Assembly: GCA_030699125.1 (NCBI GenBank)
Contig: JAUYKM010000018.1
Location: 34,884 to 98,883, forward strand
Length of the DNA stretch: 64,000 bases
Direction of reading: 5' to 3'
Origin: Candidatus Daviesbacteria bacterium
Lineage (GTDB): Bacteria > Patescibacteriota > Microgenomatia > Daviesbacterales > UBA10151
Shown: piece after piece, positions 1 through 64,000 of the stretch
How positions within the stretch are numbered: position 1 is the stretch's first letter
Layout of the letters: every line of letters begins with the position of its first letter
Made by a program: the position numbers and the translations under genes
Notes under the pieces: generated by a model
Told to the model about the DNA's origin: nothing
The model's input: only the letters and a program-made list of their open reading frames with translations
Database searches by the model: none

Positions 1-1561
1 ATTGGGCACTCACCTCAGTAGTTGATTTCCCCCATGTTCCATCATCTGCCGAACGGGATGCAATAGAAACAGAGGTATCCAAATTAAACTTCAAACCACT
101 GGTGTTAGTTAAAACTGCTCCCTTTGAAAGGGTAACTTCCCGATCAGTTTTATTCCTAAGAACCACTGTTCCTTTGGCCGGATCTCCTATCTCACGACTT
201 CCGGTGGCCCCTATTGAATCAGACCCTGATACCTCAGTTGTAACCAGCTCACCGGGAATTATTTTAGCTTCTCTGTCAATTTCTTTTTGTTTGGGATCTG
301 CTATAACTTGGGTTTCTTTCTCCAAAATCTGGGGTTCAACAAATATTTTAACATCTGCCTTAGGTAATAAAAGATAGGCGCCAATTATCCCAAAAATAAT
401 CAGTACAATAACTACAAAAAAGATAGTTCCTCTTGCTTTGGCTTTCTCAATTAATTTATTTACGAAACTAATATTAAAAAATGCCGGGAGTTTAAATTTT
501 CCAATTGACAACTGTGCTGGTGGAGCAAGTTCCTTAGAGAAATCATCATGTCGAGTAATTGGTTGATCAGGCGGTTGAACTAAATTTTCCTTTTCTTCTT
601 CCTCATTGATTTGCTCTGATATATCCCCCATGACAAATCCGCTGGCAGATAGCTCTGGCTTTGACTCCTCTTCCATTTCTTTTTTTTCAACAGACTCTTC
701 CTTTTCAGCGGGCTCTATCTCCTCAGATGGTTCTGACTCCCCCTCCTTAATCTCTTTTAGATCTGAGGCGGGCTTGGTAATTTGGGCTTTGGTATTTTTA
801 ACAAAAACTATCTCATTATTTACTTCAAACCCCCCGGCATAACAGATACTCTCTATTTCAACACCGGATGGGAGAATCTCAATTTTAGGAACATGTAAGA
901 ATGATAGATTCTGCATCCAGGAAAATTCATGCAGCTCATTTTTAATTTTTTCTAATTTTTCTTCCTCCAATCCATAAATTAATATCTTGGAAGGCAAAGT
1001 TTCCACATTAGTAAATGCGAGTAAAGCTTTCTCAATATCTACCCCACCATTTTCACCTCTGCCCACTACTCTGGTACCATCCAGTCTGCCGGCTCTGACC
1101 ACAGATACTGTCAAGTGTTCTGCCTCAAAACCTACTAAAATGGCTGTGGTTGGCACCCCCTCAGTTTTTTCCAAATAGTGAATTAAGGCATGTGAGGAGG
1201 CCACATAAGCCATGGGGGAAAGTTCCAAATCCTTGATCATATTCCTCAACACTTTTAGATATTCTCCCCTCAAATCATCATCAACTAACCATGAATCAGG
1301 TACGCCAAAGAGGATTTTTTCAGGCTCTATTTCTCTTACACCCAACACTTTATCTAGTAGAGAGTCTGTCACCCGCAGAAGATCTTGTAAAGAAGTATAT
1401 GTATCAGTGGCAGTTTCTAAAATCTGTAAATTACTTCCATCGATATTCCAAAGAGCGGCTGTTAATTTTTCATTAGATATATTTAAGGCAAAAAAATATT
1501 CTACTTGTGGTTCTTTTTTGCCAAAAGGTAAGATTGAAGTTAATTTATCGAGCAGACCCAT
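1..1561 (-). CDS. Partial (runs off left edge) membrane protein: FtsA/PilM-like N-terminal region, acidic linker, one TM helix, baseplate-J-like extracellular domain
   Basis: Read manually (not in ORF track): MGLLDKLTSILPFGKKEPQVEYFFALNI...FGVPDSWL...IFFVVIVLIIFGIIGAYLLLPKA...ATGSREIGDPAKGTVVLRNKT..., open to window edge; starts just after the alaS stop. Confidence 0.7.
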   Translation of the reverse strand, partial: MGLLDKLTSILPFGKKEPQVEYFFALNISNEKLTAALWNIDGSNLQILETATDTYTSLQDLLRVTDSLLDKVLGVREIEPEKILFGVPDSWLVDDDLRGEYLKVLRNMIKDLELSPMAYVASSHALIHYLEKTEGVPTTAILVGFEAEHLTVSVVRAGRLDGTRVVGRGENGGVDIEKALLAFTNVETLPSKILIYGLEEEKLEKIKNELHEFSWMQNLSFLHVPKIEILPSGVEIESICYAGGFEVNNEIVFVKNTKAQITKPASDLKEIKEGESEPSEEIEPAEKEESVEKKEMEEESKPELSASGFVMGDISEQINEEEEKENLVQPPDQPITRHDDFSKELAPPAQLSIGKFKLPAFFNISFVNKLIEKAKARGTIFFVVIVLIIFGIIGAYLLLPKADVKIFVEPQILEKETQVIADPKQKEIDREAKIIPGELVTTEVSGSDSIGATGSREIGDPAKGTVVLRNKTDREVTLSKGAVLTNTSGLKFNLDTSVSIASRSADDGTWGKSTTEVSAQ

Positions 1562-1566
1562 ATAAA

Positions 1567-3405
1567 TTATCTTAACACAACTTCGGCTCTAATGCGCCTG
1601 ATTCCGGAGGAAATTGCTTCCTCTTTGGCAATTTTTATTTTACCAATAGCACCTGTTTTTTCAACGTGAGGTCCGCCACAAAATTCCAGAGAATAATAAC
1701 CTCCTCGCAATCTTTTATCTTTTGCATCTGGACTAATCTTAAATCCCGGTCCCACTCCATAAATGGAAACCTTATCTGCATATTTTTCATTAAAAAGCCC
1801 GATGGCATTCATTTCCTTTGCCTTCTCCAAAGGAATAATTATATGATCTACCTGCAAATTTTCCTCAATTCTTTTGTTCACCAAATTTTCCACTTGTTTT
1901 ATCTCTTCCTCTGTCATTTTTCTATTAAAAGAAAAATCAAATCTAAGTCTCTCTGAAGTGATATTGGATCCTTTCTGAAAAACTTCCGGCCCTAAAACAT
2001 CGCGCAAAGCCTGGTGCAGAAGATGGGTAGCTGTATGATACTTGGTAACTATCTCAGAATGATCTGCCAACCCCCCTTTAAACATTCCTGCAGAGGCAGT
2101 TCTGGAAACTTCCCGGTGTTTCTCAAACTCTTTCCTAAATTGTTCTCTATCAACAATTTGTCCTTTTTCTTTAAATAATTCCTCAGTAATCTCCACCGGA
2201 AATCCATATGTCTGGTATAAATCAAAAGCTTTTTTTCCATCAATCTGATCAATCTTTTCCACCTCTTTTAATCCTTTTTCCAAAGTCTTAGTAAATCTAA
2301 AAACCTCAGTTGATATAATATCTGAGATAACTCTTTTATCTTTTTCAGTATCCAGATAAATCCCATCATAAATTTCTACAATGGCATCACAGACTGCCAC
2401 CACATCATGCTCATCAATTATTTTTTCCAATTTTCTCATCTTTATAACAGATCTCCTGATCAGTCTTCTTAAAACATAACCCTGCAATTTATTAGATGAT
2501 TCCACTCCTTGCACCACTAGAAAGGTAGCTGCCTTTAGGTGATCAATAATCACTCTCATCGCTTCTGCATTCTCTTCATATTTTTTGCCACTTATTGTTT
2601 CGATTATTCGAATAATTGGTACATAAAGATCTGTTTTGAAAACATCCGGAGTATCTAGCGTTGTAGCTGTTAATCTTTCTAACCCACCGCCAAAATCTAC
2701 ATTTTTTTGAGGAAGTTCTTTTAAAGTCCCATCTTCCTGTTTTCTATATTGGATAAAAACTGAATTACAAATTTCTAAAAACCTTCCGCAATCACAATTG
2801 GGATGACACTCTTTACCAAATTTTGGATCATGAGGTGTGCCAAAATCATAGAATACTTCAGAGTCAGGGCCACCAATTTCTCCTGCTGGCATTTTATCCG
2901 GAGGACCGGAACGAGACCACCAATTTTTATCTACTCCGTAAAAATGGATATGCTCATCCTCAACCCCAAGATTTTTCCATATTTCATATGATTCTGTATC
3001 CTTGGGCACATCATCAGTACCTTCAAAAACCGCTACATGTAATTTATTTTTATCCAGACCAATTTCTTTAGTTAAAAATTCCCAACACCATTTTAATTGT
3101 TCTTCCTTAAAATAATCCCCCAAAGACCAGTTGCCTAACATTTCAAAAAAGGTAGTATGTCTGTTATCCCCAACTTCCTCTATATCTTCAGCTCTAAAGG
3201 ATGGTTGGGAATTAACTAATCTTTTTCCTTCAGGATGTTCTTGTCCAAGTAAATAAGGAACCAGTGGCTGCATGCCGGATGAGGTAAATAAAGTTGTGGG
3301 ATCATTTTCTGGCACAAGCTTTGCAGGCGCAATTTCTTTATGTTTATAACCTTTTAGGTTTTTAAAAAACTCAATATACTTCTTTCGAATTGTTTTTGAA
3401 TCCAT
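1567..3405 (-). CDS. alaS: Alanine--tRNA ligase, short form lacking C-Ala domain
   Basis: DPTTLFTSSGMQP, HTTFFEMLGNWS, DFGGGLERL, editing motifs HTATHLL and EFCGGPH. Confidence 0.97.
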   Translation of the reverse strand: MDSKTIRKKYIEFFKNLKGYKHKEIAPAKLVPENDPTTLFTSSGMQPLVPYLLGQEHPEGKRLVNSQPSFRAEDIEEVGDNRHTTFFEMLGNWSLGDYFKEEQLKWCWEFLTKEIGLDKNKLHVAVFEGTDDVPKDTESYEIWKNLGVEDEHIHFYGVDKNWWSRSGPPDKMPAGEIGGPDSEVFYDFGTPHDPKFGKECHPNCDCGRFLEICNSVFIQYRKQEDGTLKELPQKNVDFGGGLERLTATTLDTPDVFKTDLYVPIIRIIETISGKKYEENAEAMRVIIDHLKAATFLVVQGVESSNKLQGYVLRRLIRRSVIKMRKLEKIIDEHDVVAVCDAIVEIYDGIYLDTEKDKRVISDIISTEVFRFTKTLEKGLKEVEKIDQIDGKKAFDLYQTYGFPVEITEELFKEKGQIVDREQFRKEFEKHREVSRTASAGMFKGGLADHSEIVTKYHTATHLLHQALRDVLGPEVFQKGSNITSERLRFDFSFNRKMTEEEIKQVENLVNKRIEENLQVDHIIIPLEKAKEMNAIGLFNEKYADKVSIYGVGPGFKISPDAKDKRLRGGYYSLEFCGGPHVEKTGAIGKIKIAKEEAISSGIRRIRAEVVLR

Positions 3406-3435
3406 GAAGCCATTTTAACAAGAACAAGGAGGAAT

Positions 3436-3461
3436 GTCATTCCTGCGAAAGCAGGAATCCA
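3436..3461. repeat. REP/RPE-like palindrome GTCATTCCTGCGAAAGCAGGAATCCA
   Basis: ATTCCTGC-GAAA-GCAGGAAT perfect stem with a GTC head; may double as terminator of the 3468..4070 gene. Confidence 0.75.
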
Positions 3462-3467
3462 ATTAAA

Positions 3468-4070
3468 TCATTGAATAAATCTAATGGTGGAAATAATTTG
3501 ATTTTGTATCTCACTAAATGAAGTTTTCTTAAACGTAGATACAATGTATACAAATCCTCCATAGTCAGTATCTAAATGTAAATTTGGCCATTGTGGTACT
3601 AAACCTGCTCCCTTTGGATAATCTTCTGGTCTAACCAGATATTCTTTCCATTTGTAATCATTTATTATTCTTTCCTGTGGAGTAAGATTAAGATACATAT
3701 AGTATCTGTCTTGCTCTGCATTTCCAATGGGGATTTCTTCCATACGCATACTCAATACATTGTCGCCATATCTATCAATCATTATTGTCAAAAATTTTCT
3801 TGTTTGCATGGTTATAGGTAATTCTTCAAAACTTAAATCTGCAGGATATTTAAATTGAATACGATATTCTTTATTTGTATATGTTTTCCAATTTGCTGTT
3901 TCCACAGCACCAGTCGGTGCAGGACTCGCATCTGAAGTTGTCGAAGGTTGGATAGTTTGTTGAGGAGTAGGTTTATTTAAATTAATTTTTCCAGCATAAA
4001 TTAAATATCCACCAATTGCTGCAGCTATTAGTAAAACTATTAATATCGGCGCTAATCCTTTTTGTTTCAC
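3468..4070 (-). CDS. Pilin-like-leader membrane-anchored surface protein (NWKTYTN...FKYP family, PsbP-like domain possible)
   Basis: QKG|LAPILIVLLIAAAIGGYL class III signal-like N-terminus, P/T linker, ANWKTYTNKEYRIQFKYP; GTG at 4070 preferred to TTG 4094 because TATACT lies 7 nt upstream. Confidence 0.75.
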   Translation of the reverse strand: MKQKGLAPILIVLLIAAAIGGYLIYAGKINLNKPTPQQTIQPSTTSDASPAPTGAVETANWKTYTNKEYRIQFKYPADLSFEELPITMQTRKFLTIMIDRYGDNVLSMRMEEIPIGNAEQDRYYMYLNLTPQERIINDYKWKEYLVRPEDYPKGAGLVPQWPNLHLDTDYGGFVYIVSTFKKTSFSEIQNQIISTIRFIQ

Positions 4071-4083
4071 TAGCTTTAGTATA

Positions 4084-4494
4084 CTACTTTTCAATTATTC
4101 TAATATCTAAATTCCATTTATATCTTTCAAAAGTAATTCTGGCTTTAGAAAAGAAATCCTCTTGTCCTAGTACACATTTAAAGGGTGTGTTTAGCTGATT
4201 ACTAAATTGCACCGGAATATTTAATTGATGTCCTCCTACTTCTATTGTGATTTTTGAAGAATAAGATAAAAATGGAGAACCGTTGATGCCAAATGACGTC
4301 TGAGGCTTTATATTTCCTAGATCGATCCCAAGTATATCAGCTATTTCCATAGTTAGGTATGAATAATCAGCTCCTGAGTCCACCAAACAGAGAATAGGTA
4401 AAGTTGATTTTTCCTGATGAATAAATTTGGCAGGAATCAGTGGTCTTTTTGTATCTTTAGGAATTCCCGGAAGTGTGGTGTATGGAAAATTCAT
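4084..4494 (-). CDS. Retropepsin-like (clan AA) aspartyl protease
   Basis: LVDSGADYS catalytic motif and C-terminal VLGQEDFF psi-loop motif; 136 aa single domain. Confidence 0.85.
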   Translation of the reverse strand: MNFPYTTLPGIPKDTKRPLIPAKFIHQEKSTLPILCLVDSGADYSYLTMEIADILGIDLGNIKPQTSFGINGSPFLSYSSKITIEVGGHQLNIPVQFSNQLNTPFKCVLGQEDFFSKARITFERYKWNLDIRIIEK

Positions 4495-4691
4495 TAGCCA
4501 CTTGTAACATAACCACGATAATTTTTGGCAGCAGGAATTAACACAACATCCTCTCTTTTCTGTTTTTCAACTTTATCACTAACTTCTTTCAGTGTCTCTC
4601 CTGAGGCCACTACTCTTTTATAATCAGCAGTCATAGCCACCCAACCTGACGAAAAATTTTTAAGTAATTTAGATAGATTTACCGTTTGCAT
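4494..4691 (-). CDS. Small DUF5678-like protein
   Basis: 65 aa, GWVAM...VVASGETLKEV; stop overlaps protease start; paralogue at 42973..43194. Confidence 0.7.
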   Translation of the reverse strand: MQTVNLSKLLKNFSSGWVAMTADYKRVVASGETLKEVSDKVEKQKREDVVLIPAAKNYRGYVTSG

Positions 4692-4715
4692 ATGTTATAT
4701 TTTACCACACTTTAA

Positions 4716-4985
4716 TTATAAAACCTTTTTGTAGAATCTTTTGTGTTTTGGTTTAGATTCTTTTTTAGAAGATACTTGCTCGGCTCCTTTTTCCAAAGTG
4801 GCAATTAAGTTTTGACTTTTTTTATCTTGAAACTTTTTGTCCATCCCCAAATCCAAAACATCATTTAATCTATCTAGAGCCCTTTTTAAATTCTTTAAAA
4901 TTAAATAAACCTGAAAACCGGTAATACTTAAGAATACGGACAAAAGTATAATTAAAAAAATTAGCCCTATTTGTAAAATATCCAT
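4716..4985 (-). CDS. Small single-TM membrane protein (DUF948-like)
   Basis: N-terminal hydrophobic helix, coiled segment, basic tail; follows the rodZ-like gene. Confidence 0.6.
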   Translation of the reverse strand: MDILQIGLIFLIILLSVFLSITGFQVYLILKNLKRALDRLNDVLDLGMDKKFQDKKSQNLIATLEKGAEQVSSKKESKPKHKRFYKKVL

Positions 4986-5000
4986 ATTGTTAGATTAACA

Positions 5001-5642
5001 CTATTCCGGTTTGTAGAAAACATTTCTTTCTACCTCTGTCTCCTTCCCCTCTTTAGATCTGGCTGTGATGGAGATACTATTAATACTCTCCTTTAGTCTT
5101 ATTTCCTGAGAAAATCTACCGCTTATGTCCACTTGAATTTCCTGATCATTAATAGAAACTTTAGCCTCAGGATCAGTTCTTCCGGAAACAATAATAACCT
5201 CATTTTTATAAGTTTCCTGATCATTTGGTTGAGAAATTTCCAGGAAAGGAGTTCCAGCTAAAAAACGATATTCAAACCAAAGATAGGCAAAAAAAGAAAA
5301 AATTAGTACAACTACTATTGTTCCCAAAAGCTTGGCAGGCGTGATTCTTAATCTTTTTTTATCAATGGGACTAATAAAAGAATCTAAAATTCTGGGAGGA
5401 TTTTTATGGATAGAGTATTCTCTTCTATAAATTGCCAAAAGCTTAGATGTATCTAATTTTAAAAATTTACCGTAATTTTTAATAAAACCCTGAACAAAGG
5501 TGGGAGGGGGGAGTTTGATATAATCATCATTTTCCAAAGCTTTCAAAAGTTCAATTCTGATTTTGGTAATCTTTTCTATCTCTTCCAAGGTATAAAATTT
5601 TTTTTCTCTTTCTTCTTTTAAAATCTGGCCGACTGTACGCAT
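5001..5642 (-). CDS. RodZ-like HTH membrane protein with C-terminal Ig-like domain
   Basis: VGQILKEERE...LKALENDDY..LP..FVQGFIKNY HTH, one TM helix, beta-rich tail; lies downstream of ftsK. Confidence 0.85.
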   Translation of the reverse strand: MRTVGQILKEEREKKFYTLEEIEKITKIRIELLKALENDDYIKLPPPTFVQGFIKNYGKFLKLDTSKLLAIYRREYSIHKNPPRILDSFISPIDKKRLRITPAKLLGTIVVVLIFSFFAYLWFEYRFLAGTPFLEISQPNDQETYKNEVIIVSGRTDPEAKVSINDQEIQVDISGRFSQEIRLKESINSISITARSKEGKETEVERNVFYKPE

Positions 5643-6191
5643 TTAGTTTAATTTAAAACTCCCTTCTCTTAGTATTTTAAATTTTCCATTTTTTTCTAAT
5701 TTTATTAATGTAGACGGCTTGGCACTGATTCTACCACTATCATGGTAATAATCCACCCTATTCCCAAAATATTTTTTTGCCTCAGCCAAAGTTTGCGAAG
5801 GTTTCCTTCCCTCAAAATTGGCCGAGGGAGCAACTAAAGGACCTGTTTGTTTTAATAACTCCGTTAGCTTTTCATCTTTTGGCATTCTAAATGCTAAACT
5901 TTCTGTCCCCCTGTGAAGATATTCAAAGTTCTTGCTAGAGATGGGCAAAATAACACTTAAAGGGTTAGGCCAGTGACTTTGGAGAAAATCTCTCTGATGC
6001 TGAGTTAACTTAATTCCAAACATTTCCAAATCCTTTATGGAACTAATCAAAATTATGAAAGGTTTATCTAAACTTCTTTTTCTTAATTGATAAATTCCTT
6101 CTACAGTTTTAGAATTTAATGCAGATCCCACAATTCCATAAATAGTATCTGTAGGGATCACCCAAATCCCCCCATTTTTTAAATCCCTCAT
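5643..6191 (-). CDS. tsaC: L-threonylcarbamoyladenylate synthase (Sua5/TsaC)
   Basis: PTDTIYG, KRSLDKP, WPNPLS, APSANFEG, PSTLI, LREG motifs. Confidence 0.92.
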   Translation of the reverse strand: MRDLKNGGIWVIPTDTIYGIVGSALNSKTVEGIYQLRKRSLDKPFIILISSIKDLEMFGIKLTQHQRDFLQSHWPNPLSVILPISSKNFEYLHRGTESLAFRMPKDEKLTELLKQTGPLVAPSANFEGRKPSQTLAEAKKYFGNRVDYYHDSGRISAKPSTLIKLEKNGKFKILREGSFKLN

Positions 6192-6292
6192 TTTGATTGT
6201 TTTCTTGTCAGAGGAAAATGAATGGAAAATAGCACTAAAGATGCCACAGAAATTAAATAAAAATATATAGTGGCAATTATTTTCCCAGACAT
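6188..6292 (-). CDS. 34-aa hydrophobic mini-ORF, possibly an internally deleted remnant of a membrane protein
   Basis: MSGKIIATIYFYLISVASLVLFSIHFPLTRKQSK*; ATGA overlap with tsaC start; fills the gap after the 6296 gene. Confidence 0.5.
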   Translation of the reverse strand: MSGKIIATIYFYLISVASLVLFSIHFPLTRKQSK

Positions 6293-6295
6293 AAA

Positions 6296-6505
6296 TTAGA
6301 TTACAGAAAATTCTACCGGTAGAGGGGTTCTTCTTTTAGGTAACTCTATGTATAGTTTCTCAAACCCTATCACCTTACCTCTTTTATCTTTACTCACGAT
6401 AGTCCCATCTCCAATCTCTTCACTAACCACTTCTTTCTTGGGATCATCAAACCAAACACTTAAAGTCTGGCCCTTTTTATCATAAAACATTTTGATCTTT
6501 GACAT
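6296..6505 (-). CDS. DUF2283-like small protein (putative antitoxin partner)
   Basis: FYDKKGQTLSVWF...SEEIGDGTIVSKDKRGKVIGFE pattern. Confidence 0.75.
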   Translation of the reverse strand: MSKIKMFYDKKGQTLSVWFDDPKKEVVSEEIGDGTIVSKDKRGKVIGFEKLYIELPKRRTPLPVEFSVI

Positions 6506-6812
6506 ACACTACTTCTCCCTCCTTAATTCTATCAGTTAAATAAGCTGTAATCATATAGCCATTTTTTTTATCTATATGATCTGTTACTGCACAAACATTA
6601 AGCTTACCAATTTTCTTATAATACAAATGTACTCTTAAATCCTTTATGCTTCTTCTAACTTCATCAGGATCTTTTAAGGATTCTTTAACTTTAGCTTCAT
6701 ATTTGGCAATACTTGGATGTTTAATTGTTACAATCATTTGCCAATATGCTTTAGTAGTTCTGATAATAATACCAAGTGGTGTTTTAATCTTAAAGTATTC
6801 ATCAGAAACCAC
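6480..6812 (-). CDS. DUF4258/RelE-like putative toxin
   Basis: WQMIVTIKHP...LKDPDEVRRS...LYYK...MITAYLT; overlaps the DUF2283-like gene. Confidence 0.65.
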   Translation of the reverse strand: MVSDEYFKIKTPLGIIIRTTKAYWQMIVTIKHPSIAKYEAKVKESLKDPDEVRRSIKDLRVHLYYKKIGKLNVCAVTDHIDKKNGYMITAYLTDRIKEGEVVYVKDQNVL

Positions 6813-6928
6813 AGCCTAATTATAAAATAATGAGTTCCCACTTACAATTGCCGCCTTCTGCTCTAATGATTCGTATCATCTATACAGACTAAAATGATTT
6901 AAATCATTGAATCAGAGATTATATAAGC

Positions 6929-7387
6929 TTATTCTCTGATTTTTTTAGCCAGTTCTGCTAATTTGTTATCATCCTCTCTTTTATAATCATTAGAGGAAAT
7001 GTACCCTTCATATCTTGTAAAGTACTTTCTGACATAATTTTTTGAGGTTATTCTTTTCCATTTTTCCATTTTAGTTCCATGCATGGGGAATAATTTAGCA
7101 TGGACATGATCAATTGCAAAACCTTCAAAAATCATACCGGTCCTACCTACATCCTCCAATTTCTCATCAAGTAATTTGGCTACTTTTTTAGTTGCAATAA
7201 CCAAGTCCCTTAAAACATCATCTTCTAAATCAAATGCATAACTTGGGTAATGTTGTTTTGTAATTACTACTGAAAATCCTACTGTATTTGGGAAAATTGA
7301 TAAAAAGGCTAAATGTTTTTCATCTTCCCATATTAAATGTGAAGGGGCTTCTCCTTTAACAATTTTGCAGAATATACAATCATTCAT
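6929..7387 (-). CDS. HIT family hydrolase
   Basis: DCIFCKIVKGEAPS, AFLSIFP, variant triad IDHVHAKLFP. Confidence 0.9.
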   Translation of the reverse strand: MNDCIFCKIVKGEAPSHLIWEDEKHLAFLSIFPNTVGFSVVITKQHYPSYAFDLEDDVLRDLVIATKKVAKLLDEKLEDVGRTGMIFEGFAIDHVHAKLFPMHGTKMEKWKRITSKNYVRKYFTRYEGYISSNDYKREDDNKLAELAKKIRE

Positions 7388-7389
7388 TA

Positions 7390-9486
7390 TTAACTCTCTG
7401 CACCTCCAGCACTTTGGGCAAAGTATTCTTCAGCATTTCTGACCAAAACATCACGCGGTTTAGATCCATCTCCCGGCCCAATAATTCCTGCCACCTCCAA
7501 CTCATCTATGATTCTGGCTGCTCTGGCATAACCCACTTTTAGCCTTCTTTGCAGAAGTGATGCAGAAGCCCGATCATATTGACAGACAGTTCTCACTGCC
7601 TCCTCAAATAATTCATCTCTCTCTCCGCCATTTCCTCTTCCTCGAAATCTACCAAGAGGCATTTCTGTTACCTCAGCTGTATATTCAGGCGCCACCCCCA
7701 GATCTTTTAAGTATTTAATGAGATTGTTAATCTCTGGATCATTAACCAAAACTCCCTGAATCCTTAATGGTTTGGAAGCATCGGGCGGCAAAAACAGCAT
7801 GTCTCCCCGTCCCAACAGTTTCTCCGCCCCCGGCTGATCAATAATTACCCTGGAATCAACCATGGATGAAACATTAAAGGCAATCCGGCAGGGAATATTG
7901 GCTTTAATCAGTCCAGTGATAACATCAACTGATGGGCGCTGGGTAGCCACCACCAAATGAATTCCTGTGGCCCGGGCCAGCTGGGCAATTCTGGTGATGG
8001 CATCCTCGATCTCAACAGGGGCAAACATCATCAAATCTGCCAGCTCATCAATGATGATGACAATATAGGGCAGGGCCTGAAAACCGGACATCTCATTATA
8101 TCCTGAGATATTTCTCACCCCCACTGACTGGAATAATTTATACCTTCTGTCCATCTCTGCCATGGCCCACTTTAGGGCTGATAATATTTTTTCCGGTTCT
8201 GTAATAACCGGTGTTAAAAGATGAGGAATACCGTTATAATTGGTCAACTCCACTCTTTTGGGATCAATTAAGATCATTTTCAACTCATCCGGCGAGTTCC
8301 TAAAAAGCAAAGACCCAATGACAGTATTAATCATGACTGATTTACCGCTCCCCGTAGTTCCGGCAATTAAACAGTGAGGCATTTTATCCAAATCCACAAT
8401 CACCGGGTTGGAAGAGGTATCTCTTCCTAGAGCCACAGCTAATTTAGATTTATGTTTGGCCATTTCATCAGAGCCCAGAATATTTTTTAGGCCCACCAAC
8501 TCTAAAGAGCGGTTTGGTACCTCAATTCCCACCAATGATTTACCAGGAATGGGAGCTTCAATCCTGACTGTTCCGGTAGGGGTGGCCAGAGCCAAAGCAA
8601 TATCGTGTTGCAGATTGGCAATTTTGGAAATTTTAGTACCGGCAGAGATTCTTAAGGCATATTGAGTGACAGCTGGACCGCCATTAACCTCTGCCACATC
8701 CGCCTGGATTCCAAATGAATCCAAAGTTTTTTCAATAATATCTGCATTCTTTTTGACATCACCACGTTCTGCTTGAGCACCAGTTTTGTCGGAAAGCAGT
8801 GAAAGTGAAGGGTATTTCCATACCTTTGTTTGTCCTGCCACGTTTTGTACCAATACATCAGAGATGACATTATCTTTAGCAGGAGGTGGCGATGCTCTCA
8901 CAGGTCTATCATCCAAACCGGATACTTTAATGGGAATATGTTTAGCTTCAAAAGTTCTTTGTCTTGATAAAATTGGCTGTACAAGCTTCTCCTTAAAGAA
9001 TTTGAAAATCAAAAAAAATATGGCAAAAATCTGACCTAAAGAGGTATTAAATAACACTACCAATCCCACCAAAAATACCAAACCCAAAACAGCTACTGCC
9101 CCTAGTGGGGTGACAAAAGATGAGAGTTGTTGCCAAAGAGTCAACCCCAATGTACCTGCCCGATCAACTGAAACAGGGGCTGTCAAACCGGCCAAAGAAA
9201 AAATAATTAATAAAAGACCCAATAAAACATTGGTTTGGACAAATTTCCATCTTACTTTAGTCAATACCAAACCGCAAAGCAAAAAAACTAATGGTGAAAA
9301 AATACTGGTCCAACCAAATATCCTATTTAATAGATCTCTCCAAAAATTTAGCATAGCTGATTCTGTACTAATTGAGATAATGGAAAGAATGGCCAAAAGA
9401 AAAGCGATCAGGCTTCCTACTGCTGTAATAGTTTTTTGTCTTAATCTTAATTTGGGTAATCTGTAAATAGATCTTCTGCGTGACAT
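7390..9486 (-). CDS. ftsK: DNA translocase FtsK/SpoIIIE
   Basis: N-terminal TM helices, GTTGSGKS Walker A, IIIDELADLM, ATQRPSVDV, gamma domain LQRRLKVGYARAARIID. Confidence 0.97.
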   Translation of the reverse strand: MSRRRSIYRLPKLRLRQKTITAVGSLIAFLLAILSIISISTESAMLNFWRDLLNRIFGWTSIFSPLVFLLCGLVLTKVRWKFVQTNVLLGLLLIIFSLAGLTAPVSVDRAGTLGLTLWQQLSSFVTPLGAVAVLGLVFLVGLVVLFNTSLGQIFAIFFLIFKFFKEKLVQPILSRQRTFEAKHIPIKVSGLDDRPVRASPPPAKDNVISDVLVQNVAGQTKVWKYPSLSLLSDKTGAQAERGDVKKNADIIEKTLDSFGIQADVAEVNGGPAVTQYALRISAGTKISKIANLQHDIALALATPTGTVRIEAPIPGKSLVGIEVPNRSLELVGLKNILGSDEMAKHKSKLAVALGRDTSSNPVIVDLDKMPHCLIAGTTGSGKSVMINTVIGSLLFRNSPDELKMILIDPKRVELTNYNGIPHLLTPVITEPEKILSALKWAMAEMDRRYKLFQSVGVRNISGYNEMSGFQALPYIVIIIDELADLMMFAPVEIEDAITRIAQLARATGIHLVVATQRPSVDVITGLIKANIPCRIAFNVSSMVDSRVIIDQPGAEKLLGRGDMLFLPPDASKPLRIQGVLVNDPEINNLIKYLKDLGVAPEYTAEVTEMPLGRFRGRGNGGERDELFEEAVRTVCQYDRASASLLQRRLKVGYARAARIIDELEVAGIIGPGDGSKPRDVLVRNAEEYFAQSAGGAES

Positions 9487-9531
9487 ATCTATGTTATATC
9501 TGTTTAACTATTATACCACACTATGGGCCAA

Positions 9532-11202
9532 CTATACTTCTACCACCATCGGTAAAATCAGAGGCCTTCTTTCTGTAATCTGATCAAAATATTTATCTAA
9601 AGAGTCCTCGATCATTCTTCTGATAAATCTCCAGTCGGAAATTTTATGAGAATGTTTTTCCAAAGTTTGTTTAACAATTAAACGTGCTTCGTTCAATAGA
9701 TCCTCCGCAATCTCCCCAAAGACAAATCCCCTGGAGATCACATCAGGTTCTGAGGTCAATTTACCTGTTTGTTGATCTATAGAAACAACAACCACCACCA
9801 CGCCTTCCTCACTCATTTTTTGTCTGTCTCTTAAGACAACACTGCCAATATCACCAATCCCCAATCCATCCACAAAGACATTTTGCACCTCAATCCTTCC
9901 TTCTATTCTAGCTTGTCCATTTTTAATATGTAAAATTTCTCCATCCATCATTTTCAAAACATGATCCTGTTCATAGCCTAACTCAAACATTTGATTTCCA
10001 AATATATCCATGTGTCTAAATGTGCCTCCAATCGGCATTAGGTATTTTGGTTTTATTAAGTTGACCATAAGCTTCAACTCTTCCGATGCAGCATGACCGG
10101 ATACATGAAGATCTGAGGTAATAGCAGAGTAAATCACGTGTACCCCCAATCTGCTTAGGGAATCAATTAAAGCATTCTGGGCAGATTCCGTAGAGGGAAT
10201 AGGATCGGCCGAAAAAACTACTGTGTCACCTTTTATAAGTTTTACCTGTTTATGTTCTTCATTGGCGAGTCTAACCAAAGAGGAGTCAGACTGACCCTGA
10301 GCGCCGGCAATTAAAATCAGTAACTTTTTGGGAGCATGCGAGGAAATAGCATCAGAGGCAACCACCAGTCCTGCCGGAACAGCCAAATACCCTAAGTCTC
10401 TGGCAATTTGAAAGTTTTTCTCAAATGAACGGCCGACCACAGCCACCTTCCGTCCCAATTTTTGGGCCACATTTATTGCTTGTTGCATCCGGGAAACATT
10501 TGATGAAGTCATGGTGATAAACAGTTTACCTTGAGTCTCTTGTGCTGCTTTTTCAAAAGTTGGCTCAATTGATTTTTCCGATTTATTAAAACCGGGTTTA
10601 TCAATCCTTAAACAATCAATTAAAAGAAGCAGTACCCCTTCTTTGCCTAAACTGGCAGCTTGGGCCACATCAGTGACCTGTCCGGAAACAGGAGTCCAGT
10701 CAATCTTAAAATCTGCCTGGTGAATAATTAAACCAACCGGGGTCCTAATGACAATGCCTGTTGAATCTGGTACTGAGTGTGAAACCTGATAAAATGAAAC
10801 CTTAAATACCCCTAGATCCAATTTTTGATCAATTTTAACCTCAATAACTTTATTCTTAGGCAAATTATGTTCAATAAATTTAGACCTGATAAATCCGGCT
10901 GTTAATCTTTGGGTATAGATGGGTGCGTTTAGTTCCGGCCAAATAAAAGGCAATCCACCAATATGATCCTCATGTCCGTGAGTGATGATAATCCCTCTAA
11001 TTTTATGCTTTTTATCACGAAGGTAGGAAATATCAGGGATAACCAGATCTACTCCCGGCATGGCCTCATCAGGAAAACCTACCCCGCAATCCACAATCAG
11101 GATATCATCTCCATATTCATACACATACATATTTTTGGTGACATCACCCACACCACCTAAGGGAATTAATTTGAGAGTCTGATGATCATGGGCAGCATTC
11201 AT
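9532..11202 (-). CDS. rnj: Ribonuclease J
   Basis: LGGVGDVTKNM, THGHEDHIG, HSVPD, DFKID, LHVSGHA. Confidence 0.96.
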   Translation of the reverse strand: MNAAHDHQTLKLIPLGGVGDVTKNMYVYEYGDDILIVDCGVGFPDEAMPGVDLVIPDISYLRDKKHKIRGIIITHGHEDHIGGLPFIWPELNAPIYTQRLTAGFIRSKFIEHNLPKNKVIEVKIDQKLDLGVFKVSFYQVSHSVPDSTGIVIRTPVGLIIHQADFKIDWTPVSGQVTDVAQAASLGKEGVLLLLIDCLRIDKPGFNKSEKSIEPTFEKAAQETQGKLFITMTSSNVSRMQQAINVAQKLGRKVAVVGRSFEKNFQIARDLGYLAVPAGLVVASDAISSHAPKKLLILIAGAQGQSDSSLVRLANEEHKQVKLIKGDTVVFSADPIPSTESAQNALIDSLSRLGVHVIYSAITSDLHVSGHAASEELKLMVNLIKPKYLMPIGGTFRHMDIFGNQMFELGYEQDHVLKMMDGEILHIKNGQARIEGRIEVQNVFVDGLGIGDIGSVVLRDRQKMSEEGVVVVVVSIDQQTGKLTSEPDVISRGFVFGEIAEDLLNEARLIVKQTLEKHSHKISDWRFIRRMIEDSLDKYFDQITERRPLILPMVVEV

Positions 11203-11211
11203 AGGTTTAAT

Positions 11212-13536
11212 TTAAAAATTGCTGTCTCTTTTTTTGAATTTAGAGAATTTGGCTCTGGTTCTATCAAAAGGACCCTTGCTGCCAAAATCTCTTTTGGGAA
11301 ATCTGTCTCTTCTGGGGCGAAATCCATCTCTTCCGCTACCAAAAGGTCTTCTCTCACCTCTACCCATACCTTGTGGTCTTCCCTCAGACGGACGGAAGCG
11401 AGGTCTACTCTCAGTTTCCATCTTTCTATCTTCACCAAAAAGCATTGACAATCCTACCTTTCCTTCTGGAGAGACATCAGTTACTCTGACCTTGACTTCC
11501 TGTCCCTCAGAGACAACATCCTCTGCTTTCTCAACACGTCCCGGAGCCATCTGAGAAATATGCACCAGACCATCTTTACCAGGAGCAATTTCTACAAAAG
11601 CTCCGAACGGAGCCAATCTGACCACTTTACCCGTAAATTCATCTCCTATATTAATCTCCTTAAACATACCATTGATCGCATCCAAAGCCTGATCAACACT
11701 TTCACTCCTTACAGCCGAGACCATCACTGTACCATCATCCTCGATATCAATCTGAGCTCCTGTTTTATTAATAATAGAATTAATAGTCTTACCTCCTGAA
11801 CCAATTAACAGTCCAATCTCTTCCGGCTTAATATGTATAATCTCCACTCTGGGGGCATGGGGAGACAAGGGACCTGCTGATGGAATCACCTTCTCCATTT
11901 CTTCTAAGATTTTTAATCTGGCATTTTTACCTAATCTTAAAGCTTCCTCAATAATTTCAAAAGTTAATCCTTCTAATTTTGTATCCATTTGAATTGCGGT
12001 AATACCATTTTTAGTACCGGCCACTTTAAAATCCATTTCTCCATAAAAATCCTCCACTGCCCTCATATCTGTCACCACCTGGAATTTTCCACGTCCTGAG
12101 CCTGTCGAAGGATTATCATCGGAAAAAAGTCCCATGGCAATTCCGGCAACCGGGGCAATAAGTGGTACTCCAGCATTTAGAAGAGCTAGGGTGGTTGAAC
12201 AAACTGAGGCTTGAGAAGTTGAAGCATTGGCTGCCAAAACCTCCGATACTACCCTGATAGCATAGGGGAATGTATTCTCATCTGGAATAACAGACACCAT
12301 AGCTTTTTCCACCAAGGCCCCATGTCCTACGTCCCGTCTGTTGGGAGCACCAATCCTTTTTACCTCACCTACGGAAAAAGGATTAATACTCATATTATAG
12401 TGATGCATGAATCTTTTTTGCCTTTCTCCTTCCATGCCGTCTAATGTTTGCTGCAGAGACGGAGCACCAAGGGTGGCAACTGATAAAACTTGGGTATCAC
12501 CCCTTTGGAAAAGAGCTGATCCGTGGGTTCTGGGTAAAAGTCCCACCTCCATTGACAGAGGTCTCACCTCATCCATGGCTCTGCCATCAACTCTTTTGTC
12601 TTTTCCTAAGACTGTTTCATGTACAATCTCTTTAGCCACCTTATCGAAAATTCCGGAAATTATCTCGGCAGTTAAGGTCTCTTTATATTTTTCTGCCAAC
12701 TCTCTTTTAATCAGATTTCCTGTTGCTTCATGCCAGGGATGTTCATTATCAAATAAAGCAGCTTCAATCCTCTCTTTAGTCAGTTTAGTTACTTCCCCAA
12801 GCAAGGCTTCTTCCAAAGCATCTTCCAAATGTGAAATTTCTTGTTTATCCTTTCCTGCTTCCTTAGTAAATTCTTCAATTAGCTCAATAATTGGTTGGGC
12901 ACTTTTATGAGCTTCCTTAATTCCTTCAAAAACAACTGAATCATCTATTTGCTTGGCTCCTGTTTCTATCATGACCACTTTATTTTTACCTGAGGCCACC
13001 ACCAGATCCATATCCAGATGTTCCATCTGGGAGATGGTTGGATCAACTACTAGATTTCCTTCCTTACTGCCGATTCTTATTCCGGCAATAGGTCCATTCC
13101 AGGGAACAGAAGATATAGAAAGTGCAGCGGATGCTCCAATTAGACCTACCAAGTCAGGATCATTGTCTTGATCAATTGATAAAACAGTTAAAATTACCTG
13201 TACCTCATGCGCTTTAAAATCTTTAGGGAAAAGTGGCCTGATGGAGCGGTCTATTAATCTGCCTGTTAAAACTGCTTCATCAGTAGGTCTTGTTTCTCTT
13301 TTAATGAATCTGGATGAAGAAATCCTCCCTCCAGCATAATGTTTTTCCACAAATTCCACAGAGAGCGGAAAGTAGCCAATATCCTCCAGTAGTGGCTGGG
13401 TGGCCACAGTTGCTAAAATCACTGTTTCTCCCCATGACACTACAACAGATGCATCTGCTTGCAAAGCCAGCTTACCGGTCTCCAGTTTTAACTTTCGACC
13501 GTTTAAATCAATTTCTTTAGTTACCATTTTACTCAT
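11212..13536 (-). CDS. pnp: Polyribonucleotide nucleotidyltransferase
   Basis: Two RNase PH domains (RLIDRSIRPLFP, HGSALFQRGDTQ, MDFKVAGT), KH and S1 domains, R/G-rich tail. Confidence 0.97.
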   Translation of the reverse strand: MSKMVTKEIDLNGRKLKLETGKLALQADASVVVSWGETVILATVATQPLLEDIGYFPLSVEFVEKHYAGGRISSSRFIKRETRPTDEAVLTGRLIDRSIRPLFPKDFKAHEVQVILTVLSIDQDNDPDLVGLIGASAALSISSVPWNGPIAGIRIGSKEGNLVVDPTISQMEHLDMDLVVASGKNKVVMIETGAKQIDDSVVFEGIKEAHKSAQPIIELIEEFTKEAGKDKQEISHLEDALEEALLGEVTKLTKERIEAALFDNEHPWHEATGNLIKRELAEKYKETLTAEIISGIFDKVAKEIVHETVLGKDKRVDGRAMDEVRPLSMEVGLLPRTHGSALFQRGDTQVLSVATLGAPSLQQTLDGMEGERQKRFMHHYNMSINPFSVGEVKRIGAPNRRDVGHGALVEKAMVSVIPDENTFPYAIRVVSEVLAANASTSQASVCSTTLALLNAGVPLIAPVAGIAMGLFSDDNPSTGSGRGKFQVVTDMRAVEDFYGEMDFKVAGTKNGITAIQMDTKLEGLTFEIIEEALRLGKNARLKILEEMEKVIPSAGPLSPHAPRVEIIHIKPEEIGLLIGSGGKTINSIINKTGAQIDIEDDGTVMVSAVRSESVDQALDAINGMFKEINIGDEFTGKVVRLAPFGAFVEIAPGKDGLVHISQMAPGRVEKAEDVVSEGQEVKVRVTDVSPEGKVGLSMLFGEDRKMETESRPRFRPSEGRPQGMGRGERRPFGSGRDGFRPRRDRFPKRDFGSKGPFDRTRAKFSKFKKRDSNF
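12094..12112 (-). repeat. In-frame palindromic insert TCCTTCGACAGGCTCAGGA in pnp (PSTGSG)
   Basis: Same core at 54084-54104 and 44143-44162. Confidence 0.7.
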
Positions 13537-13547
13537 AAATTTTTTTA

Positions 13548-13683
13548 GGGGGTTTGGAAACTGTGGAAGAGATAATTAGTCTTCAGCTTTCAGTCTTCAG
13601 TTATCAGATTTTTTGTTTCCCAGTCTGATAGCTGATAGCTGACGTCTGATTGCTACTTAACTCTTTGCAATCTCCAAAACCCT
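13548..13683 (-). promoter_or_regulatory. Long stem-loop between rpsO and pnp (candidate RNase III site) with an inverted heptamer-repeat element in its loop
   Basis: GGGTTTTGGAGATTGCAAAGAG pairs with CTCTTCCACAGTTTCCAAACCC; inner TTCAGCT/CTGATAG heptamer arrays. Confidence 0.6.
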
Positions 13684-13688
13684 GCCCA

Positions 13689-13958
13689 CTATCTAGATAA
13701 ACCAAGCTTATTAATTACCATTGTATATCTTTCATTATCTTTTTTAAATAAGTATTGCAAAAGTCTTCTTCTTTTATTAACCATAGATAACAGCCCACGG
13801 CGTGAGTGTATATCGTGTGGATGTTCTTTTAAATGAGCAGTTAAATTCTTAATCTGTTCAGACAAAAGAGCAACCTGAACCTCAGGAGATCCGGTATCAC
13901 CGGACTTGGTGGCAAAACCCTTAATGATTTGCTGTTTTACTTTTGGATCAAGTGGCAT
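13689..13958 (-). CDS. rpsO: 30S ribosomal protein S15
   Basis: [12 protein letters not shown]...[22 protein letters not shown]. Confidence 0.98.
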
Positions 13959-13963
13959 CGTAA

Positions 13964-14049
13964 ATCCTTTCTGTGGAACAACTTTGATGCCAAAGTCGTC
14001 CTTAAGTTAATGTTTGAGGTATTTTAACAGAAACTTTTAAAATATGCAA
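13964..14049 (-). promoter_or_regulatory. rpsO sigma70 promoter and structured 5' leader
   Basis: TTGCAT-17-TAAAAT; hairpin GGACGACTTTG-GCAT-CAAAGTTGTTC; SD AGAAAGGA. Confidence 0.6.
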
Positions 14050-14137
14050 ATTTATGCATCATGACAGCATGAAGCGATATATTACTTCCAAACCAGATGT
14101 TATGGGTGCAGTGATTTCGGTGATCTCGATCCTTGTT

Positions 14138-14893
14138 TTAAGCTTTTTTGACTCCCTCAAAGCGACCACCTAAGTACGGATAGCGAGTATCCAGACTCCA
14201 GATCCAATAGACCCCCAAGCTGCCATCCGAATAGAAGCGGGCGCCGCCCACCTCACCCTTGCGGCGAGACCCAAGCAAACGAACCCAACCTGCTTTATCC
14301 AAACCTAATTCATCAAAATAATGGCCTGTTAGATCCTTACTGTTTTGTGAACCAATAATATAAGCTGTCAGTCTTTGGCCTTTCCAGTGATTTTGTTTTG
14401 CCAATTCTTCCAGATCTTTCCGGTTGGTTCCAGTGTAAGGGGTTTGCCAACCTGATTCAATATCAAACCAACCTCCTCTACTATCTGTGTGTTTAACTGG
14501 GGTTCCTGCTTTAACAACCCAACTACCCATTTGTGGATGCATCTTGCCCAATAAAATCAAACCTGCGGGTGTAGCTGTTAATTCTGATGGCATATATATC
14601 GGTGCTCTCGGAACTTGCAAATGTTCCATATCTACAATTTCATCTCGATGATAAGGACTATCTGGTACCTCAATCTTTAAACCAACTTTTGACCCTAATA
14701 CACTCCATCTAGTTCGCCAGTATTCAGTCACAACTTCTGGAGTGTGTGGTTTGGTTTTAAATTCTGCTACCGCCTGTTCAAGTAGACCCAGGGTTCTTTG
14801 GGATTCTTCTACAGCCTTAAGTTGGTCAAGCTCTACCAGTTCTCGTCTAAATGCTCCGTCTGCTTCTAGTAGCCTTTCTTTATGTTGCGTCAT
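14138..14893 (-). CDS. Putative DGR target protein (C-type-lectin-fold-like C-terminus)
   Basis: C-terminus WVRLLGS...ARFYSDGSLGVY...YLGGRF; 14162-14290 about 60% GC and about 11% A on coding strand by hand count. Confidence 0.65.
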   Translation of the reverse strand: MTQHKERLLEADGAFRRELVELDQLKAVEESQRTLGLLEQAVAEFKTKPHTPEVVTEYWRTRWSVLGSKVGLKIEVPDSPYHRDEIVDMEHLQVPRAPIYMPSELTATPAGLILLGKMHPQMGSWVVKAGTPVKHTDSRGGWFDIESGWQTPYTGTNRKDLEELAKQNHWKGQRLTAYIIGSQNSKDLTGHYFDELGLDKAGWVRLLGSRRKGEVGGARFYSDGSLGVYWIWSLDTRYPYLGGRFEGVKKA

Positions 14894-14928
14894 ATTATCG
14901 TGAATTTAACATATTATAGGATCTTTTG

Positions 14929-15930
14929 TCAACCTAATGATGAGCCTTTAAAGATTTTGGGGGTGAGCCAATCCGGTTCCGGGGTTTCAGAAACTACCCT
15001 TTCTCCTGCTGGTCTTTCTTCAGGTGAAGGTTGGATCTGATCATTACCTGTTGCTGAAGAGGTTTGAGTCACAGAAGGGGTAACAAATTCATCAACAACT
15101 TGGGCCTCTTGAGGAGATGGAGGAATAAGAGAACTTAAATCTAAACCGCGCTTTTCTCCCGGCTGATTTATTACTGATGGTTTCTTTCCCCCTGCTCTTA
15201 AAAGATTGGCCATTACCATATATGTGTCTGCATTTACTTGCGGATTAGTCAGATTGGTTGTTGATTCAAACACTCCAGCTAAAAGATTGCTTGCAGTATC
15301 CGCATCTAAAGAATACCCCAGATCAGCAATTAAATTGGCCATTACTTCTGCTAAACATGATGCGTTTGTATCCAACACATTAGTTTGTCCAAAGCCGGTA
15401 TTGGCGCTTTGGGTATCAATATTCACTATATGCACTCCGGAAAACTTTTGTTGATTTTGCCTATAGATTGAACCTAAACTGTCCAAGTTAGCAGCACCAA
15501 TTACAAAAACTAGATTAAATCCACTTCCCTGATAGTGAGGTACAATTTTAGTTGGCTGAAAAGTCTGACCTGACAGAACATGAAAAACTAAATTCAAGTT
15601 ATTATCTTGAGCAAACCAGTCTAATTTTTCCAATGCAGGGATAGTACCATCAGATGAGGCTACACCTTCCAGGCTAATTGTTAAGTTCCCACCTTCTGTA
15701 GAAGGTAAAGTCTTTTGAACATGATCAATCCCAAAAAGATAGGATTGTCCCACCCTAATAGTATCTTCACAAACTATGCTGATTTCTTTACCAGCTGCCT
15801 CCAGGATTAAAAATAACGCCAATCCGGCAGATAATTTATCAATATTTGCATTAGCAGGCAACGCAATTAAAATATTTTTGGCAGTTGGCAGAAGATTTTT
15901 CAGCTCAGTAATCTGACTATCGTATTTCAT
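14929..15930 (-). CDS. Degenerate DHH-family (NrnA-like) phosphoesterase
   Basis: AKNILIALP...D.LSAGLAL, IVNIDTQ (where IDHH is expected), N.GFG..N; syntenic position after infB. Confidence 0.7.
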   Translation of the reverse strand: MKYDSQITELKNLLPTAKNILIALPANANIDKLSAGLALFLILEAAGKEISIVCEDTIRVGQSYLFGIDHVQKTLPSTEGGNLTISLEGVASSDGTIPALEKLDWFAQDNNLNLVFHVLSGQTFQPTKIVPHYQGSGFNLVFVIGAANLDSLGSIYRQNQQKFSGVHIVNIDTQSANTGFGQTNVLDTNASCLAEVMANLIADLGYSLDADTASNLLAGVFESTTNLTNPQVNADTYMVMANLLRAGGKKPSVINQPGEKRGLDLSSLIPPSPQEAQVVDEFVTPSVTQTSSATGNDQIQPSPEERPAGERVVSETPEPDWLTPKIFKGSSLG

Positions 15931-15996
15931 TGTGCTTGAATTCTACCTTAATATCCCATAAAAATCAAGTCTGCGCAGATTTTTATAGTCCACGTC

Positions 15997-16070
15997 TATA
16001 ATTGCAAGCGTAGCCAAGTCTAACTTGGCGTAGCGCAGCAATTACTCAGCAGAGCGCTAATTGCAAGCTG
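15997..16070. repeat. Intergenic REP-like hairpin
   Basis: TAATTGC...GCCAAG-TCTAA-CTTGGC...GCAATTA, with TAATTGCAAGC repeated downstream. Confidence 0.5.
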
Positions 16071-16105
16071 TATGTTACAATCTACCTGATCATACCCGAT
16101 CATAA

Positions 16106-17332
16106 ATGGAATTCGAGGAAAGATCTGATCAATTGATGGAACGAAGAGAGTTTCTCCAATATTCAGCTTTAGCAACCGCGGCTTGGCTGATTAGTCTAAA
16201 TGGTCCTGATAAACATAAGCCTCCTGAAAATAGAAATCCTCTTGAGCTGAAAAATTATCTAGATTTTTATCGCCGTTCTGCTGTTAAAAATATTGTGACG
16301 TTCACTGACGGCACACAAGCAATTATTCCCAGTTCAGCTTACGGGGATGAAATTTATATGCGTGATTCATTTTTCACTTGTGTAGGTTTAGAGAATTTAT
16401 TGGTTAATGACTGTCTGAATCCGTTTGAAGAAAGACAGCTTCAAAACGGTCAACTAGCTCATGCCATCCCTCGTAGTCTTGAGCGAAATGGGTCTGACCC
16501 CAGAGATGATGAGTCAACTCTTATTTATCTCATTGGCAAGGGTGTTGCAAACAGACAATTTCAAAGGGTGAGCAGAGAAGCTATAACAAAAGCTTGGTCT
16601 TTTATACAATCTCATGTATTTGAGGGTTGGTATCTCTCAGATGAGGGTCCTTTTCGATATTGGGCAGATACATATATCAATAAATCCGAAGATGTTATCT
16701 CTTACAACCAGGGGTTATATGCGCTGGCTTTACGTTTCCTCAACAAGTTTGATCCGAAACTTGTCCCGAATCATATTTTGTCTCAAGCCGAAGAAAATTT
16801 TCGGAGTCTTTTCAGAAACGATCTCGGCTTTATCCCCTTAAGCAAGAATACTTCTTACCAGGATATATCAGCTCTACTGCCGGAATTTCTGGCAAGATAC
16901 TATTTCCATGAGGGCATTCTTCAAAATAATCATATTATCTCATCTTTAAATCACCTTATTAGAACCGCCAGTGTTTGGGATAATCAGCAAAGATTGAAGG
17001 GGATAAAAACTATTTGTCAACCCGACGGCTCTTTTTTACCTCCTGATTATTTTTTTAATCATCTTAACAACCCAGGAGAGTATCATAATGGTGGGTATTG
17101 GCCACTATATGTGCTGGTGGCACTATGTTTGGCATATAAAATTACCCTGGACGAAAAATACAAATCTATAGCTACTGTTTTAGTTCAAGAAGAGTTATCC
17201 GATGGGAGAAGTCAGGAGTTTATCTATTTAGCAGAAGGGCGGGAAGGAACTCATGATGCGGAAAGATCAGATTACTCCTGGAATGCCTTACTTATTCCCG
17301 CGTTCAAATGGTCAGGAATGGTATCTATATAA
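16106..17332 (+). CDS. Six-hairpin (alpha/alpha)6 glycoside hydrolase-like protein
   Basis: YMRDSFF, DDESTLIYL, YWADT, SYNQGLY, YHNGGYWP, YSWNA resemble glycogen-debranching/GH100-type enzymes; ERREFL twin-Arg-like N-terminus. Confidence 0.7.
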   Translation: MEFEERSDQLMERREFLQYSALATAAWLISLNGPDKHKPPENRNPLELKNYLDFYRRSAVKNIVTFTDGTQAIIPSSAYGDEIYMRDSFFTCVGLENLLVNDCLNPFEERQLQNGQLAHAIPRSLERNGSDPRDDESTLIYLIGKGVANRQFQRVSREAITKAWSFIQSHVFEGWYLSDEGPFRYWADTYINKSEDVISYNQGLYALALRFLNKFDPKLVPNHILSQAEENFRSLFRNDLGFIPLSKNTSYQDISALLPEFLARYYFHEGILQNNHIISSLNHLIRTASVWDNQQRLKGIKTICQPDGSFLPPDYFFNHLNNPGEYHNGGYWPLYVLVALCLAYKITLDEKYKSIATVLVQEELSDGRSQEFIYLAEGREGTHDAERSDYSWNALLIPAFKWSGMVSI

Positions 17333-17341
17333 GTCTGCTGT

Positions 17342-18811
17342 CTATATCACTCTAAATGATTCCACTATATCCCCAATTTGAAAATCCACAGGGGGATTAA
17401 ACAGCATGCCGCAATCATTCCCTTTTTCCACTTTATTAACCTCATCCTTAACTTTTTTTAAGGATTTTAATTTGGTTTCACCTATAATCTCTCCTTCCCT
17501 CACCACTCTGATCCTTTGTCCTTTGGCAATCTCTCCTTCCACCATCCTGCATCCGGCAATCCTTTCATCCTTTCCGTGAGGAAACTCGGCAATAATATTG
17601 CCCTTTCCCAAAACTTCCTCCAACTGCCCTACCTCCAGTAAAGTATTGACTACTTCCTCAACATCTTCTAAAAGCTCATATATAATATTGTAGGTTCTTA
17701 TTAAAACTTGTTCATTTTCAGCCAATTTTTGGGCCAGTGGAGCCACTTTCACATTAAAGCCAATGATAATTGCTCCCACAGTGGAGGCCAATTTAACATT
17801 TTCTTCTCCAATCTGCCCTGTAGCTGTAAAAATAAAATTAACTATTTTTCTCTCTTCATTGAATTTCTCCAAAGAGGCCTCAATTGCCTCCAGTGACCCT
17901 TGCTTATCAGCCTTAATGATTACCTTAAGAGTCTTATCTTTTTCGCTCTTAAGCCTATCTACTAAGCTGGCAGCAGCTTCTTTGATGGATGATTCAACTG
18001 CTTCTTGTCCTAGAGTGGCACCTACCTCCGGCACAGTTTCCAAACCCAAAACCTCAACAGACATGGATGGACCTGCCTGATCCAGGGGAGAACCATTAAA
18101 ATCAAACATCCCTTTTATTTTTCCTTTTATTCCCCCTACCACAATTTGATCTGCCCGCTTTAATGTACCATTTCTCACTAAAATGGTAGCTATGGGGCCT
18201 TTAAATTTATCCAAATTAGCCTCAATCACTACTCCAGCAGCAGGTAATGAAGGATCACCCTTTATTTCATGCAGCTCGGAAACTAGTAGTATCACCTCCA
18301 AAAGCTTATCCACCCCTTCTCCTGTTTTGGCAGAAAGAGCAACCAGAGGTACATCTCCTCCATACTCCTCTAAGTTTACTTCTCTATCAGTTAATTGTTT
18401 TTTGATCTTTTCTAAAGAGACTTTTAGGTTTAATCCCGGCAGGTCAATTTTATTAACAGCCACAATCATAGGGACTTTAGCTGCCTGAATATGCTTGAGG
18501 GCCTCAACAGTTTGGGGCATGATCCCATCATCTGCTGCCACCACCAGTATAGCAATATCAGCCACCTTAGCACCTCTGGATCTCATTTTCTCAAAAGCAG
18601 CATGACCGGGAGTGTCTATGAAAGTGATAAGTGGAGAGTGCTGAGTGCTAAGTCCACTTTGCACTTCTATCTGGTAGGCTCCAATATGCTGGGTGATACC
18701 GCCATGTTCTTTAGCAGCCACTGAGGATTTTCTTATAAAGTCAAGGAGGGTGGTTTTACCGTGGTCTACGTGACCTAATATAGTTACAATTGGTGGTCTT
18801 GTTTGTTCCAT
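17342..18811 (-). CDS. infB: Translation initiation factor IF-2 (no N-terminal extension)
   Basis: [53 protein letters not shown]. Confidence 0.97.
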
Positions 18812-18840
18812 AATAACTTTCCAGGCGAAAAGTACTCATA

Positions 18841-20112
18841 TTACTTTGGCTTTTCACCAGATTTATCAGCTTTTTCTATATCTTTTTCCGCATCCTTCGC
18901 TGCTTTTGGATCATCAACCTTTGGTTCTTCTTCCAATTCTCCGCCTTTGGATTCATCCTGCATAGCTTCCGTTATGTTCTCTTCCACAGCTTCAACTGCA
19001 GCTTCACCAGCAGTTTTTGAAGGGTCTGTTGCTTCTGTTTCAGCTTTTTCTTTTCCTTCTTCTGGGGTTTCAGCAGGAACCTCTTCAGTTTTTTTCTCAG
19101 CTTTTTTCTCTTCCCTCTTAACGCTTTCCGTTTCACTCTCTAGTTTCGGTTCCCCTGAACCTACAATATCTATCTTCCAACCAGTTAGCTTGGCAGCCAG
19201 TCTGACATTTTGTCCTTTTTTACCAATTGCCAAAGATAGTTGATCTTCAGGCACTGTTACTGTGGCTACCTGATCTTCTTTATTTAAACTAACAATTATA
19301 TCTTTGGCAGGAGATAAGGCGGCAGCTATGAACCTGGCAGGATCCTCGGAATATGAAATAATGTCAATCTTTTCTTCTCCCAACTCACTCATCACAGCTT
19401 GAACTCTCACTCCTTTTTGTCCCACCAAAGAACCCACCGGATCAACTCCTTCCTGGCTGGATTTGGCAGCAATCTTGGATCTGGATCCTGCCTCTCTGGC
19501 AACCACCTTAATTTCCACAGCACCGGATTGGATCTCCGGTACTTCCAGAGCAAATAGTGCTTTAACTAACTCCGGATCAGACCGGGAAACCACTACCTCT
19601 GAGCCTCTACCACCTTCTCTAATTTCCTTAATTAAAAATTTCAATCTTTGATTTTGATGATAAATCTCTGAATGAACTTGTTCGGAGGGAGGGAAAACCC
19701 CTTCTGCTCTGCCTAAATCTATAAAAAAAGTGTTACCTTCCTGCCTTTGAATACTTCCGGAGATCACTGTGCTTACTTTATTAGAATATTCTGATAAAAT
19801 GGCATCCCGCTCAGCCTCATTAAGACGCTGCATGATCACCTGTTTGGCAATCGCGGCAGCAATTCTGGCAAAACCGGGGGGAGTAACATTTTTATCTTTG
19901 TTTAAGATGGAGATTTCCCCTGTGGCAGGATTAACTTCGGAGGTGAATCCCTCAAAATCTTCAGGAACCTCTTCGTTTCGAAGCATTAAATCTTTTTTAT
20001 AGGCGGCTAAAGCAGCTTGTCTGATGGCATCCAAAACCACAGAAACATCTACCCCTTTTTCAGAGGCTATTTGATTTAGCGCAGCTGCAAATTCTGTTCG
20101 TGCTTGAGCCAT
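18841..20112 (-). CDS. nusA: Transcription termination factor NusA with acidic C-terminal tail
   Basis: LEVPEI, AREAGSRSKIA, DPVGSLVGQKGVRVQ, LSLAIGKKGQNVRLAAKLTGWKID; ATG 20112 (MAQART) preferred to TTG 20154. Confidence 0.96.
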   Translation of the reverse strand: MAQARTEFAAALNQIASEKGVDVSVVLDAIRQAALAAYKKDLMLRNEEVPEDFEGFTSEVNPATGEISILNKDKNVTPPGFARIAAAIAKQVIMQRLNEAERDAILSEYSNKVSTVISGSIQRQEGNTFFIDLGRAEGVFPPSEQVHSEIYHQNQRLKFLIKEIREGGRGSEVVVSRSDPELVKALFALEVPEIQSGAVEIKVVAREAGSRSKIAAKSSQEGVDPVGSLVGQKGVRVQAVMSELGEEKIDIISYSEDPARFIAAALSPAKDIIVSLNKEDQVATVTVPEDQLSLAIGKKGQNVRLAAKLTGWKIDIVGSGEPKLESETESVKREEKKAEKKTEEVPAETPEEGKEKAETEATDPSKTAGEAAVEAVEENITEAMQDESKGGELEEEPKVDDPKAAKDAEKDIEKADKSGEKPK

Positions 20113-20118
20113 AGTTTT

Positions 20119-20202
20119 AAAAAGGGCGGGCACTAGTCCCACCCTAAAGGTCAATTGGATTGTTAACCAGAGATATATTAACTTTTTGCCTTCTTAAAGT
20201 CA
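20119..20202 (-). promoter_or_regulatory. nusA promoter plus leader terminator-like hairpin
   Basis: TTGACT-17-TAATAT, then AGGGTGGG-ACTAGTG-CCCGCCCT-TTTT just before the ATG. Confidence 0.7.
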
Positions 20203-20238
20203 AGCTCAAGCTACTAATGTGTTAAGCTTAAAGAAGAT

Positions 20239-20688
20239 ATGTTATATGAATTAAAAATATTTATAATCCATGAACTGATCCATATTTTATTGGGGTTAAT
20301 TCTTTTTCTTAGTCTTTCCAGGATTATCAAAAAATATAGACTTCTTTTTTGGGCATTTTTAGTATCAATCTTTCTAGATATTGACCATTTATTTGATTAT
20401 TTTATAGCCTTGGGAGCTAAACTGGATATCAATGCTATGGTCACCGGGAGTTATTTTGATACAAATACTCATACCTATATTCCACTGCACTCCTGGGAAC
20501 TAGCTGTCATTATGATTATTTTAGGTTGGATCAAAAGAAGAAAAAATGTGGGTAAGTTTTTGATTGCCACAGGAGTGGGGATATTTACTCATCTTTTAGT
20601 TGATCAGACCTGGTATCAGCCGATCTGGAATGTTTACTTTCTCATATCCAGATTTGCCCACAACTTTATACCATCATATCTTTGGTAA
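20239..20688 (+). CDS. Membrane-bound metal-dependent hydrolase-like protein (YdjM-like)
   Basis: HELIH, DIDH, PLHSWE, THLLVD in hydrophobic helices. Confidence 0.7.
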   Translation: MLYELKIFIIHELIHILLGLILFLSLSRIIKKYRLLFWAFLVSIFLDIDHLFDYFIALGAKLDINAMVTGSYFDTNTHTYIPLHSWELAVIMIILGWIKRRKNVGKFLIATGVGIFTHLLVDQTWYQPIWNVYFLISRFAHNFIPSYLW

Positions 20689-20691
20689 TCC

Positions 20692-21657
20692 CTAAAACCA
20701 ACCTTTTTTCTTATCCGAAGGAGAGCTACGCTCATTTCCCAGCTTATAGAGTTCCTCATATAATTGTTTTTCCTGCTTGGAGGGATTTTTGGGTACATTT
20801 AAGTTTACCCTGACATAGTGATCACCGTAACCATGACTTCCCAATCTGGGGACTCCTTTACCTTTTAGTTTTACCAGAGATCCAGGCTGGGTGCCTGGAG
20901 GAACCTTAACCTTAACTTTTCCCTGTACTGTTTCTACCTCAAACACATCCCCTAAAACCAGTTGGGGGATATTTATAGTAATCTCGGAAAATATATCTGC
21001 CCCTTCCCTTAAGAATTCCGGATTTCTATCCACTCTGAAGACAATATCCAGATCACCAAATCTGATTTTAGTGCCATTATCTACTCCAGCTGGAACCTTT
21101 ATCCTCATTCTTTTTCTTTCCAGCCTTCCTTGAGCATTTCTTGTTTCCGTCTCAATATCTTTAGTCACTCCTTTAATGGCCTCATCAAAAGATACACTCA
21201 TCTGATAAGTAGGTCTTCTTCTCATGGCAGCTCCAAACCCTCCGCCAAAGATTTGTTCAAAAAGCTCAAACGGATCTTCAAATCCGCCAAAGTCAAACTG
21301 AATATTGGGATTACCACCTCCCGAGGATGACCAGGAATATTGCTGCCAGTCGCCGCCAAAGGGATTACCTCCACCCTGAGCACCGCCGAAGGGTCCGCCT
21401 GCCCCAGCTCCCCCGTATCCTCCGGCACCCCGGTCAAAAGCAGCATGACCAAATTGATCATAAGCTCCTTTTTTCTGGGGATCAGATAAAACCTGATAAG
21501 CCTCGCCAATCTCTTTAAATCTGCCTTCAGCCCCGGCAGTTTTATCTACATCAGGATGATGCTTTCTGGCCATCTTTCTATAAGCAGATTTAATCTCCTC
21601 AGCTGAGGCAGATTTAGAAACTCCAAGTATTTCGTAGTAGTCACGTTTAGTAGCCAT
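20692..21657 (-). CDS. dnaJ: DnaJ-class chaperone lacking the zinc finger (type II, CbpA-like)
   Basis: [11 protein letters not shown] motif, G/F-rich region, C-terminal domain, no CxxCxGxG repeats. Confidence 0.93.
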
Positions 21658-21669
21658 ATTATTTATATT

Positions 21670-22068
21670 TTAAGATCTGGCGGGGGATTTTTGTTCCACT
21701 TTAGAAACACCTAAATTAGCGGAGGTGATCTCTTTTTTTCCTTCAGAAAAAGTGGCTTTATATATTCCAAACTGTTTAAATGGCAATCCCCCAAACTCAA
21801 TTAAAATATTGGCTCTGCCCCCGCGACCAATGGTAATATTAAAATCCCTCTCAAATACTACATTATCTCCTTTTTCGTGAGCCAATTTTACCCCAATAGT
21901 GACATTGGTATTAGCTTCACCCTCAAAGGAGGCCACCAGGAAACCTTTTTGTAAAATAGGACTATCATTTGAAGAATGGAAATGGTCAAATTCACCCAAG
22001 ATTGACAATTTGCCATCAGAGGAAGTCAGAGCATAATCACAGAAAAGGGCAAATCTGCCTTTAATCAT
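21670..22068 (-). CDS. DUF6941-like protein
   Basis: [22 protein letters not shown]...LPFKQFGIY; overlaps the dnaK stop. Confidence 0.7.
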
Positions 22069-23998
22069 TCTTTTTCTCTTCCTCTACTACTTCACCTTCC
22101 ACAGTCTCTTCAGTCTTAGGAGCTTCACCAGTTGATTCTTCAGTCTTTGCTTCTTCCTTACCTGCTGTACCCTGTCCACTGTCACCTGTACCCTTTTGTT
22201 CATACATGGCTGATCCTACTTTCTGCAACACTTCTCCTAAGGCATCACCTTTTTTCTTAATATCATCTGTGTCCTCACCTTTCAAAGCCTCTTTTAACTC
22301 ATTTAATTTCTGTTCAACCTCTGTTCTAACATCCTGAGACACCTTATCCCCTTGCTCTTTTAAAGTTTTTTCTGTCTGATAAACCAATCCGTCAGCAATA
22401 TTTCTGATCTCAATCCCCTCTTTTTTCTTTTTATCTTCCTCGGCATGGGCTTCAGCCTCTTTAGTCATCCTTTCCACTTCAGACTTATCTAAGCCTGTGG
22501 AACCAGTGATGGTAATTTTTTGCTCCTTGCCGGTAGCTTTATCTTTGGCAGAAACATTTAAAATACCGTTAGCATCAATATCAAAAGTAACTTCAACTTG
22601 TGGAACTCCACGAGGAGCCGGTGGAATACCATCCAAAATAAAGCGGCCCAAAGATTTATTATCTGCAGCCATTTCCCTTTCACCTTGCAAAACATTAATC
22701 TCAACTGATGTCTGATTATCAGCAGCGGTGGAGAAAACTTCTGATTTGGAGGAAGGAATAGTGGTATTTCTATTTATTAAGGAGGTGCGGACTCCACCCA
22801 AAGTTTCAATTCCCAAGGTCAAGGGTGTCACATCAAGTAAAAGCACATCTTTAACTTCCCCACCCAATACCCCTCCCTGAATAGCCGCACCAACAGCCAC
22901 CACTTCATCAGGATTAATGCCTTTGTGCGGTTCTTTGCCAAAAAACTCCTGGACCGACTTTTGTACGGCAGGCATTCTGGTCATGCCTCCCACCAAAACT
23001 ACTTCATCAATTCCGCCAGCTGGCGGATTTTCGTTCATCTTGGCATCCTTAAGACAACTCTTTACTGCCTCAAAGGATTTATCAATTAAAGGTTTAACCA
23101 TGGCCTCAAGCTTAGCCCTGGATAATTTCATCTCCAAGTGCTTGGGACCAGAATCTGTGGCTGTGACAAAAGGAATGGAAATCTCTGCCTCCATGGAGGA
23201 AGAAAGCTCAATCTTGGCTTTTTCCGCTGCATCACGTAATCGTTGCAAAGCTTGTTTGTCACCTTTTAGATCAATTCCCTCAAGTTTCTTAAACTCCTCT
23301 GCTAAATAATCTAAAATTACCTGGTCAAAATCATCTCCACCTAAGTGTGTATCACCATTAGTGGATTTAACCTCAAAAACTCCCTCACCCAGTTCCAAAA
23401 CAGAGATATCAAAAGTGCCTCCACCCAGATCGTAAACAGCAATGGTGTGAGCGTGTGATTTATCCAAGCCATAGGCCAGGGCTGCCGCAGTGGGTTCATT
23501 AATAATTCTTTGCACATTAAGTCCGGCAATTTCCCCGGCTTGTTTGGTGGCTTGCCTTTGGGCATCATCAAAATAGGCAGGAACAGTAATCACAGCATCA
23601 GTTACTTTTTCACCTAAATAGGATTCAGCATCAGCTTTAATTTTTTGCAGGATTTGAGCAGAAATTTCTTGAGGAGTATATTCATGGCCTTCCACTTCCA
23701 CCACAGCCATACCATTTTTACCGGACTTGATAGTATAAGGAAGCCATTTCATGTCCCTTTGGACCTCAGGATCATTAAATTTTCTTCCCATCAGTCTTTT
23801 GATAGAAAAAATGGTTTCTTTGGGATTTACCACAGCTTGGCGTTTGGCCACTCTGCCCACAATATTTTTGACAGGATTAACAACAGAGGGGATGATATTT
23901 TCCCCCTCAGCTGAGTGGATAACTTTGGGCTTTCCACCCTCCATTACCGCCACAGCAGAATTTGTTGTTCCTAAATCAATTCCTACAATTTTAGTCAT
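22061..23998 (-). CDS. dnaK: Chaperone DnaK
   Basis: [47 protein letters not shown]. Confidence 0.99.
23012..23027. repeat. Perfect 16-bp palindrome TCCGCCAGCTGGCGGA in-frame in dnaK (NPPAGG)
   Basis: Identical copy at 35190-35205; compensated variant at 37677-37694. Confidence 0.85.
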
Positions 23999-24016
23999 AT
24001 TATTAAATTCCTTTCA

Positions 24017-24235
24017 TTATCCATCAGTCCAAAGAGCTAATGATCTTCTGCTTTTGTTAATTCTTAAGATTGACGTGCTTGAGGGATATCGTAAAAATCC
24101 AACTAATGACATTACTCCTCCACCAACACCAAACAAAACTGGATCCCATGATTTTGGACCCCTAATTCTCAATTCCATATCTCTCTTCCAACCTCCAGTT
24201 ATATTACTAAATCTTCTTTCTTTACTTTCTATCAT
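24017..24235 (-). CDS. 72-aa hypothetical protein inside the heat-shock operon
   Basis: AAGGAG SD 7 nt before the ATG; fills the grpE-dnaK gap; no recognised motif. Confidence 0.5.
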   Translation of the reverse strand: MIESKERRFSNITGGWKRDMELRIRGPKSWDPVLFGVGGGVMSLVGFLRYPSSTSILRINKSRRSLALWTDG

Positions 24236-24254
24236 ATTTTTCTCCTTTTTTACT

Positions 24255-24392
24255 TGTCATTCTGAACGTAGTGAAGAATCTCTCAGTTTATCTGAGGAAC
24301 CTTGCATTCGCAAGAGATCCTTCGTTTCACTCAGGATGACATTTCTCCTTCCCCAGATCCTTCGTCGCTGGATTGCTCCTCAGGATGATTAT
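24255..24392. repeat. REP-like bipartite element GTCATTCTGAACGTAGTGAAGAATCTC...GAGATCCTTCGTTTCACTCAGGATGAC plus a second degenerate arm
   Basis: Inverted arms at about 24256-24283 and 24314-24341; extra arm AGATCCTTCGTCGC...CCTCAGGATGAT at about 24355-24389; overlaps the grpE 3' end. Confidence 0.8.
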
Positions 24393-24888
24393 CTTGCTTC
24401 CGCCCGACAATCACTTGCGCTGGTCTTAAAACTTTTCCATTTAAATTATACCCTTTTCTAACAACTTCCAAAATACTATTCTCACCCTTGCCCGCCGAAG
24501 CTTCAGCGGAGGAGGGTTCACGAGTATCAACTGCCTCATGAAGGCTTGGATCAAATTGTCCCTCTTCCGGTATTTCATCCAACCCTTCCTGAGCTAAAAC
24601 CTGTTTAAATTCCTTGACTGCCAACTCTACTCCTTTAAACCAACCTGACTCCTTCTCCTGTTCACTTGTTCCACCCAAGGCTTGTTCTAAGTGATCCAGA
24701 GTTGGTATTAGCTTCCTTAACAATTCTGCCCCAACGTAGGCAACCATCTCTGAACGGCCTTCAGAAATTCTTCTCTCCAGATTCTGATAATCAGCTACTG
24801 CTCTTTTGAGCTGATTTTCCAAATCAGTTACTCTGGTTTGTAATTGTTCCAATTCCTCGTTTTTTTTATTATCTTGTTTCTTAGACAT
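24331..24888 (-). CDS. grpE: Nucleotide exchange factor GrpE
   Basis: RAVADYQNLERR, FDPSLHEAV, KGYNLNGKVLRPAQVIV; ATG 24888 (MSKKQD) preferred. Confidence 0.95.
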   Translation of the reverse strand: MSKKQDNKKNEELEQLQTRVTDLENQLKRAVADYQNLERRISEGRSEMVAYVGAELLRKLIPTLDHLEQALGGTSEQEKESGWFKGVELAVKEFKQVLAQEGLDEIPEEGQFDPSLHEAVDTREPSSAEASAGKGENSILEVVRKGYNLNGKVLRPAQVIVGRKQDNHPEEQSSDEGSGEGEMSS

Positions 24889-24896
24889 AATGATTT

Positions 24897-24975
24897 GTAA
24901 CAAGTACAGTAAAGGTAACAAGGCACAAGTTATTTGTATTTTAACTTGTCACTTGTCACTTGTTACTAGTTACTT
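24897..24975. repeat. Inverted heptamer array (GTAACAA / ACTTGTC) between hrcA and grpE
   Basis: GTAACAAGGCACAAGTTA versus TAACTTG-TCACTTG-TCACTTG-TTACTAG-TTACTTC. Confidence 0.7.
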
Positions 24976-24976
24976 C

Positions 24977-25723
24977 TCATACCCTTCCTGCTTCACAAAC
25001 TAAATTTCTGACATATTTGACATAAGGCAACACAAGCGAAAAATTCATCCTGGCAGGACCGATTACTCCAATCACCCCGCCTTTTCCGGGAATGGCCGGA
25101 TTTATAGGTACAAACTCATACCTGGTAAAAACAAATCCTGTAGGAACCAAATCCTCATAGCCTAACTCTTCTCCAAAAAGAATATGGATTGGATCTGCTC
25201 CTTGAGCTTTGCCAATAATCTCGACTAACCTGGGGTTCTCATCAAATAAAGATAAAACCATTCTGGCTACATCAATATCATAAAATTCCGGCCAGTCCAA
25301 AATATTGGCTGCCCCGGCATAATATACCTGCCCTTCATCATCCCGGGCCAAACCTAATATTCCTAAGCGATTTGCCAAAGCTGAAACTGCCTCTTTTAAT
25401 AATTTTTCTTCTTGAGCTTTCTGCTGCCATAATTTCTCTTTGATCGAAACTTCGGCAGTTATCGGCAATTCCTTCTCTTTCATCAGTTCCGAGATATAAA
25501 GTCTCATTCCCATAGAAGTAGGCGTTCTGCCGGCTGAAGTATGCGGCTGTCTCAGATAGCCTCCTTCAGTCAGCTTTCCCATTTCAATTCTGATGGTGGC
25601 AGGGGAAACCCCCAGATCATACTTCCTTTCTATTATCTCTGAACCTACCGGTTCAGCTGATTCGATATATTCCTCAATAATTGCTTTTAAAAGTGCCTTT
25701 TGTCTATCGGTTAAATCAGACAT
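24977..25723 (-). CDS. hrcA: Heat-inducible repressor HrcA (short form)
   Basis: LTDRQKALLKAIIEEYIESAEPVGS, SPATIR, QPHTSAGRTPT, GVIGPARM; ATG 25723 preferred. Confidence 0.95.
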   Translation of the reverse strand: MSDLTDRQKALLKAIIEEYIESAEPVGSEIIERKYDLGVSPATIRIEMGKLTEGGYLRQPHTSAGRTPTSMGMRLYISELMKEKELPITAEVSIKEKLWQQKAQEEKLLKEAVSALANRLGILGLARDDEGQVYYAGAANILDWPEFYDIDVARMVLSLFDENPRLVEIIGKAQGADPIHILFGEELGYEDLVPTGFVFTRYEFVPINPAIPGKGGVIGVIGPARMNFSLVLPYVKYVRNLVCEAGRV

Positions 25724-25725
25724 AG

Positions 25726-25762
25726 TTAGCAGTAATATACACCGAGTGCTAATATTTGTCAA
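25726..25762 (-). promoter_or_regulatory. CIRCE operator overlapping the hrcA promoter
   Basis: TTAGCACTC-N9-TACTGCTAA (25726-25752); TTGACA-17-TATATT. Confidence 0.88.
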
Positions 25763-25791
25763 GATAGTGTCTTTAGTAGTACCATTCCTGT

Positions 25792-26487
25792 ATGAAGATA
25801 CTCTTATTTGGTAACGATGCAAAAGATATAGAAGGATTGGTAAAAAAATTGGGCTTTGAGATAGTAAGCTCCAACCCGGATGTAATTATAAGCTATGGGG
25901 GAGATGGTACCCTTCTTTCCTCAGAAAGAGAATATCCAGGTATTCCCAAACTACCCATCAGAAATTCCCAGTTTTGCAATAAATGTGCTGAGCATGCAGA
26001 TGAACATTTGCTTTCACAATTTTTAGAAGATAAACCACAATTCAGAGAATATAAAAAGCTTCATACTAATATTGAAGGTAAAGATTTATACGCCTTAAAT
26101 GATTTTGTAGTCAGAAATGAACTACCCATGCATGCTATTAGATTTCAGATAGATGATGGTCAACTCTTAATCGGCGATGGAATAGTTGTGGCAACTCCCT
26201 TTGGCTCAACCGGTTATTTTAAAAGTATTTCTCAAAAAACTTTTGATACTGGATTTGGCTTAGCTTTTAACAATCTAACAGAAAAAAAAGAACCTTTATT
26301 TTTACAAGATAAAGATTTACTAACCTTTAAATTAGTTAGAGGTAAGGCTACCTTATCTTTTGATAATAGTGCTGATATTTTTACAATCGACGAGGGCTCT
26401 GAACTTGTGTTTAAATTATCAGACCATCTTGCCAAAATCTATGAACCCACCTCTTTGCGCTGCCCTAACTGCAAGGTCCAAAGATAG
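25792..26487 (+). CDS. ppnK: NAD kinase
   Basis: GGDGT, LND, GDGIVVATPFGSTGY. Confidence 0.88.
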   Translation: MKILLFGNDAKDIEGLVKKLGFEIVSSNPDVIISYGGDGTLLSSEREYPGIPKLPIRNSQFCNKCAEHADEHLLSQFLEDKPQFREYKKLHTNIEGKDLYALNDFVVRNELPMHAIRFQIDDGQLLIGDGIVVATPFGSTGYFKSISQKTFDTGFGLAFNNLTEKKEPLFLQDKDLLTFKLVRGKATLSFDNSADIFTIDEGSELVFKLSDHLAKIYEPTSLRCPNCKVQR

Positions 26488-26489
26488 CT

Positions 26490-26529
26490 TTACACACCAG
26501 GGGTGTAATAGATTTACACCTAAGGATTT
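26490..26529. repeat. ACACC..GGGGTGT REP-like element between convergent genes
   Basis: TTACAC-ACCAGGG-GTGTAA hairpin; aligns with 30308-30346 inside lepA. Confidence 0.6.
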
Positions 26530-27476
26530 ACAGCCGGTTCTAGAAAATTTAATTCCTTTTTAGAAGTATCAAAGGAGATTTTAATGCCTATTGGCATGGG
26601 GATATTCACAGTAAAGTGCCCAAAATCTAAATTAGCCATAATTGGAAATTTATAATCCTTTAGAATATCCAAAATCATCTCTTTGGTAGGAGGTTCAACT
26701 ACTTCCTTATCCCTTATTGGTTTTATATACTTTATTTTTCCTATTAACATCCCAGAAATTTTATCTAAAATTCCTGCATATTTTAGCTGGTAAAGATAAC
26801 GCGCTATGTTATATCTTTCCTCTCCCACCTCTTCCCAAAAAAGGATCGCCTCACCAAAATCATCAAGCTTTGGGAAAAATGGACTACCAATTTGGGTGGA
26901 CAATAAATGCAGTAATCCCCCCACCAAATGACCAGAGGTTCTCCCTTTTTGCCATTCCTCCCATTCACTTAGAGGCTTTATTACTCCAGGAGCTTTTGGT
27001 TTAGTCAAAAATTTTATAAAGAATTCTTTATCCAAACCAGACTCATCCTGACCAAACCCAAAAGTCACATCATCCATATGAAACCCCACCATTCCGCATT
27101 TAGCAAAGATTGCTAAATGATATGTAGTCATATCTGACATACCGATAAAGGGTTTCGGGTTATTAGTTATTAATTCGTAGTCTAAATATTCCAAAACAGA
27201 AATAGCGGAATACCCACCTGTCTGGGCCATGATGGCTTTGATACTTTTATCTGCAAACATGGAGTTAATATCATCAGCCACCTCTTTTGGTGTCCCTGCT
27301 GCCCACCATCTAACTTTCCCAATGGTTTTTCCCTCTTTAATCTTAAATCCCATTTCTGTAAGAATCTTTTTTCCTCTTTCGTAGTTTTCTCTGAAGGATG
27401 GGAAGACAGGTAAAGAAGGCGCCACGATTCCAATAGTATCCCCTTTATTGAGTTTTGGAGGTTTGATCACTTTCAT
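26520..27476 (-). CDS. LD-carboxypeptidase (peptidase S66, MccF/LdcA-like)
   Basis: GDTIGIVAPS, GGY, FIGMSD (Ser), FWEE (Glu), DFGH (His). Confidence 0.92.
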   Translation of the reverse strand: MKVIKPPKLNKGDTIGIVAPSLPVFPSFRENYERGKKILTEMGFKIKEGKTIGKVRWWAAGTPKEVADDINSMFADKSIKAIMAQTGGYSAISVLEYLDYELITNNPKPFIGMSDMTTYHLAIFAKCGMVGFHMDDVTFGFGQDESGLDKEFFIKFLTKPKAPGVIKPLSEWEEWQKGRTSGHLVGGLLHLLSTQIGSPFFPKLDDFGEAILFWEEVGEERYNIARYLYQLKYAGILDKISGMLIGKIKYIKPIRDKEVVEPPTKEMILDILKDYKFPIMANLDFGHFTVNIPMPIGIKISFDTSKKELNFLEPAVNP

Positions 27477-27498
27477 TAACGAAGAATATCATATTTTA

Positions 27499-27532
27499 AA
27501 AAATCTCGCCCCAAATTGTGAGCGAGATTTTT
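27499..27532. terminator. Intrinsic terminator (bidirectional type)
   Basis: AAAAATCTCGC-N12-GCGAGATTTTT downstream of the DUF378 gene. Confidence 0.7.
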
Positions 27533-27553
27533 AATTCCTAAAATCTAGGAAAA

Positions 27554-27763
27554 TTATGACTTAGAACTACACATCTTGCAATCATTCATGTGAGTAGCTC
27601 CAATATAGACTGCTGATACCCCAACCAAGATATAAACTATATTACTAAGGCCCATTCCACCAAAAATAGTTTCCACCAAATTCATATTAAATAGTGCCCC
27701 CAATCCCCAATTCAAACCACCAACTACAAGTAAGCTAAAGGCTACTATATGAAGTATTTTCAT
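27554..27763 (-). CDS. DUF378 family membrane protein
   Basis: LLVVGGLNWGL...NLVETIFG...IVYILVG; strong SD GGAGGTG. Confidence 0.88.
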   Translation of the reverse strand: MKILHIVAFSLLVVGGLNWGLGALFNMNLVETIFGGMGLSNIVYILVGVSAVYIGATHMNDCKMCSSKS

Positions 27764-27861
27764 TTATTTATCACCTCCCTTTTTATCTCGCCATAGTTTC
27801 ATGCAAAGGCGGATATACCCAGTGTAAGCATAAATTAAATCTTTAATCAAGTGGAATACAC

Positions 27862-29064
27862 CTATTTGCGGATAAACAATAGCGCATTGGGGATATTGCG
27901 GCCTGGTCCTACTTTATAACCACCGTGCCACAAAGCTGTGGAACCTCCTGAATCTAAATTAAGGGCATTATGCATGCCCATAGCTTGTAAAACCCTGGCT
28001 ACCTCAGCTACTGTGGCATTATGCACCACCCCAATAAAAACTGTGGAATCACGATTACCCACAAAAGAGCGGGAACCTCTAGAGCCCTGTTTAGGATCAG
28101 AATTCCCCCCAAATACCACATTTGATCCGGCCACCAAAAGCGGGTGATTGGCCAAAACTGCATCAACTCCGGTATCCCGACCCCATTCTAAAGATTGTCC
28201 CACAAATCTTGCTAATGAGCCGGAAAAAATTACTGCCGGTACGCTGGAGTAAACATTATTATCAGAATTGATATAAACTTTATTTTTATTCATGGCCAAA
28301 GTATCATAGGCATTAGCTTTTCCAGCGCAGGATGGATATTCAGCCGGACAAAAATAGGATCCATTTACCCCGGCAAAAGCCCCGGATCTGGAAATATAGG
28401 TGGCTAAAGGTAGTGTGGGACAATTGTCCCGGCAATCAGCATCTGAGGCAGTATCTACAATTACCCTGGTGGAATTTAAGTCAGCGGATATTACATCTAC
28501 CAGATATTCTCCAATATCGATAGAGACTCTTTGTCTGGAATAACCGGATCCGGGAGGAGTATTGCTTTGGGTCACATTTTCAGGAATGGTAAAGGAAACT
28601 GCTGCTTTTTGGTTTTCTTGGTCAATGTTAGATGATACATCTGATAAAATTTTGCCTGCTTCTTCAAAGTTTCTATCAGATAAAAGTTTCAAAGATTTGG
28701 CAAAATCCTTTTCAAAATCTCCTTTTTTATTTTTGTCCCCACTGTAATCCAAAAGTTTTTCGTAAACTACAACGGCCTGATCATATGTTTTCTCAATACT
28801 AACAATTTCTTTTCTTAAATCCTGATTTATCTTTACCTGATCTTCATTCTTTAAATCCTCCAATTCCTTTCCAATACCCATCAGCTCATTTTTTAGTTTT
28901 GTCTCAGTACTTAGAAGCTCCGTAATTTTTAGGTTAAGAGTAAAAATATTCTGGAAATTAAAAGCAAGAAGAATAATCAGCCCTAAAAGTAAGGCAGACA
29001 GAATATACTTGTGTCTAAAAATTTTGGAAAGAATGTTGTTAAATATCCAAACCAAATGTCTCAC
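27862..29064 (-). CDS. Membrane-anchored coiled-coil protein with phosphodiester glycosidase (NAGPA-like) domain
   Basis: TM helix, coiled coil, GVNGSYF, RSFVG, ALNLDSGGST. Confidence 0.8.
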   Translation of the reverse strand: MRHLVWIFNNILSKIFRHKYILSALLLGLIILLAFNFQNIFTLNLKITELLSTETKLKNELMGIGKELEDLKNEDQVKINQDLRKEIVSIEKTYDQAVVVYEKLLDYSGDKNKKGDFEKDFAKSLKLLSDRNFEEAGKILSDVSSNIDQENQKAAVSFTIPENVTQSNTPPGSGYSRQRVSIDIGEYLVDVISADLNSTRVIVDTASDADCRDNCPTLPLATYISRSGAFAGVNGSYFCPAEYPSCAGKANAYDTLAMNKNKVYINSDNNVYSSVPAVIFSGSLARFVGQSLEWGRDTGVDAVLANHPLLVAGSNVVFGGNSDPKQGSRGSRSFVGNRDSTVFIGVVHNATVAEVARVLQAMGMHNALNLDSGGSTALWHGGYKVGPGRNIPNALLFIRK

Positions 29065-29110
29065 TCAATTATTGTAGTCATAATTGCTCCAAAGAGGCAA
29101 TTTATCAAGA

Positions 29111-30889
29111 TTATGATTTCAAAATACTCAAAAATGCCTCCTGGGGGATTTCGACTCTACCAATCATTTTCATCTTTTTCTTTCCCTTTTTCTGCTTCTC
29201 AAGCAGCTTATCTTTTCTGGTTCTATCCCCTCCATATAGCTTGGCTGTGACATCTTTTCTAAATGGTGAGATGGTTTCTCTGGCAATAATATTTCCTCCA
29301 ATTACTGCCTGAATTGCTATGGCAAAATTTTGCCTGGGCAACACTTCCTTTAATTTTTCCACCATTTTTCTTCCAAAACTTTCCGCCTTTTCCCGAACCA
29401 CAATGGTGGAAAGTGCATCCACTTTTTCTCCTGCCACCAAAATATCTAACCTTACTGCTTCCACCTCTCTATATTCTAAAAATTCCCAATCTAGCGAGGC
29501 GAAACCAGAGGAAACTGATTTTAGCCGATCATAAAAATTGGTAATCATCTCAGAAAGCGGCATTTCATACTTAAGTTCCACTTGAGTACCAAAATATTGA
29601 GTATTGATAAACTTCCCCCGTCTTTCTGTTACCAAATCCATTACATTACCAATAAAATTTTGTGGAATAAAAATTTTTAAAGATACCCAGGGTTCCTTAA
29701 CATTTTTCATAAGTGAGGGGTCAATTTCAGAAGGATTATGAATTAGCTTTCCCTCAATCTCATATTCCACTGAAGGGATAGTGGCAATCAAATCTACTCC
29801 CGCCTCAGTTGATAATCTTTCTTGGACAACCTCTGCATGCAGAAGACCCAAAAATCCACACCTAAAACCATTTCCTAAAGCCTGAGATGATTCCAACTCA
29901 TAAGATAAAGAGGGATCATTTAGTCTAAATTTTTCCAAAGCCTCTTTGGCTTCAATGTATGAATCCTGCTCGATGGGAAAAAGTCCTACATAAACCATAG
30001 GTTTTACCTCTTTGTACCCTGGAAGAGGTTCAACATCCAACTCAGTAGAAATAGTATCTCCTACTCTCACCTTATCCGAATCTTTTATACCAGTAGCAAT
30101 ATAGCCAATATCTCCTGCATAAAGTCCGTCATTTAAAGTTAGCTCCGGCGCAAAAAAACCAGTTTCTAAGATATGTCCCTCAGCCTTATTTTGCAGAAAA
30201 CAAATTTTTGCGTTAACTGGTGGCGTTTGACCTTCCATAATTCTCACCTGGGCAATCACTCCCTTAAAAGGATCGAAAAAACTGTCAAAGATTAATGCTT
30301 TCAATGGACACCCTTGGGGTGTATTTGTATTGACACCTGCGGATTTTGGGGCTGGGATACGCTCAATAATGGCTTTCAATAATTCCTCCACACCTTTTCC
30401 TGTTTTTCCAGATACAAGTAAAATCTCATCTTTATTAAACCCAAATGTTTCTATTAGTTGTTTTTTTGTGGATTCAATATCTGCATTTGGTAGATCAATT
30501 TTATTAATAACAGGAATTAAAGTCAGATTCTGCTCCAGTGCAGCCAGACCATGAGCTAAAGTCTGAGCCTGAATCCCCTGAGTCGCATCTACCAAAAGTG
30601 TGGCTCCCTCAACTGCTGCCAAAGCCCGAGATACTTCATACGAAAAATCCACATGGCCCGGGGTATCAATTAAGTTTAGGGTGTAGGGTATAGCGTCTAG
30701 GGTATAGCTAAGGCGCACTGGCGCGAGCTTAATGGTAATTCCCCGCTCCCGCTCCAATGCTAGAGAGTCCAGAAGCTGCGGCTTCAGTTTTTCCTTGGGG
30801 ATAGTGCCGGTAATTTCCAGCAGTCTGTCTGCCAGAGTGGATTTACCGTGATCAATGTGGGCAATGATGGAAAAATTGCGAATGTTCAT
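29111..30889 (-). CDS. lepA: Elongation factor 4 (LepA)
   Basis: IRNFSIIAHIDHGKSTLADR, GFRCGFLGLLH, RKDVTAKLYGGD. Confidence 0.98.
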   Translation of the reverse strand: MNIRNFSIIAHIDHGKSTLADRLLEITGTIPKEKLKPQLLDSLALERERGITIKLAPVRLSYTLDAIPYTLNLIDTPGHVDFSYEVSRALAAVEGATLLVDATQGIQAQTLAHGLAALEQNLTLIPVINKIDLPNADIESTKKQLIETFGFNKDEILLVSGKTGKGVEELLKAIIERIPAPKSAGVNTNTPQGCPLKALIFDSFFDPFKGVIAQVRIMEGQTPPVNAKICFLQNKAEGHILETGFFAPELTLNDGLYAGDIGYIATGIKDSDKVRVGDTISTELDVEPLPGYKEVKPMVYVGLFPIEQDSYIEAKEALEKFRLNDPSLSYELESSQALGNGFRCGFLGLLHAEVVQERLSTEAGVDLIATIPSVEYEIEGKLIHNPSEIDPSLMKNVKEPWVSLKIFIPQNFIGNVMDLVTERRGKFINTQYFGTQVELKYEMPLSEMITNFYDRLKSVSSGFASLDWEFLEYREVEAVRLDILVAGEKVDALSTIVVREKAESFGRKMVEKLKEVLPRQNFAIAIQAVIGGNIIARETISPFRKDVTAKLYGGDRTRKDKLLEKQKKGKKKMKMIGRVEIPQEAFLSILKS

Positions 30890-30924
30890 GGGAGTATTGT
30901 AGCCAAAATATACTAGCCAAGCAA

Positions 30925-32565
30925 TCAGACAGGAGGATGTTCTGAAGTAATCATCTCTTCTGACTTTAGTTTGGACTGGAATCTGCCTAATTTTTTAATC
31001 AGATCTACATAAGTTGTTAGCTCTTTAACTTTCATAAACCAGACCAAAATTACATAAACTGATATGGCAAAAGTGGCAGATATGCCGGTTAAAATAATCA
31101 GGTTAACAGTCCGGGTGGTATCAAAAATCACCTGGTCCAAAAGTTTGATGGGAATATATAAAGCTACGCCCATGATAATTGTGGCCATCATCATCTTCCC
31201 AAAAGGACCGAAAGCCTGACCTAGATTAAAACCGCCTACTTTAAAATGTAACATTATAAAAAGCAATGTCCCTGATAAAATACTGGCGATTGAAAAAGCC
31301 AAACCCAAACCCCAGACATCCAAATTAAGTACCCGGATAAACAAAAAGCTTAAAAATATATTGACCAAAACTACTATTAGAGAGATCAGGACCGGAGTCC
31401 TAGTATCTTTAAAGGCATAAAAAGCCCTCACCAGTAGCAAAGATATAGCCTGGGCACCCAGGCCGATGGAAAGAAAAGCCAGAGTTCTGCCTGTCAAAAC
31501 TGTAGCTTCCCAGTCAAATTGGGATGCTCCGAAGATTAATCTGACTGAAGGGATTCTTAAAACAATAAGGATGGCAGTTGAAGGTAGGACCAAAAATAAA
31601 ATCTGATGTAAGGTAGTTAAAAGAGTGGTTTTAAACTCCTCAATTCTGCCCCTGGCCCGCTCATAAGATAAAACTGGCATGGCAGCTTGAGCTATGGTGG
31701 CACCGAAAAGAGAGATGGGCACCAGCTGCAAGTGCTGAGCAAAAGTTAAATAAGTAACAGATGATGTAGAGATGAGTGATGCTAAAGCTATTGCCACCCT
31801 TTCGTTAATCTGTTCTGCTGCCAAACCAATAGTTCTTACACTCATCAACTTAATAATCTCCCGCAACCCTGAATGAATAAAACCACCAATCAATTCTACT
31901 TTGAATCCCAGAGATAAAACCAAAGGTAGTTGAATTAAGACGTGTAAGATTCCTCCAATGATTACACCAAACGCTGCTCCCATAATTCCCAAAGAATTAG
32001 ATAGAAGCAAAATCCCAATAATAATACCTATATTATAGAAAACCCCTGCCAAAGCCGGGATGATAAATCTTTGAAATGATTGCAAAATACCGATAAAGAG
32101 CGAGCCAAAGGAGAGAATAATTTGACCTATCAAAATAACTCTGGTTAAACTGGCTACTTGCAATTTTTGTTCTTGAGAAAAACCCGGCACAATTAAATTT
32201 GTTAAAGGTTCTACAAAAATATAGATCACAATGGCAACCAAGATTAAAATCAGCAGCATCAAATTAAATACCGAACTTGACAACCTAAAAGCTTCGCTCT
32301 TACCACCTTTCTCCAAAGTTTCTGTAAAGATAGGGATAAAGGCCACAGAGAGAGCGCCAAAAATAAAAATATGGAAAATCAAATCAGGTAAGCCAAAAGC
32401 GGCAAAAAAGATAGCCACAGTATCCGGCGGAAAAATGTGAGCCAGTAATCTGTCTCTAACTAGACCCAATATCTTTGATAAAATTACCGTGGCCATAATA
32501 ATGGTAGCACCGGATAAAATGGAGGTTTGTCTGGTAGATAAAATAGACAGAATATTTTTAACCAT
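30925..32565 (-). CDS. murJ: Lipid II flippase MurJ (MviN)
   Basis: SKILGLVRD, GALSVAFIP, RAFYAFKDTRTP; multi-pass membrane protein. Confidence 0.95.
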   Translation of the reverse strand: MVKNILSILSTRQTSILSGATIIMATVILSKILGLVRDRLLAHIFPPDTVAIFFAAFGLPDLIFHIFIFGALSVAFIPIFTETLEKGGKSEAFRLSSSVFNLMLLILILVAIVIYIFVEPLTNLIVPGFSQEQKLQVASLTRVILIGQIILSFGSLFIGILQSFQRFIIPALAGVFYNIGIIIGILLLSNSLGIMGAAFGVIIGGILHVLIQLPLVLSLGFKVELIGGFIHSGLREIIKLMSVRTIGLAAEQINERVAIALASLISTSSVTYLTFAQHLQLVPISLFGATIAQAAMPVLSYERARGRIEEFKTTLLTTLHQILFLVLPSTAILIVLRIPSVRLIFGASQFDWEATVLTGRTLAFLSIGLGAQAISLLLVRAFYAFKDTRTPVLISLIVVLVNIFLSFLFIRVLNLDVWGLGLAFSIASILSGTLLFIMLHFKVGGFNLGQAFGPFGKMMMATIIMGVALYIPIKLLDQVIFDTTRTVNLIILTGISATFAISVYVILVWFMKVKELTTYVDLIKKLGRFQSKLKSEEMITSEHPPV

Positions 32566-32626
32566 GATTTAATATAGTAGCACTCAATCTTGCACAAGAA
32601 TAGAGGCTTATGTTAATATACCCACC

Positions 32627-32920
32627 ATGCCTATTATTAAATCAGCCATTAAAAAGGTTCGAAAAGATAAAATAAGAACTGCCCGCAATAAAAAACGGGA
32701 GGATACCCTAAAAGATCTTATCAAAAAGGTGAGAAAGTCTAAATCTGCTAAGGACCTGCAAGCTGTTTATTCAGCCTTAGATAAGGCAGCTAAAGTTAAA
32801 TTAATTCATCGAAACCGTGCTGCCAGACTAAAATCCAGATTGTCCAAAGGTGTTAAAGAAACTATCGCAATAAAGAGTCAACTTAAATCGCCTAAAAAAG
32901 TAGCCAAAAAGAAAGCCTAA
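32627..32920 (+). CDS. rpsT: 30S ribosomal protein S20
   Basis: MPIIKSAIKK...LDKAAKVKLIHRNRAARLKSRL. Confidence 0.97.
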   Translation: MPIIKSAIKKVRKDKIRTARNKKREDTLKDLIKKVRKSKSAKDLQAVYSALDKAAKVKLIHRNRAARLKSRLSKGVKETIAIKSQLKSPKKVAKKKA

Positions 32921-32921
32921 T

Positions 32922-32949
32922 TTTCCCCTTTTCCCTTTACCCTTTTCCC
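32922..32949. repeat. Heptamer tandem (TTTTCCC)x4, degenerate
   Basis: TTTCCCC-TTTTCCC-TTTACCC-TTTTCCC between rpsT and the pilN-like gene. Confidence 0.55.
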
Positions 32950-32964
32950 TGGTAGAATATTCAT

Positions 32965-33549
32965 ATGGCTACCAAAAATACTCCTAAATTGATTCTTAAT
33001 CTTGATCTTCTAAAACCTCAATCTTCTCCTTTGAAACTTCCTGTCAAATTACTAAAATGGTCACTTTCAACCGGCAGATATATTTTTATTGTGGTTGAAG
33101 GAATGGTACTAGTTGCCTTTATCACCAGATTTTTCTTGGACGCTCAACTGATAGATAAGACTGAAAAAATTGATCAACAAGTCCAGTTTATCAAATCTAA
33201 AACTTCCGATGAGATTTTAATCCGCCAAACTCAGATGAAACTCTCTACCATTAATGCTTTTTATAAAGACTTAGTGGATTATCCTCTGATTCTAAAAAAT
33301 ATCGCTGATCAAACGCCATTAAATGTCTCCATCTCTAACATCTTCATGGAAAAAGTAACCGGCAAAGTTAATATTTCAATCAGCGCCCAAGCTCAATCAA
33401 ACAATGATGTCTCATCCTTTGTGACGGGCTTAAGAGAATCCCAATTTTTTTCCGATGTCAGAGTAACTGGAGTTAATTTGGAACAAAATATCATCCGCTT
33501 TACTGTTACTGCACAATCACAAAACTTAGGAGAAGGAATAAGTCTATGA
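32965..33549 (+). CDS. PilN-like type IV pilus alignment protein
   Basis: NLDLL motif, TM, coiled coil, TP..VSI...A.S..DVSSFV..L..S.FFSDV ferredoxin-like domain. Confidence 0.75.
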   Translation: MATKNTPKLILNLDLLKPQSSPLKLPVKLLKWSLSTGRYIFIVVEGMVLVAFITRFFLDAQLIDKTEKIDQQVQFIKSKTSDEILIRQTQMKLSTINAFYKDLVDYPLILKNIADQTPLNVSISNIFMEKVTGKVNISISAQAQSNNDVSSFVTGLRESQFFSDVRVTGVNLEQNIIRFTVTAQSQNLGEGISL

Positions 33550-34160
33550 AAGAAACCTCGTCAACCCGTTATTCCAGATATTTTACCTATATTAGACCAA
33601 TAATAAGAATTCCTCTGGTTAAAAATTATGGGTCAATTATTTTTACCCTAACAGTGATCATTATTTTTATCTTTTTTGCCATCAAACCAACTGTAGAGAC
33701 AATTTTAGTTTTACAAAAAAAGTTGGAAAATGCCAACCAAGTCCTGGAACAACTTGAGGAAAAAAGTCACAATCTGGCTTTGGGAAAGCAAAATCTTGAT
33801 GGATTGGATCCACAAATAAAAACCAAAATATCCGCCTTTATTCCCGATACTGTCAGCTTAAGGACTATTATTCAAACACTCGAGCAAACTTCCCTCTCCC
33901 AAAATGCCTCAGTTTCAGCCTTACAGATCCAACCTCTTATGATACAACCTAAAAATAGTGAAGCGTTAGGAGAAATGACTGAAATTAGCTTTACTTTTAA
34001 TACAGAAGGTGGCTACTTAAATCTCTCTTCTATCTTGCAGCAAATTTTAAGAAGCAGCAACCGCCTATTTCCCATAAATAGTGTCAATGTTAGAAAAATT
34101 GATGATGCATCATCAACACTTTTGATGTCTGTTGTGGGTAAATCTTATTACATTAAATGA
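33546..34160 (+). CDS. PilO-like type IV pilus alignment protein
   Basis: TM FFAIKPT, coiled coil, IP.., G.Y.NL...L...RL; coupled to pilN-like gene. Confidence 0.75.
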   Translation: MKETSSTRYSRYFTYIRPIIRIPLVKNYGSIIFTLTVIIIFIFFAIKPTVETILVLQKKLENANQVLEQLEEKSHNLALGKQNLDGLDPQIKTKISAFIPDTVSLRTIIQTLEQTSLSQNASVSALQIQPLMIQPKNSEALGEMTEISFTFNTEGGYLNLSSILQQILRSSNRLFPINSVNVRKIDDASSTLLMSVVGKSYYIK

Positions 34161-34171
34161 GGAATTAAAGA

Positions 34172-34348
34172 ATGAATAAAAGGGAATGGTTAATTGCAGC
34201 TGTTTTAACATTTATTACCATAATTTCTTGGGTGGTGTTTGATATTATCCATACTCAACAAGAAGTAGAGATCCCCTCCCAGGTTCAAGAGGTATTAGAG
34301 CCGCTGGATCCCAATTTTAACACTCAAGTGTTAAAATCATTACCATGA
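34172..34348 (+). CDS. 58-aa single-TM protein (occupies the pilP position)
   Basis: MNKREWLIAAVLTFITIISWVVFDIIH...LEPLDPNFNTQVLKSLP*; ATGA overlap with next gene; missing from ORF track. Confidence 0.7.
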   Translation: MNKREWLIAAVLTFITIISWVVFDIIHTQQEVEIPSQVQEVLEPLDPNFNTQVLKSLP

Positions 34349-35292
34349 CTCATTTTTTTGATAAGTTTAAGATCCCCACGCTACTTGGGTTGGGTATTCT
34401 TTTATCAGGGATAATTGCCGGAGTATTACTGACTTTAAACCAGCAAGTTTTTTTGACCAGAGCCACTCCCCAAATTGAACCAAAAAATATTACACTTTCA
34501 AATATTTCTGAAACCGGACTCACCATTTCTTGGGAAACATCTTCTGAAATAATATCATCCATCTCTTTCGGTCAAAACTCCCCTCAAGAAAAATTTGTCT
34601 CAGATGATCAGGATTTTGAAGGCCCCACTCTTCATCAAATCCATTATGTTAGTCTGAAGAACCTTTTTCCCAAAACGATCTATAAATATCAGATTACTTC
34701 CTCTAGTTTCAAATCAAAGGTAAGTGAATTCAAAACAGCTTCTCCCGCTTCTTCTCAAACAGGTTTTGGACCTATCATTGGTACTGTTTTGGATGGTGAA
34801 TCACCGCTTAGTGAGGGCGTTGTTTATTTAACTATTCCGCAGGCCAATATCCAATCATCTCTCATTAAAGAGTTTGGCAGTTTTTTAATTCCCCTAAATT
34901 CTATTCGTACAACTAACTTAGCTGATATCTATAATTTAACTGAGGAAACTGTGGCTAAAATTAAGGTAGTTTCACCCAAAGGAGAAGCTAGCGCCACTTT
35001 TAAATTGAGCCTTGCGGGCGTGCAACTTCCCCCTATGAAATTAGGTGAGAATTTAGATCTGATCATTATGCCAGAAATAAAACCTGAAGAAGCTTCTCCA
35101 TCAGCACAAGAGTTAATCCAATATGATTTAAATGATGACGGCAAAATTAATGCCGCAGATAATGCAGTTATTTTAAATAATTTTGGAAATCCGCCAGCTG
35201 GCGGACCTAAAGAAAAAAGAGCAGATTTAAATCAAGATGGAATTGTTGATGAAAAAGATCTTACTTTAATGAGTAAACAAATTAACCAGTAA
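34345..35292 (+). CDS. Membrane-anchored FN3-like domain protein with C-terminal dockerin-like Ca-binding repeats
   Basis: TM; SNIS...TISWET...H.V.LKNL.P.T.Y.Y; DLNDDGKINAAD and ADLNQDGIVDEKD. Confidence 0.75.
   Translation: MTHFFDKFKIPTLLGLGILLSGIIAGVLLTLNQQVFLTRATPQIEPKNITLSNISETGLTISWETSSEIISSISFGQNSPQEKFVSDDQDFEGPTLHQIHYVSLKNLFPKTIYKYQITSSSFKSKVSEFKTASPASSQTGFGPIIGTVLDGESPLSEGVVYLTIPQANIQSSLIKEFGSFLIPLNSIRTTNLADIYNLTEETVAKIKVVSPKGEASATFKLSLAGVQLPPMKLGENLDLIIMPEIKPEEASPSAQELIQYDLNDDGKINAADNAVILNNFGNPPAGGPKEKRADLNQDGIVDEKDLTLMSKQINQ
35190..35205. repeat. Palindrome TCCGCCAGCTGGCGGA in-frame between the dockerin repeats (NPPAGG)
   Basis: Identical to 23012-23027. Confidence 0.85.
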
Positions 35293-35922
35293 AAATTCTG
35301 CCTGGTCTTTTTCTAGGAGTCCGCTTTTGATCTTAAAATCTATCTCTATAATTTTTTTATATAAATTTTTAATTTTTTCCAGATCAAATTTTTTCTTTTG
35401 TCTTTCCAGTTTTTCTTTCACAAATTGCGGAGCATTTTTTGGGGTTACTACTAAATTTCTTAATAAATAAAAAATCATGGTGATAAAATATTGAATTTCA
35501 AAGCCTGAGGATTTCAATCTATCTATATCCAGAAATGCTTTTTTATTACCTTCTGCTAAAGAATCCAGAAAAGGAAAAACAGATACCTCTCTTGCTTCCT
35601 CAAAAAACTCAATCTCTCCTTTTTTTTTCACCCATTCCATGATCGGCTTTTTAAAAGAGACTTCATGATCAAACCAAAAAATTAGTTGGTAGTTGGTAGT
35701 TGGTAGTTGGTAGTTGGGCAAAAAATCTTCTGGTGGATTTTCTAAGATGATCAGTTTCTCTTCCGAAAATAATAGATTGGTCATGAGAGCTGCATTAATA
35801 CTTTCTAAATCTGCCTCTTTTTCAAAAATCACCACATTATTGGAATCAAAATCTTTTTTAATATTAACTAACCTAGTTCTTGATGCATCAATTGCCGGGC
35901 CGTGGAGAAGATGGCTCTTCAT
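35266..35922 (-). CDS. holA: DNA polymerase III delta subunit-like (HolA, reduced)
   Basis: LLHG...NLLFSEEKLIILEN...VFPFLDSL...IEIDFKIKSG pattern. Confidence 0.65.
   Translation of the reverse strand: MKSHLLHGPAIDASRTRLVNIKKDFDSNNVVIFEKEADLESINAALMTNLLFSEEKLIILENPPEDFLPNYQLPTTNYQLIFWFDHEVSFKKPIMEWVKKKGEIEFFEEAREVSVFPFLDSLAEGNKKAFLDIDRLKSSGFEIQYFITMIFYLLRNLVVTPKNAPQFVKEKLERQKKKFDLEKIKNLYKKIIEIDFKIKSGLLEKDQAEFLLVNLFTH
35683..35717. repeat. Perfect heptamer tandem (TAGTTGG)x5 inside holA-like gene
   Basis: Encodes PNYQLPTTNYQL; same unit CTACCAA at 45232-45285. Confidence 0.9.
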
Positions 35923-37123
35923 TTTTTTCCTCCTCTTCTAAAATCTTTTTAATATAGTCATGAATAATGGTAAAATCATCATCTTCAGATACTAACACAT
36001 AAGAGCCCCCATAATTTTGTGATGGAGGGTTAATTAGCAATCGGCTCCTATCCTCAGGTAAACCTTCCCTTTTAGAATCATCCAGAACAATGGTCTGAGT
36101 CTGGGCCAGTTTTTTAGATAATTTAAAAAATTCCACACCAACTCTTACTGAAATATCCGTATCAATACTTTTACCCAAAGTGTCAATTAATTCCCCGATT
36201 TTTTTCGGGTCGGATAAAGTCTCTAGAGAAAGCACTTTGTTGCGGATGGCTTGGATAATTTTTTCCTGTCTCTTTGATCTGGCAAAATCCGACCCCTCAC
36301 CGCCGCTGCCGTGTCTGGATCTAACAAATTTTAAGGCTGTTTCTCCATCCATATTTTGTTTCCCCTCATCAAAATGGATGTGTTCATAGCGGCAAGAAAA
36401 ATATTTATAACCTTTATCTTCCTGGGCCGAATCAGTGGCTATTTCACCCTCTTCTGATATAAAAACTTTCATCTTTCCCGGCTCAATATTAAGCTTTTCA
36501 GCTTCTTCTTCTGTGAACTCTCTTTCTTCTTCCGTATATCCACACAGGTCGTTTTCCTTTCCCTCAATAGGATAGAGATAATCATCAAAGCTTCTTTCCA
36601 CCTCCACATCAATGCCACCCAGAATATCTATGGCCTCAATAAAACCCTTAAAATCAACTCTTAACCCATAATGTATAGGCAAACCAACAACATTACCCAT
36701 AACAGTTTTAGTCAGTCCCAAACCATCTCCTTCACCTATACCAATCTGATAAATTGTATTCGCTTTGGAGGAAAAAGAGGGTAACCATAAATCTCTGGGA
36801 ATAGAGATGATATACAAATTATTATTTTCCAAATTATAGGAAGCCACCAATATGGTATCTGTGAGAGTTGCCCCGTCGTGTCTTCCTCCGGCCATACCCA
36901 AAAGTAAAACATTGACTCGATCATCATCAGATTTAAAAGGGCTCAAATTAAATATATATGTGATAACGGATGAGGAGGACGAGCCTCCAGTTAAAAAAAT
37001 GGCCAAGGCAATAAGCAGTGCCAAAACAATAAAAATGGGGGTAATCTTTTTGATAATCCTTTTTATTTTTTTAACCCGAAAGGGATTATCTAGCTCTCTT
37101 TTTTGTAAAATAATTCTCTTCAC
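35888..37123 (-). CDS. LytR-CpsA-Psr (LCP) family glycan ligase
   Basis: NVLLLG, LTDTILVAS, SIPRDLW, ALKFVRSRH, SDFARSKRQ. Confidence 0.93.
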   Translation of the reverse strand: MKRIILQKRELDNPFRVKKIKRIIKKITPIFIVLALLIALAIFLTGGSSSSSVITYIFNLSPFKSDDDRVNVLLLGMAGGRHDGATLTDTILVASYNLENNNLYIISIPRDLWLPSFSSKANTIYQIGIGEGDGLGLTKTVMGNVVGLPIHYGLRVDFKGFIEAIDILGGIDVEVERSFDDYLYPIEGKENDLCGYTEEEREFTEEEAEKLNIEPGKMKVFISEEGEIATDSAQEDKGYKYFSCRYEHIHFDEGKQNMDGETALKFVRSRHGSGGEGSDFARSKRQEKIIQAIRNKVLSLETLSDPKKIGELIDTLGKSIDTDISVRVGVEFFKLSKKLAQTQTIVLDDSKREGLPEDRSRLLINPPSQNYGGSYVLVSEDDDFTIIHDYIKKILEEEEKNEEPSSPRPGN

Positions 37124-37797
37124 AGTGAAGTTATAATCTTAACAAATTCCTCTGCATTTAAGGAAGCCCTACCTATTAACGACCCTGAGATGTTTTCCAT
37201 ATCAATAAAGGATTTGATGTTTTCCGAAGTGACACTTCCTCCGTATAATACTTCTACATCTTCTCCATATAAACTTTTTATCCCCCGCGCTACAACCTCT
37301 GCATTATCAGGAGTATCAGGATTACCTGTTCCAATGGCAAAGACTGGCTCGTAAGCTACGAGTTTACAACCATCCGATACAAGAGTATCCGAACCCTGAA
37401 CACAAACTAGAGGGGTGATGTTATTTTCTACAGCACGCTTCACTTTTTGTGCCACTATCTCATCTGTTTCAGTAAAATTTTCCCTTCTTTCAGAATGACC
37501 GATGATGGAGAGGCTTACCAGATCTTTTAAAAGAGGCGCCGCCTCCTCACCGGTATATGCTCCCACATTATATGGGGACAGATCTTGTGATCCCACTACC
37601 AGAGGGTAATTGCCCACTGCCACTGCCTTTTTAACTTCGGAAAGAGCAGAAAATGCTGGACAAACTACCACCTTTAATCCGTCAGCTGACGGATCTATTT
37701 TGGGAATCTTTGGCCCTACATATGAAACCCAATCTAAAGCCTCTCTTATAGTTTTATTGCTCTTCCAGTTCGCGATCACCCAGAGATTCTTATTCAT
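37120..37797 (-). CDS. tpiA: Triosephosphate isomerase
   Basis: ANWKSN, GAYTGE, IGHSERR, AYEPVFAIGTG, LYGGSV. Confidence 0.96.
   Translation of the reverse strand: MNKNLWVIANWKSNKTIREALDWVSYVGPKIPKIDPSADGLKVVVCPAFSALSEVKKAVAVGNYPLVVGSQDLSPYNVGAYTGEEAAPLLKDLVSLSIIGHSERRENFTETDEIVAQKVKRAVENNITPLVCVQGSDTLVSDGCKLVAYEPVFAIGTGNPDTPDNAEVVARGIKSLYGEDVEVLYGGSVTSENIKSFIDMENISGSLIGRASLNAEEFVKIITSL
37677..37694. repeat. Perfect 18-bp palindrome ATCCGTCAGCTGACGGAT in-frame in tpiA (DPSADG)
   Basis: Variant of the dnaK palindrome with a compensatory C-G to T-A pair change. Confidence 0.8.
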
Positions 37798-37806
37798 AGT
37801 TTTACG

Positions 37807-37882
37807 TTTTTGACGAAGTCAAAAAGGCAAGGTTCTTCGAAGCGAGCAGTATAATATTTCATACTGCGAGCGAGAAGGTCCT
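37807..37882. repeat. Intergenic structured REP-like element
   Basis: TTTTTGAC-GAA-GTCAAAAA hairpin then GCAGTAT-N8-ATACTGC hairpin with GCGAGC direct repeats. Confidence 0.55.
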
Positions 37883-37918
37883 TATTTGATTTCTAATTGG
37901 CAATAATCCAAATATTTT

Positions 37919-38257
37919 TCATTTTCCCCACCAACCGTACTTATCCAAGTCTATCATGAAATCTGATGACACCTCAATTCCTTCTTGTTCTAAGAGCGCT
38001 TTTTGTAAAGCTTTCATATGTTCCGGACATTTGGTGGAAATGAATCCATCTTTGTTAATAATTCTTTGCCAAGGTAGATTATATTTATCACTGTTAAAGT
38101 GTAGAATCCCTCCTACCAATCTTCCACCCCTGGGCAATCCAGCTAAAGTAGCCACAGTACCATAGGTGGTAACCCGACCATTAGAAATTTTTTTAACTAT
38201 TTGAATAACTTTATATTTGAAATTTCGTCTAGAGGACGATTGGCCTCTGGCCAACAT
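37919..38257 (-). CDS. Alkyltransferase-like protein (ATL, MGMT family)
   Basis: GRVTTYGTVA, R.VG, LPWQRII (Trp at the catalytic Cys position), LLEQEGI; start moved to ATG 38257 after the trxA stop. Confidence 0.88.
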   Translation of the reverse strand: MLARGQSSSRRNFKYKVIQIVKKISNGRVTTYGTVATLAGLPRGGRLVGGILHFNSDKYNLPWQRIINKDGFISTKCPEHMKALQKALLEQEGIEVSSDFMIDLDKYGWWGK

Positions 38258-38258
38258 A

Positions 38259-38519
38259 TTAACCATTGAGAAGTTCAAGAAGCTCTTGCTTTGCTGTAAC
38301 TCCAATTTTTCTACCTACTTCTTTATCATCCTTCATAATAATATACGTAGGAATGCTCATCACTCCAAATTTTTGAGCTTCCTGGGGTTTCTCATCCACG
38401 TTAATTTCCTCAACCTCTATCTTAGAACCTAATTCTTTTTTAATTTCCTCCAAAACCGGTGCCATCACCCGGCAAGGTCCGCACCACTCAGCCCAAAAGT
38501 CCAACAGTTTAACTGCCAT
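38259..38519 (-). CDS. trxA: Thioredoxin
   Basis: DFWAEWCGPC, MSIPT. Confidence 0.95.
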   Translation of the reverse strand: MAVKLLDFWAEWCGPCRVMAPVLEEIKKELGSKIEVEEINVDEKPQEAQKFGVMSIPTYIIMKDDKEVGRKIGVTAKQELLELLNG

Positions 38520-38597
38520 AGCAGTTTATATTAACAACCCTTTTAAAAATTGTCTAGAGGAAAATTAGTTTCCTGATTGCTCTTGACGGCGAAGTTG

Positions 38598-39053
38598 TTA
38601 GTATTTTTTCATAAAAGGACTGCAACTTTTTAGTTTTTTACCAAATGCTCTATCAATGAATCTTCTATCCACATACTTAGACTTCTCAAAATCTTCTCTG
38701 ACCTGCTGGTATGCTTCAAGCTCTTCATCGCCTGCGAAACCACAAACTGAATTATGCCCCCCTTCCATTAATACAATTGCCTGGCTTAAATATAGTGGCC
38801 CTGCCAAAGTGTATGTTTTACCACTTCCCCCTTTCAAATCCATTCTATCTTTATGCAACTTTGCATATTGAAGAGTACTTTCCTCTCGTAAACGCTCCAA
38901 TATTGTTTGTGGCCGATCTAGGGGGGACTGTTGCGGAGTAGGCTCAGGAGTTGGAGATGCAGTCGGAGTCACTTCACCTGATAAAACAGGTTGGCAACTC
39001 ATTAACAATAAGGCTATTCCTGCTAATCTTGGTACTAGACATTCTTTACTCAT
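38598..39053 (-). CDS. Hypothetical lipoprotein-like protein
   Basis: LAGIALLLMSC lipobox-like signal, P/T-rich linker; TATAAT 6 nt before the ATG. Confidence 0.6.
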   Translation of the reverse strand: MSKECLVPRLAGIALLLMSCQPVLSGEVTPTASPTPEPTPQQSPLDRPQTILERLREESTLQYAKLHKDRMDLKGGSGKTYTLAGPLYLSQAIVLMEGGHNSVCGFAGDEELEAYQQVREDFEKSKYVDRRFIDRAFGKKLKSCSPFMKKY

Positions 39054-39117
39054 ACCTGGATTATATCTAACTATAAGCTATTTGTCAAAGAAAGTTCCCG
39101 ATGTTAAGATAATGTCC

Positions 39118-40983
39118 GTGTCAACTCTCCTTTCTGATCTAAATTCAGATCAACAACAAGCTGTTAAACAAACTGAAGGCCCGGTTTTAATTTTGGCTGG
39201 TGCCGGCTCCGGCAAAACTAAAGTTTTAACATACAGGGTGGCTTATTTAATTTCCGAAAAGAAAATCCCTCCAGAAAATATTCTTACATTGACATTTACA
39301 AATAAGGCAGCCGGAGAGATGATGGATCGGATCCGCCGACTCATCACTCAGTACTCATCACTTAGCACTCAACCAGTCATGGGCACATTTCACTCATTTT
39401 GCGCCAAAATTTTGCGCCGTGAAGGTAAAGTTTTAGGACTCCCCCCGGGCTTTGCCATTTATGATGAGTCTGATGCGCTAGATGCCATCAAAGAAGCCAT
39501 GGGAAATATTAATATTCCCATTCAGAAAACCTCCCCTTCTGCTGTAAGAAATACTATCTCCGGAGCCAAAAATGAGTTGATCTCCAGTTTGGAATATCCA
39601 AAATATGCCCGTGGTTTTTTCCAGGAGCAAGTTGCCAAAATTTATTTAGAATATCAAAAAATTTTAGAAAGAAATCATGCTTTAGATTTTGATGATCTGC
39701 TGCTTAAAGTCATCCGGCTTTTTCAGACTGAGCCTACAATTTTAACTAGGTATCAAATCCAGTTTCGTTATATTTTAATTGATGAATATCAGGACACCAA
39801 TAGTGCCCAATATTTAATCTCTAAATACCTGGCAAATCGTCATAAAAATATCTGCGTGGTAGGTGATGCCAGCCAGTCGATTTACTCCTTTAGAGGTGCA
39901 GATTTTAGAAATATTGTTAATTTTGAAAAAGATTATCCTAATGTCAAGATTTTTAATCTGGAGCAAAATTATCGATCCACCCAAAATATTTTGGATGCTG
40001 CTCATAGCGTTATTTCCAAAAATAAATCTCACCCCATCTTAAAGCTTTGGACGCAAAAAGAGGGAGGAGAAAAGATAGAAGTAGTAGAAATAAGAAATGA
40101 GATAGAAGAAGCCTTATTTATTCTTTCTCAGCTTAAAAAACCTTTTTCAAATTATGCCATCCTTTATAGAACTAATGCTCAATCCCGCTCTTTAGAGGAA
40201 CAATTTTTAAAATCTGGTATCCCTTACAGATTAGTGGGGGGGGTTTCTTTTTATGCACGGAAGGAAATCAAAGATGTGTTGGCATATTTGAGACTGATAC
40301 AAAATCCTGATGATTCTGTCTCTAAAAAACGCGCTGAAAAAATTGGCAAGGGTAGGCTGAATAAATTGATGGAATTTTATACTGAAATATCAAATAATCT
40401 GGGTGCACATTCCACGCTAGAGCTGCTTGATTTGATTTTACAAAAAACCGGCTATTTAGCTTATCTTGATGATGGCACAGATGAAGGGAAAAACAGAGTG
40501 GAAAATGTTAAAGAATTAAAATCTGTAGCTGAGGAATTTCCTAATTTAGTGGAATTTTTGGAAAACGTGGCTCTTGTCGAAGCTGCTGATACACCGACCC
40601 ACCGGAAAACCGATACACTGAATAAAGATGCTGTAACTTTAATGACTCTACATAGCGCCAAAGGTTTGGAATTCCCCACCATTTTTATGATTGGCATGGA
40701 GGAGGGATTATTCCCTCATTCCAGATCCATGCTTGATGTAAGGGAACTAGAAGAGGAGAGAAGGCTCTGCTATGTAGGGATCACCCGGGCCAAAGATAAA
40801 TTATACCTAACTTATACCAGACAAAGACTTTACTTTGGCACCAGATCTAATAATTTAGTTTCTAGATTCCTGTCGGATATCCCCGAACACCTTATCAGCT
40901 CCAATGCCACTTTTAAAGATTCTGACCAATTTTTGGATGACGTGGATGTTGGAATAGACCAGGAAGAATGGTTAAATACATAA
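39118..40983 (+). CDS. pcrA: ATP-dependent DNA helicase PcrA/UvrD
   Basis: AGAGSGKT, TFTNKAA, IDEYQDTN, LEQNYRST, TLHSAKGLEF, EERRLCYVGITRA; start could be 39082, 39112 or 39118. Confidence 0.96.
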   Translation: MSTLLSDLNSDQQQAVKQTEGPVLILAGAGSGKTKVLTYRVAYLISEKKIPPENILTLTFTNKAAGEMMDRIRRLITQYSSLSTQPVMGTFHSFCAKILRREGKVLGLPPGFAIYDESDALDAIKEAMGNINIPIQKTSPSAVRNTISGAKNELISSLEYPKYARGFFQEQVAKIYLEYQKILERNHALDFDDLLLKVIRLFQTEPTILTRYQIQFRYILIDEYQDTNSAQYLISKYLANRHKNICVVGDASQSIYSFRGADFRNIVNFEKDYPNVKIFNLEQNYRSTQNILDAAHSVISKNKSHPILKLWTQKEGGEKIEVVEIRNEIEEALFILSQLKKPFSNYAILYRTNAQSRSLEEQFLKSGIPYRLVGGVSFYARKEIKDVLAYLRLIQNPDDSVSKKRAEKIGKGRLNKLMEFYTEISNNLGAHSTLELLDLILQKTGYLAYLDDGTDEGKNRVENVKELKSVAEEFPNLVEFLENVALVEAADTPTHRKTDTLNKDAVTLMTLHSAKGLEFPTIFMIGMEEGLFPHSRSMLDVRELEEERRLCYVGITRAKDKLYLTYTRQRLYFGTRSNNLVSRFLSDIPEHLISSNATFKDSDQFLDDVDVGIDQEEWLNT

Positions 40984-40984
40984 A

Positions 40985-41063
40985 GAGCTATCAGTCATCA
41001 GACGTCAGTCGTCAGACAATCAGAAATCTGAAAGCTGAAGACTGAAAGCTGAAGACTAATTAT
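40985..41063. repeat. Inverted heptamer hairpin element (TCAG.. / CTGAAAG-CTGAAGA)
   Basis: 41035-41063 is the exact reverse complement of 13572-13600 (29 nt). Confidence 0.9.
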
Positions 41064-41754
41064 GGAAAGATATCTGGGAATCTTATTAATAATAGGACTC
41101 ACCATTTTTGCCGGTTCTTTTTGGCAAAATCCCGTTATTCTGGGGGAATCCACAGGCCCTTCCCAAATTCTGCCAATTAGTCAGCCTGTTCTCACTCAAT
41201 CTGCCTTTAGTGAAAAATTGGAAGAAGATATAGAAATAATTCCTAAAAAAACAGTCTATGAGGATGACCCGGAGACTGAAGCAGGAATAGAAAAAATATT
41301 AGAAGAAGGCGAAGATGGTAAAAGGGTTAAAATTATCAAAATTACCTATTATAAAGATGGCGATGAATATGATAGACAAATTGTTTCTACTGAAACCACG
41401 CCAGCCAAAAATAAAATCATTTCAAGAGGCACTAAAATTATCTGGAAAACCTTAGCTACCGCTGATGGAGAAATTAGGTATTGGAAAAAATTACGGGTCT
41501 ATGCCACTCATTATGATTCCAGATGTCCAGGATGTAATGAATGGACAGCCATTGGTATGAGAGCCGGCAAAGGCGTTATTGCTGTTGATCCCAAAGTTAT
41601 ACCCTTAAGATCTAAAGTTTATATTCCGGAATACGGGATGGCCATAGCCGGAGATACTGGCGGAGCCATTAAAGGAAATATTATAGATTTAGGCTTTGAT
41701 GATGCCAGAACAGCCGGCTGGAGAGCAAAATTTGTAGATATTTATCTCTTATAG
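41062..41754 (+). CDS. G5 + 3D domain cell-wall lytic protein (YabE-like)
   Basis: EEGEDG G5 repeat; IAVDPKVIPLRSKVYIP.YG.AIAGDTGGAIKGNIIDL 3D motif. Confidence 0.9.
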   Translation: MERYLGILLIIGLTIFAGSFWQNPVILGESTGPSQILPISQPVLTQSAFSEKLEEDIEIIPKKTVYEDDPETEAGIEKILEEGEDGKRVKIIKITYYKDGDEYDRQIVSTETTPAKNKIISRGTKIIWKTLATADGEIRYWKKLRVYATHYDSRCPGCNEWTAIGMRAGKGVIAVDPKVIPLRSKVYIPEYGMAIAGDTGGAIKGNIIDLGFDDARTAGWRAKFVDIYLL

Positions 41755-41756
41755 CA

Positions 41757-41788
41757 TTATTACGAGGAGCGAAGCAACGTGGCAATCT
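41757..41788. repeat. Degenerate REP/RPE-like arm TTATTACGAGGAGCGAAGCAACGTGGCAATCT
   Basis: Resembles GTCATTGCGAGGAGCGAAGCGACGTGGCAATCT-type elements; lies between convergent stops. Confidence 0.55.
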
Positions 41789-42392
41789 AATTTATAAATT
41801 TAAAAGTATTTAGAATCAATGCTCCACTCTCACCAATTACTGGTTCAAATGAAATTCTATAAACTTTATTATTGTGAATTAGAGTAAATACTCTATTAGA
41901 CTTTGGGCCAGCAACTACTCCCTTCAATGTTTGAATACCATCAATATACATATATTCAACCTTATTACCCTCATAATCTAACCCTATTTCTCCATCGAAA
42001 GACTTATAATCAGACATAAAGGACTCTATACTCTCTTTTTCTGTTTGCTCCATTGAAATTGTCATCTGTCCATCATCTACGAGTAGAGATACACTATCTG
42101 GATCTTCTAAAAAGATATTGTCAACACCATAACTTCCTCCTTCTTTAATCTTTCCATCAATTGGGTATTTAAATGAAATTCCTAATTTTGTACTTGTATA
42201 TGTTTTCCAATTAGCACTTCGAGTATCCTCAGTGTAAACAGTTTCATCCGGAGAAGGTTGCGGAGTTTGGGAAATAGCCGGACTAGGCGAGGGTTTTGAG
42301 ACAGTTGATCTTCCCAAATAATATGCTCCAAAGGCTACTACTGCTGTTATTAATATTCCGATTAAGAAAATCTGAATCTGACCCTTTTGCAT
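41787..42392 (-). CDS. Pilin-like-leader surface protein (NWKTY family)
   Basis: MQKG|QIQIFLIGILITAVVAFGAYYLG, P/S linker, ANWKTYTSTKLGISFKYP, ends ILNTFKFIN; paralogue of 3468..4070. Confidence 0.78.
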   Translation of the reverse strand: MQKGQIQIFLIGILITAVVAFGAYYLGRSTVSKPSPSPAISQTPQPSPDETVYTEDTRSANWKTYTSTKLGISFKYPIDGKIKEGGSYGVDNIFLEDPDSVSLLVDDGQMTISMEQTEKESIESFMSDYKSFDGEIGLDYEGNKVEYMYIDGIQTLKGVVAGPKSNRVFTLIHNNKVYRISFEPVIGESGALILNTFKFIN

Positions 42393-42399
42393 AGCGTTT

Positions 42400-42558
42400 T
42401 TAACTTAATTTAAACTTTTTTTCGTAGCTTTTAATTAAACTGATTGATAAATCTTCATCAAAGATAGCCCTAGCTAAAATCCCTTTTATTTTGGTGTTAT
42501 TTCTTTTCCACTTTTTATCTGGTTTACAAATACCACAAGTAGATTTACTGATTATCAT
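42400..42558 (-). CDS. 52-aa CxxC-containing basic mini-protein
   Basis: MIISKSTCGICKPDKKWKRNN...KKFKLS*; TATAAT 8 nt before the ATG; missing from ORF track. Confidence 0.6.
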   Translation of the reverse strand: MIISKSTCGICKPDKKWKRNNTKIKGILARAIFDEDLSISLIKSYEKKFKLS

Positions 42559-42574
42559 ATTTAACTATTATACT

Positions 42575-42976
42575 CTAATTTGGTATTCTAATTGGCTCTA
42601 TCTCTACAGTCTGTTTCTGGTAACTCAATTTAACGTCAAAGTGATCAAAAAATCCTTGTTGGCCTAAGATTCCATGACCAAAATCGCTAATCTTTGCAAA
42701 AATTACATATGTTGCGTATGTGATCTTATCAATTTTTATATCTATTTCTCCCCAAAAACCCTCTATCTCATCGTTGCCAGCTCCAATAAAAGTAATTTTA
42801 TTTTTCTTCGAAAATTTTAGCCCTAGTTCTTTGGCAATTTCTAGACTAAAAATACAATGATCAGCTCCGGAATCAATTAACCCATGATATAGAATAAAGT
42901 AATTATCTGACTTAATTATAATTGGAATAATAGGTCTTCTGAGGTAAGGAGTGATCTCTTTATAAGGAAATGTCAT
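42575..42976 (-). CDS. Retropepsin-like (clan AA) aspartyl protease
   Basis: LIDSGADHC, ILGQQGFF; paralogue of 4084..4494. Confidence 0.85.
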   Translation of the reverse strand: MTFPYKEITPYLRRPIIPIIIKSDNYFILYHGLIDSGADHCIFSLEIAKELGLKFSKKNKITFIGAGNDEIEGFWGEIDIKIDKITYATYVIFAKISDFGHGILGQQGFFDHFDVKLSYQKQTVEIEPIRIPN

Positions 42977-43194
42977 TCAGTATAAATAAATGGTCCTACT
43001 ATTGGAAGAACTTTCTTTGGTATTTGAGTAACTAAAGGCATTTCATATCCTTTTTGTTTTGCTTTTCGAAGCACCTCATGTAGCGTTCTAGCATGTGCTA
43101 CAACCTTAGGTTTAGTCTCATGATCAATCATAGCCACCCACTTACCCTTATAGTTTTTATTACCATAAATTTTGGTCATGTCTACTGCTGACAT
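42973..43194 (-). CDS. Small DUF5678-like protein
   Basis: YKGKWVAM...VVAHARTLHEV...G..P; ATGA overlap with the protease. Confidence 0.75.
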   Translation of the reverse strand: MSAVDMTKIYGNKNYKGKWVAMIDHETKPKVVAHARTLHEVLRKAKQKGYEMPLVTQIPKKVLPIVGPFIYTE

Positions 43195-43268
43195 AGTAAC
43201 TTAATTTTACCATTTTTGGAGATCTAAAAACCATATGTAGATTAACAGCAAAATTTGTAGATATATAT

Positions 43269-44165
43269 TTACTCTGACCCTCTTTTTTGCTCTATACATT
43301 CTAATAAGTCCTTAGTTTGGGTCCATCCGCATCCCCCATCTTTCTGTCTTTCACATAAGGCATCTTTATAACATTCATACTCTTCCCTAAATTCACAGGT
43401 GGTAACAATATCTTTTTCTTCTTCATCTACACAAAGCTGATTACTACATCCTGCCACAAAACAACCTCCTATATTTTCCACCACTTTAACAGTTTGTAAA
43501 ATTTTCTCCCCCTCTTCACCTATAATTCTGAAAAGATACATTTTTTCACTGCTAGCAAGATAAATAAATTTTGGTGAGCCGGGCTGGTAAGTCACTATTC
43601 CATATTGTGCCAGCTGTCCGGAAATGGTGGCTTCCCCTTTTGGAGCAACATCATCTCTTCTGGCTGTATAATCTCCCCAGACAAAAGGATAATACCAATA
43701 ATTTTCATAGAATTGTTCTATGTCTAGTTTGTTGGGATTATTAAAAACCCAAAGAGTGAATGGATTGGTCTCAAAGTTATCTTCTTTTTCTAAAACCACC
43801 ACTGCTCCTAAATTGTCAGCTGGTGGATAGGCTACATATGCGGTAAAATTTTTTCTAAACTCCCCATTTCCTCTTTTATTGAACTCTTCTTCACTATCCT
43901 CTTTGACAACTAAATTCTTTTTGGAATATTCAAACTTAAAGCCAAGATCTTTATTCGTATATGTTTCTAAACTATCTTTTTGTTTATCAGGGGGTGGGAT
44001 AAAATTTGGTGGATTATTTTTGTAATTTAAATAAAAATATCCACTACCAAAAATGATTACTAAACTAATCAGCACAAGGATTATTGGGGCAGATCCTCTT
44101 TGTTTATAATTCGAGCGAAGCGAGAATTTCAAGCTTTGCTTATACTGAGCGTAGTCGAAGTACAT
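43269..44165 (-). CDS. Pilin-like-leader surface protein with C-terminal eight-cysteine domain
   Basis: QRG|SAPIILVLISLV, TYTNKDLGFKFEY, C-terminal C..GCS.QLC...TTC...C...C...CGW...C (8 Cys); ATG 44165 has TATCAT 6 nt upstream. Confidence 0.72.
   Translation of the reverse strand: MYFDYAQYKQSLKFSLRSNYKQRGSAPIILVLISLVIIFGSGYFYLNYKNNPPNFIPPPDKQKDSLETYTNKDLGFKFEYSKKNLVVKEDSEEEFNKRGNGEFRKNFTAYVAYPPADNLGAVVVLEKEDNFETNPFTLWVFNNPNKLDIEQFYENYWYYPFVWGDYTARRDDVAPKGEATISGQLAQYGIVTYQPGSPKFIYLASSEKMYLFRIIGEEGEKILQTVKVVENIGGCFVAGCSNQLCVDEEEKDIVTTCEFREEYECYKDALCERQKDGGCGWTQTKDLLECIEQKRGSE
44108..44162 (-). repeat. Two palindromic motifs (TACTTCGACTACGCTCAGTA; AATTCTCGCTTCGCTCGAATT) in-frame in a leader peptide
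   Basis: Same TTCGAC..GCTCA core as the pnp and tatD inserts. Confidence 0.65.
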
Positions 44166-44222
44166 AATATAATGATAGATTAGGTATTGCCAAAACACAA
44201 CTTATTCTGTTAACATCATCAA

Positions 44223-44876
44223 ATGCCAAGAAAAAAATCAGGCCAAATTATACCATTGCCTCAAGATAGAGTGGGATGGCTGATGAGTATTCCGGAAAGA
44301 GTTATATCTTTGCGTCCCTCCAGAAAAACATATATTATTCTGGTAATTGTCGGCGTATTGCTCCTGGCGCTTTATAAAAAAGAATGGTTTATTGCAGCAA
44401 CTATAGATGGTACCCCCATCACAACCTTGGAGCTTTTCTCCCGTATGAATCAACAATTCAGAACCCAAACTATAAACCAAATTGTCAATGAAAAAATTAT
44501 TTTGATGGAGGCGTCCAAAAAACAAGTAGCTGTTTCCTCCAGTGAGATTGATCAAAAGATTGGGGAGCTAGAAACCCAGGTCGGGGGTCGCGAAGTTTTT
44601 GAAAATTTACTTACTCAACAGGGCCAAACTAGAGATTCTTTAAAAGAGCAAGTCAGGCTTCAGCTGATTATAGAAAAACTGTACGCTAATGAGGCTACAA
44701 TCTCAGCAGAGGAGGTTGATAAATTTTTGGAAACAAATAGTGCTCTTCTGACCTCCACTGACTCAGCCAAACAAAGAGAAGAGGCTAAGGAAACTATTAA
44801 ACAACAGAAATTATCTCAAATTTTTTCCGAAAAATTTCAACAGATCCGCCAAAGCGCTGATATAAAAATTTACTAA
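44223..44876 (+). CDS. SurA/PrsA N-terminal-domain foldase (no PPIase domain)
   Basis: TM, AATIDG.PIT, EKII..EA.K..V.VS..EID, QSADIKIY end. Confidence 0.8.
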   Translation: MPRKKSGQIIPLPQDRVGWLMSIPERVISLRPSRKTYIILVIVGVLLLALYKKEWFIAATIDGTPITTLELFSRMNQQFRTQTINQIVNEKIILMEASKKQVAVSSSEIDQKIGELETQVGGREVFENLLTQQGQTRDSLKEQVRLQLIIEKLYANEATISAEEVDKFLETNSALLTSTDSAKQREEAKETIKQQKLSQIFSEKFQQIRQSADIKIY

Positions 44877-44924
44877 ATATTAATTACCCTTATTATCTTA
44901 ACCCACTTCCACTATAATTAAACA

Positions 44925-45953
44925 ATGGAACTGCGAGTGATTCCGCCGGGCCAAAAATATCAATATAATAAATTTGTCACTCATGTAATCCAATCTTGGC
45001 AATGGGGAGATTTCAGAAAAGATTTAGGCTTACCGGTGTTAAGATATGGCATTTATCACAAAGGTCAAATATCACGGGTATTTCAGCTGACCTTACATAA
45101 AATTCCCTTTACTAAGAAATATGTTGGCTATCTGCCAAAGGGTCCCATGATAGATCAAGAATTAGTCCAAGCGTTGAAACAAATAGGTAAACAGGAAAAT
45201 TGTGCTTTTATTAAAGTTGAACCCGATGTGAAACTACCAACTACCAACCATCCGCTTCGCGAGGCGAGCCAACTACTACCAACTGAATTCATTAAATCTC
45301 CCAAATCTCTTTTTACCAAATATAATTTTGTTTTGGATATTACTAAATCAGAAGAAGAACTTTTAAAAAATACGCACCCAAAAGTAAGATATAACATCCG
45401 TCTGGCCCAAAAATATAAAGTAACAATTAAGCAAGGATTTAACGAAAAGGCTTTTGAAACATATTTAAAACTATATTTTCAAACTGTTAAAAGGCAGGGT
45501 TATCTGGGACATAATGAAACTTATCATAAAAAGGTTTGGGGTATTTTAAAAAATGCCAATATGGCAAGGCTTCTTATCGCCTACTACAAAGATGAACCCT
45601 TGGCTTGTTGGATGCTTCTTAATTTTCACGATACCCTCTATTATCCTTATGGCGGGTCCTCAATGGAGTTTAGAAATGTGATGGCCTCAAACCTGTTGGC
45701 TTGGGAAGCAATTCTTTTGGGTAAAAAAATGGGGCTGAAGAAATTTGATATGTGGGGAGCTTTAGGACCCAATGCTTCCCCCAAAGACCCTTGGTTCGGA
45801 TTCCACAAATTCAAACAGGGATATGGAGGGGAGTTGGAAGAATATATTGGCACTTATGATTATGTTTTTGACTGGCCGCTCTATTTAACATTTACTGCTA
45901 TAGATAAATTAACCCCGCTAAAAGTTTTCTTGTTAAAATTGCTAAAGAAATAA
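44925..45953 (+). CDS. FemABX family lipid II aminoacyl transferase
   Basis: HVIQSWQWG, YLPKGP, FIKVEP, RYNIRLA, YYPYGGS, FDMWG, FKQGYGG. Confidence 0.92.
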   Translation: MELRVIPPGQKYQYNKFVTHVIQSWQWGDFRKDLGLPVLRYGIYHKGQISRVFQLTLHKIPFTKKYVGYLPKGPMIDQELVQALKQIGKQENCAFIKVEPDVKLPTTNHPLREASQLLPTEFIKSPKSLFTKYNFVLDITKSEEELLKNTHPKVRYNIRLAQKYKVTIKQGFNEKAFETYLKLYFQTVKRQGYLGHNETYHKKVWGILKNANMARLLIAYYKDEPLACWMLLNFHDTLYYPYGGSSMEFRNVMASNLLAWEAILLGKKMGLKKFDMWGALGPNASPKDPWFGFHKFKQGYGGELEEYIGTYDYVFDWPLYLTFTAIDKLTPLKVFLLKLLKK

Positions 45954-46453
45954 TGGATCTGACTCTTTTTATATCTTTCGGTGTGTTAATCGGTTGTGCT
46001 ATTGGGTTATCCTGGTTTGCCGGATCTGATGCTCCATTTGTTCCGACCAAAATGGAGAATATTAGAAAAATTTTAAAATTGGCTAATGTAGGTAGGGGGA
46101 GAAAATTTTATGAATTGGGATCCGGTGATGGCAGGGTAGTGATTGAGGCAGCCAAACTGGAAGCTGATGCAGTTGGTATTGAACAGTCTTTAATTAGAGT
46201 CATCTATTCCAGATATACTGCCTCAAGATTAAAATTGAAAAATGCTAAATTTTATCATGGGAATATTTTCTCAAAAGATTACACTGATGCGGATGTTATT
46301 TATATTTATCTTCTTAATAAAGGGGTGGGGAGATTAGAGGAGAAGTTAAAAAAAGAATTAAAAAAGGGGTCAGTTGTAATCACTCAAACTTATCATTTCC
46401 CCAACTGGAAACCATACCAAAGCCAAGGAGATTTTTGGTTATACAGACAGTAA
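45953..46453 (+). CDS. SAM-dependent methyltransferase (membrane-anchored)
   Basis: APFVPT, YELGSGDGR, ADVIYIYLL, ELKKGSVVI. Confidence 0.85.
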   Translation: MDLTLFISFGVLIGCAIGLSWFAGSDAPFVPTKMENIRKILKLANVGRGRKFYELGSGDGRVVIEAAKLEADAVGIEQSLIRVIYSRYTASRLKLKNAKFYHGNIFSKDYTDADVIYIYLLNKGVGRLEEKLKKELKKGSVVITQTYHFPNWKPYQSQGDFWLYRQ

Positions 46454-47521
46454 TTCTTTTGCTGAATTTGTTAATTGTTTAAGCCCACTCTTTTCTAGTA
46501 AAAATAAATCCTCAATTCTCACCCCTCCAAATCCTTCTACATATATTCCCGGTTCTATGGAAAATACCATTTCTTCTTCTAAATGATCCCTGCTTTTGGG
46601 TGATAAACTGGGATGTTCGTGTACTTCCAGTCCTATCCCATGGCCTAAAGAATGTGGAATGGTAGGAAAATCTTTGGATCTGATATATTCTCGCGCCACT
46701 CTATCAACATCTCTGGCCAAAATTTCCTTGCCTTTTTTTATGCTTTCATTTATGAAATCTGCACTTTTTTGTTGGGCCCCAAGAACAGTCTCATACATTT
46801 TTATTTGTTTGCTAGCTGGTTTGCCAAAAAACACAGTCCTTGTCATATCAGAACAATAATTTTGGAATTTCACACCAAAGTCCATTAAAACAAACTGATT
46901 TTTTCTTAACCTATCTTTTCCTGGTTGGTGATGAGGATATGCTGCATTTTTACCAAATGCAACAATGGTTCTAAAAGAAGGTTCATAATCCAATTTTTTA
47001 ATTTCATTATCTATTACAAAAGCAGTTTTCTTTTCAGAAATTCCTAATTTAATTTTTGTTACTGCTTTTTTAAAAACTTCATCACCAATTTGACATGCTT
47101 TGGAAATTAATTCAATCTCATCTTTATCTTTAATAGATCTTTTTATTTTTAGGTCAAAGTTTTTTAGATTTTTAAAAACCAAAACTAATTTCTTATATTC
47201 ATAAACCCTTAAATCATGTTCTTCAATTCCAATATAAGCATCATTATTTTTTAAGATTTTCTGCATTACTTTTGCAGGTGGCTCCCTACGACTTATTTCA
47301 ATTACTTTAAAATTTGGGATATTTATAGCCTTACTGTAAACAGAATGAGTTAAAATATAATTTCTATCTTTGGTTATTAAAAGATAACCATCTCTTTCCT
47401 CTTTAAAAAAATTGGAATAGCCGGTCAGGTATGTAATATTAGGAACAGATGAGATTAAAACTCCATCCAATTTTTCTCTTTTTAAATGTTGCTTTAATAT
47501 TTTTATTCTTCGCTCAAACAT
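46439..47521 (-). CDS. Xaa-Pro aminopeptidase (M24B)
   Basis: MDFG, YCSDMTRT, HSLGHGIGLEVHE, SIEPGIY, GVRIED; ATG 47521 preferred (avoids sbcD overlap; TACAAT 7 nt upstream). Confidence 0.93.
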   Translation of the reverse strand: MFERRIKILKQHLKREKLDGVLISSVPNITYLTGYSNFFKEERDGYLLITKDRNYILTHSVYSKAINIPNFKVIEISRREPPAKVMQKILKNNDAYIGIEEHDLRVYEYKKLVLVFKNLKNFDLKIKRSIKDKDEIELISKACQIGDEVFKKAVTKIKLGISEKKTAFVIDNEIKKLDYEPSFRTIVAFGKNAAYPHHQPGKDRLRKNQFVLMDFGVKFQNYCSDMTRTVFFGKPASKQIKMYETVLGAQQKSADFINESIKKGKEILARDVDRVAREYIRSKDFPTIPHSLGHGIGLEVHEHPSLSPKSRDHLEEEMVFSIEPGIYVEGFGGVRIEDLFLLEKSGLKQLTNSAKELLSV

Positions 47522-47562
47522 GGCTGACATTGTAGCATGGACTATGATAAAATCGCGAATGT

Positions 47563-48714
47563 ATGAAACTGCTTCATTTTTCTGATATCCACATAGGTAT
47601 GGAGAATTATGCAAAATTGGATCCCGAAACAGGATTATCCACCCGTTTATTAGACTTTTTTAATACATTTGATTTCATTGTTGAAAAAGCTTTCGAGGAA
47701 GATGTAGACGCAGTCGTATTTGCAGGGGACGCTTACAAAGCCCGCGATCCAAATCCCACCCAGCAGAGGGGTTTTGGGGAAAGAATAAAGAAACTGGCCA
47801 AAAAAATTCCGGTAGTTTTGGTGGTGGGAAATCATGATACCCCTAATGCAGAAGGAAAGGCCAATACTTTAGACATTTATTCTGCTTTAGAGATTGAAAA
47901 TGTTTATGTTTCCAGAAAAGTTGAGCTACTTAATATCCCGACCAAATCAGGAATACTGCAAATTGTCACTCTGCCTTGGCTGCATAAAAATGATTACAAA
48001 AGTGTTGGTGATAAATTAGCTCTTTTATATAACAAGATTGAAAAAAGCTCCCCTGCCATATTTTTATCACACTGTGAAGTTGAAGGTGCCTCATACGGAT
48101 CTGAAAAAGGACTGGCCATTTCCAACGATGTCACAATTCCCTTACCGTTAATCCAGAATAAAAAACTCTCTTATGGTGCTTTGGGCCATATTCACAAACA
48201 TCAAGTATTATCTCAAAATCCCCTTATTGTCTATTCCGGTTCTCCTCAAAGAATTGATTTTGGAGAGGAAAAAGAGGAAAAAGGAATCTGTTTGGTAGAT
48301 ATCCCCCAAAAAGGCTTCGCTAGCTTTCAGTTTATCCCCACTAATGCCAGACAATTTTTAACAATTACCGTTGATTTAAAATCCAATGATCCAAACCCCA
48401 CCAAAACAATCCTTTCTGAGATTTCAAAAAATAACATCAAAGACAAAATAGTCAGGATAATAATCAATATTCCCTTTGACTGTAGTGAAGAAATTCAGAT
48501 GGATCAGATTAAAAAATCCCTTAAAGAGGCAAACTATGTTGCGGGGATTTCCCGGAATATAGAGAGAAAAGAGAGATTTAAAATTGATACAGCGGAGGAG
48601 GTGGAAAGACTAACTCCCATCCAGGCTCTACAAAAATATTTTGAATCCAAAAAATATTCTCCCCAAAAACAAAAAGAGTTGGAGGGATTCGCTGCCCAGC
48701 TTTTAGATTCTTAA
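47563..48714 (+). CDS. sbcD: SbcD (Mre11-like) nuclease subunit
   Basis: HFSDIHIG, AGD, GNHD, LGHIH, YSGS...DFGEE. Confidence 0.93.
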   Translation: MKLLHFSDIHIGMENYAKLDPETGLSTRLLDFFNTFDFIVEKAFEEDVDAVVFAGDAYKARDPNPTQQRGFGERIKKLAKKIPVVLVVGNHDTPNAEGKANTLDIYSALEIENVYVSRKVELLNIPTKSGILQIVTLPWLHKNDYKSVGDKLALLYNKIEKSSPAIFLSHCEVEGASYGSEKGLAISNDVTIPLPLIQNKKLSYGALGHIHKHQVLSQNPLIVYSGSPQRIDFGEEKEEKGICLVDIPQKGFASFQFIPTNARQFLTITVDLKSNDPNPTKTILSEISKNNIKDKIVRIIINIPFDCSEEIQMDQIKKSLKEANYVAGISRNIERKERFKIDTAEEVERLTPIQALQKYFESKKYSPQKQKELEGFAAQLLDS

Positions 48715-48717
48715 AAT

Positions 48718-50886
48718 ATGATTCCTGTTGCTCTTAAACTTGCTAACTTCACCTCCTATGGTGAGGGTGTTTCTGAACTTAACTTTTCCAAATTTCATTT
48801 GGCTGCCATTTCCGGACTTAACGGAGCTGGAAAATCATCACTTCTGGATGCCATTACCTGGTGTGTCTGGGGCACCTCCCGTGCCGGTGATAATGCAGAT
48901 CAGTTAGTTAAACTGGGCTCTCAAAAGATGACGGTGGAATTTTCCTTCGAGCTGGATGGTCATATTTATACCATTAAAAGAGCTCGTTTATTAAAAGGTG
49001 GCGGCTCAACAGCCCTGGAACTTTGGTCTGGTTCCACAAATTCACCGCTGCACAACCTCACAGAGGGAACAATCAAAGCCACTCAACAAAAAATAATCAA
49101 CTTATTGCATTTAACCTTTGAGACTTTTACTAACTCCTCATTTTTAAGACAAAATCATGCAGACGAATTTACCACCAAAGGACCTACTGATAGAAAAAGG
49201 ATTTTATCAGATATTTTGGGATTGTCTCATTATGACACCCTTGAAGAGAGGGCAAAAGAAAAAGTTAAAGAATTGCATTCTAAATTAGCTCTTTTAGAGT
49301 ATCAGCTTTTAGAGATTGAGGCTGAAGTTTCACAAAAGGATGAAAGCCAAAATAAATTAAAGGAGGCGCAGGAGAAAATTTCTCAAGTCGAGCAAACTCT
49401 TAAGAAAATTGAGGAGGAACTAAAATCAATCAGAGAGACAAAAGAAAAGCTGATCTTGGCAAATGAGCAAAAATTAAAATTGGAGCAAAATTTGAGGGAA
49501 GATAAAATAGAACTTAATGAAATTTTAAGTCAGGGTCAAAAAAGATCTGCGAGAATTAAAAGATTGGAAGAAGATATTATATCTTTGCCTGAGATTGATA
49601 AAAAACTATCTGATTTAAGTAAGCTGAGAAAAAAGCAGGATGAGATAAATTTACAAAAACAAAAAGGGTTGGAACTGCAAAAACTTTTGGCAACTTCAAA
49701 TGGAGAGTTGGCTGTTAAAAAACAAGCTGAGGAATCAATCAGAAAACAGATCCTGGAGATAGAGAATGACATCAAAAGTTTAGAGGCAAAAGGCGCTAAA
49801 TGTCCTACCTGTGGACAGGAAATTGGCAAAGAGCATAAATTAGAAGTTAAAAAACAACTGATAAAAAAAGTTCAGGATTTTGAAAAAGAGCTGGGAAAAA
49901 TTGATCTTACCTCTGAGCAAAATGATATTAAAAAATACCAAGAACTTCTAAAAAATATTACCCCAATTGAGGAAGGAGATCTTAGTAAACAGATTGAACA
50001 ACTAGAGATGCTTCAAGTTAGAAAAGAGACTCTACTAAAAGCTAAAGCTGAGCTGGAAAGTGAAAAAAGAGTGGTAGCAGAACTTCGAGAATTTTATAAA
50101 AATAAGCTATCTATGATTAAAAAAATAGAATTAGGACTTGCTAAATTACCGGATGTTAAAGAAAAATTAGATTACCTGAATGTGGAAAGCATAGCAAAGG
50201 AGGAAACTTTAACAAAGCTTCGGGAAGAAGAGAAAGAGGCACGAAATATTTTTGGACAAGTTAAAGAATTAATGAGTAGAACGCAACAGTTGGAAAAATT
50301 ACAAAAAATAAAGTTGGAGGAAAAGAATATTTTGGAAAAGGAGAAGGCCAACTTTGAGGAGCTTGCCTTAGCGTTTGGTAAAAAAGGGATACAGGCTATG
50401 ATTATAGAAACTGCCATTCCGGAGATTGAGGAAGAAGCAAATAAACTGCTCGAAAGATTAACGGAGGGTAGAATGAAAGTTAGGTTTGAAACCCAAAGGG
50501 AAACTAAGACTAAAATGGAAAGTGGTGAAAAGGGCATTATAGAAACCCTAGATATTATTATTTCCGATGAGATGGGGGAAAGAGAATATGAGCTATATTC
50601 GGGAGGGGAGGCTTTCAGGGTAAATTTCGCCATCAGAATTGCCTTGTCAAAACTCTTAACCAGAAGGGTAGGAGCCAGATTACAGTTTTTAGTCATAGAT
50701 GAGGGTTTTGGTACACAAGATATAGAAGGAAGGACAAAAATTGTAGAAGTTCTAGATACTATCAAAAATGATTTTGAGAAAATCTTAGTCATTACTCATT
50801 TGGAACAGTTAAAGGAGGAGTTTCCAGTACGGATTGAGGTCATCAAAGGAAGTTCCGGCTCCACCTTTGAAGTAGTTGGACTTTAA
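48718..50886 (+). CDS. sbcC: SbcC (Rad50-like) SMC ATPase
   Basis: GLNGAGKSS, coiled coil with CPTCG zinc hook, YSGGE, IDEGFGTQD. Confidence 0.93.
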   Translation: MIPVALKLANFTSYGEGVSELNFSKFHLAAISGLNGAGKSSLLDAITWCVWGTSRAGDNADQLVKLGSQKMTVEFSFELDGHIYTIKRARLLKGGGSTALELWSGSTNSPLHNLTEGTIKATQQKIINLLHLTFETFTNSSFLRQNHADEFTTKGPTDRKRILSDILGLSHYDTLEERAKEKVKELHSKLALLEYQLLEIEAEVSQKDESQNKLKEAQEKISQVEQTLKKIEEELKSIRETKEKLILANEQKLKLEQNLREDKIELNEILSQGQKRSARIKRLEEDIISLPEIDKKLSDLSKLRKKQDEINLQKQKGLELQKLLATSNGELAVKKQAEESIRKQILEIENDIKSLEAKGAKCPTCGQEIGKEHKLEVKKQLIKKVQDFEKELGKIDLTSEQNDIKKYQELLKNITPIEEGDLSKQIEQLEMLQVRKETLLKAKAELESEKRVVAELREFYKNKLSMIKKIELGLAKLPDVKEKLDYLNVESIAKEETLTKLREEEKEARNIFGQVKELMSRTQQLEKLQKIKLEEKNILEKEKANFEELALAFGKKGIQAMIIETAIPEIEEEANKLLERLTEGRMKVRFETQRETKTKMESGEKGIIETLDIIISDEMGEREYELYSGGEAFRVNFAIRIALSKLLTRRVGARLQFLVIDEGFGTQDIEGRTKIVEVLDTIKNDFEKILVITHLEQLKEEFPVRIEVIKGSSGSTFEVVGL

Positions 50887-50900
50887 GCTACAATTATTAC

Positions 50901-51281
50901 ATGATCAAATTTCTGCCAAAATTGTTGCTGCCGCTAATTTTTTGGGGCAGTTTTATTTATGTAGTCTTACAAATTCCCTATCCTGAGTCTTTTTCTCAAG
51001 CCAGCCCTCAGCAACTTTTATATTTTTTTGTCAGTTTATTTTTTGCCATCACTTTGACTTTAAATATTTTTTTAAATTTTATTCTTTTGTCAGCATCAGT
51101 TGCTATTGGTATAATTCTTCTTCTTATTTTAAGGGCAATGGAATTTTTAAATATTGTCACCACCATTATGGTATTGATTGCAGTAGGTTTGCTTTTTTCC
51201 TATTTTGGGAAAATCAAAGGTAAAAAATTGACTTTAAATTCAAAAATCCCTAAACTGACACATCTAAGGAGAAGCAGATGA
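50901..51281 (+). CDS. Four-TM hypothetical membrane protein
   Basis: Hydrophobic 126 aa; ATGA overlap with metG; TACAAT 6 nt upstream. Confidence 0.65.
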   Translation: MIKFLPKLLLPLIFWGSFIYVVLQIPYPESFSQASPQQLLYFFVSLFFAITLTLNIFLNFILLSASVAIGIILLLILRAMEFLNIVTTIMVLIAVGLLFSYFGKIKGKKLTLNSKIPKLTHLRRSR

Positions 51282-52699
51282 ATAAATATTACATTACTAC
51301 CGCTATTCCTTATGTTAATGCTGCGCCCCATATTGGGTTTGCCTTAGAAACCATTCAGGCAGACGCGATTGCAAGATATCATCGATTACTCGGAGAAGAT
51401 GTCTATTTTTCATCTGGTTCTGATGAAAATAGTTTAAAAAATGTTCAGGCTGCAGAAGCTGAAAATATTCCTACTCAACAACTAGTAGATAAATACGCCA
51501 AAAAATTCCAAGACTTGAAAGAAATTTTGAACCTTTCTTATGATATTTTTAATAGGACTGCCACTAAAAATCATTTTAAAGGAGCACAAAAATTATGGAT
51601 TTCATGTAAAAAAGAAGATCTCTATAAAAAAACCTACACCGGTCTTTATTGTGTAGGTTGTGAAGAATTTTATACTGAAGAAGAATTAGTGGAAAGACAT
51701 TGTCCGGAACATCCAAATATTATTCCAGATCAGGTGAGCGAAGAGAATTATTTCTTTAAATTAACCAATTACCAAACGCAATTAGAAGAATTAATAACTT
51801 CCAGCAAATTAGATATTATCCCCGAGACTAGAAAAAATGAGGTTTTATCCTTTATTAAACAGGGTCTCAAAGATTTTTCTATATCCCGATCTAAAGAAAG
51901 AGCAAAGAATTGGGGAGTACCTGTGCCAGGTGATGAATCTCAAGTTATGTATGTATGGTTTGATGCATTGGTAACTTATCTAACAGCACTTGGATATGGA
52001 AATAATGAAGAGTTATTCAATAAATATTGGACCAAAGACACACAAAAAATTCATGTGATAGGGAAAGGGATCATCAGATTTCATGCAGTTTATTGGATCG
52101 CCATGCTTTTATCTGTAAACTTTCCATTACCTAACACGGAATTTGTACATGGATATATCACTGTTAACGGACAAAAAATTAGTAAATCCTTAGGTAATGT
52201 GATTGATCCATTCCAATTGGTAGAAAAATACGGAACAGATGCACTCCGCTATTATCTATTAAGAGAAATCCCTGCATATGGAGATGGTGATTTTTCAGAA
52301 GAGAAGTTTAAGGAACTTTATAATGCAGATTTGGCAAATGGATTGGGGAATTTAATTTCCAGAATTGCTAAACTTTGTGAACAAAATAATATTGAGGCTT
52401 TTCCAGGTTCTTCTGTTTGGTGCGCTGATTTGGAAAAATATATGAAAGAATTTAAATTTAATGAGGCAATTGCAGTTATTTGGCAGCTTATCACTGAAAC
52501 AGATAAAAAGATTAACGAAGAAAAACCCTGGCAACTTAAAGGCGGAAAACTTAAGAAAATTTTAGAAGATTATATTAAAAGAATCCAGGCCATAGCCTTT
52601 AATCTCAGGCCATTTTTACCGGAAACGGCCCAAAAAATAGAAAAACAATTTTCAGGAAAAATAAAATCTGGCCCACCACTTTTTCCTAGAATTACATGA
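51278..52699 (+). CDS. metG: Methionine--tRNA ligase (short form)
   Basis: YITTAIPYVN, HIGF, YVWFDAL, KISKSLGN. Confidence 0.97.
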   Translation: MNKYYITTAIPYVNAAPHIGFALETIQADAIARYHRLLGEDVYFSSGSDENSLKNVQAAEAENIPTQQLVDKYAKKFQDLKEILNLSYDIFNRTATKNHFKGAQKLWISCKKEDLYKKTYTGLYCVGCEEFYTEEELVERHCPEHPNIIPDQVSEENYFFKLTNYQTQLEELITSSKLDIIPETRKNEVLSFIKQGLKDFSISRSKERAKNWGVPVPGDESQVMYVWFDALVTYLTALGYGNNEELFNKYWTKDTQKIHVIGKGIIRFHAVYWIAMLLSVNFPLPNTEFVHGYITVNGQKISKSLGNVIDPFQLVEKYGTDALRYYLLREIPAYGDGDFSEEKFKELYNADLANGLGNLISRIAKLCEQNNIEAFPGSSVWCADLEKYMKEFKFNEAIAVIWQLITETDKKINEEKPWQLKGGKLKKILEDYIKRIQAIAFNLRPFLPETAQKIEKQFSGKIKSGPPLFPRIT

Positions 52700-53169
52700 A
52701 GAAAAATTTAAGGAAAATATCTAAAAAAGAATTGCAAAGAGGGGTTGATTATATTGGCATTACTTGTGTATTTTTTTGTCATGACGGAAGGGGGAATCTA
52801 TTATTTCATAAAAGGAGCCAGAACACCCGGGATGAAAGAGGTAATTGGGATGTGGGTGGTGGTTCTTTGGAATTCGGAGAATCATTTGAAGAAGGAGTTT
52901 TAAGAGAAATAAAAGAGGAGTATTGTTGTGATGTTTTAGATCTTAAACTAGTGGGCACAAGAAATGTTCTAAGAAAAAATCATGATAATAAAAAAACCCA
53001 CTGGGTTGCTTTACTTTTTATAGCCCAGGTAGATCCTGCGCAAGTTAAAATAGGCGACTCAGATGCTATGGATGAAATAGGCTGGTTTTCCCAAAAGAAC
53101 TTCCCGGAACCCATACATTCTTATTTCTATTCGTGCTTTGATTTAGTAAAAAAAGAAATACTTAAGTAA
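52696..53169 (+). CDS. Nudix hydrolase
   Basis: GGSLEFGESFEEGVLREIKEEY Nudix box. Confidence 0.9.
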   Translation: MKKNLRKISKKELQRGVDYIGITCVFFCHDGRGNLLFHKRSQNTRDERGNWDVGGGSLEFGESFEEGVLREIKEEYCCDVLDLKLVGTRNVLRKNHDNKKTHWVALLFIAQVDPAQVKIGDSDAMDEIGWFSQKNFPEPIHSYFYSCFDLVKKEILK

Positions 53170-53560
53170 AATATTTTTCTACTGCTTTATAGTGACCATC
53201 TACACAAAATTTTTTGTAGTTTTCTTTATTCACCCATCGATATTCACTATGCTCATCACTTAAAGTAACATCACCTGAAATATATTTACATCTATATCCC
53301 ACCAGAAATACTTTACCTTGATTTCTATGATCTTTGGGAAATTCTATCATCCAGGTGATAAATGGGTCGCCAATTTCAATTTCTAATCCGGTTTCTTCTC
53401 TGACTTCTCTTTTTAAAGCCTCCCTTAAATCATTTTCATCTTCTTTAATTTTCCCACCCGGTAAGTCTACACCTAGCTTAGGATCAACCAAGATTAGAAT
53501 TTCGCCTTTTCTGTCTATAAAAGCTTTTTGTCCTACAAAAAGCAATTGGTCGTCTTTCAT
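53162..53560 (-). CDS. Nudix hydrolase
   Basis: PGGKIKEDENDLREALKREVREETG, LSDEH. Confidence 0.9.
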   Translation of the reverse strand: MKDDQLLFVGQKAFIDRKGEILILVDPKLGVDLPGGKIKEDENDLREALKREVREETGLEIEIGDPFITWMIEFPKDHRNQGKVFLVGYRCKYISGDVTLSDEHSEYRWVNKENYKKFCVDGHYKAVEKYFT

Positions 53561-53599
53561 AGCTAAACAATAATACTAGAAAAATATATAATATTCATC

Positions 53600-54490
53600 A
53601 TGCTAATTGATACACATGCACATCTTTATTGGGATGTTTTTGAAAAAGATTTAGATCAAGTGATCCAGCGCTCTATTGATGCCGGAGTAAATACCATTAT
53701 TAATGTTGGGGTTGATGTTGAAAAAAGTAAAATCGCCGCTAGACAGGTTAAGGAGAAGTTATCAAAAATCCCAAACTTTTTTAGCTTTTCTACTATCGGA
53801 ATTCATCCACATGAAGCAATAAAATATCAAGATGATGTATCCATACACGAGGACATAAAGAAATTAGAAGAAATATATCAAACCCAACCAGATCATATTG
53901 TAGCAGTTGGTGAGTGTGGATTAGATTTTTATTTGGACAGGAATGATATTCATCCTGACATCACTCTCCCCTACGGTCAAATCAAGAATCTGCAAAGACA
54001 ATTATTTCAAGTTCAAATTGATCTGGCCAAAAAATTAAACCTACCCCTCATCGTCCATTGCCGTGATGATAGATCCAAGGGTAGTGGTTCGACAGGCTTA
54101 CCACCTCAGGAGACTTTGTCTCCTTCGGCCTGGGATGAAGTCTTAAATATGGTGGGTAATCATCCTACCATCCTCCACTGCTACTCAGGTTTGCCTAAAA
54201 CCACTAACCTAGTTCTTAGTTCCTCCAACCTTTTTGTTTCCTTTGCTGCCACCATTACCTATCCTAAAAATGAATATTTGAGGGATGCTGCCAGAATCTT
54301 ACCCTTAGAAAAAATCCTTTTAGAAACAGATTGCCCATTCCTCCCTCCTCAATCAAGAAGAGGTCAAAGAAATGAACCGGCCAATGTTTTAGAAACTGCC
54401 CAACTGATTGCTGATTTAAAAAATATATCTTTGGAGCAGCTCAACAATCAAACTTCTAATAATGTCAAACGTATCTTAAAGCTAAATTAG
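53600..54490 (+). CDS. tatD: TatD family DNase
   Basis: IDTHAH, GIHPH, VGECGLD, VHCRD, LHCYS, LETDCP. Confidence 0.95.
   Translation: MLIDTHAHLYWDVFEKDLDQVIQRSIDAGVNTIINVGVDVEKSKIAARQVKEKLSKIPNFFSFSTIGIHPHEAIKYQDDVSIHEDIKKLEEIYQTQPDHIVAVGECGLDFYLDRNDIHPDITLPYGQIKNLQRQLFQVQIDLAKKLNLPLIVHCRDDRSKGSGSTGLPPQETLSPSAWDEVLNMVGNHPTILHCYSGLPKTTNLVLSSSNLFVSFAATITYPKNEYLRDAARILPLEKILLETDCPFLPPQSRRGQRNEPANVLETAQLIADLKNISLEQLNNQTSNNVKRILKLN
54084..54123 (+). repeat. In-frame palindromic inserts in tatD (GTGGTTCGACAGGCTTACCAC; GGAGAC-TTT-GTCTCC)
   Basis: Encodes GSTGLPPQETLSP between the HCRD and AWDE motifs. Confidence 0.65.
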
Positions 54491-54532
54491 ATTTGATTTA
54501 TTAAGCTCAATTCATTACACTAGTGCTTGCAT

Positions 54533-56308
54533 ATGAGACTTTTGTTGCTTTTTTTTATTGGACTTTTGTCCTTTTTTTATTTCTCAGATATATTAAATCG
54601 CTTCAGCAAAAATATCCGTTATAGTCTAATTGGGATTGGTTTAACCATTCTTGGTTTAATCTTAGGTTTCTTTGGTCAAAATATACTTTTAGGCGGTCTA
54701 AACGTCATGAGTGCTTTTTTCTTAATAGGAGCAGGCTTAGGCTTAATCATTCATCATCTTCTATCACACAAATTTATTATCTCCGAGAATATAGAAAAAG
54801 CGTTTGTATTAAAACATGAAAGTTTAATTGAGCGAATTTTGGAAATACTGCCTGGGGCTATTACATGGATTGCCCTCACTTCCCCTATCTGGTTATCTTT
54901 TACACTACCTTTTGCTGTTGCATACTTAATTTTAATCGCAGACGTTTATTGGCTACTAACTGCTTTGAAAATTGGCATATTGATAATAGTCGGTTATAGA
55001 AAAATGGAATGGGCTAAAAAACAAAATTGGTTTAAACTTCTACAAAAAGAGTATCCAAAAATTTGGGAAAACTATTATCAGCTGATACTGATCCCCACTT
55101 TTAAAGAGCCCCCATACATACTTTCTACAACTTTAAACGGCATCCTAAACACAGAATATCCCAGAGATAAAATTTTTATTGCAGTGGGATTTGAAGAAAG
55201 AGATGATCCTCAAAAAATTAAAGAAACCAAAAATATATTAAAAAAAGTTGAAGGAAAAATTGGAGGAGTTTTTTCAACAATTCACCCCTTTGGTCTGGAA
55301 GGTGAGGTACCTGGCCAAGGTTCTAATAAAAATTGGATGATCAAACAAATCTTGCCGGAAATTAAAAGAAGGGGAATAAAAATAGAAGATATATTTGTTA
55401 CAACTTTGGATGCTGACTTTGTCATTCATCCCCAGTTTCTTGCTGGCGCTTTGCATAAATATTTATCGACACCTAATCTAGAAAGGGATAAACGAACCTT
55501 TACTGGAGTATTTTTATACCACAATAATTATTGGCAAACCCCAGCCCCTATGAGACTGATGGCAACCGGCACCTCCTTCTGGCAATTGGCAGAAATGGTT
55601 GGATCAGATAAATATATGAACTATTCATCTATGTCTGTTAATTTAAAAACCTTATTGGATATTGGACTGTGGATTCCTGATAAAGTCAACGATGACTCAG
55701 GGTTCTATTGGAAAGCTTACTATCATTTTAATGGAGATTATAAAGTTATACCTCATTTTATACCCATCTCTGCTGATGCGGTTCAGGATACCTCGCTTCT
55801 AAAAACTTTCCAAAACCAATATTTACAAATTAAGAGGTGGGCCTATGGGGTGGAACATATGCCCTTTATCATAAAACAGTATTTTACAAAAGAGATAGAT
55901 TTTTGGGACAAAACAGATAGAGTTTTATTTAAATTATGGGGAGATCTAAAATGGGGATTTTTGGCAATTTTTGTAACATTTGGTTCTCTTTTTATTCCCT
56001 TGGTTAATCCAGGATTTAAGGAGTCTGTAATCTCTATCAATTTACCCATTATCTCTTCCTGGATTTTAACAGCAGCTTTCTTAGGTCTTTTTGCCACAAT
56101 TTATGTTCACGAAAAAACAGTTCCCAAAAGACCTTCTTCTTGGTCCTTTTTACAAAGAATTTGGTCATATTTTCAGTGGCTTTTAATCCCCATTATTCTA
56201 ATCACCATTTCGTCGCTTCCGGCAATAGATGCCCAGACTTCCTTAATGTTTGGGAAAAGATTAGAGTTTAGAGTAACAAACAAGGTTCGGTTATTAAAAG
56301 AGGCTTAA
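54533..56308 (+). CDS. Multi-TM processive GT2 glycosyltransferase
   Basis: IPTFKEP, TLDAD (DxD), VNDD, QIKRW (QxxRW), flanking TM helices. Confidence 0.85.
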   Translation: MRLLLLFFIGLLSFFYFSDILNRFSKNIRYSLIGIGLTILGLILGFFGQNILLGGLNVMSAFFLIGAGLGLIIHHLLSHKFIISENIEKAFVLKHESLIERILEILPGAITWIALTSPIWLSFTLPFAVAYLILIADVYWLLTALKIGILIIVGYRKMEWAKKQNWFKLLQKEYPKIWENYYQLILIPTFKEPPYILSTTLNGILNTEYPRDKIFIAVGFEERDDPQKIKETKNILKKVEGKIGGVFSTIHPFGLEGEVPGQGSNKNWMIKQILPEIKRRGIKIEDIFVTTLDADFVIHPQFLAGALHKYLSTPNLERDKRTFTGVFLYHNNYWQTPAPMRLMATGTSFWQLAEMVGSDKYMNYSSMSVNLKTLLDIGLWIPDKVNDDSGFYWKAYYHFNGDYKVIPHFIPISADAVQDTSLLKTFQNQYLQIKRWAYGVEHMPFIIKQYFTKEIDFWDKTDRVLFKLWGDLKWGFLAIFVTFGSLFIPLVNPGFKESVISINLPIISSWILTAAFLGLFATIYVHEKTVPKRPSSWSFLQRIWSYFQWLLIPIILITISSLPAIDAQTSLMFGKRLEFRVTNKVRLLKEA

Positions 56309-56314
56309 ATTTAT

Positions 56315-56680
56315 ATGGTAGCATTACGAAATGAATTAATTGAGAATAAATTGACTAAAAGATTTTATCTTTGGACTAGTATAACTCCTTTGATAATATC
56401 ATTAATATTGATTCTGATTATCTTTTTTCTGTTTCGATATCTTCCTTCCCGACTTCCTCTTTTCTATTCTTTTCCCTGGGGAGAAAGTCAACTGGCTTCA
56501 CACTATCAATTCTATATAGTACCAGTAAGCATTCTAGTAATAACTTTTATTAATTCAGTAATTTCCGCTCAACTACACTCAAGTCAATTATTTTTTAAAA
56601 AAGGACTTCTTTTATCATCTCTGGTTATAACCACTATACTAACTATTACAATTATCAAGATAGTTTTTGTTTTTGTCTAA
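56315..56680 (+). CDS. Three-TM membrane protein (DUF1648-like)
   Basis: LP.RLPLFYS.PWGE.QL motif. Confidence 0.6.
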   Translation: MVALRNELIENKLTKRFYLWTSITPLIISLILILIIFFLFRYLPSRLPLFYSFPWGESQLASHYQFYIVPVSILVITFINSVISAQLHSSQLFFKKGLLLSSLVITTILTITIIKIVFVFV

Positions 56681-56704
56681 ATAAATATTTAATTCAAAAT
56701 TTTT

Positions 56705-57766
56705 ATGATTTTTTTCTTTCCTGCTATTTTATCTTTCTTATTAACAGCTATATCTATCCCCCCCACTATTAAGTTTGCCAAGAAATTTAATTTAGTTGAT
56801 AATCCAAAATTAAGGCCACATCCTGCCCATATTCAAAAAAGGATTGTACCAAGAGCTGCGGGACTGGCTTGTTATTTAGGAATTGTCCTGTCAATATTAA
56901 TATTTGTTCCTATCAGCTTACAACTTATTGGTATTATTACTGCTTTATTAATACTGCTTGTTATCGGACTTCTTGATGATCGTTATCAGAATATTTCACC
57001 ATATTTTAGATTAATCATTCAATTTACGGCTGCGTTGATTGTAGTTTTGACAGGAATTGGAATAGAATTTATCACCAATCCTCTCGGAGGTATTATTCAG
57101 CTAAACCAACCATTTATTTTTAGCTTAACTTTTGGTGATACGCTAGCCTTAGTCTGGATAGTCTGGGTGATGAACATGATTAATTGGTCCAAAGGTGTTG
57201 ATGGGCAGATGCCAACTATTGCCTTTGCAGCATCAATTATTTTGGGTTTACTTTCTGTCAAATTATATCTCGAAGGTGATTTAATCCAGCAAAATGTCGC
57301 TATACTTTCTTTTATTACAACAGGAGCAAGTTTTGCTCTGCTTCTTTTTAATTGGTATCCTGCCAAAATTTTTCCGGGTTTTTCAGGATCCACGATCTTA
57401 GGTTTTATGATTGCAATTTTGGCAATCTTATCAGGAGCTAAGCTTGCCACTGCCGGTTTGGTATTACTTATTCCTGCCACTGATTTTGCCTATACTTTTA
57501 TAAGAAGAATCATCCAAGGAAAATCTCCTGTTTGGGGAGACCGCGGACATCTTCATCATAAACTTTTAGAAATGGGTTTGTCGCATCAGAGCATCTCCTT
57601 GTTTTACTTTTTGGGATCTGTTATCTTAGGGGCAATCGCCCTAAATTTATCAAGTAGCGGAAAATTATTTGCGGCGATTTTAGTAGCAATTATATTGCTT
57701 GGGGCAATATTATGGTTAAACTTTTTTGGGGGATCATTAAAACAGCCAGACCCAGACAGTGGATAA
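56705..57766 (+). CDS. Polyprenyl-phosphate GlcNAc-1-phosphate transferase (WecA/TagO, MraY superfamily)
   Basis: IGLLDD, NMINWSKGVDG, FNWYPAKIF, DRGHLHH. Confidence 0.9.
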   Translation: MIFFFPAILSFLLTAISIPPTIKFAKKFNLVDNPKLRPHPAHIQKRIVPRAAGLACYLGIVLSILIFVPISLQLIGIITALLILLVIGLLDDRYQNISPYFRLIIQFTAALIVVLTGIGIEFITNPLGGIIQLNQPFIFSLTFGDTLALVWIVWVMNMINWSKGVDGQMPTIAFAASIILGLLSVKLYLEGDLIQQNVAILSFITTGASFALLLFNWYPAKIFPGFSGSTILGFMIAILAILSGAKLATAGLVLLIPATDFAYTFIRRIIQGKSPVWGDRGHLHHKLLEMGLSHQSISLFYFLGSVILGAIALNLSSSGKLFAAILVAIILLGAILWLNFFGGSLKQPDPDSG

Positions 57767-58644
57767 AAAATTTTGCCATTTTTGCCGGCTTAATTTTTTC
57801 TGGAACCTTATTTGTTGGTGAAAATCAGATAAAAGCAATCGAAGCTTTTCTACTTTTTTGTGGGTTCTCTTCTGCCACATATTTTCTTAATGATGTCTTC
57901 GATATTGAAAGAGATAGACTACATCCTTTCAAGAGAAAACGGCCTATTGCCTCTGGAATCGTTCCAATTCCTGTTGCTGTCTCAATTGCATTGTTTTTAA
58001 TTGCCACGTTACTGCCTTTATCATATAGGCTTTCACCAGCCTTCTTTTTTGCCTCATTATTTTATTTAATAATACAACTGCTCTATTCTTCATATCTAAA
58101 ACAGATAATTTTAATTGATGTATTGGTGATAGCAGCAGGATTTGTTTTAAGAGTTTATGCCGGAGTTTGGGCCATTGATGCACATCTTAATGTTTGGTTT
58201 CTACTCTCTGTTACTTCTTTCGCTCTTTTTCTGGCCATTGGAAAAAGGAGATCAGAATTAACTTTAATGCAATCCAAAGCTGCCCAACATAGAGAAACAC
58301 TGCTGCATTATCCTGAAAATCTACTTGATATATTAACTTCCATGTTTGCCAATTCCACCTGGTTAACTTATGCTTTTTTTGCCTTTTTACAACCACCTAT
58401 CATAGCCCGTCCTTATCTATCCAATTTTTTAGGAGGTTTTGATGTCTATTTGAGCGAGGCAAAATATCTAATGGCCACAGTACCTATAGTTATCTATGCG
58501 GTTATGAGGTATCTATACATTATTTATGAGAAAAAAGAAGGCGAGTCTCCAGAAAGAGTCATTATCTCAGATAAACCACTTCTTATAACTGTGCTACTTT
58601 ATGTCGTGATGCTGATTGGAATTATTTATTATCTAGGGTCTTAA
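57712..58644 (+). CDS. UbiA family decaprenyl-phosphate phosphoribosyltransferase-like
   Basis: RPRQWIKN, NDVFDIERDRLHP.KRKRPIASG, GFVLRV.AG, KRRSEL. Confidence 0.88.
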   Translation: MVKLFWGIIKTARPRQWIKNFAIFAGLIFSGTLFVGENQIKAIEAFLLFCGFSSATYFLNDVFDIERDRLHPFKRKRPIASGIVPIPVAVSIALFLIATLLPLSYRLSPAFFFASLFYLIIQLLYSSYLKQIILIDVLVIAAGFVLRVYAGVWAIDAHLNVWFLLSVTSFALFLAIGKRRSELTLMQSKAAQHRETLLHYPENLLDILTSMFANSTWLTYAFFAFLQPPIIARPYLSNFLGGFDVYLSEAKYLMATVPIVIYAVMRYLYIIYEKKEGESPERVIISDKPLLITVLLYVVMLIGIIYYLGS

Positions 58645-58705
58645 AATTCAAAAGAAACATTAGGAAGAAATCCCTTTTAAAAAAGTATTAAGATAAAATA
58701 GTTAC

Positions 58706-59164
58706 TTACTGACCAAATTTTACGCTTCCTATTTCTAGAAGATTCGCTCTTTCGTCTTCTAAATCGTTCCCGTCTACTTTAACTCCAGCTCTGGCATGAA
58801 GTGCTATTCCTTCAATTAAGTTCCTAATTCTGTAGACATCATTTCTTGATAATTTGTCTACAAAAATTTCCGGTCCCCCTGTTAAACTCTGTATATGCAC
58901 ATGACCAAAAAAAGGTCCTGCTGAGGCATTCACACAAGCAATGTCTGTAGCCATAATGGAAATAACCTCATCAGCCCATGGTCCGTCATTCCTTACCCAA
59001 ATCACTCTCAGCTCCTCAATGATCAAATCATCCCGAAAAAATGTCAACGGGAAAAGCTGTTTAAATCTTGCCAAAACTCTGGAAGTATTATTCTGGCTGA
59101 CTAATGGTCTTACACCAAAAACTTGGTCTAACTGCCAAATATCTGATTGGGCAACGTATTTCAT
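58706..59164 (-). CDS. Bacterial PH-domain-like hypothetical protein
   Basis: FPLTFFRDDLII...ISI...DIA.V....GPFFG; SD GGAGGTG; coupled to MarR gene. Confidence 0.55.
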   Translation of the reverse strand: MKYVAQSDIWQLDQVFGVRPLVSQNNTSRVLARFKQLFPLTFFRDDLIIEELRVIWVRNDGPWADEVISIMATDIACVNASAGPFFGHVHIQSLTGGPEIFVDKLSRNDVYRIRNLIEGIALHARAGVKVDGNDLEDERANLLEIGSVKFGQ

Positions 59165-59595
59165 TTCTCACCTCCTTTCCATTGATTTAAATAAAAATTA
59201 ACTTTATCCAAGATCATGTTAAAGTGTTGCGCCTCTCTCGTTGATAATTTCTCTTTTAAAAATGTATCCAGCTTAAAGGCTTGTTTTTTTATTTGATTGG
59301 CTATTTGTTGTCCTTTTGCAGTCAACATCATGGTATGCTTTCTTCTATCTGAGGAAAGATTCTCTCTTTTGACCAGCTCATGTTTTTCCAACTCGTCAAT
59401 CAGGCTGACCACCGAAGCAGGGTCTAGATTTAGTTTAGCGGCAATCTGAGTTTGGGTAACATTTTTTTCAGAATCAATAATTATTAGGGCATAAGACTCT
59501 GAATAAGAAAGTGAGACAAAGGGGGATTTAAAAGCCACGAATTTTTGTATTTTTCTCCCCAAATTGCTGGTGTGAAAAATCAAGGTATGTCTCAT
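59161..59595 (-). CDS. MarR family transcriptional regulator
   Basis: TQTQIAAKLNLDPASVVSLIDELE, SDRRK..LTAKG. Confidence 0.92.
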   Translation of the reverse strand: MRHTLIFHTSNLGRKIQKFVAFKSPFVSLSYSESYALIIIDSEKNVTQTQIAAKLNLDPASVVSLIDELEKHELVKRENLSSDRRKHTMMLTAKGQQIANQIKKQAFKLDTFLKEKLSTREAQHFNMILDKVNFYLNQWKGGEK

Positions 59596-59606
59596 ACAGA
59601 CTCCTT

Positions 59607-59664
59607 TCTAATAATTCGGAAGGAAACAATTAGAAATCTAACAGATTTTAGGAAGATTGTCAAG
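59607..59664 (-). promoter_or_regulatory. marR promoter and candidate autoregulatory operator
   Basis: TTGACA-17-TAGATT followed by imperfect inverted repeat TTCTAATTGTT...AATTATTAGAA. Confidence 0.55.
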
Positions 59665-59668
59665 TCAA

Positions 59669-60466
59669 CTATTTTTTCTGGGTATAGGCTGAGGAAACAT
59701 ACCCTTCAGTACCGTCAGGAAGTCTCACTCTATCCCATCCTGATAATTCCTCTAGCAGTATCAGCGTATCCCCGGGATTAGCTCTGGCAATTTCTTTTGA
59801 AGTAGTTGTCGGTCTTTCTCTCACTCTCAAAAAATCAGTCGGAGTATTGGTAATGGTGACTTGTTCAGTTTGGCTAATAATGGGAGTTGGAATATTAGTC
59901 AAATCCGCCTCAGATAAGGCCAAATCAGCTGAGATAGTCAGAGAAAATCCTTGTGGTAGAGTAGCTTTGATACTTCTTTTAAGGTAACTGGAACGGCTAA
60001 TTAGAATGGTGCGTTCTCCACTTTCTAAATTAATACTGATGGGGGTTTGACCATAGCTTTTACCATCTACTTCTATATCTGCTCCCGATGGATTAGAAAT
60101 AATTGTCATTCCTCTACCTTTCTCCAAAGTTAAAATTTCACCTGCTTGAGAGGTGGGATCATCTGATAATTCTCTATTAATAACAGTTAAAGTACCGGCA
60201 GTCAGTTTAATTTTTCCTTGCCATAAGGATTTATCTTTTTCTATTCTAATCAAATACTCTTTTGCTAAGAGTTCTTTATTTTCATAAGGAGTTTTACCCA
60301 CTTCTTGATTATCCAGAAAAACAACTGCCTCGGTCGGATTAGACATTATAGAAATTCCGCTGCGTGGTTTAATACCTAAAAAAATTTCGGTAAGAGCAGG
60401 CGTGAAACGAATTACCAATATTAATAAACTTAATAAAATTAAGACAAAAAATAATATTTTTTTCAT
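59669..60466 (-). CDS. PEGA-domain + SH3b-domain membrane-anchored protein
   Basis: SNP..A.VFLD...GKTP twice; LRVRE.P...IAR...WDRVRL..G.EGYVSS. Confidence 0.85.
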   Translation of the reverse strand: MKKILFFVLILLSLLILVIRFTPALTEIFLGIKPRSGISIMSNPTEAVVFLDNQEVGKTPYENKELLAKEYLIRIEKDKSLWQGKIKLTAGTLTVINRELSDDPTSQAGEILTLEKGRGMTIISNPSGADIEVDGKSYGQTPISINLESGERTILISRSSYLKRSIKATLPQGFSLTISADLALSEADLTNIPTPIISQTEQVTITNTPTDFLRVRERPTTTSKEIARANPGDTLILLEELSGWDRVRLPDGTEGYVSSAYTQKK

Positions 60467-60564
60467 TTAGTATTATTATACCCTAAATATTAACCCATCT
60501 ATTTTTGACTTTCCATTAATTTTATGCTATATTAGCGCTTCACAAAAACTTAAATTAAATAGCT

Positions 60565-61212
60565 TTGAAAGTTTTTGCGAAAAACCTTCTGTCTAAGAAA
60601 GTTTTAAGAGGGGTCGCCCTAAACTTTAAGCTTTCCAAAATTAAGCCCAGGTTCCAATCTAAGGTTTTAAGGCTTATATTTTTTTGGCCTAAATTGGCCA
60701 TTGTGATTTCAGCCCTTATTTTTTTAACGGGCTACTTCCCCTACTCCACTTTTCATCCGATTAGCATATCCACGGCCTACGCTGAGAAAAATGAGCAAAC
60801 CGATGAGGTTATCGCCCAATCATTTCCTCAACCAATCAGCCTGCCGCATTCCGGCTATCTTTCCAGTCGTTTTTCCAGATTTCATCCTGGTATAGACATT
60901 GCCTCTAACCTAAAATCTGCCATTCATCCAATCACTGCAGGTGTTGTGGAGGAGATAAATTATGGTTTCTTGGGTTATGGCAATAATGTAATAATTACCC
61001 ATCCCAATGATTTTAAATCACTTTATGGACATATGGGAAAAATATTTGTCCAAAAAAATCAATCAGTAACTGCTGAGGATGTCATTGGAGAAATAGGACT
61101 AACTGGATTTACTTCCGGTCCGCATACCCATTTAGAAATAACTTATCAGGGAAGGTATATTGATCCTATCATGATACTGCCAGAAATTCCCCCTATGCCT
61201 TTAGCTAAGTAA
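60565..61212 (+). CDS. M23 family peptidase
   Basis: HPGID, GYGNNV, YGHM, TGFTSGPHTHLE; start uncertain. Confidence 0.9.
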   Translation: MKVFAKNLLSKKVLRGVALNFKLSKIKPRFQSKVLRLIFFWPKLAIVISALIFLTGYFPYSTFHPISISTAYAEKNEQTDEVIAQSFPQPISLPHSGYLSSRFSRFHPGIDIASNLKSAIHPITAGVVEEINYGFLGYGNNVIITHPNDFKSLYGHMGKIFVQKNQSVTAEDVIGEIGLTGFTSGPHTHLEITYQGRYIDPIMILPEIPPMPLAK

Positions 61213-61798
61213 TAATTTCACCTTCAACTGCAGTAACAGGGGTAGCTCTTAAACCAAGTTGTTCTCTTTCCCTATTAATCAGTCTTTCCATTAAGTTTTT
61301 GATCTCTATTGGATAATCAATATTTTTCAGAACTATTTCACCTTTAGAAACTCCGGCAGTATTAACAATAATTGAGCCGTGATGAAGAAATAATCTATCA
61401 ACAAATGATTGGTCAACTTCCAAGTGAGTGATTTTATCATAAAGAGTGGCTGTTAATCTGACTCCAAAAATACCTCTTTTGATAATTACTCTTCTGGTGG
61501 TTAACAAATATCTATTGGCGTGATAAAGGTGGGCTGTTTTAATAAATGCCACAAATGATGTCAGTAAAATGGCCAAAATAGCTGTCCATAATCTTTCCAG
61601 ATGAAAGAACCACCCCAAACCTAATCCTAAGGCGGCAAAGATCAAGCCGGGAAACATTAAATACATGATAAATTTAGACCTGATGAAAGCTTTGGATAAT
61701 CCTGTTGCCAAAACTAAATCTTCATCCTCAGACAGATATTTTTCAAAGGCTTTTTTTTGGGAAAGTGCTGGTGATTCCTTATAATGATACTTAGCCAT
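61205..61798 (-). CDS. Membrane protein with bacterial PH (bPH_2) domain
   Basis: Two TM helices then YLLTTRRVIIKRG...DKI...QS..DRLF..GSI. Confidence 0.8.
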   Translation of the reverse strand: MAKYHYKESPALSQKKAFEKYLSEDEDLVLATGLSKAFIRSKFIMYLMFPGLIFAALGLGLGWFFHLERLWTAILAILLTSFVAFIKTAHLYHANRYLLTTRRVIIKRGIFGVRLTATLYDKITHLEVDQSFVDRLFLHHGSIIVNTAGVSKGEIVLKNIDYPIEIKNLMERLINREREQLGLRATPVTAVEGEIIT

Positions 61799-61814
61799 TC
61801 ACCTAATTGTATCA

Positions 61815-63765
<1,951 letters not shown>

Positions 63766-63797
63766 ATGAAATAAACTTGGGGCAGAATGTGCAATGA

Positions 63798-63837
63798 GTT
63801 ATATCAAAAACTAGCAGACTTTGTCAAGAGGTGCTAA
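63798..63837 (-). promoter_or_regulatory. CIRCE operator overlapping the groES promoter
   Basis: TTAGCACCT-CTTGACAAA-GTCTGCTAG (63811-63837) with -35 TTGACA in the spacer; extended -10 TGATATAAC. Confidence 0.8.
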
Positions 63838-64000
63838 GACTTTTAACTTTTTGTTTGTATATATCTAACACCTGAGGCCTCATATCATTAGGATGAAAAT
63901 ATAAAGCTCCATCTTTTATCCTCTCCATGCCTTGGGGTGATTTCATACACCACATTTGGAATTTCTTAACTAAATTCTCGAAAATATCAAAAATAGAATA
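63824..64000 (-). CDS. Probable 3' end of an ORF entering from the right edge
   Basis: Open frame YSIFDIFENLVKKFQMWCMKSPQG...YKQKVKSLSTS*; no motif recognised. Confidence 0.35.
   Translation of the reverse strand, partial: YSIFDIFENLVKKFQMWCMKSPQGMERIKDGALYFHPNDMRPQVLDIYKQKVKSLSTS

Follow-up and report, generated by a model that had tools for sequence, protein, structure and literature searches.

Families of short in-frame repeats in conserved genes of a Candidatus Daviesbacteria bacterium and their likeness to the flanks of three kinds of solo gene

The stretch of DNA considered here (the window) comprises 64,000 nt of contig JAUYKM010000018.1 from a Candidatus Daviesbacteria bacterium, and short palindromes, hairpins and 7-mer arrays are found both between and within its genes (Table 1). 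The names of the repeat-bearing genes were confirmed by Pfam, that of holA weakly (PF21694, 25.9 bits against a cut-off of 27). An initial annotation had described palindromes or 7/8-mer tandems in at least ten conserved genes without a break in frame, and all 13 sites that it named are present and in frame; the 7-mer part of the description holds, whereas the 8-mer is confined to the unit at pcrA site 2 and one further place. Its emphasis on essential genes is too narrow, since dockerin, glycosyltransferase, O-antigen ligase and giant surface protein genes also bear copies. Recurrence within the window, which it claimed for most motifs, applies to the dnaK/tpiA palindrome, the holA/femX and infB/pcrA site 1 units and the pnp/tatD core, whereas the motifs of grpE, lepA site 2, pcrA site 2 and the dnaK tail are repeated only elsewhere in the genome; no second copy of the whole tatD insert was found in the genome. 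The repeats are not an assembly artefact, because read-derived contigs match the window: the long contigs of run X1, which may itself be the source sample, show 0 differences over dnaK, holA, tpiA, both pcrA sites and lepA site 1, and those of run X2 show 0 differences over grpE, with lepA site 2 (30255-30646) falling in a gap between the listed X1 pieces.

Table 1. Repeat features of the window, with net gain in residues where assigned
Position	Strand	Location	Feature	Net gain
3436..3461	+	intergenic	F5 hairpin, NTS/SRM-like	
12088..12111	-	pnp	in-frame insertion, family F2, degenerate hairpin	+8 aa
13571..13652	.	rpsO-pnp intergenic	two inverted 7-mer arrays with short spacer	
18628..18670	-	infB	in-frame insertion, short inverted 7-mer pair	+7 aa
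22163..22200	-	dnaK, C-terminal tail	7-mer array	
23012..23027	-	dnaK	perfect 16-bp palindrome, in frame, family F1	+4 aa
24251..24342	-	3' end of grpE	hairpin dimer, F5-type, provides grpE stop codon	
24482..24516	-	grpE	hairpin, in frame, family F3	+9 aa
24888..24975	-	hrcA-grpE intergenic	unit of ~85 nt, inverted 7-mer arrays	
30308..30344	-	lepA site 2, G-domain/domain II linker	REP of the genome's RAYT-like gene, antisense	+7 aa
30672..30712	-	lepA site 1	old 7-mer array	length unchanged
32921..32950	.	intergenic, 3' of rpsT-like gene	7-mer array	
35190..35205	+	non-essential fn3/dockerin protein gene (34345-35292)	F1 palindrome, in frame	
35683..35717	-	holA	five perfect 7-mer units	constant-length site
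37677..37694	-	tpiA, alpha1-beta2 loop	perfect palindrome, F1 variant, in frame	+4 aa
39336..39378	+	pcrA site 1, variable loop	7-mer array, unit family as in infB	
40588..40625	+	pcrA site 2, variable loop	degenerate 8-mer array	no clear gain
40990..41063	.	intergenic, 3' of pcrA	inverted 7-mer arrays, sister of 13571-13652	
45232..45285	+	femX	7-mer array (holA unit) enclosing F6 hairpin	about +5 aa
54077..54106	+	tatD	in-frame insertion, hairpin with F2-like core, single copy	+10 aa

A comparison with codon controls, suggested by the initial annotation, places the motifs far above both synonymous resamplings and codon shuffles. The coding DNA contains 11 copies of the 14-bp palindrome, whereas none of the 20 resamplings or 20 shuffles contains any, and period-7 arrays number 58, against control means of 1.9 and 0.9, while periods 5, 8, 10 and 11 stay at the control level. 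Genome-wide counts gave 17 copies of F1, 15 of F2 (12 of them intergenic), 36 of F5 (18 within genes) and 5 of F6 (all genic); 13 of the 14 genic F1 copies are read in one and the same frame of the three that are open, and the five-residue reading of F1 is encoded by identical codons in 10 of its 13 occurrences (p 0.003 each by codon usage). The density of copies outside genes is 2.6 to 48 times that inside, an excess that fits survival under selection rather than targeting. Larger units recur as well: the rpsO-pnp unit has 38 of 40 nt in common with 41024-41063 and a full copy in frame within tsaD on contig C5, and the dimer at the end of grpE has a copy on contig C4 (position 49726) that is identical at 76 of 88 nt.

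Alignment with family orthologues divides the genic sites in two. Eight of them, in pnp, infB, dnaK (palindrome), grpE, lepA (site 2), tpiA, femX and tatD, are net insertions, whereas those in holA, lepA (site 1), pcrA (both sites) and the dnaK tail are not. The insert is missing from 7 of 7 orthologues for pnp, 3 of 3 for tatD and 29 of 29 for both tpiA and the dnaK palindrome (~23010-23030), one TpiA orthologue having a different hairpin in the alpha1-beta2 loop. It is likewise missing from 28 of 29 for grpE, the remaining one carrying a sister element at the same position, and from 5 of 7 for infB, the other two carrying different elements in the same loop; the femX gain was judged against 4 orthologues. 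The F3 hairpin of grpE has one partial second copy in the genome. Among 29 orthologues, the linker at lepA site 2 is short (12-13 aa) in 18, bears a related REP in 8 and another hairpin in 3. Of the remaining sites, both in pcrA fall inside the orthologue length range, and the dnaK tail array, being common to 3 of 29 orthologues, is inherited, with no net insertion. The holA site measures 20-24 aa in 26 of the 29 rows scored (window included, one partial row dropped) and is equally long in distant members without the array, and relatives bear other 7-mer families there; lepA site 1 has 13 aa in 23 of 29 orthologues. Because length is unchanged at these two sites, their arrays overwrite sequence at equal length rather than to add to it. 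As for the term loop, it suits the TpiA and LepA site 2 inserts, which are predicted in low-confidence loops (the former is the block of lowest model confidence, pLDDT 67), but not lepA site 1, which is modelled as a beta-hairpin (strands 57-64 and 67-75).

No mobiliser gene had been seen in the window, and all mobiliser-type matches indeed sit on other contigs; a search for RAYT-like TnpA, GIY-YIG and four-helix-bundle genes, as the initial annotation had proposed, uncovered all three, flanked by matching motifs. The genome's RAYT-like gene lies on contig C8 at 56.4k, and RAYT-like proteins score 52-68 bits against NCBIfam NF047646 (cut-off 80). The insert at lepA site 2 is identical at 36 of 37 nt to both flanks of this gene and includes its putative -35 box; the REP adjoins a canonical -35 box, and a TTGAC[AG] box is found 5' of 44 of 70 RAYT genes. 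Three more copies, all of them full, are found in murT, in recO and between genes. Across 30 genomes, the lepA linker bears a RAYT-type REP in nine, scattered over the tree (8 changes, against a shuffled mean of 7.9); a single-clade origin is rejected (p-AU 8.8e-7), and the changes forced by well-supported branches place it in at least five separate lineages. In a comparison that covered part of each genome's RAYT genes, the best of 70 RAYT flanks was that of the own genome for 5 of the 9 lepA REPs, against 0.66 expected (p 1.3e-4, which, like the other p-values given here, overstates the significance because the related genomes are not independent), whereas the other 4 match another genome's RAYT better, which speaks against RAYT as the mover.

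The hairpin families are associated with GIY-YIG genes. F5 brackets the genome's SsnA-like GIY-YIG gene (contig C8, 69.5k), and 39 of 75 solo GIY-YIG genes have F2, F3 or F5 motifs in their flanks, against 24 of 256 ordinary genes, with families sorting by protein cluster (F2 9/12, F3 4/6). F1 or a variant is absent 5' of all 75 of these first solo genes and present 5' of every one of the 7 members of a GIY-YIG subfamily inserted at tRNA genes, 5 of which were picked independently of the motif; exact F1 copies occur in 6 of 6 relatives with this subfamily, against 25 of 54 without it (p 0.024). No partner nuclease for F1 or F3 was found in the present genome, despite its 13 exact F1 copies, nor was the F1-linked subfamily found in other F1-rich genomes (19, 7, 7 and 7 copies); for F6 and for the whole tatD insert, no partner gene was found. 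These gaps count against the solo genes as movers.

The third kind of gene encodes a four-helix-bundle protein that scores above the cut-off for TIGR02436 / PF05635, the 23S rRNA IVS protein family (PDB 2gsc), and is not known to have catalytic activity. Period-7 arrays flank 27 of 29 such genes, on both sides in 16, whereas among ordinary genes they flank 83 of 1140 and 36 of 256. The arms are in inverted orientation and specific to their gene, the own downstream arm ranking first in 14 of 29. The pair that belongs to the gene of this genome is repeated as one unit, the hrcA-grpE copy in the window being identical to the downstream flank of the gene at 79 of 84 nt. Of 6 relatives that have a homologue of at least 56% identity, 4 match the unit at E<=1e-8, against 1 of 54 others, some of these matches being the gene's own flank. 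Against the protein as mover, the genome has one such gene and many 7-mer unit families; a global Mantel test of protein identity against heptamer similarity was flat (rho 0.05, p 0.22), and where neighbours are alike, a common locus may be the whole reason.

The inserts are lacking or replaced in orthologues, exceed the codon controls, match solo-gene flanks by family and recur at the same protein sites on the family tree. The best reading of these observations is several REP/SRM-like cassette systems filtered by selection, for which we infer movement. The in-frame repeats are, on this evidence, probably gene-less copies of short flanking arms. The solo genes so flanked are of three unrelated kinds (those for RAYT-like HUH tyrosine transposases, for stand-alone GIY-YIG nucleases and for four-helix-bundle proteins), and they probably helped the arms to spread. 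The single micro-element system first proposed thus gives way to several separate ones, and of the terms active and recent, sequence identity speaks for the second. By analogy with TnpA(REP), RAYT would nick and transfer its single-stranded REP; GIY-YIG proteins, if SsnA-like, would cut single-stranded DNA beside their own hairpin, which repair would then copy; and the four-helix-bundle protein may bind its 7-mer arms, with copying left to a host or partner enzyme. Slippage could afterwards renew the 7-mer arrays in situ, three units being equal to seven codons. Junctions would be imprecise, since the same 16-bp palindrome yields net gains of 9 or 12 nt, and the frame would be kept by selection, likely through retention of copies that preserve it at tolerant positions, and not by the element.

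A rather unlikely alternative takes the repeats to be sites for binding, or RNA structures, that benefit the host or control the solo genes (operators, mRNA hairpins, translational coupling). General recombination or gene conversion, together with slippage, would then have dispersed them, with the solo genes as binders or passengers instead of movers. The -35 boxes described above point in this direction, as do the 7-mer arm pairs that take up the whole space between a stop codon and the start codon that follows, and the persistence of repeats where the partner gene is missing; translational regulation has been proposed for heptamer repeats (MacGregor, PMC4679880), and SsnA was shown to cut its motif, not to move it (PMC11893778). 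However, this leaves unexplained why an antisense 37-nt piece of a RAYT promoter region lies in one lepA linker in at least five lineages, and why hairpin families track nuclease clusters.

Somewhat less probable is that the 7-mer arrays arose by polymerase slippage in place, unrelated to the four-helix-bundle genes, the hairpins alone being mobile. A slippage bias favouring heptamers has been proposed, as summarised in PMC4679880, and in line with it holA and lepA site 1 hold their length and switch unit family between genomes, the Mantel test is flat, and 55 of 71 arrays lack an inverted partner at a distance of up to 90 bp (threshold 15). Yet the remaining 16 have one, against 1 of 71 controls, arrays accompany nearly every four-helix-bundle gene, and ~85-nt units of two inverted arrays and a spacer recur far apart with 94% and 89% identity. 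Quite improbable is the reading of the four-helix-bundle protein as an Avd-like partner of a reverse transcriptase, for example that of the genome's DGR, with arms copied via RNA and overwriting target DNA. It would account for constant-length replacement at holA and lepA site 1, the arm pairs are predicted to form long hairpins, the protein matches the Avd model weakly (E 1.4e-6, below cut-off), and the genome encodes, besides an Avd, an RT-like protein and contains a stretch that resembles a template repeat; but the DGR has its own Avd, just 19% identical to this protein, no reverse transcriptase was found in the flanks read beside the four-helix-bundle gene, and slippage with compensating deletion can also yield replacement. 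Chance, protein-level low complexity or artefact, to which the degenerate pcrA sites and dnaK tail in variable or disordered regions might be ascribed, is ruled out for the main families by the codon controls, codon identity and contig match, and is extremely improbable overall.

The components are known from other bacteria, whereas their combination, and their presence in this lineage, were not found described. The initial comparison with RPE, REP and heptamers was apt, and several repeat families do lie in frame within core enzymes. Rickettsia palindromic elements, according to PMC10969869 and PMC3733652, likewise fall into several families of palindromes that lie in frame within housekeeping genes of unrelated kinds; they are about 150 bp long, whereas the present repeats measure 14-90 bp, lengthen the protein by 3-10 residues and come with candidate partner genes. 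The SsnA/NTS/SRM system (Chenal 2025, PMC11893778) shares with F5 a solo GIY-YIG gene of ~90 aa bracketed by a GTCAT-footed hairpin and a motif dispersed across the genome, but half of the F5 copies are in frame within genes, and F1, F2 and F3 track other GIY-YIG clusters (one tRNA-inserted) and depart from the SRM pattern; the main text of that paper mentions neither Patescibacteria nor CPR. REP/RAYT systems, or REPtrons (Di Nocera 2013, PMC3733652; Quentin 2018, PMC6006769, in which the word "Microgenomates" is absent), also consist of a solo, transposase-like HUH/Tyr gene with its own family of hairpins at its flanks and of dispersed copies, some in frame in housekeeping or repair genes and thought to be tolerated in loops. 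Unlike these, the REP of this genome has no GTAG/GTGG foot and bears the putative -35 box of the transposase gene, the RAYT-like protein (215-224 aa) scores under the family cut-off, and one lepA linker appears to have been hit repeatedly and independently, in a CPR host.

Cyanobacterial STRR/SDR repeats, reportedly treated by Elhai in 2008, are compared alongside the heptamer repeats; they are touched on in PMC5861425. The heptamers of Beggiatoaceae, Cyanobacteria and Bacteroidetes (MacGregor 2015, PMC4679880, which does not mention TIGR02436 genes) show a similar period-7 excess, stop codons on one unit strand and a mainly intergenic location with some copies within ORFs. Here, in contrast, many unit families occur in one genome, arrays lie inside conserved domains (57 of 77 genic), inverted arm pairs are tied to TIGR02436 genes, and there is constant-length replacement. 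Finally, the present gene departs from the TIGR02436 / PF05635 family in lying between protein genes, within inverted 7-mer arms whose empty copies are dispersed.

The 13 in-frame palindromes and 7/8-mer tandems that the initial annotation had described in pnp, infB, dnaK, grpE, lepA, holA, tpiA, pcrA, femX and tatD are all present and in frame, and Pfam agrees with the gene names given; a net insertion, of 4-10 residues, is found at only eight of them when orthologues are aligned within the family. The genome measures 1.13 Mb (19 contigs, GC 35-41%), with the window at C1:34884-98883; its size, GC and gene content suggest a CPR bacterium of the Microgenomates type. It was compared with relatives of the same family, one genome per genus, in which gene order is conserved and identity reaches 77-91% for DnaK and 74-84% for LepA. 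The insertion is missing from every orthologue of pnp (7/7), dnaK (29/29), tpiA (29/29) and tatD (3/3), from 28/29 of grpE and from 5/7 of infB; 18/29 orthologues have the short form at lepA site 2, and the net insertion in femX is a hairpin (F6) nested within the gene. Most of the sites described are matched letter for letter by read-derived contigs. One palindrome brings a net gain of three or four codons, depending on the site. The TpiA insert is predicted to occupy the alpha1-beta2 loop, where an otherwise good model is at its weakest, and the LepA site-2 insert falls in the linker between the G-domain and domain II (the LepA model being mediocre, with a mean pLDDT of 62, only its local features were used). 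No target-site duplication was found around 19 copies of the F1 type, the 14-16-bp palindrome of dnaK with a variant in tpiA, nor at filled and empty sites, the latter coming from other genera, which limits resolution.

Some sites, in contrast, appear overwritten rather than extended. The holA segment is 20-24 aa long in 26/29 rows; 11 of the 29 contain a strong array of period 7, with units that belong to several families, and six distant members have no array and their length is unchanged. At lepA site 1, placed by the model in a beta-hairpin, 23/29 orthologues have a segment of the same length as in the window, 13 aa, and most of them possess their own 7-mer array there; the dnaK tail array is common to 3/29 orthologues. 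Elsewhere in the family, hairpins of the pnp type (F2) occupy another grpE loop in six relatives, and the F1 palindrome another tpiA loop in two.

The initial annotation saw no mobiliser in the window, and this held: the candidate partner genes all lie elsewhere in the genome, namely three RAYT-like genes, three solo GIY-YIG genes, one TIGR02436 gene and a DGR-type Avd next to which lies an RT-like ORF. DUF559 and GxxExxY/PDDEXK_3 nucleases were rejected as movers, no such gene being found in the genome, and the window holds no tRNA or Rfam elements. The RAYT-like proteins score above the cut-off of the Y1/HUH profile PF01797 and under that of NF047646 (REP_Tyr_transpos; 52.5-68.4 bits, cut-off 80); all three carry HUH and a Tyr-containing motif, and HUH is found in 69/70 proteins of the family. 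Upstream and downstream flanks match each other in 51/70 RAYT genes as against 5/296 ordinary genes, with dispersed copies. In the Y1 set, 3/32 loci, IS200-type matches among them, were not recovered before counting. The insert at lepA site 2 is identical at 36/37 nt to both flanks of the RAYT-like gene at C8:56.4k and even contains this gene's putative -35 box; further full copies of the REP lie in murT, recO and spacers. On direct reading, the GTAG/GTGG guide tetranucleotide is absent from the foot of this REP; atypical REP subclasses that lack it have been described (PMC6006769). Nine of 30 LepA genes carry a linker REP, a distribution that requires eight changes on a tree made without the variable sites and for which a single clade is rejected; the genome's own RAYT flank is the best match among 70 for five of the nine, where 0.66 would be expected, and not for the other four. 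The simplest reading of these sequences would be repeated, lineage-specific insertion or conversion. Many RAYT genes have a -35 box of the sigma-70 type directly adjoining their upstream REP (box in 44/70), which suggests autoregulation.

Similar pairings were observed for GIY-YIG genes. The gene at C8:69.5k encodes a solo protein of 95 aa and has on both sides a GTCAT-footed hairpin (F5), whose sequence resembles the NTS/SRM motif of SsnA (PMC11893778). The strict published SRM pattern has 18 genomic matches (nine genic) against a shuffled mean of 2.0, none of them within the window, and a flank match in 1/18 genes of the SsnA-like cluster. F2, whose core recurs in tatD, flanks 9/12 genes of one GIY-YIG cluster and 6/17 of a second, which contains one gene of this genome, and the grpE hairpin (F3) flanks 4/6 genes of a third. 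A test of GIY-YIG flanks with narrow seeds gave little signal (5, 1 and 3 of 75); the signal appeared with broader motifs, and is inflated because these were selected after the flanks had been read. In a fourth subfamily, F1 and its tpiA variant lie upstream of 7/7 genes, inside a duplicated tRNA 5' fragment, with tRNA-like sequence downstream that ARAGORN confirmed for four; tRNA genes adjoin other GIY-YIG clusters too. This subfamily occurs in 6/60 relatives, all six with exact F1 copies. Since it was searched for and not found in the present genome, F1 is here either an orphan or moved by something else. With REPs abutting promoter boxes on one side and the family-by-family pairing on the other, the view that the repeats have a regulatory or binding role, and owe their spread to general recombination, seems unlikely.

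The heptamers have a candidate partner of a different kind. A four-helix-bundle protein flanked by them matches TIGR02436 with 112 bits (cut-off 24) and PDB 2gsc with an E-value of 1e-17. Period-7 arrays lie within 120 nt of 27/29 such genes (one of 30 loci, a broken gene, was not recovered) and on both sides in 16, compared with 7% and 14% in two sets of ordinary genes, and the arms are inverted and specific to each gene. The downstream arm pair of the genome's own gene recurs as a unit of ~85 nt between hrcA and grpE (79/84 identical); several further copies lie elsewhere, one of them in frame. Strong matches to this unit, partly the gene's own flank, occur in 4/6 relatives that possess a closely homologous gene and in 1/54 others. 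When identity between four-helix-bundle proteins was set against heptamer profiles in a Mantel test, there was no overall correlation, and most 7-mer unit families of the genome have no matching gene. Period 7 itself stands out, with 77 arrays in the whole genome and at most eight of any other period; in coding DNA there are 58 against about 1-2 in controls, periods 5, 8, 10 and 11 being at background level. Would-be stops in the arrays are altered in 25/25 cases (76/441 for other codons), which follows from the definition of an ORF and is not taken as evidence. An origin of the heptamers by slippage alone seems unlikely. In a more far-reaching proposal, speculative and improbable in our judgement, the four-helix-bundle genes and their inverted 7-base arms would form a minimal mobile unit of an undescribed class. 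Its empty arm pairs would be copied, possibly via RNA and a borrowed reverse transcriptase, and would overwrite parts of essential genes without altering their length, re-encoding even structured beta-hairpins, with each GIY-YIG or RAYT subfamily seeding its own hairpin; if true, one-gene parasites would act as a guild that keeps rewriting CPR proteomes.

RT-templated overwriting has the constant-length sites and a DGR-type cassette to point to, and nonetheless we hold it to be very unlikely. Against the Avd profile NF033474 (cut-off 80), the heptamer-flanked protein scores 28.5, below the cut-off, and the separate protein on C5 86.6, above it. Two unannotated ORFs may encode DGR target-like proteins, to judge from their terminal motif. 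Chance has practically no probability: the exact 14-bp F1 palindrome occurs 11 times in coding DNA and never in 40 resamplings of the 1140-gene set, and F5, at a loose mismatch limit, 18 times against 5.7 in a protein-preserving control.

Genes were called by a hexamer model of our own (1140 genes, 92% coding), which makes the genic counts approximate; copies crossing a gene end were scored as non-genic. All three frames of F1 are open, yet 13 of its 14 genic copies are read in a single one (binomial probability about 2e-5), the frame also used by 14/21 genic F1 loci of the relatives, one of those loci coming from this genome, and per-base density is higher outside genes, from 2.6x (F1) to 48x (F2). 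Hosts include envelope and surface proteins besides core enzymes. Targeting of essential genes was rejected, as the 31 other palindrome-bearing genes scanned (of 32 listed, one weak antisense match was dropped; two giant genes were excluded by length) mix core and envelope functions, 24 having a Pfam match. The frame bias, the higher density outside genes, the mixed hosts, the loop and linker positions and the variable net gains form a pattern of broad insertion followed by selection.

The initial reading, a micro-element system adding peptide loops to core enzymes, is partly supported: it stands as regards in-frame insertion, and the kinds of gene that it proposed to look for exist and are flanked by the same motifs; the one system becomes several independent cassettes, and some sites are overwritten. 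Probably, each cassette consists of one gene and its arms, and the arms are copied to other places without the gene, frame-preserving copies being kept by selection. The distribution of the repeats and their pairing with genes are observed; for the chemistry and any present-day activity, we infer that RAYTs would copy their arms by HUH strand transfer, that single-strand cutting by GIY-YIG families followed by repair would copy hairpins, that some catalytic partner together with in-place slippage may spread heptamer arrays, and that selection would retain frame-preserving copies at tolerant sites. Among other genes of the window, the DUF5678 pairs are possibly a mobile module, and the DUF2283 pair has what we take to be a toxin-antitoxin-like layout.

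Locations of repeats and neighbouring features (plain coordinates, window; C, contig of the genome; L, extracted locus)
Feature	Location	Observation
lepA site 1	30672-30712	7-mer array
lepA site 2	30308-30344	REP
LepA residue ~287	L254, L264, L268, L269, L272	third hot spot: other RAYT-type REP variant in 5/29 orthologues; absent from the window's gene
RAYT upstream REP	L088:1938-1988	abuts -35 box
Second inverted-array unit family	13571-13652	recurs within tsaD, in frame, and in several spacers elsewhere
F5-type hairpin dimer	24251-24342	provides grpE stop codon, lengthening C-terminus; then 58-codon ORF before dnaK
hrcA; LCP gene	25094-25111; 36053-36073	extra residues common to some orthologues, no obvious repeat; not scored as elements
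Nested F1 and F6	45252-45270; L219, L221, L232, L238	inside 7-mer arrays and other families' hairpin loops
F1-linked GIY-YIG subfamily	L408, L409, L414, L416, L431-L433	intact tRNA is Asn or Lys in four scanned
Surface-protein genes	C15:48797-71667	two paralogues, ~3800 aa, many in-frame palindromes and 7-mer arrays
DGR-type cassette	C5:50.4-52.1k (L347:4447-6079)	Avd, head-to-head RT-like ORF, template-repeat-like stretch; 5-base tandem within first avd codons
Unannotated ORFs	14138-14893; L347:3353-4195	end in similar motif, like a reading of the template-repeat-like stretch
DUF5678 and aspartyl-protease-like pair	4084-4691, 42575-43194, with 3468-4094, 41787-42392	two copies, each followed by related small membrane-anchored protein
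DUF2283 small protein	6296-6812	beside unannotated 110-aa ORF
408-aa ORF	16106-17332	twin-arginine-like start, no Pfam match; between DHH-like gene and infB, opposite strand

Nearly every short repeat family of one small genome is tied here to a named candidate gene, so that the question of who spreads these repeats turns into enzyme-substrate assays. The lepA linker offers comparative evidence for repeated, recent copying of RAYT-linked REPs into one coding site; from the pairings of F1, F2 and F3, further sequence specificities are predicted for single-strand GIY-YIG nucleases, the tool class opened by SsnA; and the link between heptamers and four-helix bundles may help to explain the 7-mer repeats of several phyla. 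In addition, in-frame inserts distort CPR protein alignments and marker-gene trees. New here are the family-by-family pairing of repeats and genes in one genome, the match of the genome's own RAYT to a lepA site that is hit recurrently, the nuclease subfamily linked to F1, and the distinction of sites with insertions from those that are overwritten. Searches of open-access literature found no description of such elements in CPR, of a TIGR02436-heptamer link, of constant-length replacement or of a pairing between the F1 palindrome and tRNA-inserted GIY-YIG genes.

Several components have published precedents: REPs that lie in frame within genes (PMC3733652, PMC6006769), RPEs (via PMC10969869), SsnA together with the motif it recognises (PMC11893778), and heptamer repeats, of which some fall inside ORFs (PMC4679880); the movement of REPs by RAYTs is still phrased as a proposal (PMC6006769). 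The repeats of this genome are REP- or RPE-like in their working; they are not filed in those families, since they are not of the size of RPEs, lack the canonical foot of REPs and have RAYT-like genes that score below the cut-off. RPEs are about 150 bp long (PMC10969869) and encode a long conserved peptide, whereas the repeats here span 14-90 bp and add 3 to 10 residues; like RPEs, their palindrome families stand in frame in unrelated housekeeping genes.
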